From Eledone cirrhosa (lineage: Eukaryota): a stretch of 64,000 nt of DNA. The DNA is taken from contig OZ024741.1 in NCBI GenBank assembly GCA_964016885.1, positions 22,878,001-22,942,000 on the forward strand. Direction: 5' to 3'. Made by a program: the position numbers and the translations under genes. Of the stretch, positions 1 to 64,000 are shown one piece after another. The notes below the pieces were generated by a model. It ran no database searches. It saw nothing but the letters and a program-made list of their open reading frames with translations, and was not told where the DNA came from. Positions within the stretch are counted from its first letter, which is position 1, and each line of letters starts with the position of its first letter.

Positions 1-254
1 TAAAATATAGAACAAAAGGAAGAAGATATGAAAATTCTAATAACTCAAGTGTTAGAGACTAAAAAAATAAATATTTACTCTATACCAATTTAATTCGTCC
101 ATAACGACCCACACTTCGTGGTTTATATTATGGGGATTTTAAAACTGTTCAAATCTTTGAGGCAGGTGTCATGTCCCAGTGTTTGATATTCTCTGAATCA
201 GAGAAGCATTTGTTGTGGCTATTTTAAACATTTGATGGGTGTTTTAAGTCATTT

Positions 255-661
255 TGTAGCGCTCTCTAGACAGGAAGTAGCTGGAATTACTTCCCGTTGA
301 GGTTGCAGAACCTTCTTAGGGATTTCCGTCCAGGGAACTATAAAAGGAGAGAGCTGAAAGCTATCACCCTCTCATTTCACCTTTCGGCTGCTGGCCTTCG
401 GCCAGGCGCGTTCCGCCGAAGGTATACTCTCTCGCTTCCTGACCAGTGAAAATGTAAACAACTAGCTTTCTTCGTGAAATCACTAGCCAACATGTAACAC
501 AACAACAATAACCACGGCCTGGCAACACTTCAGCCAGTGGACCGTGTCTTCTGAAATCCTTAATTCATTCTTTCATCTCTCTTGACATGTCAGCTATTAA
601 GCTCTACTCAGCTCAATCTTCGTAAATAAAAAATGTACATACAACCCAGTGTCCTGTTATA
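255..661 (+). repeat. 5' LTR
   Basis: Matches 2021-2427. Contains TATAAAAG (~339) and AATAAA (~625). Confidence 0.92.
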
Positions 662-663
662 AT

Positions 664-675
664 TGGTGACCCCGA
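664..675 (+). promoter_or_regulatory. Primer-binding site complementary to tRNA-Trp 3' end
   Basis: TGGTGACCCCGA lies 2 nt after the LTR and is the reverse complement of the eukaryotic tRNA-Trp end ...TCGGGGTCACCA. Confidence 0.85.
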
Positions 676-2020
676 GAAAAAAATAATAGGATCTGGTGTT
701 GTGTGAATATGGAAAAAAGAAAATTAATTAGCAGTATTTCAAAAAAAGAAAAAATTCCTCTAACAACATTCCACATGGATTTTTTTTCTCCGAAACTGTC
801 TACAACGAAAAATATAAGTAATCTTTTCCTCAGCAGCAAACAAACAAGAACAAATTTTGCTTTTCACCTCACGTGTTTACATCGTTTAAATGTGTTTCAC
901 TCACTGGATATATCCTTCGTCCGTCTCACAACGAACACTCAAAAAGACTTGGACTCCTGTATTCTTATATTCAACATGTCAATTTTGATGAACATCACAG
1001 CTCGCTTACTCATTCAACTAAGCCTTTTCATCACTTTCAAAAAAAAATTTGAACTCTCGCCATATACAAAGCGAATATAGCCTTTCCTTCTTTTTCATCA
1101 TGTTGTCCCGTTCACACACAAAATTTTCAAAATGGCTGCCGGCGACCTGTTCCTCTGTCATTTTCCCGCCATTTTCTCGCGCAATAGAAATATATTTTTT
1201 TTCAACTTGACTTTAACCTTGTTTCGGCACGTGTGGGAGCACACATCTCGACTCACTGAGATAACACACGCCATAGATAATGTTTCTTGCCAAGGATTCT
1301 CCAGCCTTAAGCTATATTCTCCTATTTGCCGGTTTAAAAATTTACCTCGTAAATTTGCCGTTGAAAACTGCGCATTTATTCGGAATGCTTATTTCTATGG
1401 TCGCTGGCCTCTTGACCCTTCCAGCTCAACGCGTTCTCAACATCGACCATCAACTTTGGCTGTTATTTCTAGCACTTTGCGCAACTCATTTTTTCTGGGA
1501 AACAACACAGCTTCATCTTTGCTTTATCAACAACCAAAACCAGCAGAACAAAACACAGAGAATTTATTTTTGCAGCAATCTTCCTGTGAGAAAATCCCAC
1601 CGCCTTCGGAGGTTGGGAATTTCACGTTGTACCACAGTCCAGAAACCACCTGCATACATTCTCTGGAACACACTCTTTTTCCTGGTGTCATGTGATTGCA
1701 CACCTGTGAACTTTATTTTTGAACATTTGAATTTTTTTTTCTTTTTAATAACTATGTTCGAACACGTTTCTTTGCTCCTTTGACCTCTTCTTTTAGGTTG
1801 ATTGCATTGTATCTTTGTGTGATAGATATATGTCCAGTCGTTCTCTGGCCAAGAGCGGTTGGCTACCTTGATATCTATCATTAATTTTTACATGCTCATT
1901 TTGCTATTTGCTTGCTCATGTTTTGTTCATTCATGTTCTTGTACCTTTTGCCTTGCTCCTCGTGTTCTCACTACAATGATTTCATTTGGTCATTCGACTT
2001 CTCGTCTGGGAGGGGAGTCC

Positions 2021-2427
2021 TGTAGCGCTCTCTAGACAGGAAGTAGCTGGAGTTACTTCCCGTTGAGGTTGCAGAACCTTCTTAGGGACTTCCGTCCAGG
2101 GAACTATAAAAGGAGAGAGCTGAAAGCTATCACCCTCTCATTTCACCTTTCGGCTGCTGGCCTTCGACCAGGCGCGTTCCGCCGAAGGTATACTCTCTCG
2201 CTTCCTGATCAGTGAACATGTAAACAACTAGCTTTCTTCGTGAAATCACTAGCCAACATGTAACACAACAACAATAACCACGGCCTGGCAACACTTCAGC
2301 CAGTGGACCGTGTCTTCTGAAATCCTTAATTCATTCTTTCATCTCTCTTGGCATGTCAGCTATTCAGCTCTACTTAGCTCAATCTTCGTAAATAAATATT
2401 GTACATACAACCCAGTGTCCTGTTATA
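2021..2427 (+). repeat. 3' LTR
   Basis: Matches 255-661; preceded by a polypurine tract at 2008-2017. Confidence 0.92.
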
Positions 2428-3127
2428 CTTTAACCATCATTTACCATGTAGTATTTGACACAAATGTAAAGTTACTGCACAAAATTAGATTTTAGTGTGT
2501 AGTATTAGTGAGGTTCCTATCAATAGTTAATTGTATTTGTTATATGTGTTTATATTTTCATTAAAGAAAAAACAAAAATCCATGTATTTGACACAAAATA
2601 GGATTCTCGGGTCTCGAATAATCGTCACCTCCATCGTTTGGAATAGAGAGTATTATTTGATACAAAATAAGATTTAGAACTACATAAACATGGGTGAACT
2701 GCTCGTTAAAATAATCAGATATAGAGTAAAAAATATATTGTCAACAAAATGAGTTCAGAAGAAACTTTTCAATGTCAATTCCTTGTTGGTGGTACAGAAG
2801 CGTCACGGAGCTCCTACAACTGAGGTCCTCCGTAAAATCGAAACGTCAGCAACCTGTCTGAGGAAGGAGCCCGTGAGGTGGGGTGGCTGTTGCAGCGGGT
2901 GTCGCTGGCCATTGGTCGCAGCTGAAACACCATCCCGACCTAGGCGTAGAGCCTGTCACCCTCATCCCTTTCTTCCGTGGCTTCATAGTCCTTGATCTTT
3001 CCCTCATTTTCTTCACATTTATGGCATTTATAGTCCTTTCCTATACAGCCAGATCTGCTCTTCTATACCCACTTCCCTTTTTTTTCATTACTTAATTTTG
3101 TTTTTATCATGTTTTTAACATTTCCAA

Positions 3128-3332
3128 CATTCTATAACTTCTGTCTGTAAAATATAGTAGACATAATATGTTTATATATAACAGATAACAAAATATTCCC
3201 ATTATTGTAAAACTTCTGTCTGTAAAATATAGTAGACATATGTTTATATATAACAGATAACAAAATATTTCCATCATTGTATAACTTCTGTTTGTAAAAA
3301 TATAGTTGACATAATATGTTTATGTATAACAG
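3128..3332. repeat. Short tandem repeat, ~75-bp unit, ~2.7 copies
   Basis: AACTTCTGT(C/T)TGTAAAATATAGT(A/T)GACATA...TGTTTAT(A/G)TATAACAGA recurs three times. Confidence 0.8.
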
Positions 3333-3350
3333 AGAGTCGAGTTACTGACT

Positions 3351-3494
3351 GCAAGGTTCTTATCTTCACTGGCGGCTCGCCTAACCGAGGTAACTGGTGG
3401 TGCTCATTAGTGCGATTGGCTGTTCCAGCGCCTCAGCCTCGCCATCACCCGAGGTAACGCTGCGAGCGTGCTAGCTTGCCTAAAAGATTATTAG
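3351..3494 (+). mobile_element. CRE-like (restriction-like endonuclease) non-LTR retrotransposon, 3' end remnant
   Basis: Manual translation ARFLSSLAARLTEVTGGAH*CDWLFQRLSLAITRGNAASVLACL contains the typical CRE C-terminal motif (L/F)QRLS.AI.RGNAAS. One in-frame stop. Confidence 0.75.
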
Positions 3495-3867
3495 AGAGGT
3501 TTTCCAATGCTCCTGGCGATATTATCTTTTGCTCTGGTAACGGCTAGGTTGTCCACCCCTTTCGCCACATGTGGTCCTAGATGTATGGATTACCTGCTTG
3601 TGTGTTTTTTCTTTATTTTTCCCTTATTTAAATATTTGTAATGTTATTTATATACAAAATAAAGACAAAACTTGTCACTTTATAATAACAAAATAAAATA
3701 CATTGTAATTTTTTTTTAAATGTCCCTGCATAAATACGGAATAAATTTATATTTATATATTCGTGGCTATGTTGACGTTTTGCAATGGATACTTTCTTTT
3801 TAGATTTGCCATTCCATACCAAGGTGTGCATATTTGTCCTGTTTTCTTTTTAAGTATTATATAAGTA

Positions 3868-4407
3868 CTCTCGGATCTCGAATAATCCCCCATCCCGTTG
3901 ATTAATTTTGCTAAACTATCTGTGGTGAAATTTTAATTTAAGTGGTAACATTCCCTCCACAATTAATTTTCTTTAGACATTAAAAAAAAAACCTTATACA
4001 TGACAAAAGTACATTACTAGAAATCCCATGTTATAAAATATGTAAACTAAACAACTAATTCTGTTGTTTTTTAATCAATGGAGACCTAGAAACATTACCG
4101 ACCCCCCCCCCCCTATTATTTGGGACCTAAGAATATTATTTGACACAAAATAAGATTTAGAACTACAAAAACATGGGTCAACTGATCGTTAAAATAATCA
4201 GATATAGAGCAAAAAAGAAACTGTCAACAAAATGACTTCAGAAAAAACTTTTCAATGTCCACTCAATGCCAATTCCTTGTTGGTGGTCCACTGACATCCT
4301 CGGACCTCCGTAAAATCGGAACGTCAGCTACCCGTCTTAGAAAGGAGCTCGATTTTCCACCCACCACATGCTTATTCCAACCACCCCTTTCATTTGGAAA
4401 CCGAGAG
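3868..4407. mobile_element. TA-flanked MITE (Tc1/mariner/pogo-like non-autonomous family)
   Basis: TA|CTCTCGG...CCGAGAG|TA termini. Homologous bodies at 13609-16215, ~25529-25720 and ~32443-32950. Confidence 0.6.
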
Positions 4408-5454
4408 TACATTATAGTCTTTTAGAACTAAATGTTTTTATAAGGTGACGGTGGGGATCAGGTTTTTGTTAGGGGTCAAAAAGTTAATGAATCACTGGAT
4501 TAATGAAATATTTACCTGGACGTGTGTTTGTGTTTTTAAATAACTGTTTTTGTTTAGTTTCTTTTCGCATAAAGCCAACAGCATAAACGATCTTGGGTAT
4601 CCTTTGTGTTATAAACTATACAGACGTCTAATTATAAAATTATTACAAAACAACAATATCTCAGGTATAAGTTCAAGGAGCTTTTATATCTGAAGTTTAT
4701 TTGTGACGTAGTTAGCAAAAGTACAAAACATATAGTGCTAAGATATTGGATAATATACGTTGTAAACATATCTCATCACACAGATTTCCATTACTATACC
4801 ACCTACACACAGGCACGTGGGTGAATGTTCTTCACCTTCTAGCATCGCTGGCTATGTATAGGTAGGGGGTGTGTGTAAGAGATAAACATGAAGTCAGCCT
4901 GTTTTTACTCCACAAGTAATATAATATCTAAAACATAGTTCCTAGTCTATATAATCTAACGCAAGAAAAAAAAATTCTGTTTTGCTTCCTTTGGTATTTC
5001 AACAAGGTAAAGTTGTTTTGTTTTTGTTGTAAAACTTGAATTCTATCCAGCACGGTATGCTAACTATTAAAACCAACTCTTTGACACTCCTCTGCAACCT
5101 CGTGTTTTACATTCTCTTATTTCTTCCTTGTGGCAAAAACAAACGGTAGTGTGTATCGATATACATGAATGAAGTTTCTTTTTATCCTCGTATGCATTGT
5201 TTTTTCTGTAATACCAGCAACGACAGTAGCAATTTATTTGTGCCCTCAGCTGGGCTTTTTAGTTTTGGGATGGTTATAATTTTTTAATTTAATACCTGTA
5301 TGTATAACTTTTCAATTCCAATTACTTGCACCAAGATAACTTTAATATGTAAAATTGGGGGTTTGTTGTGTATTCTAATTTTTTGTGTATGAGTAGTCCC
5401 CAAGGTCTAAATACAACCCTAATTTATAAATGAACGATATATATGAACTTTAGT

Positions 5455-5644
5455 CTGCCATACCGAGTTAAACCAATTATCAAGCAGACCCTGGATTGAG
5501 TAAATATCTTCTCAATTCTGGAGCCAGCCGGACTATCCAGAATTGATGGGAAGAAACCAGATGGTCTTCCACTTTGACTCTGGGTAAGAGGCAGATATCT
5601 CATCTGGAACATCATGGATGCTGTGGTAAATATGAGGAATTATC
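5455..5644 (+). mobile_element. CRE-like LINE endonuclease remnant, left part (interrupted by the Gypsy element)
   Basis: Translation ILEPAGLSRIDGKKPDGLPL*LWVRGRYLIW matches the CRE RLE motif LEP.GL.R.DGKRPDG.TL.PW..GR.L.WD. Continues after the Gypsy insertion. Confidence 0.75.
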
Positions 5645-5891
5645 TGTGGTTAGAAAAAGCTATCTCACTTACCGCTTTTCACAGGCGCCGCTAAATTCCA
5701 CTGCAGGTACTCCTCTTCCACGTGCGTCCGACTGCTTAACACCGGGAGCTGTCCAAAACGCGTCCTCACCGTATGCTGGTCACCACTCGAGAGAGGCCCT
5801 CTCCTGGCCCTTCCGGTCGAGCACTCAAAAACCCCTTCCGGTCGAGCACCCCCCCCCCCCCCCGTCCACCGCACGCCACACCATACCCACA
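5645..5891 (-). repeat. Gypsy 3' LTR
   Basis: TGTGGTTAG...CCCACA, matches 9523-9765; contains an internal direct repeat CCCTTCCGGTCGAGCAC x2. Confidence 0.95.
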
Positions 5892-5965
5892 CGCCCCCCT
5901 GATCTCAAGGATCAATTTCCCCCTCGTCCCTCTGCATATGAAAGTCTGCCGTCCAGGTCGGTGGT

Positions 5966-6772
5966 CTACGACTTCGTTGCGATCTTCGCAGTATTGGTTT
6001 CCACCTCATCTTGGGTTTCCTCTTCCTCGGAGTCCGTCGACACAGTGATTCTTCTTACATCCAGGACATGACGTGGTACCCCGTCCACGGACACATTGTT
6101 CTTTGAATTTACGGCCGTCACCGTTCCCCTTCCCCATTGAGATGTGCACCGTGCATCTGGGGGCTTAACCCAGACTTCTTCGCCTACCTGCACGAATGCA
6201 CTCTCTCTTCCCACTGGCCGTTGTGGTGGCGTGCACGGGTGCCGCCACTCGTATTTGAATACTGCTCTGTGTGGCACCGATTCCTCGACCTGTCCAACCC
6301 GAGGGGACATATTGTACCAGAACACTGCCTCCATTGGTGAGATATGGCCCCGCTCCGCCATTGCCTTGATCGTCCGGTGGTGTCGCTCCACGATTCCATT
6401 CCCGCTCGGCCTGTGCGCCGCTCTGAAGAAACGGTCCACCTTCCATCCATCGAGCATCTCCCTCAGTGCCTCCGAGCGGAACGCTGCGCTGTTGTCCATC
6501 AGCAGTTCATCCACAGGGCCCCGCTCCAAGAACACCTCTCTCAACGTCCGCACGATTTCCTCGGCCGTTCCAGTCTTCATCTCCCTCCATATCGCCATTC
6601 GACCTGGTCCACAGTCGACCATCGAGAGGTACGTTCCCTGCCGGTAGAACGTCACATCCACCGCTAATCGCTTCCAGTCGCGATCCACCGGGAGGCTTCC
6701 CGTTTCGTGTACACCCAGGGCGGGATCAATGGACTGACATCGGACGCAGCCTCTAACCACCCCCCCGAACAC
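5966..6772 (-). CDS. Gypsy integrase (DDE core), part of a frameshifted pol
   Basis: CVRC end of the HHCC finger, LAVDVT, LLMDNSAAF, PSGNGIVERHHRTIK motifs. Confidence 0.9.
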   Translation of the reverse strand: MFGGVVRGCVRCQSIDPALGVHETGSLPVDRDWKRLAVDVTFYRQGTYLSMVDCGPGRMAIWREMKTGTAEEIVRTLREVFLERGPVDELLMDNSAAFRSEALREMLDGWKVDRFFRAAHRPSGNGIVERHHRTIKAMAERGHISPMEAVFWYNMSPRVGQVEESVPHRAVFKYEWRHPCTPPQRPVGRESAFVQVGEEVWVKPPDARCTSQWGRGTVTAVNSKNNVSVDGVPRHVLDVRRITVSTDSEEEETQDEVETNTAKIATKS

Positions 6773-7409
6773 TGTGTCTGCTAACGTCCGAGTCGATTCT
6801 CCTGGCTAGGAACAGGCTCCTATCCACCCCCATGTGGTGCATGTCATGCAACCCCTTCAGGTCTAACTCGGTCAGCCGACACACGGCAGCTATCTCATCC
6901 TCTACCTCCTCCGGCGCTTCCATCCAGGCTTTCTTCACTCTAGTTAAGATGTCCGCCCTATTTTTCTCTGAAGGCACGAACACTACGCTCAGCTTCAGGT
7001 CGAACTCGGTGGCTAGCTCTCCTAACGTTCCCAGGCGGCGCTTTATCAGCATCTCCGCTGCGCCTCTCGTTCGCACTCTCTTCTCACTGGTGAGCACTGA
7101 TCTTACCCATCCGAGTACGGTAGCCGAGTCGGTGCGTATCTCGATGGTGCGCATCCCCCACCGCAGGGCAAGGTTCACCCCTCTCAACACCGCGTCCAGC
7201 TCGGCCACATTGATGTGGCTGCAGTCGTCCTTCTTTCTAAGCCAGGCTGCATCCTCGACCTCAACACCTCCTATCTCCAACGTGACACCCAGCGCTATGC
7301 TGCTGGCATCGCACCATACGGTTCCGCTCCGTGATTTGGGAACATACCAGCGTCCCCGCACTGGGTCGTCGGCCTTCACCCTCCCCAAGATCTCCTGCAT
7401 CATGGCCAC
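6753..7409 (-). CDS. Gypsy RNase H plus start of integrase HHCC, part of a frameshifted pol
   Basis: VWCDASS, HINVAELDAV, IRTDSATV, NRADILTR; LHDMHHMG. Confidence 0.88.
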   Translation of the reverse strand: MAMMQEILGRVKADDPVRGRWYVPKSRSGTVWCDASSIALGVTLEIGGVEVEDAAWLRKKDDCSHINVAELDAVLRGVNLALRWGMRTIEIRTDSATVLGWVRSVLTSEKRVRTRGAAEMLIKRRLGTLGELATEFDLKLSVVFVPSEKNRADILTRVKKAWMEAPEEVEDEIAAVCRLTELDLKGLHDMHHMGVDRSLFLARRIDSDVSRHSVRGGG

Positions 7410-7418
7410 CGTTCTCTC

Positions 7419-8660
7419 TCACACTCTGTCACTCCAAGTCACCCCTCCCGCTCGTCTCTTGACATAGCTGCATGCCGTCCGGAGCCACCCAGCGATCGGG
7501 TAGTGACCCACCAGCTTTCCACACACCGAGAAAAGCTCCCGCCTATTCATACTTGGGCCCAGTTCCGGAACTTCGTTTCCCCTCTGGAACACCAAAACGC
7601 CCGTCTTATCTCGTCGTAGCCTAAGTCCCAGCGCGGCTCCTCCCTCCAATGCTTCTGATGGCTTCGCAGTCAGTCCATACCTCCGTAAATGGCTCGTGAC
7701 CTCCGCCGACGACACCACCGACTCGTCCACTAGGATGTCGTCAATGTAGGAGTTAGTAGCCCTCTTTATCTTGTCGGCCCTCCCCAGAGCGGTCTTGAGG
7801 ACCGCCGCCATGATCTTCGGTGCGGGGCTCAGCCCGAAACCGAGCCTGGTCAGGCAATATGTCCGGCCCTTATACCTGACCAGCTGATACTGCCAGAGCT
7901 TCTCATCTATATGCAACTGCAAGTAAGCCGACTTTAGATCCACGATCGCTGAACCCCCCGTCATGCGTCTCCACTCACGCAGGGTTTCCCCACAGACATC
8001 CGTGACCTCGCCACCCGTGTGGCATGACACGTGCTCGTTCAGCTCTCGATAGTCCAGCACCGGCCTCACCTTGCTCTTCGTGGGTTGCACCACCGCCATC
8101 AACGGCAATACTCCGCACTTCACCTCCTCCTTCCAGGGAAGCAGTATGCCCTCTTCGATCCATCTCTCTACTTCTCGCTCGAACTCGCCCCTAGCGTTTC
8201 CCTTCAATGTGTGTTGATAGCAGCCCACTTTGGTCTTCAGTGTTGGTGGTTCTCCCTTCCAGTACCAGTCAACAACCCATCGCTGCCCATCAAACACGGC
8301 CTTGAAGTCCTTGTCCTGTACAGTGTAAGCGGGGTATTGCTCCTCGTGGGCCTTCTGGTTCTCATGACGTGCACTCACAGCGCATACCGATGCAGCGGCG
8401 CCAAACGACACACCGACATTGTTCACCGTGACGCCCCCTAGACGGCCAATCGCGTCCATGCCCATAACCACGCCGATCCCATCCACCACACTGGCGGAAA
8501 GCCTTATCGGCCTTCCCCATACCGCTATTTCCATCTCGCTGCGACCTCGGCATTCAATTTTCCTGCCGTCGACTGCCCTTACGCTGCTCTTCCCTCCCCA
8601 CCACCCCCGCGGTCACCAGTGTCGTCATACAGCCCGTATCCACGAGGGCTCGCTGTGGCT
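7419..8660 (-). CDS. Gypsy protease and reverse transcriptase, frameshifted
   Basis: ALVDTGC protease motif at ~8625-8650; KVRPVLDYRELN, DLKSAYLQ, RLGFGL, YIDDILV in ORF 7419-8534. Confidence 0.9.
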
Positions 8661-8696
8661 TCCCCCTCACGAAGACTTCCACCACGGGCAGCGCCG

Positions 8697-9458
8697 CTAC
8701 TCGTAAGGGGCAACTACCGGCGCAGTAGTTCCCCTTGGACCGTTTCCCTGGTCGCAGTTAGTAGCGATGTGGCCTGGTCGCTTACACCGGTAGCAAATTA
8801 TATCCGGCTTCGACTCTCTACAGTCTCTAGCCATATGCGGGCCGTGACACCTAAAACAGCGGCCCCTAAATTCTCGCGAACGGCCGCGTGCCGAGGTTGC
8901 CTCCCTTTGACCATTTCGCTGCCAGGTGTCCTGAGCCTTCGTAGTCGCTATCGCCGCGACACTCTTTTTGGCATCTTCCGCTATGATCCGGGCTTGTTCC
9001 ACCAGTGAACGCATTTCCATCTCCTTGTACCCCGAGACTTGCTGCAGTTTCACCGCTATGTCGTCCGGAAATCCATTGATGAATGCCAACCGCACCGTGT
9101 GTTCGCATTCCGCCTGGTAACCCGCCAACATAGCCAACCGCCTTATTTCCGCTGCGAAAATGTCGATGCGCTCACCATTCCACCTGATTCTCGCCAGCTT
9201 AGCAAAAGCCGCCAACGGTCCCTCGGCGAATGCATCCATCAGACGCCTCTCAATCTTCTGCACATCTCTTTGGCTGTGCTCGTCCAACTCAAGGAAGAGT
9301 ACCAACGCGTCGCCCTCAAGGTACAATGCAATGAGACCGGCCACGTCTTCTATCTTCTACAAGCCCGCGACCAGCCGAACCTTCCGCAGCCAAGCGACAA
9401 CATCACCTTCCCTGGTGAATGGCCTGATAGCTTCGTTCATCCGTAGTCTTGTCGCCAT
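8697..9458 (-). pseudogene. Gypsy gag with two CCHC zinc knuckles and one premature stop
   Basis: ATG at 9458 gives MATRLRMNEAIRPFTREGDVVAWLRKVRLVAGL*KIEDVAGL (TAG at 9357-9359); knuckles CFRCHGPHMARDC and CYRCKRPGHIATNC. Confidence 0.88.
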
Positions 9459-9522
9459 CTTCTGATTTGTTTTGTGGCAAGCGTTTTTTTTTTTTTTTTT
9501 TTTTTCAGTCGCCGAAATAGCT

Positions 9523-9765
9523 TGTGGTTAGAAAAAGCTATCTCACTTACCGCTTTTCACAGGCGCCGCTAAATTCCACTGCAGGTACTCCTCTTCCACG
9601 TGCGTCCGACTGCTTAACACCGGGAGCTGTCCAAAACGCGTCCTCACCGTATGCTGGTCACCACTCGAGAGAGGACCTCTCCTGGCCCTTCCGGTCGAGC
9701 ACTCAAAAACCCCTTCCGGTCGAGCACTCCCCCCCCCGCCCCCCGCACGCCACACCATACCCACA
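9523..9765 (-). repeat. Gypsy 5' LTR
   Basis: Matches 5645-5891 apart from the C-tract region and a few substitutions. Confidence 0.95.
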
Positions 9766-9870
9766 TTATCGTCAAACTATTTTTTCCAGCCTGTGGTATT
9801 TCAGACGTTTGGTGGAGCTGAGCTGCTGTCAACAAAGTTTTGGGGCACTACAATGCTATTAGCTATCAGT
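9766..9870 (+). mobile_element. CRE-like LINE remnant, right part
   Basis: Joining across the TSD gives KYEELSSNYFFQPVVFQTFGG, similar to the CRE motif KY..L...Y.F.PVA.ETLG. Confidence 0.65.
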
Positions 9871-10649
9871 CGTGAAAGCAGGCGAAGGTGACGTCATTCG
9901 TCATCGTTTATTTCCGTATTACTACCACGCGTAAATGGAGTTTTCACGCGTTTTTTTTTTTTTTTAAAGCATATCGATGTAAGTGGAGTTTTTGTCATTA
10001 TTGGGGGCTTGTTTTATTGAGGTATCAGGTAACCCTCACAAAGGTGTGAGTGTGTGTGCTTATTAGAGAGAGGCTCCTGCACTGCTTGTGTGTGGGTTAT
10101 ATAAAAGTGCCAGTAGGGGCCAAAGATAAAGTCTAGGGGGCCCAGCCAAGAATTAATATGGCTTTGTGTCTATATGTAAAGTAGCCAACAATCTTCGGAC
10201 ATAAAATAAATGAAAAGAATGGTATCTGACAGATCTTTAGAGGCATAAAGAATGGTTTGTATGTCTTTTTACTTCATTAGTTGGTTGGTAGAATGAATCA
10301 CAAGATGAATGAGTGAATGGCTTGTTGGTCGAGTAATGGCAAGTGTGTCTCAGTGGGTTGAGAGACGTTTTGCTATATTTGGGGTAAAAACCCTTGCTAG
10401 CAGGGAAAGGGGATGTTAAAACGACAATGATGTTGATGAAGTAGTTGTACTTGATGTGGTGTGAAGTGATATTACTGTGGGAGGAAAATGATTTAAGAAT
10501 TAACAAATGAACAAGACACTGCAAATGTTTTTATTTGTGACATAATTCATTTTGAAATCATGTACAGCAATAAACAACAGAAAAAGATGCAGTGTTATGT
10601 GTGCAAATACATAGTATTTTACTAACCTAGTAACAAACACATCCAGTAA

Positions 10650-11900
10650 GGCTGGCTAGCAAATGTGTGTCCATATTGCTATATGGCCAAACAAACTACC
10701 TGTTGCAAAGTTGGCAGACTGTATTTTGCTGAATCAAAAACCGTTTGTATGTCCTTGAAATAGGTTGCCAGGAAATATTAAAGATAATCTTTCCAACTGT
10801 CTCCTTTTGGACACTCTGGCACCTAGAGCTTCCTATAATATTTAGGTTTTGGGCTCTAAGGTTAGAGGTCAGACTTTTCGTTACAGATTTGCATATGTAA
10901 ATTTCATAGGCAAAATGGCTGAAATATTGAAGGGAACAAGCCAATAACCTGCTTATACCCTCATACTACCTACCACATATACAATAAGGATTATCATTTG
11001 CTGTCTATGCCTGCAGTTGACTGCACACTAACATGACTTAGTTCCTTCCAAAGTTTCCTATTTCATTTAGTTTATATAAATTTAGACCAAACCATTTATA
11101 GCCATTGTCTCGTCAGTCTACCCCTATTTATTTTATCCTGAATCGTATATTTTAGAAAACCTTTGTGAACATTTTACGTAACCACTGAACTTCAGGACTT
11201 TGCTTTTGATAATACACATTATAGAAACTAGTTTTGCAGCTTCTAGTGTATCCATAATTTTTATATGGTTGAGAAGTTTGCGGTTTGTCGCGAACCCCAA
11301 TATGGTTTTGAAACGTCTCGATTTTACTAATTACAGATGATGTCCAGTTCACATATTTAAGATCATAAAGGACGACAGGTTAAAAGTTTCTTATTTTCCT
11401 TAATCCTTTAAACCAACCAGAATTCTCTCATCTCTTTCTGTTCAAACTGGCCACTCATACTGATGTTAAGGTATGGTTCTCAAAATAAATATCAAAATCT
11501 AATAGATTTGATATTATGCGAGATAAAGCCTTTACCATGAAAATATAATAGTAGATAAAGAGTAATGTTAAGCATATATTGTAAGATATAGAGGTTGATT
11601 ATTTAGTTTTGGAGACATTTACAAATAGTCCGTCTGCTGTAAGCTATAGCATTAAAGTATTTTTGCAGATCTGGAGTAGTGCTGTTTACAAGTTATGTCA
11701 TCAGTGTAGCTCAAGATTTAGCAGTAGCTGTCCACAGATAGAGAAACCTGAGTTGCATTCTGCATCTGTTTTCAAGATTATGGATGCTATGACAATGCAG
11801 AGGAATAAAGCCAAGTTACCTTGTTTTATTTACACCTTTGACATGCCAAAGTCTGTTGTTTTCTTTCACTATAATAAATACTGTACTGGCTACACCAGAG
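10650..11900 (-). mobile_element. Heavily decayed LINE (RTE-like) RT and C-terminal remnant
   Basis: Minus-strand pieces IKQGNLALFLCIVIASIILK (QG...LF motif), ADGLFVNVSKTK (GL.IN..KTK motif) and IFNISWQ. Many stops; interrupted by a MITE at ~11400-11575. Confidence 0.5.
11400..11575. mobile_element. Degenerate copy of the TTAA/piggyBac-like MITE
   Basis: Homologous to 17451-17635 (CCAGAATTC.CTCAT..., TTCTCAAAATAAAT, GATAAAGCCTTTAC). Confidence 0.65.
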
Positions 11901-12748
11901 ATACAATAGGTAACTTATACAGGTAGCAATGGACCTAGTGACTGGTTGTGACCTTAAACATCCAAATGACAATACAAAACAATACACGGCAGCACTAAGT
12001 CCATTAAGACAATCTCCTACTGATGGTATCATCATCATCCATTTTTCATCACATGGGTTAGACACGTTGCCCCACTGTGAGACAACCAGGCCCGATGACC
12101 ATGTCTTGCTCATACAGGACTGGTTTTGGTTTGGTTTCTATGGCTGGATGCTCTTCCTAATACCGACCACATTTACAGCCTCTTCCAGTTTGTCCTAAAC
12201 CAGCACAGGAGAGTAGGCTGATGAAACTAACAGAAAATGTCAAATCAAATATGACAAGGCTAACATGTGTTAAATCCTTAATTGAGGACTATATTGTCTA
12301 AGATAATGGTCAAAACTAGGGACAATATACTTAACTCAAAATTTGAATCATCACCATTTAACATCCATGCTAGCATGGGTTGGGATGTTTTATATTTGCA
12401 TATCCAGGTTGTTATTTTACAAAAAACTTCCACTGTAGCAGCCAAACTATCAGCCACCGGCTTTATTATGTGATGTTGCTTACAAAATTCTTTGTTTTCT
12501 TGATCTATCTTTAGTTAGCGAACAATACAATAATTTACAATTGACAAACAGAGCAAAATTCTCCTTTTTGCTTTGGTCTCAAATGGAACAATGTTTAATA
12601 TTAAACAAAACTAGCAGGAGTATACCCTGTAAAATGACTTGTAGATTAATTCATGTAAAGCAACTTACTGACACATAGGAAACCAAAATAATTTCTTTCC
12701 TCTTCATGTCAGTGACCAGTGGAAAAGATCATGGAATGAGTCAAAATT

Positions 12749-13010
12749 TGCCAACCAAGACCTTGTCCAGGACCCCACATCTAAACCAACCAGCTTTGAC
12801 CTTCCCAGAAAGTAATGGGTATCCTTTAATCAGTGGCAGTTCTTTTGTCGCTGTTGCTATATTTTAGGTGTGGGTTTCAGTTTGTTTATGCCAAGGAGAC
12901 AATTGTACATCAGCATTACCTTCAAATTTTGCCAACCAAGACCTTGCCCAGGACCCCTTAAACCAACAGGCTTTGACCTTCCTAGAAAGCAATGGGTATC
13001 CCTTAATCAG
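12749..13010. repeat. Local ~85-bp direct duplication
   Basis: TTGCCAACCAAGACCTTG.CCAGGACCCC...AATGGGTATCC.TTAATCAG occurs at ~12749 and ~12929. Confidence 0.8.
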
Positions 13011-13654
13011 ATCTGCACAACATATGGCAGGAGAGCCCATCATGTGCCTGTGGGGACCCTGACCAGTCAGTATTTCATATTGTTCAGGGAGATTCAGCAT
13101 GACACAGAATGTGATAAGGATGGTTATTTGAATTACAGGTAGTCCATTTTGTATTAGTGTAATGTGACTGTGGGGACCCTGCATATTATTTGGGATTGCT
13201 CCCCTCAGAGGTTTTCCTAGTGACCTGGACGCAATCCATAATACTACAAATTACACCTTAGTCTGGCTCATCAATCTTGATCTCTCTATTGTGTATATGT
13301 CAGTGATCAATATGTAGAAGATACGTAGAGCATGGCTTAGAATGATAAACAAAACACGTTTGTTTATAGTATCTTTACTAGTGGAGAGATTATTCTGAAT
13401 ATTTGCAGTAATAAAGATTAAACATTTTTAAGAATCTCTTAATGCTGTTTCTTGCAGTACAGAGTTACTATGGAGGAAAGGTTGTCTAAGACAACAAAGT
13501 AGTTAGCTCTGAGCTGCAAGAATCACAGAAGAAAGGTTCAAGATAATCAGTACCAACTGAGAAAGGAGACATTAAAAGAGAATCATGTCCTTTACCAACA
13601 CCCACCTACCCTTGGGTCTCAAAAAACCCCTGCTTATTAAATTTTGCTAATCTC

Positions 13655-14797
13655 ATCATTTAACGTCCATCTTCTACGCTAGCATGGGAGTTGTCCCACT
13701 TGAGGCAAGGTTGGTCAGGTGACCGTGTCTCGCTCATATAGGACTATCTGGCAGGTTTTCTACGACTGGATGCCCTTCCTAACACCAACCACATTTACAG
13801 TGTGGACTGGGAACTTTTTGCCGTGTTACCTACAAGGCCACATTACAGCATGGACTGTTTTTTTCTCGTGACACCTACACGATCTCGATCTCATTATCTC
13901 ATTTATTTGGACTGGATGTTGTGGTAGCAACTTTACAGAGAGGGAGGATAGAGTAGGGGTAGTGGATAGGGGTGTATATTTGGTTAAGAGGTGCCTATTG
14001 ACTGTAGGTTTCGCTTTGTACATAGGCAAGGCGGGTCTTCTGTATTACTGTGTAGCGCCAAAGATCTCGGTCCAGTGACATTGTCTTAGAGAGGTGCAAG
14101 TGTGTAAGGTCAGAATTTATCAAATCATCCCAGGTTTTTCTGGGTCTACCTACTCCGTAACTACCATCAATTTTTATCGCCCTGCACTTTTTTTATACAG
14201 CTGTCGTCTTTCATGCGCATCACATGGCCATACCAACGTAGTCTTCTCTCAAGTAAACAGCATCTGATCCTTCTTATTCCTAATTTCTCACTTAGTTCAT
14301 TTATGCTTTGCCGTTCACGTATATTACTATTACACATCCAACGGATCATGCATGCTTCGTTCCTTTCCAATCTGCACAGGTCCTCTGCACGCAATGCCCA
14401 TGTAGCATTGCTGTTTGTATACAGGCATCATACAATTTGCCTTTCATTTTTAGAGAGAAACCTTTTGTGGCCAACAGCGGTATAAGTTCTCTGAACTTTT
14501 TCCATCCTGTTCTGACTGTCTACTGCATTTTCAGAGCACCCTCCACCACTGCTGATTTTGTTGCCCAGGTAACGGGAAGTGTCCACTATTTCTATAGAAG
14601 TATTGTGGGCACTTGCCACATATAAAATCTACGTTCTTAGTTTACCTGTGATCCCACTACATCTTTTATGTACCCATAGTTTGCATTTGGGACATAAAAT
14701 GGAATTTCTACCTACTCCTTTCCTACACACTGAGCATGTCCATTTCCCTGAGGGCACTTGTGCCCTATTTTCCTTTCTACAAACTAGAACTATAGTC
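13655..14797 (-). mobile_element. 5'-truncated RTE LINE (subfamily A)
   Basis: PSGKWTCSVCRKGVGRNSILC, LERNEACMIRWMC, ERRLRWYGHV; 3' UTR and (ATG)n tail at the left end. Confidence 0.9.
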
Positions 14798-14942
14798 TTT
14801 ATCTCCCACAAAATTTTAATTTAACTGGTAGCATTCCTGCGATAATTTTCTTTCTACATTAAAAAACATACATTATAAAATAAATAGGATGGGTTGGGGT
14901 CTCAATATGTAAACTAAAAGACTGATTCTGTTGTTTTTTTAA

Positions 14943-16153
14943 ATGATCCAAACCTGGAAGCAGGGACTAGAGAGAAAGGGCCTCAAAGTCAACATGACAA
15001 AGACTAAGGTCCTTGTAAGTAGACGAGAAAACAGAACCCAGATCCCCTCAGGGAAATGGCCTTGCTCAGTATGTAGGAAAGGTGTAGGTAGGAACTCCAT
15101 TCTCTGCCCCAAATGCAAACAATGGGTACACAAGAGATGTAGCGGGATCTCAGGAAGCTTAATTAAGAATGTAGGATTCACATGCAGCAGCTGTGCTGAA
15201 ACAGCAAGCAAACAGCCACAGGAAACAAGTACCACCAATCTCTGGGAGGGCCCTGTAGAAACAGTAGACAGCTTCTGCTACCTAGGTGACCGAATTAGCA
15301 ATGGAGGTGGGTGCTCAGAAAGTACAATAACTAGGGTAAGAACGGGATGGAAGAAGTTTAGGGAACTACTACCACTGCTAGCTGCAAAAGGCTTCTCCCT
15401 CAGAATGAAAGGCAGACTGTATGATGCGTGTATCCGAACAGCGATGTTGCATGGTAGTGAGACCTAGGCGCTGAAGGTGGAAGACTTACGTAGATTAGAG
15501 AGAAACGAAGCCTGCATGCTCCGATGGATGTGTAACAGTAATATACGTGAACGACAAAGCATAAAGGAATTGAGAGAGAGACTGAGCATCAGAGGAATCA
15601 AATGCTGCGTGCAGGAGAGGCGGTTACGCTGGTATGGACATGTGATGCGTATGAAGGATGACAGCTGCATAAAAAGGTGCAGAGCACTAGAAGTTGATGG
15701 AAACCGCGGAGTGGGGAGACCCAAGATGACTTGGGATGAGGTGATAAAAGCCGACCTTACCCAACTACACCTCTCAAAGACAATGACACACGACCGTGAC
15801 TTCTGGCGTCACGCAGTAATACAGGGTACCAGACCTCCCATGGGTACATGCTGAAGCATATAAACAATATGCCCCCCCCCCCCCCCCCCGCAAGGTGGTC
15901 GTGGAGGTGCCACGGCAAAAAAGCACCCAGCCCACACTGTAAAGTGGACGTGTAGGCGCCACAAAAAAGCACCCAGCACTCACTGTAAATGAGGTTGGTG
16001 TTAGGAAGGGCATCCAGCTGTAGAAATCAAGCCAGATCAGTTCCTGTATGAGCAAGGCATGGTTAGCCGACCAGACACTGCACACAACAGGACAACCCGT
16101 CTAACCCATGCTAGCGTGGAAGAACGGACGTAAAACGGTGATGATGATGATGA
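14943..16153 (+). mobile_element. 5'-truncated RTE LINE (subfamily B)
   Basis: ORFs 14943-15467 and 15477-15854 (GLKVNMTKTK, FCYLG, MLHGSET*, RLRWYGHVMR, GRPK); 3' UTR ends in (GAT)n. Confidence 0.92.
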
Positions 16154-16279
16154 TCGGAGACAACCTTAAAAAATTACCGTTTTTCCACCCACCCCTACTA
16201 TTTGGGACTCGAGAGTAGTGTGAATGACAAGCAGTATTTCTGTTGCTAAAGAATAACATGGAGATCTGAAAAGGAAGAT

Positions 16280-16520
16280 ATTTATTCATTGATAATGTTC
16301 TCTCCAACATCAAACCACTCGTACTACATGAAGCTGCTGAAACATGGAGATCTGAAGAATGTTTGCAGGTCTTTATTAATATTTAAGAAAGATTCTGTAG
16401 ATCCAGTGTTTTCTGCCAAACCATCAGTAATCACAGCCTTTGGCCGAAAACAAAGCAGAAGTCTATAGAAACTGAAAACATAAAACAGTAGTGGAGAGGT
16501 ATTAGTTATATATTCCACAT
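16280..16520 (+). mobile_element. Decayed RTE-1-type LINE fragment (different family)
   Basis: SNIKPLVL..AAETW, LQVFIN, TISNHSLW.KTKQ.SIE resemble SNVKSVLLYGAETW...LQVFIN...ISNEELW. Confidence 0.6.
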
Positions 16521-16566
16521 TCTGGCTGGGAATATCTAAGACAAGAAATTTTCTGATGATCATGAC

Positions 16567-16900
16567 AAAAGGTTGGGAGAACCCTCCAGTCATGACAGCT
16601 TCCCTAGTGTTGGTGATAGGAAAGGCATCCAATCATAGAAATCTTGCCAAAGGGTTGGGAGGACCCTCCAGTCATGACAGCTTCCCTAGTGTTGGTGATA
16701 GGAAAGGCATCCAATCATAGAAATCTTGCCAAAGGGTTGGGAGGACCCTCCAGTCCTGTCAAGGACATGGCAACCTCCTTAATGTTGATGAGCTATATGA
16801 TAAACACACCCAGTACAAGCGGTTGGTGATAGGAAGGGCATCCAGCCATAGAAATCGCACCAAATAAAGGGTTGAGAGGACCCTCCAGTCATGTCAAAGG
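16567..16900. repeat. ~82-bp tandem repeat related to the RTE 3' UTR
   Basis: GGTTGGGAG.ACCCTCCAGTC...GTTGGTGATAGGAA.GGCATCCA.CATAGAAATC in 3-4 copies; the AGGAAGGGCATCCAGC motif is shared with RTE 3' UTRs in this window. Confidence 0.7.
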
Positions 16901-17046
16901 CAAGACCTCTTCTGAGCACTTGATGGAACATGAGACCGTTTATAAGTGCACAAGTCCCTGACCTGAGATCAGTGGCCCCTGCTTCAGTACTGACTTGGTC
17001 TATATGGACCCATCCAACCTTTGCTAGCAGGGAAAGTGGACATTAA

Positions 17047-17254
17047 CCCTTTAGCATTTACATTACTCTATATATACTATTGTATTTTCACCGTAAAGGC
17101 TTTATCTCACATAATATCGAATGTATGAGATTTTCATATTATTTATTTTGAGAACAATACCTTAACATCAGTATGAGTGGCTAGTTAAAGCCAATTTGAA
17201 CAGAAAGAAATGAGAGAATTCTGGCTGGATACGGCCGGTTTAAATGCCAAAGGG
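17047..17254. mobile_element. piggyBac-like MITE
   Basis: TTAA|CCCTTTAGCATTTA...TAAATGCCAAAGGG|TTAA. Confidence 0.85.
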
Positions 17255-17450
17255 TTAAAACCACAATGATGATCCATGTTCTAGGAAAGATAATGAACAA
17301 AAGATGTTTTTAAAAAAGAAACCGAGCTAATCAGTTATTTAACAATCTGAAAATACCTAGAATTTGAGAAGTCCTATTTGCTTATTATTTGCTCATAAGG
17401 TCAACCAAATAGACATTTCCAACTATTATATATATATCATAATTGATTAA

Positions 17451-17635
17451 CCCTTTAGCAGTTAAACCAGCCAGAATTCCCTCATTTCTTTCTGTTCATC
17501 CAACATTAAGGTATTATTCTCAAAATAAATGATATAAACATTTCATAGATTCGATATTATGTAAGATAATTGTGAGATAAAGCCTTTACTGCAAACATAC
17601 AATAGTATATATAGAGTAATGTGAATGCTAAAGGG
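17451..17635. mobile_element. piggyBac-like MITE, same family, opposite orientation
   Basis: TTAA|CCCTTTAGCA...TGCTAAAGGG|TTAA; body is the reverse complement of 17047-17254. Confidence 0.85.
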
Positions 17636-18004
17636 TTAAATTCATGGCATGGGATGCCTGCATGGTCCCGTAACTCCTGATGGAGTTGTAGGAGCACCAT
17701 TTTAACATACAGCATTCCTAGGACATTTTAAAACCTGGTGGAGCCCAATTCTCTTCATGTTTAAATACAGCAGATTTCTTCCATAGAAGGAAAGTGGGAG
17801 TGAAAGAATGGAAGTGAGAAAGATGAAATGGATGAAAGACAAAATTGACCTTGAATTGATTAAACATCAATTATTAATAAACTTCAAAGTAGGAAGACTA
17901 ATGCTAGTTTCTTCTATCCTGATACTGTTTAGTTACCTAAGAACCTTTGGTTATAAATAGATTAGACAGCAAAACAGAAGCAACATAATTCAATTATCAC
18001 AGTG

Positions 18005-18250
18005 TCATCATCATTTTATGTCCACTTTCCCCTGCTTGCAAGAGTGGGATGGGTCCTCTTCAGCACAGCATCTCTCCATGCACATCACATGGCCATACCA
18101 ACGCAGTCTTCTCTCCCGCACACTACAGTTTATCCCTCTTATACAGTTTCACTCTCAACTTGTACATGCTTGGTCGTTCATGCACATTGACATTGCACAT
18201 CCATCGGAGTATGCTTTGCTTCATTTCTCTCCAGCCTTCGTATATCATCA
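18005..18250 (-). mobile_element. Old RTE 3' fragment
   Basis: Reverse strand encodes RRLRWYGHVM-like sequence; (TCA)n tail. Confidence 0.7.
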
Positions 18251-18907
18251 CAAAACCACGGTTTGACATAAGTTAATATTAAGTTATGGTAGATATTAAG
18301 TCAACAATAAGCTAAGCTATGGTAGACATTTGCCTCTAATATTGTTGTCATCCTAATGTTTTATCACTTATTTCAATGCCACCACTCTGTAGAAACGGTT
18401 GATCAAGGAATTGAACAACAATATGGAAACTAGACCAGAATATAATGTAGGCTAAATAGAGGAGCTTTTCTTTTATGAAAACATGAAAACTTAGAGCCTT
18501 TACAAATATTTTTTTTCTTTAATCTTAAATGGAAAACATAAAAACATACAGTATTAATTTGAAAAAATATAAGTCAACAAAATGTGAAAAAATGTGAGTG
18601 AAGTTAACAGTAGTTAGGAGGAATAAATAGGACGGGTTTAACAAATGTGTAAAAAGTAGTTTGAGAAAGGCACATATGTTGAACTACCGTAGAGAATAGT
18701 GATGTTATATCCAGCAGACTGATAAGAAGACTTTTGTTTTTATAATAAATGTTCTGTGTATCACATTTGATTCTTTTAAGCTGGATCAAGATCAGTTATA
18801 CATCCACAGTTACATTTCAATCTTCTCATGTGGTTCCTTGTGATGCCTGAAATTTAAAAATATTCTTCAGTTTTTACTATTAAATATATTATATTACAGT
18901 AACGTTT

Positions 18908-19848
18908 ATCATCATCATCATCATCATCATCGTTTAACGTCCGTGTTCCATGCTTGCATGGGTTTGGACGGGAGTTTTCCCACTTGAGGCAAGAGTGGTT
19001 GTCTTGCTCGCATAGGACTGTCTGGCGGGTTTTCTACAGTTGGATGCCCTTCCTAACACCAACCACATTTACAGTGTGGGGCTGGGAGGTTTTTACCGTG
19101 TTGCCTACATGGCCACATTACAGCATGGACTGTCTGGCAGGTTTTCTACAGCTGGATGCCCTTCCTAACACCAACCACATTTACAGTGTGGGACTGGGAC
19201 GTTTTTACCGTGTTGCCTACATGGTCACATTACAGCGTGGACTGTGTGTTTTTTTGTCGTGACACCTACACGATCTCATTTGTTTCAGCCTGGATTTTGT
19301 GGCACCAACATAACTTTACATTGAAAGGGGCGGTGTGGATGGGGTGGGGGTGGTGGGACGGGGGTGTATTTTGTTAGAGATGCCTACTGACTGTAGTAGG
19401 TTTTACTTTGTATTTAGGTAACGCTGGTCTTCTCTATTACTGAGTACCGCCAAAGCTCTCGGTCCAGTGACATTGTCTTGGAGAGGTGTAAGTGTGTGAG
19501 GTCGGAATTTATCAGCTCGTCCCAGGTTTTTCTGGGTCTGCCTACTCCGTGGCTACCATCTATCTTTATTGCCCTGCACTTTGTTATACAGCTGTCGTCT
19601 TTCATGCGCATCACGTGACCATACCAACGTAGCCTTCTCTCGAGTAAACAACATCTGATCCCTCTTATTTCTAATTTTTTCCTTAGTTCGTTTATGCTTT
19701 GCCGTTCGCGTATATTACTATTACACATCCAGCGGAGCATGCAAGCTTCGTTCCTCTCTAGTCTGCGTATATCCTCTGCACACAATGCCCAGGTCTCACT
19801 GCCATGCAACATTGCTGTTCGTATGCAGGCATCATACAACCTGCCTTT
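18908..19848 (-). mobile_element. RTE 3' segment (subfamily A), inverted relative to 20000-23531
   Basis: ORF 19414-19839 YDACIRTAMLHGSETW...GRPRKTW, followed by the 3' UTR and an (ATG)n tail at 18908-18931. Confidence 0.92.
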
Positions 19849-22800
19849 TTCTTCTCAACTCTCCACATTCGGTTCATTCATCTATATATCTTACAATCCC
19901 CCAGAATCAAAAAAATTGTATTCAAAATTGGCTTTCTATAATTCTGTTCTGTCTCACCGTTGTTCTAAAAATAATTCTGCTCCTCGCATCTATATATCTT
20001 ACAATCCCCCAGAATCAAAAAATCATGTTCATAATTGTTTGTCTTTCTACAATTCTAAATAATATTCCTGCAACCATTTTAGCCGAAAAAAGAAATTATG
20101 CCAGGTTAAATTAGGGATTGCCCTCTCTCTCTCTTGGCCTGCTGAAATCGCCTCTCACCCCCTCACTCTCTCTATCATATACGCTGCTCTCACACTCCCC
20201 CCTCACTCCTTGCCAACCAAATATAAATAAACCATGCTACAGGGGACTAAACCCAGAATTTGTCTCCTATTATTGATGGTCGCTTGTTCAGTTTTCTTCT
20301 ACGAAATGTAACGTACATATCCATTTCTTCTCAACTCTCCACATTCGGTTCATTCATCTATATATCTTACAATCCCCCAGAATCAAAAAAATCGTATTCA
20401 AACTTGGCTTTCTATAATTCTGTTCTGTCTCACCGTTGTTCTAAAAATAATTCTGCTCCTCGCAAACTACCCCATACCCCTCCCTCCCGCCCCCACTCTC
20501 CACCTTATTATTTAGACCAATCACAAGTAAACGACCTATGCTAGCACTTCTGGTTGCTTTTTCGATATGATGGATGAACTAGGGAATTTCTGGAGAGTCA
20601 GAAGAATCTGGACACCCGAAGACAATGCAAAAGATAACGACAAATTCACCTCATGCTGCCGGACGAAAGGGCAAAGCCCCACCCTCTTTGTTGCGGCCGC
20701 GGATGGCCAACATAACCCCAACCCCATCAACCACACCCCTCCCTGCACCCCACCCAAAACTTCAGAGTTGGTACCATGAATGTAGGGACCTTAAAAGGCT
20801 GCTCAAACGAGGTTGTAGAAATGCTTGAACGTAAGGAGGTTGATGTCTGCTGCATCCAAGAGACCAGGTGGAGGGGCGGGTCTGCTAGATTCATTGTGGG
20901 TAAAAAACGATGCTATAAGCTTTTCTGGGTGGGAAATGACAATGGGCTGGGTGGGGTAGGAATCATGTTAGCAGAAAAATGGGTGGATAAGATAATAGAT
21001 GTAAATAGAGTAAACGACAGAATAATTAAAATAAGACTTGTTCTAAATAGAACTACTGTGACGATAATATCTGCGTACGCGCCCCAATCCGGACTGCCTG
21101 GCGCTATAAAAGACACTTTCTATGAGACACTGATGCTCACTACCTCCCAAATAACCGACAGTGACTATATAATTATTGCTGGCGACCTAAATGGTCACGT
21201 TGGACAACATTGTGACGGCTATGATGAAATCCATGGAGGCTATGGGTTTGGTACTAGAAATGAGGAAGGCTCCAGAATCCTGGAATTCTGTGACGCAAAT
21301 AACCTAACAATCTGTAACACTAACTTCAAAAAACGAGACAATCACTTGATCACCTACAGATCAGGGGAACATACCAGCCAGGTAGATTATATCCTTACCA
21401 GAAGACGTGACAGAGTGACTGTTGTAAACACTAAATCCCTCCCCCATGAAGAATGCACCTCCCAACATAGACTGATAATTAGCGACCTCATAGTCAGGAC
21501 GAGACGTACTCGACAGCAGAAGAGGACTAGCCTCAAGAGAAAAATATGGAAGCTAAAGGACCCCACAGCCAGAAATAAATTTCAAAGCATATTACTTGAT
21601 GCTTTCGACAGTAAGGAAGAGCATTTAGAGTCGGACAATATAGAGGGACAGTGGGATTTTCCTGAAATCAAACCTGCTGATGGCGGCAGACGAAGTCTGT
21701 GGCCGGAGCAGGCCTATAGGCAGGAGGAGAGTAACATGGTGGTGGAACAGTAAGGTGGAGGAGTCGATTAAGGCCAAAAAGCAGGCTTGGAAAATATGGC
21801 GGGATGGGGGAAGTAGAGAAGACTATCAAGTGGCCAGGAGGGAAGCTAGGAGACAAGTGTACTTTGCAAGAAGGGAAGCAGAGGAAAGAAAGTTCAAGCA
21901 TGTTCTACAACGCGAGGACCAAAAACGTGAGGTGTTCAGGATTGCTAGGCAATGTGTCAAGGAAAACCGCTGATAAGAAGGTCGCTTGGAAGTGTCACTA
22001 CGAGAGGCTACTAAATGAGGAGAATAAATGGGAGAAGGATAGTCTCCCCCAGATCGATCCAATAGAGGGACCAGCAGTGTTAGTTGAAGGTAGTATAATA
22101 AGTAAGGCAATCAAAGATATGAAGACGGGTAAGGCGGCTGGGCCTTCGGAAATAGTCGCTGAGATGCTGAAGGCCTCTGGAACGGTGGGACACACCATGG
22201 TCACCCGGATAGTAAACCAAGTCATACAGAATGGGGTTGTTCCGAAGGACTGGCGTAGCAGCATCATCATTAACTGTTACAAGGGTAAAGGAGACGCCCG
22301 AGATAGGAGTAACTATAGAGGGATTAAATTAATCGACCAGGTCATGAAGGTCACGGAAAAAGTAATAGTGCAACTAATCAGAGAGAGAATCGATCTAGAT
22401 GAAATGCAGTTCGGGTTTGTGTCAGGCAAAAGTACCACAGACGCTCTTTTCATTGTACGACAACTACAGGAGAAGTACCTAGCTAAAAGTAAACCCCTAT
22501 ACTTAGCCTTTGTCGACTTGGAGAAAGCCTTCGACAGAGTCCCCCGTTCCATTATCTGGTGGGCTCTTAGAAAACTAGGTGTTGACGAATGGCTTGTGAG
22601 AGCTATACAAGCCATGTATAAAGAAACAGTCAGCAAGGTTAGAATTAACAACGAATATAGTGAAGAGTTTAGCGTAAAAGCTGGTGTCCATCAGGGCTCT
22701 GTTCTTAGCCCCCTACTATTCATTATTGCTCTTCAGGCTATAACAGAGGAGTTCAAGACCGGCTGCCCATGGGAACTCCTATACGCAGATGACCTAACGC

Positions 22801-23531
22801 TCATAGCTGAATCAATGGCCGAGCTAGAGAAGAAATTCCAAACATGGAAGCACGGCCTAGAATCAAAAGGCCTTAAAATTAACATGGCTAAGACTAAAGT
22901 TCTAGTTTGTAGGAAAGAAAATAAGGCGCCGGTCCCTTCCGGGAAATGGCCATGCTCAGTGTGTAGGAAAGGCGTAGGTAGAAACTCCATTTTATGTCCC
23001 AAATGCAAAGTATGGGTGCATAAAAGATGTAGTGGGATCACAGGTAAGCTAACTAAGAACACAGATTTTACATGTGGCCGGTGCTCTGGTGCAATAAGTA
23101 GCAGCAAGTGCCCACAAAATACTAGCTCTTTCAACTGCGCAGAGGGTTCTATAGAAATAGTGGACAGCTTCCGTTACCTGGGTGACAAAATCAGCAGTGG
23201 GGGAGGGTGCTCCGAAAGTACAGTAGCTAGAGTCAGAACTGGATGGAAAAAGTTCAGAGAGCTTATACCACTATTAGCCGCTAAAGGGTTCTCCCTAAAA
23301 GTGAAAGGCAGGTTGTATGATGCCTGCATACGAACAGCAATGTTGTATGGCAGTGAGACCTGGGCATTGTGTGCAGAGGATATACGCAGACTAGAGAGGA
23401 ACGAAGCTTGCATGCTCCGCTGGATGTGTAATAGTAATATACGCGAACGGTAAAGCATAAACGAACTAAGGAAAAAATTAGAAATAAGAGGGATCAGATG
23501 TTGTTTACTCGAGAGAAGGCTACGTTGGTAT
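19849..23531 (+). mobile_element. Near full-length RTE LINE (5' UTR, APE endonuclease, RT), 3'-truncated and frameshifted
   Basis: APE motifs TMNVGTL, CIQETRW, SAYAPQ, GDLNGHVG, VDYIL, SQHRL (20776-21753); RT motifs NYRGIKL, QFGF, FVDLEKAFD, GVHQGSVLSPLLF, LLYADD, FRYLG (to 23453). Frameshift ~21660, deletion ~21970, stop at 23451. Confidence 0.93.
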
Positions 23532-23939
23532 ATTTAAAATATTGTTTCACAAGCAAAAACTTACAATGTAAATTTGAGAATATATATATAGAGAGAGATT
23601 AATGAACAATTTGGAGGGATTTATGAATATAACCAATTTGTTTATTATTAAGTTGGTGTATAGGAGCATACCTTAAAATTATGATGAATTTGAACATTCT
23701 AAAAACAAAATTAGTTTCACTCTAACATAGCAGATATGTAAATGTATTCGTGAGTTTTATATCAAATATTATTCGATATAAAACGCATAAAAACATTTTT
23801 TAAATGTTGAATTGTAGAACCAGGTCTGTTTTACACAGTTTAATATAAAAAAGGGGGTTAGAAAAGAGGGCTGGACTTTAGAGACTTGATGTAGAGAAAG
23901 GGAAGAAGAAACCCTGACTTCTATGTTGCTGCTAACTAC

Positions 23940-24058
23940 TACTTCAGTAGCTGGTAGTGGTGGTAGTAGTAGCAGAAGTGGTGGTGATGGTGGTAATAGT
24001 AGTAGTGGTGGTGGTAGTAGTAGCAGTAGTGGTGATGGTGGTACTAATGGTGGTGGTC
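23940..24058. repeat. (GGT/AGT)n degenerate microsatellite
   Basis: GGTAGTGGTGGTAGTAGTAGC... low-complexity tract. Confidence 0.85.
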
Positions 24059-24430
24059 CAATTAAATATCTGTAGAGCTGAGCAACTACCTCTCTCATCA
24101 TCATCATCATCCTTTAAAAACTAATTAACACCTTGTGATGTTATAGCAGATACCATCATCTAAACGTAGGATTGTTAATTTAAATGTTTATAGAATCTTT
24201 ACAAGTGGACAGATCTGTGTGAAAGATTGCAGTAAACTAAAAACTCTAATTTCTTGTGCTGCAGTCATAGTGCTGTTTTATACTTTCTAAGAATGTCTTG
24301 TTAATGTGGTTTCATGAGGTACAGGACATTAAGACTTACAAAAGATGAAGTAAGAAGCAGTGTATGAAGATAGAGAGTTATCAAAATAGAGAGACATGGT
24401 TGGAATGTCTGCAACAGGGTGGACTCTACT

Positions 24431-25112
24431 AAAGATACCTACAGACCAGGTGGTAGTGTTAAGGTCTACAATACAGGGGTAAAGGTACCTACAGACCAGG
24501 TGGTAGTGTTAAGGTCTACAATACAGGGGTAAAGGTACCTACAGACCAGGTGGTAGTGTTAAGGTCTACAATACAGTGGTAGAGGTACCTACAGACCAGG
24601 TGATAGTGTTAAGGTCTACAATACAGGGGTAAAGGTACCTACAGACCAGGTGGTAGTGTTAAGGTCTACAATACAGGGGTAAAGGTACCTACAGACCAGG
24701 TGGTAGTGTTAAGGTCTACAATACAGGGGTAAAGGTACCTACAGACCAGGTGGTAGTGTTAAGGTCTACAATACAGGGGTAAAGGTACCTACAGACCAGG
24801 TGGTAGTGTTAAGGTCTACAATACAGGGGTAAAGGTACCTACAGACCAGGTGGTAGTGTTAAGGTCTACAATACAGGGGTAAAGGTACCTACAGACCAGG
24901 TGGTAGTGTTAAGGTCTACAATACAGGGGTAAAGGTACCTACAGACCAGGTGGTAGTGTTAAGGTCTACAATACAGGGGTAAAGGTACCTACAGACCAGG
25001 TGGTAGTGTTAAGGTCTACAATACAGAGGTAAAGGTACCTACAGACCAGGTGGTAGTGTTAAGGTCTACAATACAGTGGTAGAGGTACCTACAGACCAGG
25101 TGGTAGTGTTAA
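24431..25112. repeat. 50-bp minisatellite, ~13.6 copies
   Basis: AAAGGTACCTACAGACCAGGTGGTAGTGTTAAGGTCTACAATACAGGGGT at an exact 50-bp period, nearly invariant. Confidence 0.98.
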
Positions 25113-25235
25113 CTTCTGAGTTCAAATCCCACCAAGGTTAACTTTGCCTTTCATCCTTACGGGGTCGATAAAATAAAGTACCAGTAATGCACTGGGTAAT
25201 TGCTGGCCTTGTGCCTAACGTAGAAACAATTATTA
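25113..25235 (+). mobile_element. tRNA-derived SINE, 3' part
   Basis: B-box-like GAGTTCAAATCC then CTTTGCCTTTCATCCTTA.GGGGTCGATAAAATAAAG; same family as 34422-34595. Confidence 0.75.
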
Positions 25236-25261
25236 TACAGACAATAAAAAAGGAAGTGTCA

Positions 25262-25462
25262 TCAACCTACATTCTTCATGCCCCAAGAAAGATAATCTGG
25301 ATTAGTAGCAGCATGGTATTCATCCACTAATTGTTGTAAAACTTCTCTGGAAGCATCAAATTCTGATAAATCATCATGGAACATAGGTTCTTTTTTAAAT
25401 GCTTCCATAAAAGCTTCTCGTTTCCGCAGTTTGTCATAATGTGACATGGTCCTTTCAAATAG
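25262..25462 (-). CDS. TUBG1: Gamma-tubulin, last (or penultimate) coding exon
   Basis: CAG acceptor at 25463-25465; [66 protein letters not shown] matches the gamma-tubulin C-terminus. Confidence 0.95.
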
Positions 25463-25878
25463 CTGCAATAAAATAAAAATAATAGAAAACATTGAGAGCA
25501 AACATAAAGAGTCATTTCTATATTTATACTCTCGGGTCCCATGATATAGGGGATGGAGGTGGGATAACGATAATTTTTCTATGTTGTCTCCCTTGATATT
25601 TTTAAAAACCAGAATTAGTTGTTTAGTTTACATTGACCCCCAACCCATCCTATAAATAAAATCTTGCTGGAGATAGATTAGCAAAATTTAATAAGGTATA
25701 GGGGGTGGGGTGAATATATAAGATTTACTGTTAGCAGAACAATCTAGAGAATTAATTAACTTAGAGATGGGATCCAATTGAAAGAGAAGTGTTAAGATAT
25801 GTCATACAAAGAGCATGGAAGTTGTCTACATTTATATATTTCATGGGGAGTTACTTTTAGTGATAATTAAACAACATA

Positions 25879-26055
25879 TGAGGGTCAGCTGAAAAGTTCA
25901 TAGGCTGAGTATGAAGGAGTGATGTTAGAGCTATGAAATCTTGCATGCATTAATAACTGCATTGTTTCTTTCTAGGGACAATGTCGAAAAATAAACCTCA
26001 TTTGATCATTCCATGAGTATCTTGGTTAGCCTATGAACTTTTCAGCTGACCCTTG
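25879..26055. mobile_element. Mariner-type MITE
   Basis: 26-bp perfect inverted repeat AGGGTCAGCTGAAAAGTTCATAGGCT, flanked by TA on both sides. Confidence 0.9.
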
Positions 26056-26116
26056 TAGACCATATTTTTGATTGTCAAACATTTGAAGCATGAACGAACA
26101 GAAAAGAACTACTAAC

Positions 26117-26278
26117 TGAAGATATACTGGTGTGGTTGGCCAACATGAGACCACTGACTCGATGGGCAGTTAAAATATAAGGAGATTTTCTAGAAAGTGC
26201 AACTTGGATGCTGGCAGGACCCCATGGAATAAACTGTGCCAGCTTACGTTCACGGATTCTCTGCAGACTTTTGTGGAC
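26117..26278 (-). CDS. TUBG1: Gamma-tubulin exon (162 bp)
   Basis: cag|[54 protein letters not shown]|gttagt. Confidence 0.97.
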
Positions 26279-26854
26279 CTGAAAGAATAAAACAAATCAA
26301 TTATTTAAAATTGAAATAAGTATTAGGTTTCCTGTGTATATTAAGATATTGACCACCTAATTAAATCAGAGCCAATATTTGTAAATAAGGAGTTTAGTGA
26401 ATAGAATTGACCCAGTGTATTACTGGCTCCTTAGTGGCTGAAACTGGACTGAATGGTCAAGATCACTTTGCAATCATTAAGTCCCTGGTTCAATCCTACA
26501 GTGTGGCATACATGTGTCATTTACTGCATGTCAACTGAGTGAAATTGGGAAAATGGAAGACTGTCAGATGGACTGTACCTGCCTTGGCACACAGAATCAC
26601 TATCATCATCACTGTTTAATGAGTTAATCTTAAAAATTATCTTATGGGTACATACATCGGTGGAATGCTCAGCCACTTTAACTGTATATCATTTCAAAAT
26701 ATTTTTAATATCATTTCATTTCATAAGGAAACTTTTAAATGACTGCTTCAGAAAATTAAAGACTTGGAGGCAATAACATAAGTTATATATTACAGAAAAT
26801 AATCTAAACAGTCATTTTTACCTAAGTAGGATCTACTTCACCTTTAATATTTAA

Positions 26855-27071
26855 CTCTTTAGTTACCAACCCAGCCAAAACTGGCTCTGGTTCTATGAAA
26901 TAAAGCCACCCATTTTAAATTAAAACCCTCCAACATAATTTTATATACGAACCTTACATTAAGTTACTATCTTAGTAATGAAATAATTAATAATTTTGGT
27001 AAATCCCTCAAAATTCTTATTTTATTAATTAAAATAGAGTGTATTTTGTTAGAAATGCAGTCATGAAAGGG
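26855..27071. mobile_element. TTAA-flanked MITE (second piggyBac-like family)
   Basis: TTAA|CTCTTT...GAAAGGG|TTAA; homologues at ~35406-35680 and ~35903-36194. Confidence 0.75.
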
Positions 27072-27099
27072 TTAATATTGAAATATAGCATATAAGCAA

Positions 27100-28590
27100 T
27101 ATCATCACCGTTTTACGTCCGTTCTTCCATGCTAGCATGGGTTAGACAGGTTGTCCTGTTGTGGGCAGTGTCTGGTCGGCTGACCATGCCTTGCTCATAC
27201 AGGAACTGATTTTGGCTTGATTTCTACAGCTGGATGCCTTTCCTAACACCAACCTCATTTACAGTGAGTGCTGGGTGCTTTTTTTCCGTGGCGCCTACAC
27301 GTCCACTTTACAGTGTGGGCTGGGTGCTTTTTTGCCGTGGCCCCTCCACGACCACCTTACGGTGGGGTGTGTGGGGGCATATTGTCTATATGCTTCAGCT
27401 TGTACCCATGGGAGGTCGGGTACTCTGTATTACTGCGTGACGCCAGAGGTCACGGTCGTGAGAGGTGTAACTGGGTAAGGTCGGCCCCTATCACCTCATC
27501 CCAGGACTTCTTGGGTCTCCCCACTCCGCGGCTTCCATTGACTTCTAGTGCTCTGCACCTTTTTATGCAGCTGTCATCCTTCATACGCATCACATGTCCA
27601 TACCAACGCATCCGCCTCTCCTGCACACAGCATTTGATTCCTCTGATGCTCAGTCTCTCTCTCAATTCATTTATGCTTTGCCGTTCGCGTATATTACTAT
27701 TACACATCCATCGGAGCATGCAGGCTTCGTTTCTTTCTAATCTACGTAAGTCTTCCACCTTCAGCGCCCAGGTCTCACTACCATATAACATTGCTGTTCG
27801 GATACACGCATCATACAGTCTGCCTTTCATTTTGAGGGAGAAGCCTTTTGCAGCTAGCAGTGGCAGTAGTTCCCTGAACTTCTTCCATCCCGTTCTTACC
27901 CTAATTATTGTACTTTCTGAACACCCACCTCCGCTGCTAATTCGGACACCTAGGTAGCAGAAGCTGTCTACTGTTTCTACAGAGCCCTCCCAGAGATTGG
28001 TGGTACTTGTTTCCTGTGGCTGTTTGCTGCTTGCTGTCTCAGCACAGCTGCTACATGTGAAGCCTACATTTTTAATTAAGCTTCCTGAGATCCCGCTACA
28101 TCTCTTGTGTACCCATTGTTTGCATTTGGGGCAAAGAATGGAGTTCCTACCTACACCTTTCCTACATACTGAGCAAGGCCATTTCCCTGAGGGGATCTGG
28201 GTTCTGTTTTCTCGTCTACTTACAAGGACCTTAGTCTTTGTCATGTTGACTTTGAGACCCTTTCTTTCTAGTTCTACCATAGATTCAGCTATAAGTGCGA
28301 GGTCATCAGCATACAGGAGTTCCCAAGGGCATCCGGTCTTAAACTCCTCCATTATTGCCTGCAGGACTATGATGAACAGGAGAGGGCTAAGAACAGAGCC
28401 CTGGTGGACCCCAACCTGTACGCTAAATTCCTCACTATACTCATTGCTAATCCTAACTTTGCTGACTGCTCCCCTATACATGGCTTGTACAGCTTTCACG
28501 AGTCATTCATCTATTCCTAGTTTTCTTAGAGCCCACCAGATTACAGCACGTGGAACTCTGTCAAAGGCTTTCTTGAGATCGACAAATGCC
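27100..28590 (-). mobile_element. 5'-truncated RTE LINE (subfamily B) in a gamma-tubulin intron
   Basis: ORF 27450-28499 with GVHQGSVLSPLLF, LLYADD, PHD-like finger, RWYGHVMR; 3' UTR matches 15860-16150. Confidence 0.93.
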
Positions 28591-28617
28591 AGAGAATAAT
28601 TTAAATGGTCATTTTAC

Positions 28618-28770
28618 CTGTGTAGGATCTACTTCTCCTTGAATAATATTCAATATTGAAATATAGCAGTGTTTGTCTTGTCTGTGTACAGGTGTGGAGA
28701 CCATCATGTTCTTTGGCTGTAACAACCTCCGCATCACATCAAGGACAGTTGTTTTTCTCACACTGGCAAC
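28618..28770 (-). CDS. TUBG1: Gamma-tubulin exon (153 bp)
   Basis: cag|[51 protein letters not shown]|gtaaaa. Confidence 0.97.
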
Positions 28771-28949
28771 CTGTGTGGAAGGAATCGGTAAGAAAATAAA
28801 TAGAGATGAGAAAAGGAGGAGGAGGAACCAACTGTCAGATTGGACCAGGGAAACAATGTTTCCATTGGTGATACTATTTGTCAGTCACAATTCCTGACAG
28901 AAGGAACAACAAGATATAAAAGTATTTTGCTTGAGAACAATCCTTTCTT

Positions 28950-31900
28950 CAGTCCTAGAATAGAAGCCATGATCTTATGATCACTCCTGGAATAGAAGCC
29001 TTGACCTTATGATCAGTCCTGGAATAGAAGCCATGACCTTATGATCAGTCCTGGAATAGAAGCCACGATCTTATGATCAATCCTGGAATAGAAGCCATGA
29101 CCTTTTGATCAGTCCTGGAATAGAAGACATGACCTTTTGATCAGTCCTGGAATAGAAGACATGACCTTTTGATCAGTCCTGGAATACAAGCCACGATCTT
29201 ATGATCAATCCTGGAATAGAAGCCATGACCTTATGATCAGTCTTAGAATTGAAGCCATGATCTTATGATCAGTCCTAGAATTGAAGTTATGATCTGTCCT
29301 AGAATAGAAGCCACGATCTTATGATCAGTCCTGGAATAGAAGCCATGATATGATCAGTCCTAGAATAGAAGCCACGATCTTATGATTAATCCTGGAATAG
29401 AAGTCATGATCTTATGATCAATCCTGGAATAGAAGTCATGATCTTATGATCAGTCCTAGAATAGAAGCCACGATCTTATGATCAATCCTGGAATAGAAGT
29501 CATGATCTTATGATCAGTCCCGGAATTGAAGCCATGATCTAATGATCAGTCCTAGAATGGAAGCCATGACCTTATGATCAGTCCTAGAATGGAAGCCATG
29601 ACCTGCAGTCATGATCAATCCTGGAATAGAAGTCATGATCCTATGATCAGTCCTGGAATAGAAGCCATGATCTTATGATCAGTCCTAATCTTATGATCTG
29701 TCCTAGAATAGAAGCCACGATCTTATGATCAGTTCTGGAATAGAAGCCATGATCTTATGATCAGTCCTAGAATAGAAGCCATGATCTTATGATCAGTCCT
29801 AGAATAGAAGCCATGATCTTATGATCAATCCTGGAATTGAAGCCATGATCTTATGATCAGTCCTAGAATGGAAGCCATGACCTTATGATCAGTCCTGGAA
29901 TAGAAGTCATGATCTTATGATCAGTCCTAGAATAGAAGCCATGATCTTATGATCAATCCTGGAATTGAAGCCATGATCTTATGATCAGTCCTAGAATGGA
30001 AGCCACGATCTTATGATCAGTCCTGGAATAGAAGCCATGATCTTATGAACAGTCCTGGAATAGAAGCCATGATCTTATGATCAATCCTGGAATAGAAGCC
30101 ATGATCTTATGATCAATCCTGGAATAGAAGCCATGATTTTATGATCAGTCATGGAATTGAAGCCATGAGTTTATGATCAGTCATGGAATTGAAGCCATGA
30201 GTTTATGATCAGTCCTAGAATGGAAGCCATGACCTTATGATCAGTCCTAGAATTGAAGTCATGATCTTATGATCAGTGCTAGAATTGAAGTCATGATCTT
30301 ATGATCAATCCTGGAATAGAAGTCATGATCTTATGATCAGTCCTGGAATAGAAGTCACGATCATATGATCAGTCCTGGAATAGAAGCCATGATCCTATGA
30401 TCAGTCTTGGAATTGAAGTCATGATCTTATGATCAATCCTGGAATAGAAGTCATGATCTTATGATCAATCCTAGAATTGAAGTCGACTTCTATTCCAGGA
30501 CTGATCATAAGATATGATCAGTCCTGGAATTGAAGACATGATCTTATGATCAGTCCTAGAATTGAAGCCATGATCTTATGATCAGTCCTAGAATAGAAGC
30601 CATGATCTTATGATCATTCCTAGAATTGAAGCCATGATCTTATGATCAGTGCTCGAATAGAAGCCATGATCTTATGATCAGTCCTGGAATAGAAGTCACG
30701 ATCTTATGAACAGTCCTGGAATAGAAGCCACGATCTTATGATCAGTTCTGGAATAGAAGCTATGATCTTATGATCAGTCCTGGAATAGAAGCCATGATCT
30801 TATGATCAGTCCTAGAATAGAAGCCATCATCCTATGATCAGTCCTAGAATTGAAGCCATGATCTTATGATCAGTTCTGGAATAGGAGTCATGATCTTATG
30901 ATCAGTTCTGATCTTATCAGTCCTAGAATTGAAGCCATGATTTTATGATCAGTTCTGGAATAGAAGCTATGATCTTATGATCAATCCTGGAATAGAAGTC
31001 ATGATCTTATGATCAATCCTGGAATAGAAGCCATGATCTTATGATCAGTCCTGGAATTGAAGCTATATGATCTGTCCTAGAATGGAAGCCATGACCTTAT
31101 GATCAGTCCTAGAATAGAAGCCACGATCTTATGATCAGTCCTGGAATAGAAGCCATGATCTTATGATCAGCCCTGACCTTATGATCAGTCCTGGACGAGA
31201 AGCTATGATCTTATGATCAATCCTAGAATTGAAGTGATGATCTTATGATCAGTCCTGGAATAGAAGCCATGATCTTATGATCAGCCCTGGAATAGAAGTC
31301 ATGATCTTATGATCAATCCTAGAATTGAAGTCATGATCTTATGATCAGTCCTGGAATAGAAGCCATGATCTTATCAGTCCTGGAATTGAAGCTATGATAT
31401 GATCTGTTCTAGAATGGAAGCCATGACCTTATGATCAGTCCTAGAATTGAAGTCATGATCTTATGATCAGTCCTAGAATTGAAGTCATGATCTTATGATC
31501 AATCCTGGAATAGAAGTCATGATCTTATGATCAATCCTGGAATAGAAGTCATGATCTTATGATCCGTCCTAGAATAGAAGCCATGATATGATCAGTCCTG
31601 GAATAGAAGTCATGATCTTATGATCAGTCCTGGTATAGAAGTGATGATCTTATGATCAGTCCTGGAATAGAAGCCATGATCATATGATCAGTCTTAGAAT
31701 TGAAGCCATGATACTATGATCAGTCCTAGAATGGAAGCCCTGACTTTATGATCAGTCCTAGAATTGAAGTCATGATCTCATGATCAGTCCTGGAATAGAA
31801 GCCATGATCTTATGATCAGTCCTGGAATAGAAGCTATGAACTTATGATCAGTCCTGGAATAGAAGCTATGATCTTATGATCAGTCCTGGAATTGAAGTTA

Positions 31901-32439
31901 TGATATGATCTGTCCTAGAATGGAAGCCATGACCTTATGATAAGTCCTAGAATTGAAGTCATGATCTTATGATCAGTCCTAGAATTGAAGTCATGATCTT
32001 ATGATCAGTTCTAGAATTGAAGTCATGATCTTATGATCAGTCCTAGAATTGAAGTCATGATCTTATGATCAGTCCTAGAATAGAAGCCATGATCCTATGA
32101 TCAATCCTAGAATTGAAGTCATGATCTTATGATTAGTCCTAGAATAGAAGCCATAATCCTATGATCAGTCCTGGAATAGAAGTCATGATCTTATGATCAG
32201 TCCTAGAATGGAAGCCATGATCTTATGATCAGTCCTAGAATGGAAGCCATGATCTGATGATCAGACTTAGAATTGAAGCTATGATCTTATGATCAGTCTT
32301 AGAATTGAAGCCATGATCTTATGATCAGTCCTAGAATGGAAGCCATGACCTTATGATCAGTCCTAGAATGGAAGCCATTGTCTTATGATCAGTCCTAGAC
32401 TTGAAGCCATTGTCTTATGATCAGTCCTAGAATTGAAGC
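28950..32439. repeat. 32-bp intronic minisatellite, ~109 copies
   Basis: Consensus CAGTCCT(G/A)GAATAGAAGCCATGATCTTATGAT, moderately diverged; one inverted unit at 30485-30513. Confidence 0.98.
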
Positions 32440-32442
32440 ATA

Positions 32443-32950
32443 ATTTTTCTAGGTTGTCCCGGTTGATTTTTTTTAAATACCAGAATTAGTCATTTAGTTT
32501 ACATATTGAGACCCCAACCCATCCTATTTATTTTATAACATGGGATTTCTAGTAATGTACTTCTTTGTCGGGTATAATGTTTTTTAATCATCATAATCAT
32601 TTTATGTCCCCTTTTCCCTGCTTGCAAGGGTGGGATGGGTCCTATTCAGTACAGCATCTCTCCACTTGTCATGGTCACTCATCATCTCCACTGTGAGCTT
32701 CAGCAATCTGAGGTCTGCTCTCACCACCTCCGCCTTTGTTTTCTGTGGTCTTCCTCCAACTGGCATTTCTTGGCACTTCTTTATTAATGTATAAAGAAAA
32801 TTATCGCAAGAATGCTACCACTTAAAATTTCGTCAGAGATAGATTACCAAAATGAAATAAGCAGTGGAGGGGGGTGGGGTGAAGGAGCATTGGAAAAATA
32901 TGAAAAATTAATAGGGGGTAGGGGAAGGGGGGTTATTCAAGACCTGAGAG
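32443..32950. mobile_element. TA-MITE (same family as 3868-4407) with a nested RTE tail fragment at ~32588-32780
   Basis: Reverse-complement homology to 3868-4100; ends GACCTGAGAG|TA. Confidence 0.65.
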
Positions 32951-33071
32951 TACAGAGAAAAATAAAGAATATAAAGAGATAGTTGAAATACTCAGGAAAA
33001 AATAGGTGAATACTACAATGGAGATAGCTAATAAAAAATGAGAGGAAATATAAAGTAAAAGGTGTATTTAC

Positions 33072-33221
33072 ATGTGGGTCAGTTGTTAATGGTGTATAAC
33101 CAGTCATTAAGAAATGAAGTCGTGGTGTAGGAATAAGAGAAGCTATCAAACCAACAAGATCATTGTTCATATATCCAGGGTACCTCAGTGTTGCTGTACT
33201 TGTTGACATCACTATTGACAC
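33072..33221 (-). CDS. TUBG1: Gamma-tubulin exon (150 bp)
   Basis: cag|[50 protein letters not shown]|gtaaat. Confidence 0.97.
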
Positions 33222-33300
33222 CTGTAAGTATAAAGAAAGAGATGGAGAATATTGTTTTTACCATTACATGGATTACTAAAATTAAGAAAAGTATCTAGAG

Positions 33301-34218
33301 CAGTCATGGGCAACCTGTTTTCTGAATGGCTCGCCTAAGTCACATCATCATCATTTTACGTTTGCTTTTCCCTGCTTGCAAGTGTTGGGATGGATCCTAT
33401 TCAGCACGGCATCTCTTCACTTGTCATGGTCCTTCGTCATCTCCTCTCTGAGCTTCAGCGATCTGAGGTCCGCTCTCACCACCTCCGCCCATGTTTTTCG
33501 TGGTCTTCCTCTACTGCGTTTTCCTTCTACTGGCATTTCTTGGCACTTCTTTACCCAGCGGTCATCCTCCATGCGCATCACATGTCCATACCATCTCAGC
33601 CTTCTCTCCTGCACACTAGTTTATCTCTCTCAATTCATCCATGCTTGGCTGTTCACGCATACTGACATTACACATCCAGTGGAGCATGCTTGCCTCATTT
33701 CTCTCCAGCTGTTGCATATCCTCTGAAGTTGCTACCCATGTCTCACTACCATGCAGCATCGCGCATCTCACACAGGCATCATATAACCGGCCTTTTGTAC
33801 ACAGGGAGAACCTCTTCTTTTTCAGCAGAGGAAGCAGCTCCCTAAACTTCTTCCAACCCATCATTCTAGATACAATGGCCTCGGAACACATCCCTCTCAT
33901 GCTCATCTGATCATCTAGGTACCGGAAGCTATCAACCACTTCTATAGATCCTACCTGCATTTGGAAAATGTGTCTATCACTGCAACTAAGTGAAATCTTT
34001 CTGATTTTTTTACCCCAACTTTTCAGTTGTAATTTATCTTTCTATCATTTTTACGATTGAGGTAAACATGTACAAATTCTGAAGAAACAAATCAAAACAA
34101 CCTGAGTTACCACCCCTTTTTTTTTATGTGGGCATGAATGTAATTTAGTGCTTGTGGCCCGCCTGATCATGAGCCATATCTCATGTGGCCCGCTTCTTGA
34201 AAAGGTTGCCCATGCCTG
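33301..34218. mobile_element. hAT (Charlie-like) non-autonomous element with a nested RTE fragment
   Basis: TIRs CAGTCATGGGCAACCT / AGGTTGCCCATGCCTG; perfect 8-bp TSD ATCTAGAG at 33293-33300 and 34219-34226. Confidence 0.9.
33343..33985 (-). mobile_element. RTE 3' fragment (third subfamily)
   Basis: VVDSFRYL, GWKKFRELLPLL, MLHGSETW, QERRLRWYGHVMR, GRPRKTW. Confidence 0.88.
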
Positions 34219-34421
34219 ATCTAGAGTTATTTAGATTTTATGTTTGATCAGTTTTCCCCCTCCATACACATGCTTGTGTTTGTCTGTCTATATCATGACT
34301 CATACATTGTTCACTTTCCTGACATTTCTACATTATTCTATGTACTATACATACACCTTTGAGGAGTTGTAGTGCACCTGAACACTGTACATAATAATTT
34401 TCAATGTTATTATTATTATAT

Positions 34422-34595
34422 CAGGACGGTGGATTGGCAGTATTGGTAGGGAGCCGAACAATATGCTTTATGGCATAGGGTTATGTCCCTTTCCGTTCTG
34501 AGTTCAAATCACGCCAAGGTTAGCTTTGCCTTTCATCCTTATGGGGTCGATAAAATAAAGCACTAGTCATGTGCTGAGTTCGATTTAATCAACTT
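34422..34595 (+). mobile_element. tRNA-derived SINE
   Basis: A-box-like TGGCAGTATTGG, B-box GAGTTCAAATC, and a body shared with 25113-25235. Confidence 0.75.
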
Positions 34596-34789
34596 TCATT
34601 ATTATTGTCATTTTTATATGTAACATGTTACTGAGAGCAAGTGAGACAAAAATGACAACGAAAATATAGACATATTGAGTCGTAAGAATGCCATAAGAAG
34701 GAACTATCTCAAGTGGAACCAAGAGAGGAACCAACTATTGAGATTAGATTCAGTACAGTTAGTAAAACTATTAAAGAGACAAAGAAATC

Positions 34790-35170
34790 CTCATTTTTAT
34801 GCCTATTTTTCCATGCTTTTATGAGTTGAATGGGTTCTTCTCAGCACGGCATCTTTCTACTCATCACGTTCCTGTGAGTCTCAGTGATTTGAGGTCAGCT
34901 CTCACCACCTCTTCCCAGGTCTTTCTTGGCCTACCTCTACTGTTACTTCCTTACACTTCTTCACCCATTGGTTATCATGCAGACACATCACATCCAAACC
35001 AACGCAGTCTTCTCTCCTGCACACTGCCTCGGATTCCCAGTTTCTCCAATCTCCGCCTTTCTCTCACACTTACATTGCACATCCAACAGAGCATGGTTGC
35101 TTCATTTCTCTCCAGTCACAGCCCATGTTTCACTACCATGCAGCATCACACTTCACACACAGGCATAGCT
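34790..35170 (-). mobile_element. Old RTE 3' fragment
   Basis: Degenerate homology to 33343-33780. Confidence 0.65.
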
Positions 35171-35786
35171 ATATATATGAAATAGCTGCTCAACTGTTAA
35201 ATCAATCAAGCTAATCAAACAGTGCAAGAAACTGATCTTCTCAATAATTAATAGTATTGATTTCTACCACTAGGACATCACTACAAACTGTAGAAAGCAC
35301 TATAGTCAATATTTACACTATTGACAGATAAAGACATTTTTTTCTGGTTCTCTACCGAATTTCCTATCCATAGCATAACAAATATGTAATCAAGCTTCAC
35401 TTCTTTAACCCTTTAGTAACCAACCCAGCCAAAACCAGTTCTGGTCCTATGAAATAAAACCACCAATTTAAATTAAAATTTTCCAACATAATTTTATATA
35501 AGAACCTTCATCATTATCATCATCGTTTAACATCTATTTTCCACGTTAGGATGGGTAGGATTACATTACATTAAGTTACTATTCTAGTAATGAAATAATA
35601 ATTGAAGTAAATCCCTCAAAATTTTTCATTAATTAATTAAAATAGACTGTACTTCATTAGAAATGTGGTTATCAATGAGATAAACATCTGAGATTTTATA
35701 TAACTGAAAAGTGAAGTCCATATTACTACATCTTTCCTCATTCTAATTAAGTCCAATAATACAAGAAGACAGGTTTCAGAACTCAC

Positions 35787-35873
35787 CAATGAATTGATTT
35801 GACCAAATGTTGGATTCTGGATGCGAAGACGATCAGTTGCAATCCGATGAAGAGCTGTGTTATCTAATACCAC
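35787..35873 (-). CDS. TUBG1: Gamma-tubulin exon (87 bp), the most 5' exon in this window
   Basis: cag|[29 protein letters not shown]|gtgagt. Confidence 0.97.
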
Positions 35874-36242
35874 CTGTAAACATAAGAATAAATGAAATGA
35901 CATTAACTCTTTTGATACAAAACCACCTAAAACACTCTTGCTGTTCTCATACAAAACTGTTTTATTGTATTATAGCTTTAATAAAGTTAGCTTTTTTTAA
36001 ACCTTTTAATACCAAACAGCCTACATCCACTCCTGCTTCTATAATACAAAACTGTTTATTTTAAAGTCTTATATTTATCTAAACACATTTCATCCTAATT
36101 TCATGTAAGAACCTTTGTTATGTTCCAAACACCAACCTAATGTGAAAATCATAGGCAATGTCTTTTATTAGAAATATAGTAATGAAAAGGTTAATACTGG
36201 AAACATCATCATCCTCATCACCATTTAACGTCCATTTTTCCA

Positions 36243-39200
36243 CACAGTACACTGTTTAGAAGTAGTACTGGTACCACAATAAAAGCAAGCAGTACACACT
36301 GTAAAATGGTAGTACTGGTACCACAATAAAAGCTCACCGTACACACTGTAAAATGGTAGTACTGGTACCACAATAAAAGCTCACAGTACAGTGTAAAATG
36401 GTAGTACTGGTACCACAATAAAAGCAAGCAGTAGAGTGTAAAATGGTAGTACTGGTACCACAATAAAAGCTCACAGTACAGTGTAAAATGGTAGTACTGG
36501 TACCACAATAAAAGCAAGCAGTACAGTGTAAAATGGTAGTACTGGTACCACAATAAAAGCAAGCAGTAGAGTGTAAAATGGTAGTACTGGTACCACAATA
36601 AAAGCTCACAGTACAGTGTAAAATGGTAGTACTGGTACCACAATAAAAGCAAGCAGTACAGTGTAAAATGGTAGTACTGGTACCACAATAAAAGCTCACA
36701 GTACAGTGTAAAATGGTAGTACTGGTACCACAATAAAAGCTCACAGTACAGTGTAAAATGGTAGTACTGGTACCACAATAAAAGCAAGCAGTAGAGTGTA
36801 AAATGGTAGTACTGGTACCACAATAAAAGCAAGCAGTAGAGTGTAAAATGGTAGTACTGGTACCACAATAAAAGCTCACAGTACAGTGTAAAATGGTAGT
36901 ACTGGTACCACAATAAAAGCAAGCAGTAGAGTGTAAAATGGTAGTACTGGTACCACAATAAAAGCAAGCAGTACAGTGTAAAATGGTAGTACTGGTACCA
37001 CAATAAAAGTTCACAGTACAGTGTAAAATGGTAGTACTGGTACCACAATAAAAGCAAGCAGTACAGTGTAAAATGGTAGTACTGGTACCACAATAAAAGC
37101 ACGCAGTACACACTGTAAAATGGTAGTACTGGTACCACGATAAAAGCTCACAGTACACACTGTAAAATGGTAGTACTGGTACCACAATAAAAGCACGCAG
37201 TACACACTGTAAAATGGTAGTACTGGTACCACGATAAAAGCTCACAGTACACACTGTAAAATGGTAGTACTGGTACCACAATAAAAGCAAGCAGTACAGT
37301 GTAAAATGGTAGTACTGGTACCACAATAAAAGCAAGCAGTACAGTGAAAAATGGTAGTACTGGTACCACAATAAAAGCACGCAGTACACACTGTAAAATG
37401 GTAGTACTGGTACCACAATAAAAGCACGCAGTACACACTGTAAAATGGTAGTACTGGTACCACGATAAAAGCTCACAGTACACACTGTAAAATGGTAGTA
37501 CTGGTACCACAATAAAAGCACGCAGTACACACTGTAAAATGGTAGTACTGGTACCACGATAAAAGCTCACAGTACAGTGTAAAATGGTAGTACTGGGTCA
37601 ACAATAAAAGCTCAGTACAGTGTAAAATGGTAGTACTGGTACCATAATAAAAGCTCACAGTACAGTGTAAAATGATAGTACCGGCATCACAATAAAAGCT
37701 CACAGTACAGTGGAAAATAGTAGTACTGGTACCACAATAAAAGCAAGCAGTACAGTGTAAAATGGTAGTACTGGTACCACAATAAAAGCACGCAGTACAG
37801 TGTAAAATGGTAGTACTGGTACCACAATAAAAGCTCACAATACAGTGTAAAATGGTAGTACTGGTACCACAATAAAAGCACGCAGTACACACTGTAAAAT
37901 GGTAGTACTGGTACCACAATAAAAGCTCACAGTACAGTGTAAAATGGTAGTACTGGTACCACAATAAAAGCTCACAGTACAGTGCAAAATGGTAGTACTG
38001 GTACCACAATAAAAGCTCACAGTACAGTGTAAAATGGTAGTACTGGTACCACAATAAACGCAAGCAGTACAGTATAAAATGGTAGTACTGGTACCACAAT
38101 AAAAGCAAGCAGTACAGTATAAAATGGTAGTACTGGAACCATAATAAAAGCACGCAGTACAGTGTAAAATGGTAGTACTGGTACCACAATAAAAGCTCAC
38201 AGTACAGTGTAAAATGGTAGTACTGGTACCACAATAAAAGCTCACAGTACAGTGTAAAATGGTAATACTGATACCACAAGAAAAGCAAGCAGTACAGTAT
38301 AAAATGGTAGTACTGGTACCACAATAAAAGCTCACAGTACAGTGTAAAATGGTAGTACTGGTACCACAATAAAAGCAAGCAGTACAGTGCAAAATGGTAG
38401 TACTGGTATCACAATAAAAGCAAGCAGTACAGTGCAAAATGGTAGTACTGGTACCACAATAAAAGCTCACAGTACAGTGTAAAATGGTAGTACTGGTACC
38501 ACAATAAAAGCTCACAGTACACACTGTAAAATGGTAGTACTGGTACCACAATAAAAGCAAGCAGTACAGCATAAAATGGTAGTACTGGTACCACAATAAA
38601 AGCATGCAGTACACACTGCAAAATGGTAGTACTGGTACCACAATAAAAGCACGCGGTACACACTGTAAAATGGTAGTACTTGTACCACAATAAAAGCTCA
38701 CAGTACACACTGTAAAGTGGTAGTACTGGTTCCACAGTAAAAGCAAGCAGTACAGTGTAAAATGGTAGTACTGGTACCATAATAAAAGCTCACTGTACAG
38801 TGTAAAATGGTAGTACTGGTACCACAATAAAAGCAAGCAGTACAGCGTAAAATGGTAGTACTGGTACCACAATAAAAGCAAGCAGTACAGCGTAAAATGG
38901 TAGTACTGGTACCACAATAAAAGCAAGCAGTACAGTGTAAAATGGTAGTACTGGTACCACAATAAAAAGCTCACAGTACACTGTAAAATGGTAGTACTGG
39001 TACCACAATAGAAGCTCACAGTACAGTGTAAAATGGTAGTACTGGTACCACAATAAAAGCAAGCATTACAGTGTAAAATGGTAGTACTGGTAGCACAATA
39101 AAAGCTCACAGTACAGTGTAAAATGGTAGTACTGGTACCACAATAAAAGCAAGCAGTACAGTGTAAAATGGTAGTACTGATACCACAATAAAAGCAAGCA

Positions 39201-42200
39201 GTACAGTGTAAAATGGTAGTACTGGTACCACAATAAAAGCTCACAGTACAGCGTAAAAGGGTAGTACTGGTACCACAATAAAAGCTCAGTACACTGTAAA
39301 ATGGTAGTACTGGTACCACAATAAAAGCTCACAGTACAGTGTAAAATGGTAGTACTGGTACCACAATAAAAGCTCACAGTACAGTGTAAAATGGAAGTAC
39401 TGGTACCACAATAAAAGCAAGCAGTTCAGTGTAAAATGGAAGTACTGGTACCACAATAAAAGCAAGCAGTACAGTGTAAAATGGTAGTACTGGTACCACA
39501 ATAAAAGAACGCAGTACAGTGTAAAATGGTAGTACTGGTACCACAATAAAAGCACGCAGTACACACTGTAAAATGGTAGTACTGGTACCACAATAAAAGC
39601 ACGCAGTACACACTGTAAAATGGTAGTACTGGTACCACAATAAACGCAAGCAGTACAGTGTAAAATGGTAGTACTGGTACCACAATAAAAGCTCACAGTA
39701 CAGTGTAAAATGGTAGTACTGGTACCACAATAAAAGCAAGCAGTACAGTGTAAAATGGTAGTACTGGTACCACAATAAAAGCTCGCAGTACAGTGTAAAA
39801 TTGTAGTACTGGTACCACAATAAAAGCACGCAGTACAGTGTAAAATGGTAGTACTGGTACCACAATAAAAGCAAGCAGGACAGTGTAAAATGGTAGTACT
39901 GGTACCACAATAAAAGCAAGCAGTACAGTGTAAAATGGTAGTACTGGTACCACAATAAAAGCAAGCAGTACAGTGTAAAATGGTAGTACTGGTACCACAA
40001 TAAAAGCTCACAGTACAGTGTAAAAGGGTAGTACTGGTACCACAATAAAAGCTCACAGTACAGTGTAAAATGGTAGTACTGGTACCACAATAACAGCAAG
40101 CAGTACAGTGTAAAATGGTAGTACTGGAAACACAATAAAAGCTCACAGTACAGTGTAAAATGGTAGTACTGGTACCACAATAAAAGCTCACAGTACAGTG
40201 TAAAATGGTAGTACTGGTACCACAATAAAAGCCCACAGTACAGTGTAAAATGGTAGTACTGGTACCACAATAAAAGCTCACAGTACAGTGTAAAATGGTA
40301 GTACTGGTACCACAATAAAAGCAAGCAGTACAGTGTAAAATGGTAGTACTGGTACCACAATAAAAGCTCACAGTACAGTGTAAAATGGTAGTACTGGTAC
40401 CACAAAAAAAGCAAGCAGTACAGTGTAAAATGGTAGTACTGGTACCACAATAAAAGCACGCAGTACAGTGTAAAATGGTAGTACTGGTACCACAATAAAA
40501 GCACGCAGTACAGAGTAAAATAGTAGTACTGGTACCACAATAAAAGCAAGCAGTACAGTGTAAAATGGTAGTACTGGTACCACAATAAAAGCTCACAGTA
40601 CAGTGTAATATGGTAGTACTGGTACCACAATAAAAGCAAGCAGTACAGTGTAAAATGGTAGTACTGGTCCCACAATAAAAGCTCACAGTACAGTGTAAAA
40701 TGGTAGTACTGGTACCACAATAAAAGCAAGCAGTACAGTGTAAAATGGTAGTACTGGTACCATAAAAGCACGCAGTACACACTGTAAAATGGTAGTACTG
40801 GTACCATAATAAAAGCAAGCAGTACAGTATAAAATGGTAGTACTGGTACCACAATAAAAGCAAGCAGTACAGTGTAAAATGGTAGTACAGGTACCACAAT
40901 AAAAGCAAGCAGTACAGTGTAAAATGGTAGTACTGGTACCACAATAAAAGCAAGCAGTAAAGTGTAAAAGGGTAGTACTGGTACCACAATAAAAGCTCAC
41001 AGTACACTGTAAAATGGTAGTACTGGTACCACAATAAAAGCACGCAGTACAGTGTAAAATGGTAGTACTGGTACCACAATAAAAGCAAGCAGTACAGTGT
41101 AAAATGGTAGTACTGGTACCACAATAAAAGCACGCAGTCCAGTGTAAAATGGTAGTACTGGTACCACAATAAAAGCTCACAGTACAGTGTAAAATGGTAG
41201 TACTGGTACCACAATGAAAGCTCACAGTACAGTGTAAAATGGTAGTACTGGTACCACAATAAAAGCAAACAGTACAGTGTAAAATGGTAGTACTGGTACC
41301 ACAATAAAAGCAAGCAGTACAGTGTAAAATGGTAGTACTGGTCCCACAATAAAAGCTCACAATACAGTGTAAAATGGTAGTACTGGTACCACAATAAAAG
41401 CAAGCAGTACAGTGTAAAATGGTAGTACTGGTACCACAATAAAAGCTCACAGTACACTGTAAAATGGTAGTACTGGTACCACAATAGAAGCTCACAGTAC
41501 AGTGTAAAATGGTAGTACTGGTACCACAATAAAAGCAAGCATTACAGTGTAAAATGGTAGTACTGGTAGCACAATAAAAGCTCACAGTACAGTGTAAAAT
41601 GGAAGTACTGGTACCACAATAAAAGCAAGCATTACAGTGTAAAATGTAGTACTGGTACCACAATAAAAGCAAGCAGTACAGTGTAAAATGATAGTACTGA
41701 TACCACAATAAAAGCAAGCAGTACAGTGTAAAATGGTAGTACTGGTACCACAATAAAAGCTCACAGTACAGCGTAAAAGGGTAGTACTGGTACCACAATA
41801 AAAGCTCAGTACACTGTAAAATGGTAGTACTGGTACCACAATAAAAGCTCACAGTACAGTGTAAAATGGTAGTACTGGTACCACAATAAAAGCAAGCAGT
41901 ACAGTGTAAAATGGTATTACTGGTACCACAATAAAAGCAAGCAGTACAGTGTAAAATGGTAGTACTGGTACCACAATAAAAGCTCACAGTACAGTGCAAA
42001 ATGGTAGTACTGGTATCACAATAAAAGCAAGCAGTACAGTGTAAAATGGTAGTACTGGTACCACAATAAAAGCAAGCAGTACAGTGTAAAATGGTAGTAC
42101 TGGTACCACAATAAAAGCAAGCAGTACAGTGTAAAATGGTAGTACTGGTACCACAAAAAAAGCAAGCAGTACAGTGTAAAATGGTAGTACTGGTACCACA

Positions 42201-45200
42201 ATAAAAGCAAGCAGTACAGTGTAAAATGGTAGTACTGGTCCCACAATAAAAGCTCACAGTACAGCGTAAAATGGTAGTACTGGTACCACAATATAAGCAA
42301 GCAGTACAGTGTAAAATGGTAGTACTGGTACCACAATAAAAGAACGCAGTACAGTGTAAAATGGTAGTACTGGTACCACAATAAAAGCAAGCAGTACAGT
42401 GTAAAATGGTAGTACTGGTACCACAATGAAAGCAAGCAGGACAGTGTAAAATGGTAGTACTGGTACCACAATAAAAGCAAGCAGTACAGTGTAAAATGGT
42501 AGTACTGGTACCACAATAAAAGCTCACAGTACAGTGTAAAATGGTAGTACTGGTACCACAATAAAAGCAAGCAGTAGAGTGTAAAATGGTAGTACTGGTA
42601 ACACAATAAAAGCAAGCAGTACAGTGTAAAATGGTAGTACTGGTAACACAATAACAGCAAGCAGTACAGTGTAAAATGGTAGTACTGGCACCACAATAAA
42701 AGCTCACAGTACAGTGTAAAATGGTAGTACTGGTGCCACAATAAAAGCTCACAGTACAGTGTAAAATGGTAGTACTGGTACCACAATAAAAGCAAGCAGT
42801 ACAGTGTAAAATGGTAGTACTGGTACCACAATAAAAGCTCACAGTACAGTGTAAAATGGTAGTACTGGTACCACAATAAAAGCTCACAGTACAGTGTACA
42901 ATGGTAGCACTGGTACCACAATAAAAGCAAGCAGTACAGTGTAAAATGGTAGTACTGGAACCACAATAAAAGCAAGCAGTACAGCGTAAAATGGTAGTAC
43001 TGGTACCACAATAAAAGCACGCAGTACACACTGTAAAATGGTAGTACTGGTACCACAATAAAAGCACGCAGTACACACTGTAAAATGGTAGTACTGGTAC
43101 CACAATAAAAGCTCACAGTACAGTGCAAAATGGTAGTACTGGTACCACAATAAAAGCTCACAGTACAGTGTAAAATGGTAGTACTGGTACCACAATAAAC
43201 GCAAGCAGTACAGTGTAAAATGGTAGTACTGGTACCACAATAAAAGCTCACAGTACAGTGTAAAATGGTAGTACTGGTACCACAATAAAAGCAAGCAGTA
43301 CAGTGTAAAATGGTAGTACTGGTACCACAATAAAAGCTCGCAGTACAGTGTAAAATGGTAGTACTGGTACCACAATAAAAGCACGCAGTCCAGTGTAAAA
43401 TGGTAGTACTGGTACCACAATGAAAGCAAGCAGGACAGTGTAAAATGGTAGTACTGGTACCACAATAAAAGCAAGCAGTACAGTGTAAAATGGTAGTACT
43501 GGTACCACAATAAAAGCTCACAGTACAGTGTAAAAGGGTAGTACAGGTACCACAATAAAAGCTCACAGTACAGTGTAAAATGGTAGTACTGGTACCACAA
43601 TAACAGCAAGCAGTACAGTGTAAAATGGTAGTACTGGTACCACATTAAAAGCAAGCAGTACAGTGTAAAATGGTAGTACTGGTACCACAATAAAAGCAAG
43701 CAGTACAGTGTAAAATCGTAGTACTGGTACCACAATAAAAGCCCACAGTACAGTGTAAAATGGTAGTACTGGTACCTCAATAAAAGCACGCAGTACAGTG
43801 TAAAATGGTAGTACTGGTACCACAATAAAAGCTCACAGTACACACTGTAAAATGGTAGTACTGGTACCACAATAAAAGCAAGCAGTACAGTGTAAAATGG
43901 TAGTACTAGTACCACAATAAAAGCACGCAGTACAGTGTAAAATGGTAGTACTGGTACCACAATAAAAGCAAGCAGTACAGTGTAAAATACTAGTACTGGT
44001 ACCACAATAGAAAGCAAGCAGTACAGTGCAAAATGGTAGTACTGGTACCACAAAAGCACACAGTTCAGTGTAAAATGGTAGTACTGGTACCACAATAAAA
44101 GCAAGCAGTACGGTGTAAAATGGTAGTACTGGTACCACAATAAAAGCAAGCAGTACAGTGTAAAATGGTAGTACTGGTACCACAATGGAAGCAAGCAGTA
44201 CAGTGTAAAATGGTAGCACTGGTACCACAATAAAAGCACGCAGAACAGTGTAAAATAGTAGTACTGGTACCACAATAAAAGCACGCAGTACCGTGTAAAA
44301 TGGTAGTACTGGTACCACAATAAAAGCATGCAGTACTCACTGTAAAATGGTAGTACTGGTACCACAATAAAAGCTCACAGTACACACTGTAAAATGGTAG
44401 TACTGGTACCACAATGAAAGCTCACAGTACAGTGTAAAATGGTAGTACTGGTACCACAATAAAAGCTCACAGTACAGTGTAAAATGGTAGTACTGGTACC
44501 ACAATAAAAGCTCAAAGTACAGTGTAAAATGGTAGTACTGGTACCACAATAAAAGCAAGCAGTACAGTGTAAAATGGTAGTACTGGAACCACAATAAAAG
44601 CAAGCAGTACAGCGTAAAATGGTAGTACTGGTACCACAATAAAAGCACGCAGTACACACTGTAAAATGGTAGTACTGGTACCACAATAAAAGCACGCAGT
44701 ACACACTGTAAAATGGTAGTACTGGTACCACAATAAAAGCTCACAGTACAGTGTAAAATGGTAGTACTGGTACCACAATAAACGCAAGCAGTACAGTGTA
44801 AAATGGTAGTACTGGTGCCACAATAAAAGCTCACAGTACAGTGTAAAATGGTAGTGCTGGTACCACAATAAAAGCAAGCAGTACAGTGTAAAATGGTAGT
44901 ACTGGTACCACAATAAAAGCTCGCAGTACAGTGTAAAATGGTAGTACTGGTACCACAATAAAAGCACGCAGTCCAGTGTAAAATGGTAGTACTGGTACCA
45001 CAATAAAAGCAAGCAGGACAGTGTAAAATGGTAGTACTGGTACCACAATAAAAGCAAGCAGTACAGTGTAAAATGGTAGTACTGGTACCACAATAAAAGC
45101 TCACAGTACAGTGTAAAAGGGTAGTACAGGTACCACAATAAAAGCTCACAGTACAGTGTAAAATGGTAGTACTGGTACCACAATAACAGCAAGCAGTACA

Positions 45201-48200
45201 GTGTAAAATGGTAGTACTGGTACCACAATAAAAGCTCACAGTACAGTGTAAAATGGTAGTACTGGTACCACAATAAAAGCAAGCAGTACAGTGTAAAATC
45301 GTAGTACTGGTACCACAATAAAAGCCCACAGTACAGTGTAAAATGGTAGTACTGGTACCTCAATAAAAGCACGCAGTACAGTGTAAAATGGTAGTACTGG
45401 TACCACAATAAAAGCAAGCAGTACAGTGTAAAATAGTAGTACTGATACCACAATAAAAGCAAGCAGTAAAGTGTAAAAGGGTAGTACTGGTACCACAATA
45501 AAAGCTCACAGTACACTGTAAAATGGTAGTACTGGTACCACAATAAAAGCACGCAGTACAGTGTAAAATGGTAGTACTGGTACCACAATAAAAGCAAGCA
45601 GTACAGTGTAAAATGGTAGTACTGGTACCACAATAAAAGCAAGCAGTACAGTGTAAAATGGTAGTACTGGTCCCACAATAAAAGCTCACAGTACAGTGTA
45701 AAATGATAGTACTGGTACCATAATAAAAGCAAGCAGTACAGTGTAAAATGGTAGTACTGGTACCACAATAAAAGCACGCAGTACAGTGTAAAATGGTAGT
45801 ACTGGTACCACAATAACAGCAAGCAGTACAGTGTAAAATGGTAGTACTGGTACCATAATAAAAGCAAGCAGTACAGTGTAAAATGGTAGTACTGGTACCA
45901 CAATAAAAGCAAGCAGTACAGTGTAAAATGGTAGTACTGGTACCACAATAAAAGCAAGCAGTACAGTGCAAAATGGTAGTACTGGTACCACAATAAAAGC
46001 ACGCAGTCCAGTGTAAAATGGTAGTACTGGTACCACAATAAAAGCTCACAGTACAGTGTAAAATGGTAGTACTGGTACCACAATGAAAGCTCACAGTACA
46101 GTGTAAAATGGTAGTACTGGTACCACAATAAAAGCAAACAGTACAGTGTAAAATGGTAGTACTGGTACCACAATAAAAGCAAGCAGTACAGTGTAAAATG
46201 GTAGTACTGGTCCCACAATAAAAGCTCACAATACAGTGTAAAATGGTAGTACTGGTACCACAATAAAAGCAAGCAGTACAGTGTAAAATGGTAGTACTGG
46301 TACCACAATAAAAGCTCACAGTACACTGTAAAATGGTAGTACTGGTACCACAATAGAAGCTCACAGTACAGTGTAAAATGGTAGTACTGGTACCACAATA
46401 AAAGCAAGCATTACAGTGTAAAATGGTAGTACTGGTAGCACAATAAAAGCTCACAGTACAGTGTAAAATGGAAGTACTGGTACCACAATAAAAGCAAGCA
46501 TTACAGTGTAAAATGTAGTACTGGTACCACAATAAAAGCAAGCAGTACAGTGTAAAATGATAGTACTGATACCACAATAAAAGCAAGCAGTACAGTGTAA
46601 AATGGAAGTACTGGTACCACAATAAAAGCAAGCATTACAGTGTAAAATGTAGTACTGGTACCACAATAAAAGCAAGCAGTACAGTGTAAAATGGTAGTAC
46701 TGGTACCACAATAAACGCAAGCAGTACAGTGTAAAATGGTAGTACTGGTACCACAATAAAAGCTCACAGTACAGCGTAAAAGGGTAGTACTGGTACCACA
46801 ATAAAAGCTCAGTACACTGTAAAATGGTAGTACTGGTACCACAATAAAAGCTCACAGTACAGTGTAAAATGGTAGTACTGGTACCACAATAAAATCTCAC
46901 AGTACAGTGTAAAATGGAAGTACTGGTACCATAATAAAAGCAAGCAGTAGTGTAAAATGGTAGTACTGGTACCACAATAAAAGCACGCAGTACACACTGT
47001 AAAATGGTAGTACTGGTACCACAATAAAAGCAGGCAGTACACACTGTAAAATGGTAGTACTGGTACCACAATAAAAGCTCAGAGTACAGTGTAAAATGGT
47101 AGTACTGGAACCACAATAAAAGCAAGCAGTACAGTGTAAAATGGTATTACTGGTCCACAATAAAAGCAAGCAGTACAGTGTAAAATGGTAGTACTGGTAC
47201 CACAATAAAAGCTCACAGTACAGTGCAAAATGGTAGTACTGGTATCACAATAAAAGCAAGCAGTACATTGTAAAATGGTAGTACTGGTACCACAATAAAA
47301 GCAAGCAGTACAGTGTAAAATGGTAGTACTGGTACCAAAATAAAAGCTCACAGTACAGTGTAAAATGGTAGTACTGGTACCACAAAAAAAGCAAGCAGTA
47401 CAATGTAAAATGGTAGTACTGGTACCACAAAAAAAGCAAGCAGTACAGTGTAAAATGGTAGTACTGGTACCACAATAAAAGCACGCAGTACAGTGTAAAA
47501 TGGTAGTACTGGTCCCACAATAAAATCTCACAGTACAGCGTAAAATGGTAGTACGGGTACCACAATATAAGCAAGCAGTACAGTGTAAAATGGTAGTACT
47601 GGTACCACAATAAAAGCAAGCAGTACAGTGTAAAATGGTAGTACTGATACCACAATAAAAGCACGCAGTCCAGTGTAAAATGGTAGTACTGGTACTACAA
47701 TAAAAGCAAGCAGTAGAGTGTAAAATGGTAGTACTGGTACCAAAATAAAAGCTCACAGTACAGTGTAAAATGGTAGTACTGGTACCACAATAAAAGCAAG
47801 CAGTAGAGTGTAAAATGGTAGTACTGGTAACACAATAAAAGCAAGCAGTACAGTGTAAAATGGTAGTACTGGTACCACAATAAAAGCAAGCAGTACAGTG
47901 TAAAATGGTAGTACTGGTACCACAATAACAGCAAGCAGTACAGTGTAAAATGGTAGTACTGGTACCACAATAAAAGCTCACAGTACAGTGTAAAATGATA
48001 GTACTGGTACCACAATAAAAGCAAGCAGTACAGTGTAAAATGGTAGTACTGGTACCACAATAAAAACAAGCAGTACAGTGTAAAATGGTAGTACTGGTCC
48101 CACAATAAAAGCTCACAATACAGTGTAAAATGGTAGTACTGGTACCACAATAAAAGCAAGCAGTACAGCGTAAAATGGTATTACTAGTACCACAATAAAA

Positions 48201-51200
48201 GCACGCAGTACAGTGTAAAATGGTAGTACTGGTACCACAATAAAAGCACGCAGTACAGTGTAAAATGGTAGTACTGGTACCATAATAAAAGCAAGCAGTA
48301 CAGTGTTAAATGGTAGTACTGGTACCACAATAAAAGCAAGCAGTACAGTGTAAAATGGTAGTACTGGTACCATAATAAAAGCAAGCAGTACAGTGTAAAA
48401 TGGTAGTACTGGTACCACAATAGAAGCTCACAGTACAGTGTAAAATGGTAGTACTGGTACCACAATAAAAGCAAGCAGTACAGTATAAAATGGTAGTACT
48501 GGTACCACAATAAAAGCAAGCAGTACAGTGTAAAATGGTAGTAGTGGTAGCACAATAAAAGCAAGCAGTACCGTGTAAAATGGTAGTACTGGTACCACAA
48601 TAAAAGCAAGTAGTACAGCGTAAAATGGTAGTACTGGTACCACAATAAAAGCACGCATTACACACTCTAAAATGGTAGTACTGGTACCACAATAAATGCA
48701 TGCTGTACACACTGTAAAATGGTAGTACTGGTACCACAATAAAAGCTCACAGTATACACTGTAAAATGGTAGTACTGGTACCACAATAAAAGCTCACAGT
48801 ACAGTGTAAAATGGTAGTACTGGTACCACAATAAAAACAAGCAGTACAGCGTAAAATGGTAGTACTGGTACCACAATAAAAGCGCGCAGTACACACTGTA
48901 AAATGGTAGTACTGGTACCACAATAACAGCAAGCAGTACAGTGTAAAATGGTAGTACTGGTACCACAATAAAAGCTCACAGTACAGTGTAAAATGGTAGT
49001 ACTGGTACCACAATAAAAGCAAGCAGTACAGTGTAAAATCGTAGTACTGGTACCACAATAAAAGCCCACAGTACAGTGTAAAATGGTAGTACTGGTACCT
49101 CAATAAAAGCACGCAGTACAGTGTAAAATGGTAGTACTGGTACCACAATAAAAGCAAGCAGTACAGTGTAAAATAGTAGTACTGGTACCACAATAGAAAG
49201 CAAGCAGTACAGTGCAAAATGGTAGTAATGGTACCACAAAAGCACGCAGTGCAGTGTAAAATGGTAGTACTGGTACCACAATAAAAGCAAGCAGTACGGT
49301 GTAAAAGGTAGTACTGGTACCACAATAAAAGCAAGCAGTACAGTGTAAAATGGTAGTACTGGTATCACAATGGAAGCAAGCAGTACAGTGTAAAATGGTA
49401 GCACTGGTACCACAATAAAAGCACGCAGAACAGTGTAAAATGGTAGTACTGGTACCACAATAAAAGCACGCAGTACCGTGTAAAATGGTAGTACTGGTTC
49501 CACAATAAAAGCATGCAGTACTCACTGTAAAATGTTAGTACTGGTACCACAATAAAAGCTCACAGTACAGTGTAAAATGGTAGTACTGGTACCACAATAA
49601 AAGCAAGCAGTACAGTGTAAAATGGTAGTACTGGTACCACAATAAAAGCAAGCAGTACAGTGTAAAATGGTAGTACTGGTACCATAATAAAAGCTCACGG
49701 TACAGTGTAAAATGGTAGTACTGGTACCACAATAAAAGCACGCGGTACACACTGTAAAATGCTAGTACTGGTACCACAATAAAAGCTCACAGTACACACT
49801 GTAAAATGGTAGTACTGGTACCACAATAAAAGACAGCAGTACAGTGTAAAATGGTAGTACTGGTACCATAATAAAAGCTCACGGTACAGTGTAAAATGGT
49901 AGTACTGGTACCACAATAAAAACAAGCAGTACAGTGTAAAATGGTAGTACTCGTACCACAATAAAAGCACGCAGTACAGTGTAAAATGGTAGTACTGGTA
50001 CCACAATAAAAGCAAGCAGTACAGTGTAAAATGGTAGTACTGGTACCACAATAGAAAGCAAGCAGTACAATGTAAAATGGTAGTACTGGTACCACAAACG
50101 CACGCAGTACAGTGTAAAATGGTAGTACTGGTACCACAATAAAAGCAAGGAGTACAGTGTAAAATGGTAGTACTGGTACCACAATAAAAGCAAGCAGTAC
50201 AGTGTAAAATGGTATTACTGGTACCACAATAAAAGCAAGCAGTACAGTGTAAAATGGTAGTACTGGTACCACAATAAAAGCAAGCAGTACAGTGTAAAAT
50301 GGTAGTACTGGTACCACAATAAAAGCAAGCAGTACAGTGTAAAATGGTAGTACTGGTACCATAATAAAAGCTCACACTACAGTGTAAAATGGTAGTACTG
50401 GTACCACAATAAAAGCAAGCAGTACAGTGTAAAATGGTAGTACTGGTACCACAATAAAAGCTCACAGTACAGTGCAAAATGGTAGTACTGGTATCACAAT
50501 AAAAGCAAGCAGTACAGTGTAGAATGGTAGTACTGGTACCACAATAAAAGCAAGCAGTACAGTGTAAAATGGTAGTACTGGTACCACAATAAAAGCAAGC
50601 AGTACAGTGTAAAATGGTAGTACTGGTACCATAATAAAAGCTCAGAGTACAGTGTAAAATGGTAGTACTGGTACCACAATAAAAGCAAGCAGTACAGTGT
50701 AAAATGGTAGTACTGGTACCACAATAAAAGCAAGCAGTACAGTTTAAAATGGTAGTACTGGTACCACAATAAAAGCAAGCAGTACAGTGTAAAATGGTAG
50801 TACTGGTACCACAATAAAAGCAAGCAGTACAGTGTAAAATGGTAGTACTGGTACCACAATAAAAGCAAGCAGTACAGTGTAAAATGGTAGTACTGGTACC
50901 ATAATAAAAGCTCAGAGTACAGTGTAAAATGGTAGTACTGGTACCACAATAAAAGCAAGCAGTACAGTGTAAAATGGTAGTACTGGTACCACAATAAAAG
51001 CAAGCAGTACAGTGTAAAATGGTAGTACTGGTACCATAATAAAAGCTCAGAGTACAGTGTAAAATGGTAGTACTGGTACCACAATAAAAGCAAGCAGTAC
51101 AGCGTAAAATGGTAGTACTGGTACCACAATAAAAGCGCGCAGTACACACTGTAAAATGGTAGTACTGGTACCACAATAAAAGCAAGCAGCACAGTGTAAA

Positions 51201-54200
51201 ATGGTAGTACTGGTACCACAATAAAAGCTCAGAGTACAGTGTAAAATGGTAGTACTGGTACCACAATAAAAGCAAGCAGTACAGTGTAAAATGGTATTAC
51301 TGGTACCACAATAAAAGCAAGCAGTACAGTGTAAAATGGTAGTACTGGTACCACAATAAAAGCTCACAGTACAGTGCAAAATGGTAGTACTGGTATCACA
51401 ATAAAAGCAAGCAGTACAGTGTAAAATGGTAGTACTGGTACCACAATAAAAGCAAGCAGTACAGTGTAAAATGGTAGTACTGGTACCAAAATAAAAGCTC
51501 ACAGTACAGTGTAAAATGGTAGTACTGGTACCACAAAAAAAGCAAGCAGTACAGTGTAAAATGGTAGTACTGGTACCACAAAAAAAGCAAGCAGTACAGT
51601 GTAAAATGGTAGTACTGGTACCACAATAAAAGCACGCAGTACAGTGTAAAATGGTAGTACTGGTCCCACAATAAAATCTCACAGTACAGCGTAAAATGGT
51701 AGTACGGGTACCACAATATAAGCAAGCAGTACAGTTTAAAATGGTAGTACTGGTACCACAATAAAAGCAAGCAGTACAGTGTAAAATGGTAGTACTGGTA
51801 CCACAATAAAAGCACGCAGTCCAGTGTAAAATGGTAGTACTGGTACCACAATAAAAGCAAGCAGTAGAGTGTAAAATGGTAGTACTGGTACCAAAATAAA
51901 AGCTCACAGTACAGTGTAAAATGGTAGTACTGGTACCACAATAAAAGCAAGCAGTAGAGTGTAAAATGGTAGTACTGGTAACACAATAAAAGCAAGCAGT
52001 ACAGTGTAAAATGGTAGTACTGGTACCACAATAAAAGCAAGCAGTACAGTGTAAAATGGTAGTACTGGTACCACAATAACAGCAAGCAGTACAGTGTAAA
52101 ATGGTAGTACTGGCACCACAATAAAAGCTCACAGTACAGTGTAAAATGGTAGTACTGGTACCACAATAAAAGCTCACAGTACAGTGTAAAATGGTAGTAC
52201 TGGTACCACAATAAAAGCTCACAGTACAGTGTAAAATGATAGTACTGGTACCACAATAAAAGCAAGCAGTACAGTGCAAAATGGTAGTAATGGTACCACA
52301 AAAGCACGCAGTGCAGTGTAAAATGGTAGTACTGGTACCACAATAAAAGCAAGCAGTACGGTGTAAAATGGTGGTACTGGTACCACAATAAAAGCAAGCA
52401 GTACAGTGTAAAATGGTAGTACTGGTATCACAATGGAAGCAAGCAGTACAGTGTAAAATGGTAGCACTGGTACCACAATAAAAGCACGCAGAACAGTGTA
52501 AAATGGTAGTACTGGTACCACAATAAAAGCACGCAGTACCGTGTAAAATGGTAGTACTGGTACCACAATAAAAGCATGCAGTACTCACTGTAAAATGTTA
52601 GTACTGGTACCACAATAAAAGCTCCCAGTACACACTGTAAAATGGTAGTACTGGTACCACAATGAAAGCTCACAGTACAGTGTAAAATGGTAGTACTGGT
52701 ACCACAATAAAAGCAAGCAGTACAGTGTAAAATGGTAGTACTGGTACCACAATAAAAGCAAGCAGTACAGTGTAAAATGGTAGTACTGGTACCATAATAA
52801 AAGCTCACAGTACAGTGTAAAATGGTAGTACTGGTACCACAATAAAAGCACGCGTTACACACTGTAAAATGGTAGTACTGGTACCACAATAAAAGCTCAC
52901 AGTACACACTGTAAAATGGTAGTACTGGTACCACAATAAAAGCAAGCAGTACAGTGTAAAATGGTAGTACTGGTACCATAATAAAAGCTCACGGTACAGT
53001 GTAAAATGGTAGTACTGGTACCACAATAAAAGCAAGCAGTACAGTGTAAAATGGTAGTATTGGTACCACAATAAAAGCACGCAGTACAGTGTAAAATGGT
53101 AGTACTGGTACCACAATAAAAGCAAGCAGTACAGTGTAAAATGGTAGTACTGGTACCACAATAGAAAGCAAGCAGTACAATGTAAAATGGTAGTACTGGT
53201 ACCACAAACGCACGCAGTACAGTGTAAAATGGTAGTACTGGTACCACAATAAAAGCAAGCAGTACAGTGTAAAATGGTAGTACTGGTACCACAATAAAAG
53301 CAAGCAGTACAGTGTAAAATGGTAGTACTGGTACCACAATAAAAGCAAGCAGTACAGTGTAAAATGGTATTACTGGTACCACAATAAAAGCAAGCAGTAC
53401 AGTGTAAAATGGTAGTACTGGTACCACAATAAAAGCTCACAGTACAGTGCAAAATGGTAGTACTGGTATCACAATAAAAGCAAGCAGTACAGTGTAAAAT
53501 GGTAGTACTGGTACCACAATAAAAGCAAGCAGTACAGTGTAAAATGGTAGTACTGGTACCACAATAAAAGCAAGCAGTACAGTGTAAAATGGTAGTACTG
53601 GTACCACAATAAAAGCACGCAGTCCAGTGTAAAATGGTAGTACTGGTACCACAATAAAAGCAAGCAGTAGAGTGTAAAATGGTAGTACTGGTACCAAAAT
53701 AAAAGCTCACAGTACAGTGTAAAATGGTAGTACTGGTACCACAATAAAAGCAAGCAGTAGAGTGTAAAATGGTAGTACTGGTACCACAATAAAAGCAAGC
53801 AGTACAGTGTAAAATGGTAGTACTCGTACCACAATAAAAGCAAGCAGTACAGTGTAAAATGGTAGTACTGGTACAATAAAAGCAAGCAGTACAGTGTAAA
53901 ATGGTAGTACTGGTACCACAATAACAGCAAGCAGTAGAGTGTAAAATGGTAGTACTGGCACCACAATAAAAGCTCACAGTACAGTGTAAAATGGTAGTAC
54001 TGGTACCACAATAAAAGCTCACAGTACAGTGTAAAATGGTAGTACTGGTACCACAATAAAAGCTCACAGTACAGTGTACAATGGTAGTACTGGTACCACA
54101 ATAAAAGCAAGCAGTACAGTGTAAAATGGTAGTACTGGAACCACAATAAAAGCAAGCAGTACAGCGTAAAATGGTAGTACTGGTACCACAATAAAAGCAC

Positions 54201-57200
54201 GCAGTACACACTGTAAAATGGTAGTACTGGTACCACAATAAAAGCACGCAGTACACACTGTAAAATGGTAGTACTGGTACCACAATAAAAGCTCACAGTA
54301 CAGTGCAAAATGGTAGTACTGGTACCACAATAAAAGCTCACAGTACAGTGTAAAATGGTAGTACTGGTACCACAATAAAAGCAAGCAGTACAGTGTAAAA
54401 TGGTAGTACTGGTACCACAATAAAAGCTCGCAGTACAGTGTAAAATGGTAGTACTGGTACCACAATAAAAGCACGCAGTCCAGTGTAAAATGCTAGTACT
54501 GGTACCACAATAAAAGCAAGCAGGACAGTGTAAAATGGTAGTACTGGTACCACAATAAAAGCAAGCAGTACAGTGTAAAATGGTAGTACTGGTACCACAA
54601 TAAAAGCTCACAGTACAGTGTAAAAGGGTAGTACAGGTACCATAATAAAAGCTCACAGTACAGTGTAAAATGGTAGTACTGGTACCACAATAACAGCAAG
54701 CAGTACAGTGTAAAATGGTAGTACTGGTACCACAATAAAAGCAAGCAGTACAGTGTAAAATGGTAGTACTGGTACCACAATAAAAGCAAGCAGTACAGTG
54801 CAAAATCGTAGTACTGGTACCACAATAAAAGCCCACAGTACAGTGTAAAATGGTAGTACTGGTACCTCAATAAAAGCACGCAGTACAGTGTAAAATGGTA
54901 GTACTGGTACCACAATAAAAGCTCACAGTACAGACTGTAAAATGGTAGTACTGGTACCACAATAAAAGCAAGCAGTACAGTGTAAAATGGTAGTACTAGT
55001 ACCACAATAAAAGCACGCAGTACAGTGTAAAATGGTAGTACTGGTACCACAATAAAAGCAAGCAGTACAGTGTAAAATACTAGTACTGGTACCACAATAG
55101 AAAGCAAGCAGTACAGTGCAAAATGGTAGTACTGGTACCACAAAAGCACGCAGTGCAGTGTAAAATGGTAGTACTGGTACCACAATAAAAGCAAGCAGTA
55201 CGGTGTAAAATGGTAGTACTGGTACCACAATAAAAGCAAGCAGTACAGTGTAAAATGGTAGTACTGGTACCACAATGGAAGCAAGCAGTACAGTGTAAAA
55301 TGGTAGCACTGGTACCACAATAAAAGCACGCAGAACAGTGTAAAATGGTAGTACTGGTACCACAATAAAAGCACGCAGTACCGTGTAAAATGGTAGTACT
55401 GGTACCACAATAAAAGCATGCAGTACTCACTGTAAAATGGTAGTACTGGTACCACAATAAAAGCTCACAGTACACACTGTAAAATGGTAGTACTGGTACC
55501 ACAATGAAAGCTCACAGTACAGTGTAAAGTGGTAGTACTGGTACCACAATAAAAGCTCACAGTACAGTGTAAAATGGTAGTACTGGTACCACAATAAAAG
55601 CTCAAAGTACAGTGTAAAATGGTAGTACTGGTACCACAATAAAAGCAAGCAGTACAGTGTAAAATGGTAGTACTGGAACCACAATAAAAGCAAGCAGTAC
55701 AGCGTAAAATGGTAGTACTGGTACCACAATAAAAGCACGCAGTACACACTGTAAAATGGTAGTACTGGTACCACAATAAAAGCACGCGGTACACACTGTA
55801 AAATGGTAGTACTGGTACCACAATAAAAGCAAGCAGTACAGTGTAAAATGGTAGTACTGGTACCACAATAAAAGCAAGCAGTACAGCGTAAAATGGTAGT
55901 ACTGGTACCACAATAAAAGCACGCAGTACACACTGTAAAATGGTAGTACTGGTACCACAATAAAAGCACGCAGTACACACTGTAAAATGGTAGTACTGGT
56001 ACCACAATAAAAGCTCACAGTACAGTGTAAAATGGTAGTACTGGTACCACAATAAACGCAAGCAGTACAGTGTAAAATGGTAGTACTGGTGCCACAATAA
56101 AAGCTCACAGTACAGTGTAAAATGGTAGTACTGGTACCACAATAAAAGCAAGCAGTACAGTGTAAAATGGTAGTACTGGTACCACAATAAAAGCTCGCAG
56201 TACAGTGTAAAATGGTAGTACTGGTACCACAATAAAAGCACGCAGTCCAGTGTAAAATGGTAGTACTGGTACCACAATAAAAGCAAGCAGGACAGTGTAA
56301 AATGGTAGTACTGGTACCACAATAAAAGCTCACAGTACAGTGTAAAATGGTAGTACTGGTACCACAATAAAAGCAAGCAGTACAGTGTAAAAGGGTAGTA
56401 CAGGAACCACAATAAAAGCTCACAGTACAGTGTAAAATGGTAGTACTGGTACCACAATAACAGCAAGCAGTACAGTGTAAAATGGTAGTACTGGTAACAC
56501 AATAAAAGCTCACAGTACAGTGTAAAATGGTAGTACTGGTACCACAATAAAAGCAAGCAGTACAGTGTAAAATCGTAGTACTGGTACCACAATAAAAGCC
56601 CACAGTACAGTGTAAAATGGTAGTACTGGAACCTCAATAAAAGCACGCAGTACAGTGTAAAATGGTAGTACTGGTACCACAATAAAAGCAAGCAGTACAG
56701 TGTAAAATAGTAGTACTGGTACCACAATAAAAGCAAGCAGTACAGTGTAAAATGGTAGTACTGGTACCATAATAAAAGCTCACAGTACAGTGTAAAATGG
56801 TAGTACTGGTACCACAATAAAAGCTCACAGTACACACTGTAAAATGGTAGTACTGGTACCACAATAAAAGCAAGCAGTACAGTGTAAAATGGTAGTACTG
56901 GTACCATAATAAAAGCTCACGGTACAGTGTAAAATGGTAGTACTGGTACCACAATAAAAGCAAGCAGTACAGTGTAAAATGGTAGTACTGGTACCACAAT
57001 AAAAGCACGCAGTACAGTGTAAAATGGTAGTACTGGTACCACAATAAAAGCAAGCAGTACAGTGTAAAATGGTAGTACTGGTACCACAATAGAAAGCAAG
57101 CAGTACAATGTAAAATGGTAGTACTGGTACCACAAACGCACGCAGTAGTGTAAAATGGTAGTACTGGTACCACAATACAAGCAAGCAGTACAGTGTAAAA

Positions 57201-60200
57201 TGGTAGTACTGGTACCACAATAAAAGCAAGCAGTACAGTGTAAAATGGTAGTACTGGTACCACAATAAAAGCAAGCAGTACAGCGTAAAATGGTAGTACT
57301 GGTACCACAATAAAAGCACGCAGTACACACTGTAAAATGGTAGTACTGGTACCACAATAAAAGCACGCGGTACACACTGTAAAATGGTAGTACTGGTACC
57401 ACAATAAAAGCAAGCAGTACAGTGTAAAATGGTATTACTGGTACCACAATAAAAGCAAGCAGTACAGTGTAAAATGGTAGTACTGGTACCACAATAAAAG
57501 CTCACAGTACAGTGCAAAATGGTAGTACTGGTATCACAATAAAAGCAAGCAGTACAGTGTAAAATGGTAGTACTGGTACCACAATAAAAGCAAGCAGTAC
57601 AGTGTAAAATGGTAGTACTGGTACCACAATAAAAGCAAGCAGTACAGTGTAAAATGGTAGTACTGGTACCACAATAAAAGCACGCAGTCCAGTGTAAAAT
57701 GGTAGTACTGGTACCACAATAAAAGCAAGCAGTAGAGTGTAAAATGGTAGTACTGGTACCAAAATAAAAGCTCACAGTACAGTGTAAAATGGTAGTACTG
57801 GTACCACAATAAAAGCAAGCAGTAGAGTGTAAAATGGTAGTACTGGTACCACAATAAAAGCAAGCAGTACAGTGTAAAATGGTAGTACTCGTACCACAAT
57901 AAAAGCAAGCAGTACAGTGTAAAATGGTAGTACTGGTACAATAAAAGCAAGCAGTACAGTGTAAAATGGTAGTACTGGTACCACAATAACAGCAAGCAGT
58001 AGAGTGTAAAATGGTAGTACTGGCACCACAATAAAAGCTCACAGTACAGTGTAAAATGGTAGTACTGGTACCACAATAAAAGCTCACAGTACAGTGTAAA
58101 ATGGTAGTACTGGTACCACAATAAAAGCTCACAGTACAGTGTACAATGGTAGTACTGGTACCACAATAAAAGCAAGCAGTACAGTGTAAAATGGTAGTAC
58201 TGGAACCACAATAAAAGCAAGCAGTACAGCGTAAAATGGTAGTACTGGTACCACAATAAAAGCACGCAGTACACACTGTAAAATGGTAGTACTGGTACCA
58301 CAATAAAAGCACGCAGTACACACTGTAAAATGGTAGTACTGGTACCACAATAAAAGCTCACAGTACAGTGCAAAATGGTAGTACTGGTACCACAATAAAA
58401 GCTCACAGTACAGTGTAAAATGGTAGTACTGGTACCACAATAAAAGCAAGCAGTACAGTGTAAAATGGTAGTACTGGTACCACAATAAAAGCTCGCAGTA
58501 CAGTGTAAAATGGTAGTACTGGTACCACAATAAAAGCACGCAGTCCAGTGTAAAATGGTAGTACTGGTACCACAATAAAAGCAAGCAGGACAGTGTAAAA
58601 TGGTAGTACTGGTACCACAATAAAAGCAAGCAGTACAGTGTAAAATGGTAGTACTGGTACCACAATAAAAGCTCACAGTACAGTGTAAAAGGGTAGTACA
58701 GGTACCATAATAAAAGCTCACAGTACAGTGTAAAATGGTAGTACTGGTACCACAATAACAGCAAGCAGTACAGTGTAAAATGGTAGTACTGGTACCACAA
58801 TAAAAGCAAGCAGTACAGTGTAAAATGGTAGTACTGGTACCACAATAAAAGCACGCAGTCCAGTGTAAAATGGTAGTACTGGTACCACAATAAAAGCAAG
58901 CAGTAGAGTGTAAAATGGTAGTACTGGTACCAAAATAAAAGCTCACAGTACAGTGTAAAATGGTAGTACTGGTACCACAATAAAAGCAAGCAGTAGAGTG
59001 TAAAATGGTAGTACTGGTACCACAATAAAAGCAAGCAGTACAGTGTAAAATGGTAGTACTCGTACCACAATAAAAGCAAGCAGTACAGTGTAAAATGGTA
59101 GTACTGGTACAATAAAAGCAAGCAGTACAGTGTAAAATGGTAGTACTGGTACCACAATAACAGCAAGCAGTAGAGTGTAAAATGGTAGTACTGGCACCAC
59201 AATAAAAGCTCACAGTACAGTGTAAAATGGTAGTACTGGTACCACAATAAAAGCTCACAGTACAGTGTAAAATGGTAGTACTGGTACCACAATAAAAGCT
59301 CACAGTACAGTGTACAATGGTAGTACTGGTACCACAATAAAAGCAAGCAGTACAGTGTAAAATGGTAGTACTGGAACCACAATAAAAGCAAGCAGTACAG
59401 CGTAAAATGGTAGTACTGGTACCACAATAAAAGCACGCAGTACACACTGTAAAATGGTAGTACTGGTACCACAATAAAAGCACGCAGTACACACTGTAAA
59501 ATGGTAGTACTGGTACCACAATAAAAGCTCACAGTACAGTGCAAAATGGTAGTACTGGTACCACAATAAAAGCTCACAGTACAGTGTAAAATGGTAGTAC
59601 TGGTACCACAATAAAAGCAAGCAGTACAGTGTAAAATGGTAGTACTGGTACCACAATAAAAGCTCGCAGTACAGTGTAAAATGGTAGTACTGGTACCACA
59701 ATAAAAGCACGCAGTCCAGTGTAAAATGCTAGTACTGGTACCACAATAAAAGCAAGCAGGACAGTGTAAAATGGTAGTACTGGTACCACAATAAAAGCAA
59801 GCAGTACAGTGTAAAATGGTAGTACTGGTACCACAATAAAAGCTCACAGTACAGTGTAAAAGGGTAGTACAGGTACCATAATAAAAGCTCACAGTACAGT
59901 GTAAAATGGTAGTACTGGTACCACAATAACAGCAAGCAGTACAGTGTAAAATGGTAGTACTGGTACCACAATAAAAGCAAGCAGTACAGTGTAAAATGGT
60001 AGTACTGGTACCACAATAAAAGCAAGCAGTACAGTGCAAAATCGTAGTACTGGTACCACAATAAAAGCCCACAGTACAGTGTAAAATGGTAGTACTGGTA
60101 CCTCAATAAAAGCACGCAGTACAGTGTAAAATGGTAGTACTGGTACCACAATAAAAGCTCACAGTACAGACTGTAAAATGGTAGTACTGGTACCACAATA

Positions 60201-63200
60201 AAAGCAAGCAGTACAGTGTAAAATGGTAGTACTAGTACCACAATAAAAGCACGCAGTACAGTGTAAAATGGTAGTACTGGTACCACAATAAAAGCAAGCA
60301 GTACAGTGTAAAATACTAGTACTGGTACCACAATAGAAAGCAAGCAGTACAGTGCAAAATGGTAGTACTGGTACCACAAAAGCACGCAGTGCAGTGTAAA
60401 ATGGTAGTACTGGTACCACAATAAAAGCAAGCAGTACGGTGTAAAATGGTAGTACTGGTACCACAATAAAAGCAAGCAGTACAGTGTAAAATGGTAGTAC
60501 TGGTACCACAATGGAAGCAAGCAGTACAGTGTAAAATGGTAGCACTGGTACCACAATAAAAGCACGCAGAACAGTGTAAAATGGTAGTACTGGTACCACA
60601 ATAAAAGCACGCAGTACCGTGTAAAATGGTAGTACTGGTACCACAATAAAAGCATGCAGTACTCACTGTAAAATGGTAGTACTGGTACCACAATAAAAGC
60701 TCACAGTACACACTGTAAAATGGTAGTACTGGTACCACAATGAAAGCTCACAGTACAGTGTAAAGTGGTAGTACTGGTACCACAATAAAAGCTCACAGTA
60801 CAGTGTAAAATGGTAGTACTGGTACCACAATAAAAGCTCAAAGTACAGTGTAAAATGGTAGTACTGGTACCACAATAAAAGCAAGCAGTACAGTGTAAAA
60901 TGGTAGTACTGGAACCACAATAAAAGCAAGCAGTACAGCGTAAAATGGTAGTACTGGTACCACAATAAAAGCACGCAGTACACACTGTAAAATGGTAGTA
61001 CTGGTACCACAATAAAAGCACGCGGTACACACTGTAAAATGGTAGTACTGGTACCACAATAAAAGCAAGCAGTACAGTGTAAAATGGTAGTACTGGTACC
61101 ACAATAAAAGCAAGCAGTACAGCGTAAAATGGTAGTACTGGTACCACAATAAAAGCACGCAGTACACACTGTAAAATGGTAGTACTGGTACCACAATAAA
61201 AGCACGCAGTACACACTGTAAAATGGTAGTACTGGTACCACAATAAAAGCTCACAGTACAGTGTAAAATGGTAGTACTGGTACCACAATAAACGCAAGCA
61301 GTACAGTGTAAAATGGTAGTACTGGTGCCACAATAAAAGCTCACAGTACAGTGTAAAATGGTAGTACTGGTACCACAATAAAAGCAAGCAGTACAGTGTA
61401 AAATGGTAGTACTGGTACCACAATAAAAGCTCGCAGTACAGTGTAAAATGGTAGTACTGGTACCACAATAAAAGCACGCAGTCCAGTGTAAAATGGTAGT
61501 ACTGGTACCACAATAAAAGCAAGCAGGACAGTGTAAAATGGTAGTACTGGTACCACAATAAAAGCTCACAGTACAGTGTAAAATGGTAGTACTGGTACCA
61601 CAATAAAAGCAAGCAGTACAGTGTAAAAGGGTAGTACAGGAACCACAATAAAAGCTCACAGTACAGTGTAAAATGGTAGTACTGGTACCACAATAACAGC
61701 AAGCAGTACAGTGTAAAATGGTAGTACTGGTACCACAATAAAAGCTCACAGTACAGTGTAAAATGGTAGTACTGGTACCACAATAAAAGCAAGCAGTACA
61801 GTGTAAAATCGTAGTACTGGTACCACAATAAAAGCCCACAGTACAGTGTAAAATGGTAGTACTGGAACCTCAATAAAAGCACGCAGTACAGTGTAAAATG
61901 GTAGTACTGGTACCACAATAAAAGCAAGCAGTACAGTGTAAAATAGTAGTACTGGTACCACAATAAAAGCAAGCAGTACAGTGTAAAATGGTAGTACTGG
62001 TACCATAATAAAAGCTCACAGTACAGTGTAAAATGGTAGTACTGGTACCACAATAAAAGCTCACAGTACACACTGTAAAATGGTAGTACTGGTACCACAA
62101 TAAAAGCAAGCAGTACAGTGTAAAATGGTAGTACTGGTACCATAATAAAAGCTCACGGTACAGTGTAAAATGGTAGTACTGGTACCACAATAAAAGCAAG
62201 CAGTACAGTGTAAAATGGTAGTACTGGTACCACAATAAAAGCACGCAGTACAGTGTAAAATGGTAGTACTGGTACCACAATAAAAGCAAGCAGTACAGTG
62301 TAAAATGGTAGTACTGGTACCACAATAGAAAGCAAGCAGTACAATGTAAAATGGTAGTACTGGTACCACAAACGCACGCAGTACAGTGTAAAATGGTAGT
62401 ACTGGTACCACAATACAAGCAAGCAGTACAGTGTAAAATGGTAGTACTGGTACCACAATAAAAGCAAGCAGTACAGTGTAAAATGGTAGTACTGGTACCA
62501 CAATAAAAGCAAGCAGTACAGCGTAAAATGGTAGTACTGGTACCACAATAAAAGCACGCAGTACACACTGTAAAATGGTAGTACTGGTACCACAATAAAA
62601 GCACGCGGTACACACTGTAAAATGGTAGTACTGGTACCACAATAAAAGCAAGCAGTACAGTGTAAAATGGTATTACTGGTACCACAATAAAAGCAAGCAG
62701 TACAGTGTAAAATGGTAGTACTGGTACCACAATAAAAGCTCACAGTACAGTGCAAAATGGTAGTACTGGTATCACAATAAAAGCAAGCAGTACAGTGTAA
62801 AATGGTAGTACTGGTACCACAATAAAAGCAAGCAGTACAGTGTAAAATGGTAGTACTGGTACCACAATAAAAGCAAGCAGTACAGTGTAAAATGGTAGTA
62901 CTGGTACCACAATAAAAGCACGCAGTCCAGTGTAAAATGGTAGTACTGGTACCACAATAAAAGCAAGCAGTAGACTGTAAAATGGTAGTACTGGTACCAA
63001 AATAAAAGCTCACAGTACAGTGTAAAATGGTAGTACTGGTACCACAATAAAAGCAAGCAGTAGAGTGTAAAATGGTAGTACTGGTACCACAATAAAAGCA
63101 AGCAGTACAGTGTAAAATGGTAGTACTCGTACCACAATAAAAGCAAGCAGTACAGTGTAAAATGGTAGTACTGGTACAATAAAAGCAAGCAGTACAGTGT

Positions 63201-64000
63201 AAAATGGTAGTACTGGTACCACAATAACAGCAAGCAGTAGAGTGTAAAATGGTAGTACTGGCACCACAATAAAAGCTCACAGTACAGTGTAAAATGGTAG
63301 TACTGGTACCACAATAAAAGCTCACAGTACAGTGTAAAATGGTAGTACTGGTACCACAATAAAAGCTCACAGTACAGTGTACAATGGTAGTACTGGTACC
63401 ACAATAAAAGCAAGCAGTACAGTGTAAAATGGTAGTACTGGAACCACAATAAAAGCAAGCAGTACAGCGTAAAATGGTAGTACTGGTACCACAATAAAAG
63501 CACGCAGTACACACTGTAAAATGGTAGTACTGGTACCACAATAAAAGCACGCAGTACACACTGTAAAATGGTAGTACTGGTACCACAATAAAAGCTCACA
63601 GTACAGTGCAAAATGGTAGTACTGGTACCACAATAAAAGCTCACAGTACAGTGTAAAATGGTAGTACTGGTACCACAATAAAAGCAAGCAGTACAGTGTA
63701 AAATGGTAGTACTGGTACCACAATAAAAGCTCGCAGTACAGTGTAAAATGGTAGTACTGGTACCACAATAAAAGCACGCAGTCCAGTGTAAAATGGTAGT
63801 ACTGGTACCACAATAAAAGCAAGCAGGACAGTGTAAAATGGTAGTACTGGTACCACAATAAAAGCAAGCAGTACAGTGTAAAATGGTAGTACTGGTACCA
63901 CAATAAAAGCTCACAGTACAGTGTAAAAGGGTAGTACAGGTACCATAATAAAAGCTCACAGTACAGTGTAAAATGGTAGTACTGGTACCACAATAACAGC
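36243..64000. repeat. 45-bp satellite array, >600 monomers, runs off the window edge; intronic to gamma-tubulin
   Basis: Consensus GTGTAAAATGGTAGTACTGGTACCACAATAAAAGC(AAG/TCA/ACG)CAGTACA, with 47-bp (ACACACTGT) and rarer 42-46-bp variants. Confidence 0.99.

Follow-up and report, generated by a model that had tools for sequence, protein, structure and literature searches.

What primes reverse transcription in an LTR retrotransposon whose LTR edge lacks the TGG of a site for a tRNA 3′ end? The question arises from the window, by which we mean the whole stretch of 64,000 nucleotides of Eledone cirrhosa DNA that was analyzed (GenBank assembly GCA_964016885.1, contig OZ024741.1, positions 22,878,001 to 22,942,000 of the forward strand). 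The relevant passages of the literature list three primer types for LTR elements, namely the 3′ end of a whole tRNA, a half tRNA cut at the anticodon and a self-primer (PMC6317226), and give tRNA 3′ ends or anticodon loops as the matches of a primer-binding site (PBS) (PMC10886601). An initial annotation of the window had proposed that bases adjoining the 5′ LTR of one element match the 5′ end of tRNA-Phe. The comparisons reported here give good support to the identification of these 12 bases as the PBS of a clade of compact LTR retrotransposons, complementary to the 5′ end of a host tRNA.

Structure of the element

The element is a single LTR retrotransposon of about 4.1 kb that runs from 9765 to 5645 on the minus strand (Table 1). 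Its two LTRs are identical in 240 of 243 aligned columns. The window copy is broken by stops and frame changes, and the start of its protease lies in another frame than the segment at 7419..8612. Bases 9522–9511 start right after the terminal CA of the LTR, with no spacer and no TGG.

Two further features lie near the LTRs. A GGTAAGT motif near the end of the LTR, which we take to be splice-donor-like, is kept in three host subfamilies (L073, L093, L097) whose U5 is otherwise different. Directly before the polypurine tract (PPT) is a hairpin of 5–7 bp with compensating changes in its stem, which perhaps positions RNase H for plus-strand priming. In the window and 24 metagenome loci, a stem of at least 5 bp is present in 23 of the 25 sequences, versus 0.5 in shuffles. 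A second tRNA-binding site before the PPT, as in Ty3, was considered and rejected in favor of this conserved hairpin.

Table 1. Features of the retrotransposon in the window
Feature	Position	Strand	Remarks
5′ LTR	9523..9765	−	243 nt, TG...CA
3′ LTR	5645..5891	−	247 nt, TG...CA
Target-site duplication, left copy GATAA	9766..9770	−	5 bp
Target-site duplication, right copy GATAA	5640..5644	−	5 bp
Primer-binding site (candidate)	9511..9522	−	exact complement of host tRNA-Phe(GAA) nt 1–12; adjoins LTR
GACTGAA	9504..9510	−	deletion-shortened leader remnant of the window subfamily; not conserved, outside the site
U5 arm GAGATAGCT	9536..9544	−	can fold onto primer site; hairpin −15.5 kcal/mol, z −2.2
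GGTAAGT	9545..9551	−	about 25 nt before LTR end; kept in host subfamilies
gag with CCHC zinc knuckle	8697..9458	−	in-frame stop interrupts window copy
pol: protease C-terminal part, reverse transcriptase (YIDD), DUF7047	7419..8612	−	ends at in-frame stop
pol: RNase H (RVT_3/RNase_H type, not RT_RNaseH) and integrase zinc-binding part	6753..7418	−	
pol: integrase core (rve) and C-terminal module	5966..6805	−	frame differs from RNase H part
Short hairpin, 5-bp stem, directly before polypurine tract	5900..5914	−	clade-wide, compensating changes
Polypurine tract (A + G run) and 2-nt spacer before 3′ LTR	5892..5900	−	

Complementarity of the site to host tRNA-Phe

The proposal that positions 9511–9522 are the exact complement of nucleotides 1–12 of tRNA-Phe(GAA) was confirmed with tRNA genes of the host. 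The initial annotation had given this tRNA start, and the comparisons with the host genome agree with it: the complementary 15-mer has 247 exact matches versus 0 for a control pattern, ARAGORN calls tRNA-Phe(GAA) genes at 7 of the 8 matching loci scanned, and the complement of the site begins the four host tRNA-Phe genes examined, where it is located at tRNA positions 1–12 only. The anticodon stem-loop, which is the region matched in half-tRNA systems, is thus not complementary to the site.

The predicted duplex between the site and the tRNA has an energy of −20.7 kcal/mol and gains nothing past nucleotide 12; pairing cannot extend further because the LTR ends in A, which lies opposite C13. 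By contrast, the 3′ 18 nt of the tRNA-Phe gene form only a broken duplex with the site region (−9.8 kcal/mol). There is no TGG at the LTR edge in the window, the host copies or 54 relatives, and pairing of a tRNA 3′ end was checked for tRNA-Phe.

The bases after the site had also been linked to the tRNA. GACTGAA is indeed present at 9510–9504, but its reading as a match to the tRNA-Phe anticodon loop was rejected: host subfamily A2 (L103) has the LTR end of the window and a longer leader, which explains GACTGAA as the remnant that a deletion left in one subfamily. Two other pairings were noticed by eye, of post-site bases with tRNA nucleotides 12–18 and of a 7-mer in the A2 leader with nucleotides 11–17, and both were set aside as not conserved.

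Copies and subfamilies in the host genome

The exact 12-mer occurs in 29 of 30 host copies fetched. A pattern that left free the four middle bases as well as the final base of the LTR, and that is blind to copies damaged in its fixed part, has 366 matches in the host genome and 0 in controls. Among the first 100 of these matches listed, 91 are exact, 5 have CpG-type changes and 4 differ in some other way; every one of the 100 has A as its last LTR base. The site is damaged in several host copies (L078, L080, L088, L100, L109). A 5-bp target-site duplication (TSD) was found in 12 of 17 copies scored.

Subfamilies were defined from forty longer stretches. Subfamily B has an RT about 80% identical to that of the window, a different U5 and no GAGATAGCT arm; in subfamily C the arm is present but shifted. 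The arm thus occurs in subfamilies A and C and is absent from B and from nearly all distant families. The 12-mer is retained in all host subfamilies with a different U5 and leader, whose sequences part directly after it.

Three contig sets, all from one study, span the LTR; they have no listed difference in the site, and they cannot reveal transcript ends. Searches of the host genome for more distant families gave the same family only, and the pattern with other variant tRNA starts had 2 matches there versus 3 in controls.

Distant relatives carry the site

A profile built from 57 homologues retrieved 77 metagenome loci whose proteins are 37–54% identical to that of the window. In 54 of the 77, CA is followed at the LTR edge by AGCTA-NNNN-G[G/T]C, a pattern expected by chance in about 2% of 700-nt windows per locus. 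Among the 32 relatives with at least 1300 nt of upstream DNA, 29 have the site. Conservation of the site across the clade is not due to chance. The 54 loci represent 38 families below 80% RT identity, with a median RT identity of 51%. The initial annotation had foreseen that other copies might carry a normal TGG site or vary freely at this position; neither was found, and the match to tRNA positions 1–12 is conserved.

The 23 loci without the pattern comprise 16 that are cut off before the region, four with a site one base shorter or longer, one with a partial site at the contig start, one lacking the 5′ part of the element, and one (L162) in which the 95 nt upstream of the first ATG contain no site. 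The altered sites have lost one base (two families) or gained one near their GG end (L123/L124, L148, L169), which might be what slippage during copying of the primer would give.

The edges of the conserved region are sharp. The three bases before the site, which the search pattern left free, are A, C and A in 37, 36 and 37 of the 38 families, and at loci that have both LTRs this ACA is the LTR end. At position 13 the information content is down to 0.24 bits, and there is almost no conservation beyond it or upstream of ACA. The conservation score of positions 1–5 and 10–12 is circular, because the search pattern fixed them. In 36 of 38 families, the first ATG follows the primer site by 0–26 nt, so that hardly any leader is left to hold a packaging signal.

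The named homologues belong to a sponge, Hydra, Trichuris, crustaceans, a sea spider, gastropods, cephalopods and a bryozoan. Among the proteins, P0191, P0199 and P0203 form a subgroup of sponge type that is longer. In all, 962 clusters at 50% identity match the clade at E up to 1e-30. We found no relatives in viral contigs, where there was one pattern match only.

Variable bases follow tRNA starts

Variation in the site is confined to its four middle bases, which pair with acceptor-stem positions 4–7 of the tRNA. The common classes among the 54 loci are TTTC (13, plus one changed at position 11), TCGC (11), TCTA (10) and TCAC (8); the rarer ones are TCCC (3), CCTC (3), TCCG (2), ACAC (1), TCTC (1) and GCCG (1).

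With these four positions left free, there are at least 13 different tRNA-Phe starts among the matches listed in records not labelled archaeal. The tRNA-Phe(GAA) starts listed include the complements of TTTC, TCGC, TCAC and TCTA, the four commonest variants; for 29 of the 38 families, all 12 positions fit a real tRNA-Phe start among the tRNA genes listed. These variant-matching genes belong to stray contigs in prokaryotic bins and to one viral contig rather than to the hosts of the elements, and the TCTA match involves one viral-contig gene and one family. That 4 of 10 variant classes should fall within 13 of the 256 possible words, given the starts listed, has a probability of about 0.001 under a crude null. 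At tRNA wobble pairs, TCAC and TCTA are the complement of the 5′ strand of the tRNA and differ from the sense 3′ strand.

The GCCG site, found in one family, is the complement of nucleotides 1–12 of host tRNA-Lys(CTT). Seven of the 38 families have no tRNA-Phe match among the matches listed (two each of TCCG and CCTC, and one each of TCCC, TCTC and ACAC). TCCG would correspond to a tRNA-Lys(TTT) start; this reading fits none of 66 host matches and is absent among viral-contig Lys genes. For ACAC there is a weak match, to one of the 22 types of Lys start in viral contigs.

Distinct families in the same assembly tend to share a variant: 18 of 32 such pairs do, versus 154 of 1345 pairs across assemblies (p 0.0001 by permutation of family labels, the pairs not being independent). 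The 14 same-assembly pairs that differ are all from a single assembly, which has five variants. In a quickly built RT tree, the variant class changes 19 times where the minimum is 9, and TTTC, TCGC and TCAC each recur on several branches; the tree has 57 labelled rows, with 28 unlabelled or outgroup segments and L093 set aside, and its support is low, 8 of its 54 inner branches being starred. The three CCTC loci are from one assembly and occupy two separate branches.

In the course of these searches, we observed eukaryote-type tRNA-Phe genes, some of them in tandem, inside bacterial genome bins (L236–L245, L252, L259, L265, L269–L272, L306, L326, L333, L340). These are likely contamination from host DNA.

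Proposed priming mechanism and its alternatives

Minus-strand DNA synthesis is probably primed by a 10–12-nt fragment of the tRNA 5′ end (of tRNA-Phe, rarely of tRNA-Lys), because the site complements the first 12 nt of a host tRNA. This interpretation is based on the position at the LTR edge, the exact complementarity, the conservation that ends at tRNA nucleotide 1 and the variation that follows tRNA starts. We envisage that the 5′ strand of the tRNA, consisting of the acceptor strand and the start of the D stem, would anneal to the site, and that a cut in the D stem, just past U12 where the duplex stops, would follow. The enzyme would most likely be the element's own RT/RNase H, acting as in Tf1 but in trans. 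The relevant part of PMC7175516 provides a precedent in Tf1 for cutting a 5′-terminal 11-mer at the PBS duplex. The new 3′-OH would then be extended across the LTR.

In a last step, the fragment may be copied up to its 5′ end during plus-strand synthesis. Such copying would explain both the sharp far boundary of the site and its tracking of tRNA variants. It would not be general, since Ty1 and Ty3 inherit the PBS rather than copying the primer, according to the part of PMC7472051 that concerns them. Because the PPT, which contains a G run, is followed by a 2-nt spacer, the primer may end at nucleotide 10, with two bases copied as DNA; this could be so if 2 nt are processed at either end of the element.

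The main rival for the cutting step is a host-made 5′ tRNA fragment. Such a fragment, cut in or near the D loop, would anneal and be trimmed to the paired 12 nt, and the enzymes of the element would not cut. We consider this unlikely, if still a serious candidate, and it competes with the second step only, because it is compatible with the core claim. Cutting in the D loop gives 5′ tRNA fragments of about 14–16 nt, and tRNA-Phe genes are abundant in the host (247 matches). Fragments from tRNA 5′ ends do exist as a class, as the relevant section of PMC7472051 describes. However, pairing ends exactly at nucleotide 12 in 37 of 38 families and in all 100 host copies listed. With a ragged fragment, some sites ought to be longer, and only L175 has a G before the site.

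The main rival overall is that the tRNA is bound by its 5′ strand and stays uncut. It might prime from an internal 2′-OH, or it might serve in packaging, dimerization or regulation, with priming by another route. A cut cannot be demonstrated from sequence alone, and tRNA regions other than the 3′ end have roles of the packaging, dimerization or regulation type in Ty1 and Ty3. Nonetheless, we judge this alternative improbable: the LTR edge offers no other primer site, having no TGG and pairing poorly with the tRNA-Phe 3′ end, and in all families with data the site lies exactly where priming sets the LTR boundary.

The site could also be a motif of the element itself, such as an integrase or Gag signal, whose likeness to tRNA starts is due to chance or to an old capture. 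The flanking AGCTA and GGC are invariant, as a protein-binding motif might be. This reading is nevertheless very improbable, given that the variable middle falls on real tRNA starts, including a switch to a tRNA-Lys start, and that unrelated families within an assembly have a variant in common.

Self-priming by the 5′ end of the transcript, as in Tf1, had been raised in the initial annotation on account of the U5 arm. This arm is present at 9544–9536, can fold onto the site and pairs with 10 of its bases in the window subfamily, a number also reached by subfamily C and L138, but self-priming is largely refuted and earns almost no credence from us: the arm is limited to some host subfamilies, B keeps the site without it, none of 53 LTR or upstream regions (some LTRs being partial) holds the complement of the site or gives at least 11 contiguous pairs, most of them equal shuffles, the arm's distance of 13 nt from the LTR end is presumably too short for usable strong-stop DNA, and the site tracks tRNA sequences, not LTR sequences. 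The U5 hairpin of the window copy is a local feature and may mask the site, although at −15.5 kcal/mol it is weaker than the tRNA duplex.

Lineage of the element

The initial annotation labelled the element "Gypsy", and some of its properties are those of this group. The pol order is PR-RT-RH-IN, as in Ty3/Gypsy (Metaviridae), and TG...CA LTRs with a 5-bp TSD lie within the 4–6-bp range of Ty3/Gypsy. Similarity of the RT and RNase H, by contrast, does not support the label. An RT profile of the clade gives 215–293 bits on the 77 metagenome relatives versus at most 18 on canonical Gypsy loci of the host (40 fetched); the Ty3 RT scores 28 bits against it and a foamy-virus RT 39 bits. As a single protein, the full-length clade member P0125 has no match to Ty3, whereas a canonical Gypsy element of the host genome, as a control, scores 290 bits against it. 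The RTs of P0001, P0002 and P0125 are about equally far from those of Ty3, foamy virus and HIV.

The Pfam family RT_RNaseH is absent from all 16 proteins scanned and from 240 rows among the matches listed, in place of which the RVT_3/RNase_H type is found. We presume that the RNase H motifs of the clade resemble those of DIRS and hepadnaviruses. The integrase has a C-terminal module with W-x-x-G conserved in 24 aligned proteins and no literal GPF/Y. A crude pick gives YIDD, YLDD or YVDD for 65 of 85 segments, and the window copy has YIDD. The ESM Atlas gave leads only, namely hepadnaviral and retroviral RT clusters at 0.95 and unnamed RNase H clusters. Reference DIRS and BEL sequences sought in the host genome gave nothing or one fragment.

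Given the distance of its RT and RNase H from Ty3, the "Gypsy" label is doubtful for the clade, and comparisons at this level suggest that the lineage may deserve its own rank. Gypsy itself is poorly supported as one branch in the relevant part of PMC12440569. Membership in Troyka or Kuafuorterviridae was rejected on the basis of the TG...CA termini, the 5-bp TSD and the YxDD catalytic motif. When five RT motifs of the clade were compared with the supplement of PMC11673190, four were absent and one occurred in Gypsy rows only. No paper on DUF7047 was found in the full-text literature searched.

Relation to known systems

Half-tRNA priming occurs in copia, Ty5, Osser, Bryco, Gymco-II, Bianca, fungal Copia and Helenus. 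There too, according to the relevant passages of PMC6317226 and PMC10886601, a 3′-truncated tRNA is the primer and the site is beside the 5′ LTR. In those systems the cut is in the anticodon stem or loop and the site matches the anticodon region, whereas in the window clade the site matches nucleotides 1–12 and the putative cut is in the D stem. Moreover, the half-tRNA systems are Copia elements, whereas our clade has the PR-RT-RH-IN order.

Tf1/Sushi elements are similar in that a 5′-terminal RNA 11-mer anneals to the PBS and RNase H releases it at the end of the duplex (PMC7175516, in the part on priming). There, however, the element's own transcript primes, whereas the putative primer RNA in the window clade is a host tRNA in trans, and the clade's RT is not close to the Ty3 sequence tested. 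With Ty3/Gypsy, the clade shares the gag-PR-RT-RH-IN order, TG...CA LTRs, a 5-bp TSD, the CCHC knuckle and an HHCC integrase. It differs in its distant RT, an RNase H that is not RT_RNaseH, the DUF7047 after the RT, a length of only about 4.1 kb and the lack of a site for a tRNA 3′ end.

Troyka and the Kuafuorterviruses resemble the clade as an LTR lineage of aquatic animals that was recently separated and had once been filed as Gypsy, according to the main texts of PMC12440569 and PMC11673190. Troyka elements have CG...CG ends, a 3-bp TSD and [ILV]ADD and are mostly 5–6 kb, as opposed to TG...CA, 5 bp and YxDD here. Those main texts contain no mention of a primer site.

Within the full-text literature searched, neither a PBS that matches the 5′ end of a tRNA nor the window clade is described; subscription journals, Repbase Reports, the Troyka figshare data and bioRxiv supplements are outside this scope. 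The relevant passages of PMC4600332, PMC9527309 and PMC3587641 likewise contain neither. The corresponding passage of PMC6238403 has no discussion of the PBS, and its unnamed mollusc clades could include the window clade.

The complementarity makes it likely that the site serves priming by a tRNA fragment. If so, a 12-nt primer from a tRNA 5′ end would be a fourth primer type, one that links half-tRNA priming with the self-priming of Tf1. It would also give a function to 5′ tRNA fragments of very small size. Such priming would also place the clade beyond the reach of silencing by 3′ tRNA fragments (3′-tRFs) and would explain why annotation tools seeking tRNA 3′ ends report "no PBS". The site and its tRNA also offer a defined substrate with which to ask in vitro what enzyme produces cleaved primers. 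In addition, the site is a clean diagnostic for a large lineage (the 962 clusters above) with an RT and RNase H unlike those of Gypsy. A broader proposal combines two parts: the element's own RT/RNase H would clip a tRNA-Phe or tRNA-Lys 12-mer at the LTR edge as a fourth priming mode, and the site would mark an undescribed DUF7047-type superfamily of ~4-kb elements, extending from sponges and cnidarians to nematodes, arthropods, molluscs and bryozoans. We put this combination forward tentatively, with slightly more doubt than belief.

Additional observations

Large tandem tRNA arrays occur in the host at G000:C4:117.36-117.54 Mb, C4:79.56-79.62 and 128.67-128.74 Mb. They consist of Phe/Asn units of about 1.26 kb and of Lys(CTT) clusters.

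The window also contains copies of a non-LTR retrotransposon with an endonuclease, an RT and a C-terminal PHD finger, at 20716-23453 (+), 27450-28502 (−) and 14943-15467 (+), which are presumably Vingi-like. A 32-bp tandem array is located at about 30000-32439, and a long tandem satellite array with a 45-bp unit occupies 36262-64000.

Follow-up and report, generated by a model that had tools for sequence, protein, structure and literature searches.

A gamma-tubulin gene with one giant intron

The window (the whole 64,000-nt stretch of Eledone cirrhosa DNA presented here, C2:22,878,001-22,942,000, numbered from its first letter) holds part of a minus-strand gene whose exons have as their best homologue 'tubulin gamma-1 chain [Octopus bimaculoides]'. 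The region analysed was 184 kb, i.e., the window and the next 120 kb, and in it tblastn placed 12 of 12 gamma-tubulin coding exons on the minus strand in collinear order. The refined model of this gene (TUBG1) is a complete ORF of 452 aa, 445 of them identical to the Octopus bimaculoides protein, and all 11 introns are GT-AG. Within the window lie exon 8 (35787..35873), exon 9 (33072..33221), exon 10 (28618..28770), exon 11 (26117..26278, a single match in the genome), and exon 12 with the stop codon (25262..25462), each on the minus strand and each supported by tblastn and the gene model. An earlier first-pass annotation of this DNA had read these five exons as coding for the last 250 aa of gamma-tubulin and had placed the N-terminal part past position 64000. 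Both claims were borne out, as a further seven exons (606 nt, 202 codons) were found there. The presence of all 12 exons in an intact ORF rules out a truncated paralogue or a missing N-terminus, and the gene carrying the satellite intron is intact in its sequence.

Ten of the gamma-tubulin introns measure 654-4,301 nt, and the remaining one, intron 7, measures 38,473 nt, with 97.7% of it made up of satellite. The part of intron 7 inside the window spans 35874..64000 on the minus strand (GT-AG, phase 0). Among four sequencing runs from one study, their kind not on record, run X4 has a 2,015-nt contig that skips intron 8 exactly, joining exon 9 to exon 8, a skip absent from run X1. The X4 contig reaches 912 nt past exon 8, a length that would fit the 606 nt of upstream CDS together with a 5′ UTR of about 307 nt. 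We infer from that length that the satellite intron would be spliced out.

Extent and internal structure of the array

The 45/47-bp satellite array occupies 36243..64000 of the window on the plus strand, the sense of the RTE 3′ UTR discussed below. Its first degenerate unit begins at about 36243, and the array continues some 9.8 kb (about 9.85 kb) past the window end to stop at about 22,951,845 on C2, where a decayed RTE tail follows. Its position is intronic, at 22.9 of 416 Mb on C2. The array measures 37.6 kb in total and contains about 832 units (831-832 anchored). Within the window, TRF reported it as a single array at 36262-64000 with a period of 45, 614.6 copies, and 92% matches. The earlier figure of more than 27 kb of satellite in the intron is true of the window but understates the whole, which is the full 37.6-kb array in a 38.5-kb intron.

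Of the 790 monomers into which the whole array was split, 687 have a length of 45 bp and 90 (11%) a length of 47 bp, so the 47-bp variant quoted in the first-pass annotation is real but a minority form. The 45-mer differs from the 47-mer by the loss of 2 bp within the CACACTGTAAA core. The array is a homogenised head-to-tail one, with a mean identity of 0.94 among its units, and its 45-mers diverge by 1.9% from their consensus when three diagnostic sites are set aside. Rare monomers reappear in identical form after 116, 90, and 206 units, and an exact-offset scan (megablast found none) revealed internal duplicates of 2,973 bp at an offset of 5,236 bp and of 1,897 bp at an offset of 4,022 bp. 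The monomer lags and exact duplicates together indicate recent amplification in kilobase blocks at the DNA level, part of which could be assembly error.

A stronger form of the latter explanation would hold that the array is real but that the assembly inflated its length or mis-joined it between exons 7 and 8. The longer exact duplication is what such an error might leave. Against this, there are no N gaps in or near the array from exon 8 to exon 1 (the sole gap in the 184 kb lies far off), both flanks fall within the expected intron, the exon order is collinear, and the array comprises 195 distinct monomers. We consider assembly error highly improbable, the least likely of the readings weighed here.

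RTE-type elements and homology of the repeat unit

A young, 5′-truncated RTE-type LINE lies at 14943..16160 on the plus strand and retains an ORF end, a 3′ UTR with two to three units of about 48 bp (15906-15990), a unique tail, and GAT repeats. A second copy of this young family, at 27092..28600 on the minus strand, sits inside gamma-tubulin intron 10 and carries RT and PHD domains. Its UTR units span 27258-27364, which confirms the inverted copy of the UTR repeat that had been reported near 27258. RTE-type ORF pieces at 20716..23453 on the plus strand, with AP-endonuclease, RT, and PHD domains, served for family typing. Overall, the RTE-type copies in the window, which are young relatives of the array's parent, match PF03372/PF14529 and PF00078, plus PHD. 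The RTE label is that of the first-pass annotation, and membership of the parent LINE family in the RTE clade is putative. A homolog search with the LINE ORFs returned EN-RT-PHD proteins, none of them bearing a clade label. Copies of the family, in the window and in the genome, end in (GAT)n tails; such a tail is absent from the array's own parent remnant.

The homology between the 47-mer and the repeat at 15906-15990, on which the first-pass annotation had built its case, withstood a shuffle test against the RTE 3′ UTR at 15854-16160. The 47-mer dimer scored 65, and the shuffled sequences had a mean of 16.3 and a maximum of 32 (0 of 2,000 reached the score). The commonest 45-mer scored 29, with a shuffle maximum of 27 (0 of 2,000), and the second-ranked 45-mer also scored 29, a value reached by 2 of 2,000 shuffles. 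The fourth-ranked array monomer scored 21, which 51 of 2,000 shuffles reached, and its match to the same 3′ UTR is not significant.

The parent element at the array edges

The far end of the array, proposed earlier as the place to look for the parent element, does hold a remnant of it: about 120 nt of decayed RTE tail, in register with the units and on the same strand. The tail profile used here was built from 16 non-array RTE-family 3′ ends in the 184-kb region. The last units together with the right flank match this profile with 26.9 bits. Taken alone, the right flank matches profile positions 100-230 with 12.9 bits, a weak match with a bias correction of 8.8 bits and no GAT end, and none of 1,000 dinucleotide shuffles reached its score (maximum 8.4). 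The terminal unit reads GGTGCC and GTGG, as do dispersed copies, and the array core reads GGTACC and ATGG. The right flank is also more decayed than the array itself. Because an in-register RTE tail makes up the unique DNA that follows the last unit, we place the parent element at the array site.

The left edge gives a different picture. A 3′ tail remnant with GAT repeats (36205..36242, minus strand; 13.6 bits, profile positions 209-258) adjoins the 5′ end of the array, and it belongs to another RTE-family copy. Its opposite strand rules it out as the parent's own. No same-strand ORF was found to the left of the array; a non-autonomous element that shares the tail could therefore have been the parent. 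No target-site duplication was identified at the array locus.

Outside the array, a degenerate pattern returned 10 matches at nine loci, which represent an older subfamily with GGTAGTGCTGGTGCC units. At seven of the nine, the profile match runs into the tail, and at one (L108) a diverged RTE-type ORF end lies directly upstream. Identity of the 47-mer reaches 83-88% with the units at C8, C12, and L110, versus 67% with the tested young RTE unit. This lower identity rules out the young RTE at 15906/27258 as direct parent; old-subfamily units are closer to the 47-mer, and the parent is therefore one of the young element's older relatives. We therefore retain the first-pass proposal that a LINE 3′-UTR seed became a satellite inside an essential gene, as supported by the in-register tail after the last unit and by the complete gene, and correct the parent to a member of an older subfamily, which may have been non-autonomous.

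A genome-wide series of tailed arrays

Searches of the 3.0-Gb genome put the gamma-tubulin array in a wider setting. The junction between unit and tail has 120,962 exact matches (control 0), a lower bound on the number of tail junctions, and these copies lie on both strands. A three-unit tandem pattern has 81,698 matches (control 142); its sensitivity is uneven, with five matches in the gamma-tubulin array and 388 in the roughly 3,125 units of another array. A four-hexamer pattern intended to count total copies gave 98,476 matches. Its control was high (8,885) and its detection per array ran from 0 to 93%, so we put no figure on the total beyond a minimum of about 3.9 Mb (81,698 x 48).

Four units followed by the start of the tail have 1,181 matches (control 0). 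Among the matches listed, the 96 on C1 merge into 88 sites that are spread along the chromosome. The first 30 loci checked make up 29 distinct sites, 28 of which run into the tail (three of them truncated or interrupted) and one of which is array-internal; the pattern demands the first five tail bases, so tail presence at such sites is partly by construction. An ORF C-terminus lies just upstream in seven of the 29 sites, and three hold internal ORF pieces.

Array sizes near the locus are two to three units (at 15906), 4.8 units, and 11.3 units. Elsewhere, at C1:1.27 Mb, an RTE ORF end and the tail enclose 14 units, an array at C1:112 Mb has 211 units plus tail, and one at C1:5.49 Mb has at least 242 units plus tail. 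The array at C1:2,295,326-2,483,150, which lies 2.3 Mb from the C1 start, measures about 188 kb if continuous (32 kb of it was not fetched) and has an intact tail at its end. Tailed stages of expansion in this genome thus extend from two to more than 3,000 units, and the consensus differs from one examined array to the next. Arrays of this kind number several hundred or more, some of them larger than the one in the gamma-tubulin gene; hundreds of similar blocks appear to have grown from the RTE-tail repeat likewise.

Other tandem arrays near the locus

Further tandem arrays close to the gamma-tubulin array had been cited as signs of repeated conversion of retroposons into satellites. An 82-bp tandem of 2.4 copies (16559..16755, plus strand) is built from an RTE-family 3′ end, as is the array, and a 112-bp tandem duplication lies in another RTE-family 3′ end (19010..19245, minus strand). 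In intron 9, a 32-bp array of 110 copies (28949..32439, plus strand) has its start in register within another dispersed repeat, a SINE-like one, which its left flank and first unit match with 14.4 bits (shuffle maximum 4.3, 0 of 1,000). A single-sequence search with the 32-bp unit alone found no parent; the match came only from the SINE-like profile with the left flank included. For the nearby 50, 25, 19, 42, 28, 21, and 24-bp arrays, a search of 360 kb of background, which is a weak test, turned up no dispersed parent.

The claim of repeated conversion is supported for the 82-bp and 32-bp arrays; for the seven others the 360 kb yielded no parent, and conversion is genome-wide rather than a feature of this locus. 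The triplet and four-unit counts given above rule out a locus-specific 'conversion hot spot'.

Growth in place

A 26-mer diagnostic of the array matches the genome exactly at 499 places, every one of them in the gamma-tubulin array. The array variant is accordingly unique to the locus, with an identity of 0.94 within the array versus 0.59-0.73 to 15 other loci.

We regard it as likely that the 37.6-kb array expanded where it lies from an old 5′-truncated RTE-type copy in gamma-tubulin intron 7 and is a neutral passenger there, with neutrality taken as the default. Under this proposal, the old copy would have landed in intron 7, and a seed of at least two units of about 48 bp would have been amplified at the DNA level by slippage and then by unequal exchange of kilobase blocks. 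The dominant 45-mer would have arisen through the loss of 2 bp, and the array would have been homogenised locally. Polymerase would read through the array, and splicing would remove it. The antisense orientation would be the one that an essential gene tolerates, as the reverse would put some 730 AATAAA motifs into the pre-mRNA.

An alternative would be that a ready-made satellite block was inserted from another locus, by way of an extrachromosomal circle, a segmental copy, or a retrotransposed long RNA, and that the RTE-like right flank either travelled along with it or is coincidental. The genome does contain hundreds of related arrays that could act as donors, and the left edge, where the array adjoins an unrelated tail on the opposite strand, resembles a rearranged junction. 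However, the diagnostic 26-mer occurs at no other locus of the assembly, the right flank carries on the parent sequence in register and is more decayed than the array, the edge units are ancestral-like, and identity between arrays does not exceed 0.73. Insertion of a finished block is very improbable in our estimation, although we rank it above assembly error. Growth in place remains our preferred reading.

Orientation and a possible antisense role

On the pre-mRNA strand, the array runs antisense to the RTE UTR. AATAAA occurs in the array 730 times on the non-gene strand and 0 times on the gene strand, and from this count the observed orientation is likely the sole one that an essential gene tolerates. 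For intronic L1, an antisense bias is described as known and its cause as debated (PMC5717806).

The first-pass annotation had proposed that the intron could supply hundreds of RTE-antisense units. When the best 26-nt window of each unit was compared with the young 15906 UTR, 536 of 831 units had eight mismatches, and the best value, four mismatches, was found in 47. Against five younger RTE UTRs, the longest exact matches of array units were 11-20 nt, with rare units reaching 15-20 nt exact and two to four mismatches in 26 nt. Near-perfect complementarity to active elements was not found: the modal value is eight of 26, the best four for the 15906 UTR, and the best two for another subfamily. 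A modal eight mismatches in 26 nt to the young RTE would be poor for silencing. The proposed supply of antisense units is not upheld, given the eight mismatches per 26 nt in most units and the simpler account of orientation that the AATAAA count provides.

It could still be argued that the array shares the origin proposed above and was later co-opted, so that the intron yields antisense piRNA/siRNA or a chromatin-guiding RNA against RTE, or imposes a transcriptional delay that tunes gamma-tubulin output. The antisense orientation on the pre-mRNA and the rare units with long exact matches to younger RTE UTRs are consistent with such a role, as are the special expression programmes that satellite-filled giant introns are described to need in Drosophila (PMC6508621). 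The mismatch counts tell against it, as does the drift of the dominant 45-mer away from the RTE sequence. Moreover, some 121,000 tail copies on both strands already provide better-matched antisense, and the orientation can be explained by avoidance of poly(A) signals. We hold co-option to be very unlikely, even if it is the foremost of the alternatives.

Just as doubtful is its broader version, in which the 48-bp unit is a genome-wide satellite seed in octopods with more than 100,000 dispersed copies, about 1% of them independently expanded to between four and thousands of units, and in which the antisense intronic arrays in constitutively expressed genes have been co-opted as distributed antisense/piRNA sources against the dominant LINE.

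Comparison with known systems

Our literature searches turned up no description of this octopus 48-bp satellite family, though supplements and repeat libraries may hold one, and the main text of the O. vulgaris repeat annotation paper does not contain the word 'satellite'. The expressed octopus element RTE-2_OV is described as having a microsatellite 3′ UTR, and 'tandem' is absent from the main text that describes it (PMC9115989).

The route from a retroelement 3′ end to a satellite is already known from plants, reptiles, and whales. In Lathyrus sativus, the 3′-UTR tandem repeats of Ogre LTR-retrotransposons are dispersed and sometimes grow into long arrays, with all intermediates present (PMC7004042). 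The octopus series is alike in that short retroelement 3′-UTR repeats are dispersed by the element, some are expanded, and intermediate stages occur. In contrast, the octopus parent is an animal non-LTR, RTE-type LINE rather than a plant LTR-retrotransposon, and the octopus array sits in an intron of an essential gene, whereas long arrays derived from Ogre are described as lying mainly in primary constrictions (PMC7004042).

The SINE-derived satellites of squamates (sSat) resemble the octopus arrays in having a terminal unit that extends into the parent terminus at many loci and in their local homogenisation, with sSat arrays of up to about 1,000 units (PMC10702118). The octopus parent differs in being a LINE 3′ UTR that already has two to three units, and one octopus array reaches about 188 kb. 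As described in the same source, sSats are homogeneous between loci and subtelomeric, whereas octopus arrays differ from one another (0.6-0.88 identity) and are spread along chromosome 1 (PMC10702118).

Satellites from LINE 3′ ends include the cetacean common satellite (L1), Drosophila 18HT (HeT-A), and chicken HinfI (CR1) (PMC9659126), and such satellites also feature in another review (PMC12628747). As in these cases, the octopus monomer shares homology with the 3′ part of a non-LTR retrotransposon. Those are described as single satellite families, whereas many octopus arrays are still joined to their parent tails (PMC9659126). The main text of that review has 0 whole-word matches to RTE (PMC9659126).

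The scale of the genome-wide series, rather than the gamma-tubulin locus, carries the value of this work. The genome offers an unusually clean natural experiment on satellite birth, with one seed at more than 120,000 sites and arrays from two units to about 188 kb, and the series would allow a regression of array length against recombination, chromatin, gene context, and strand.

As for the locus itself, a 38-kb intron that is 98% satellite can sit in an essential housekeeping gene. In this it resembles the Drosophila Y fertility genes kl-3 and kl-5, described as having giant introns filled with satellite that likewise have to be transcribed and spliced (PMC6508621, PMC11207136). In contrast to those genes, the octopus intron measures 38 kb and not megabases, its host is a housekeeping gene, and its 45-bp unit is derived from a retrotransposon (PMC6508621, PMC11207136).

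Retroelements and minisatellites around the satellite array

On the reverse strand of the window, 5650-9770 resembles an LTR retrotransposon: its terminal repeats are near-identical, and it contains frames similar to gag, RT and integrase. A near-identical pair of ~400-bp direct repeats at 260-655 and 2020-2425, ~1.76 kb apart, looks like an LTR pair that would flank a small non-autonomous element.

RTE tails are the unique 3' ends that follow the ~48-bp units. On C1 (L123, ~3,225,950), a run of ~9 TTAGGG repeats breaks the tail directly after a 17-unit array; this run is a telomere-like insertion within the RTE element. In a second RTE-tail family, a 112-bp segment spanning one unit and the start of the tail is tandemly duplicated, with 2.1 copies in the window (19010-19245) and 4.1 copies in L011 (C2, ~23,032,300-23,032,800).

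Dense, unrelated minisatellites occupy L004-L012 (C2, 22.957-23.037 Mb) and window positions 24430-25112, with units of 25 bp (99 copies), 19 bp (128), 42 bp (45), 28 bp (165), 21 bp (108), 24 bp (23) and 50 bp (14). A search of 360 kb of background, which is a weak test, found no parent for any of them. These minisatellites suggest that tandem expansion is a general tendency of the Eledone cirrhosa genome.

Comparison with other arrays of the 48-bp family

An 86-unit old-subfamily array on C1 (420,582,184-420,586,183; L170-L171) mixes 48-bp and 43-bp units, which parallels the 47/45-bp mix of the window's array. Beside two further arrays of the family, exon-like open frames of putative genes lie on the opposite strand (L122:6350-6452 and L111:1680-1782), an apparent match to the antisense arrangement of the window's array within the gamma-tubulin gene. 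A 48-bp array at C1:2,295,326-2,483,150 (L113-L120, L153-L162 and L165), ~188 kb long if continuous across the 32 kb outside the stretches analysed, ends in an intact RTE tail, and, as in the window's array, an opposite-strand tail remnant adjoins its 5' end.
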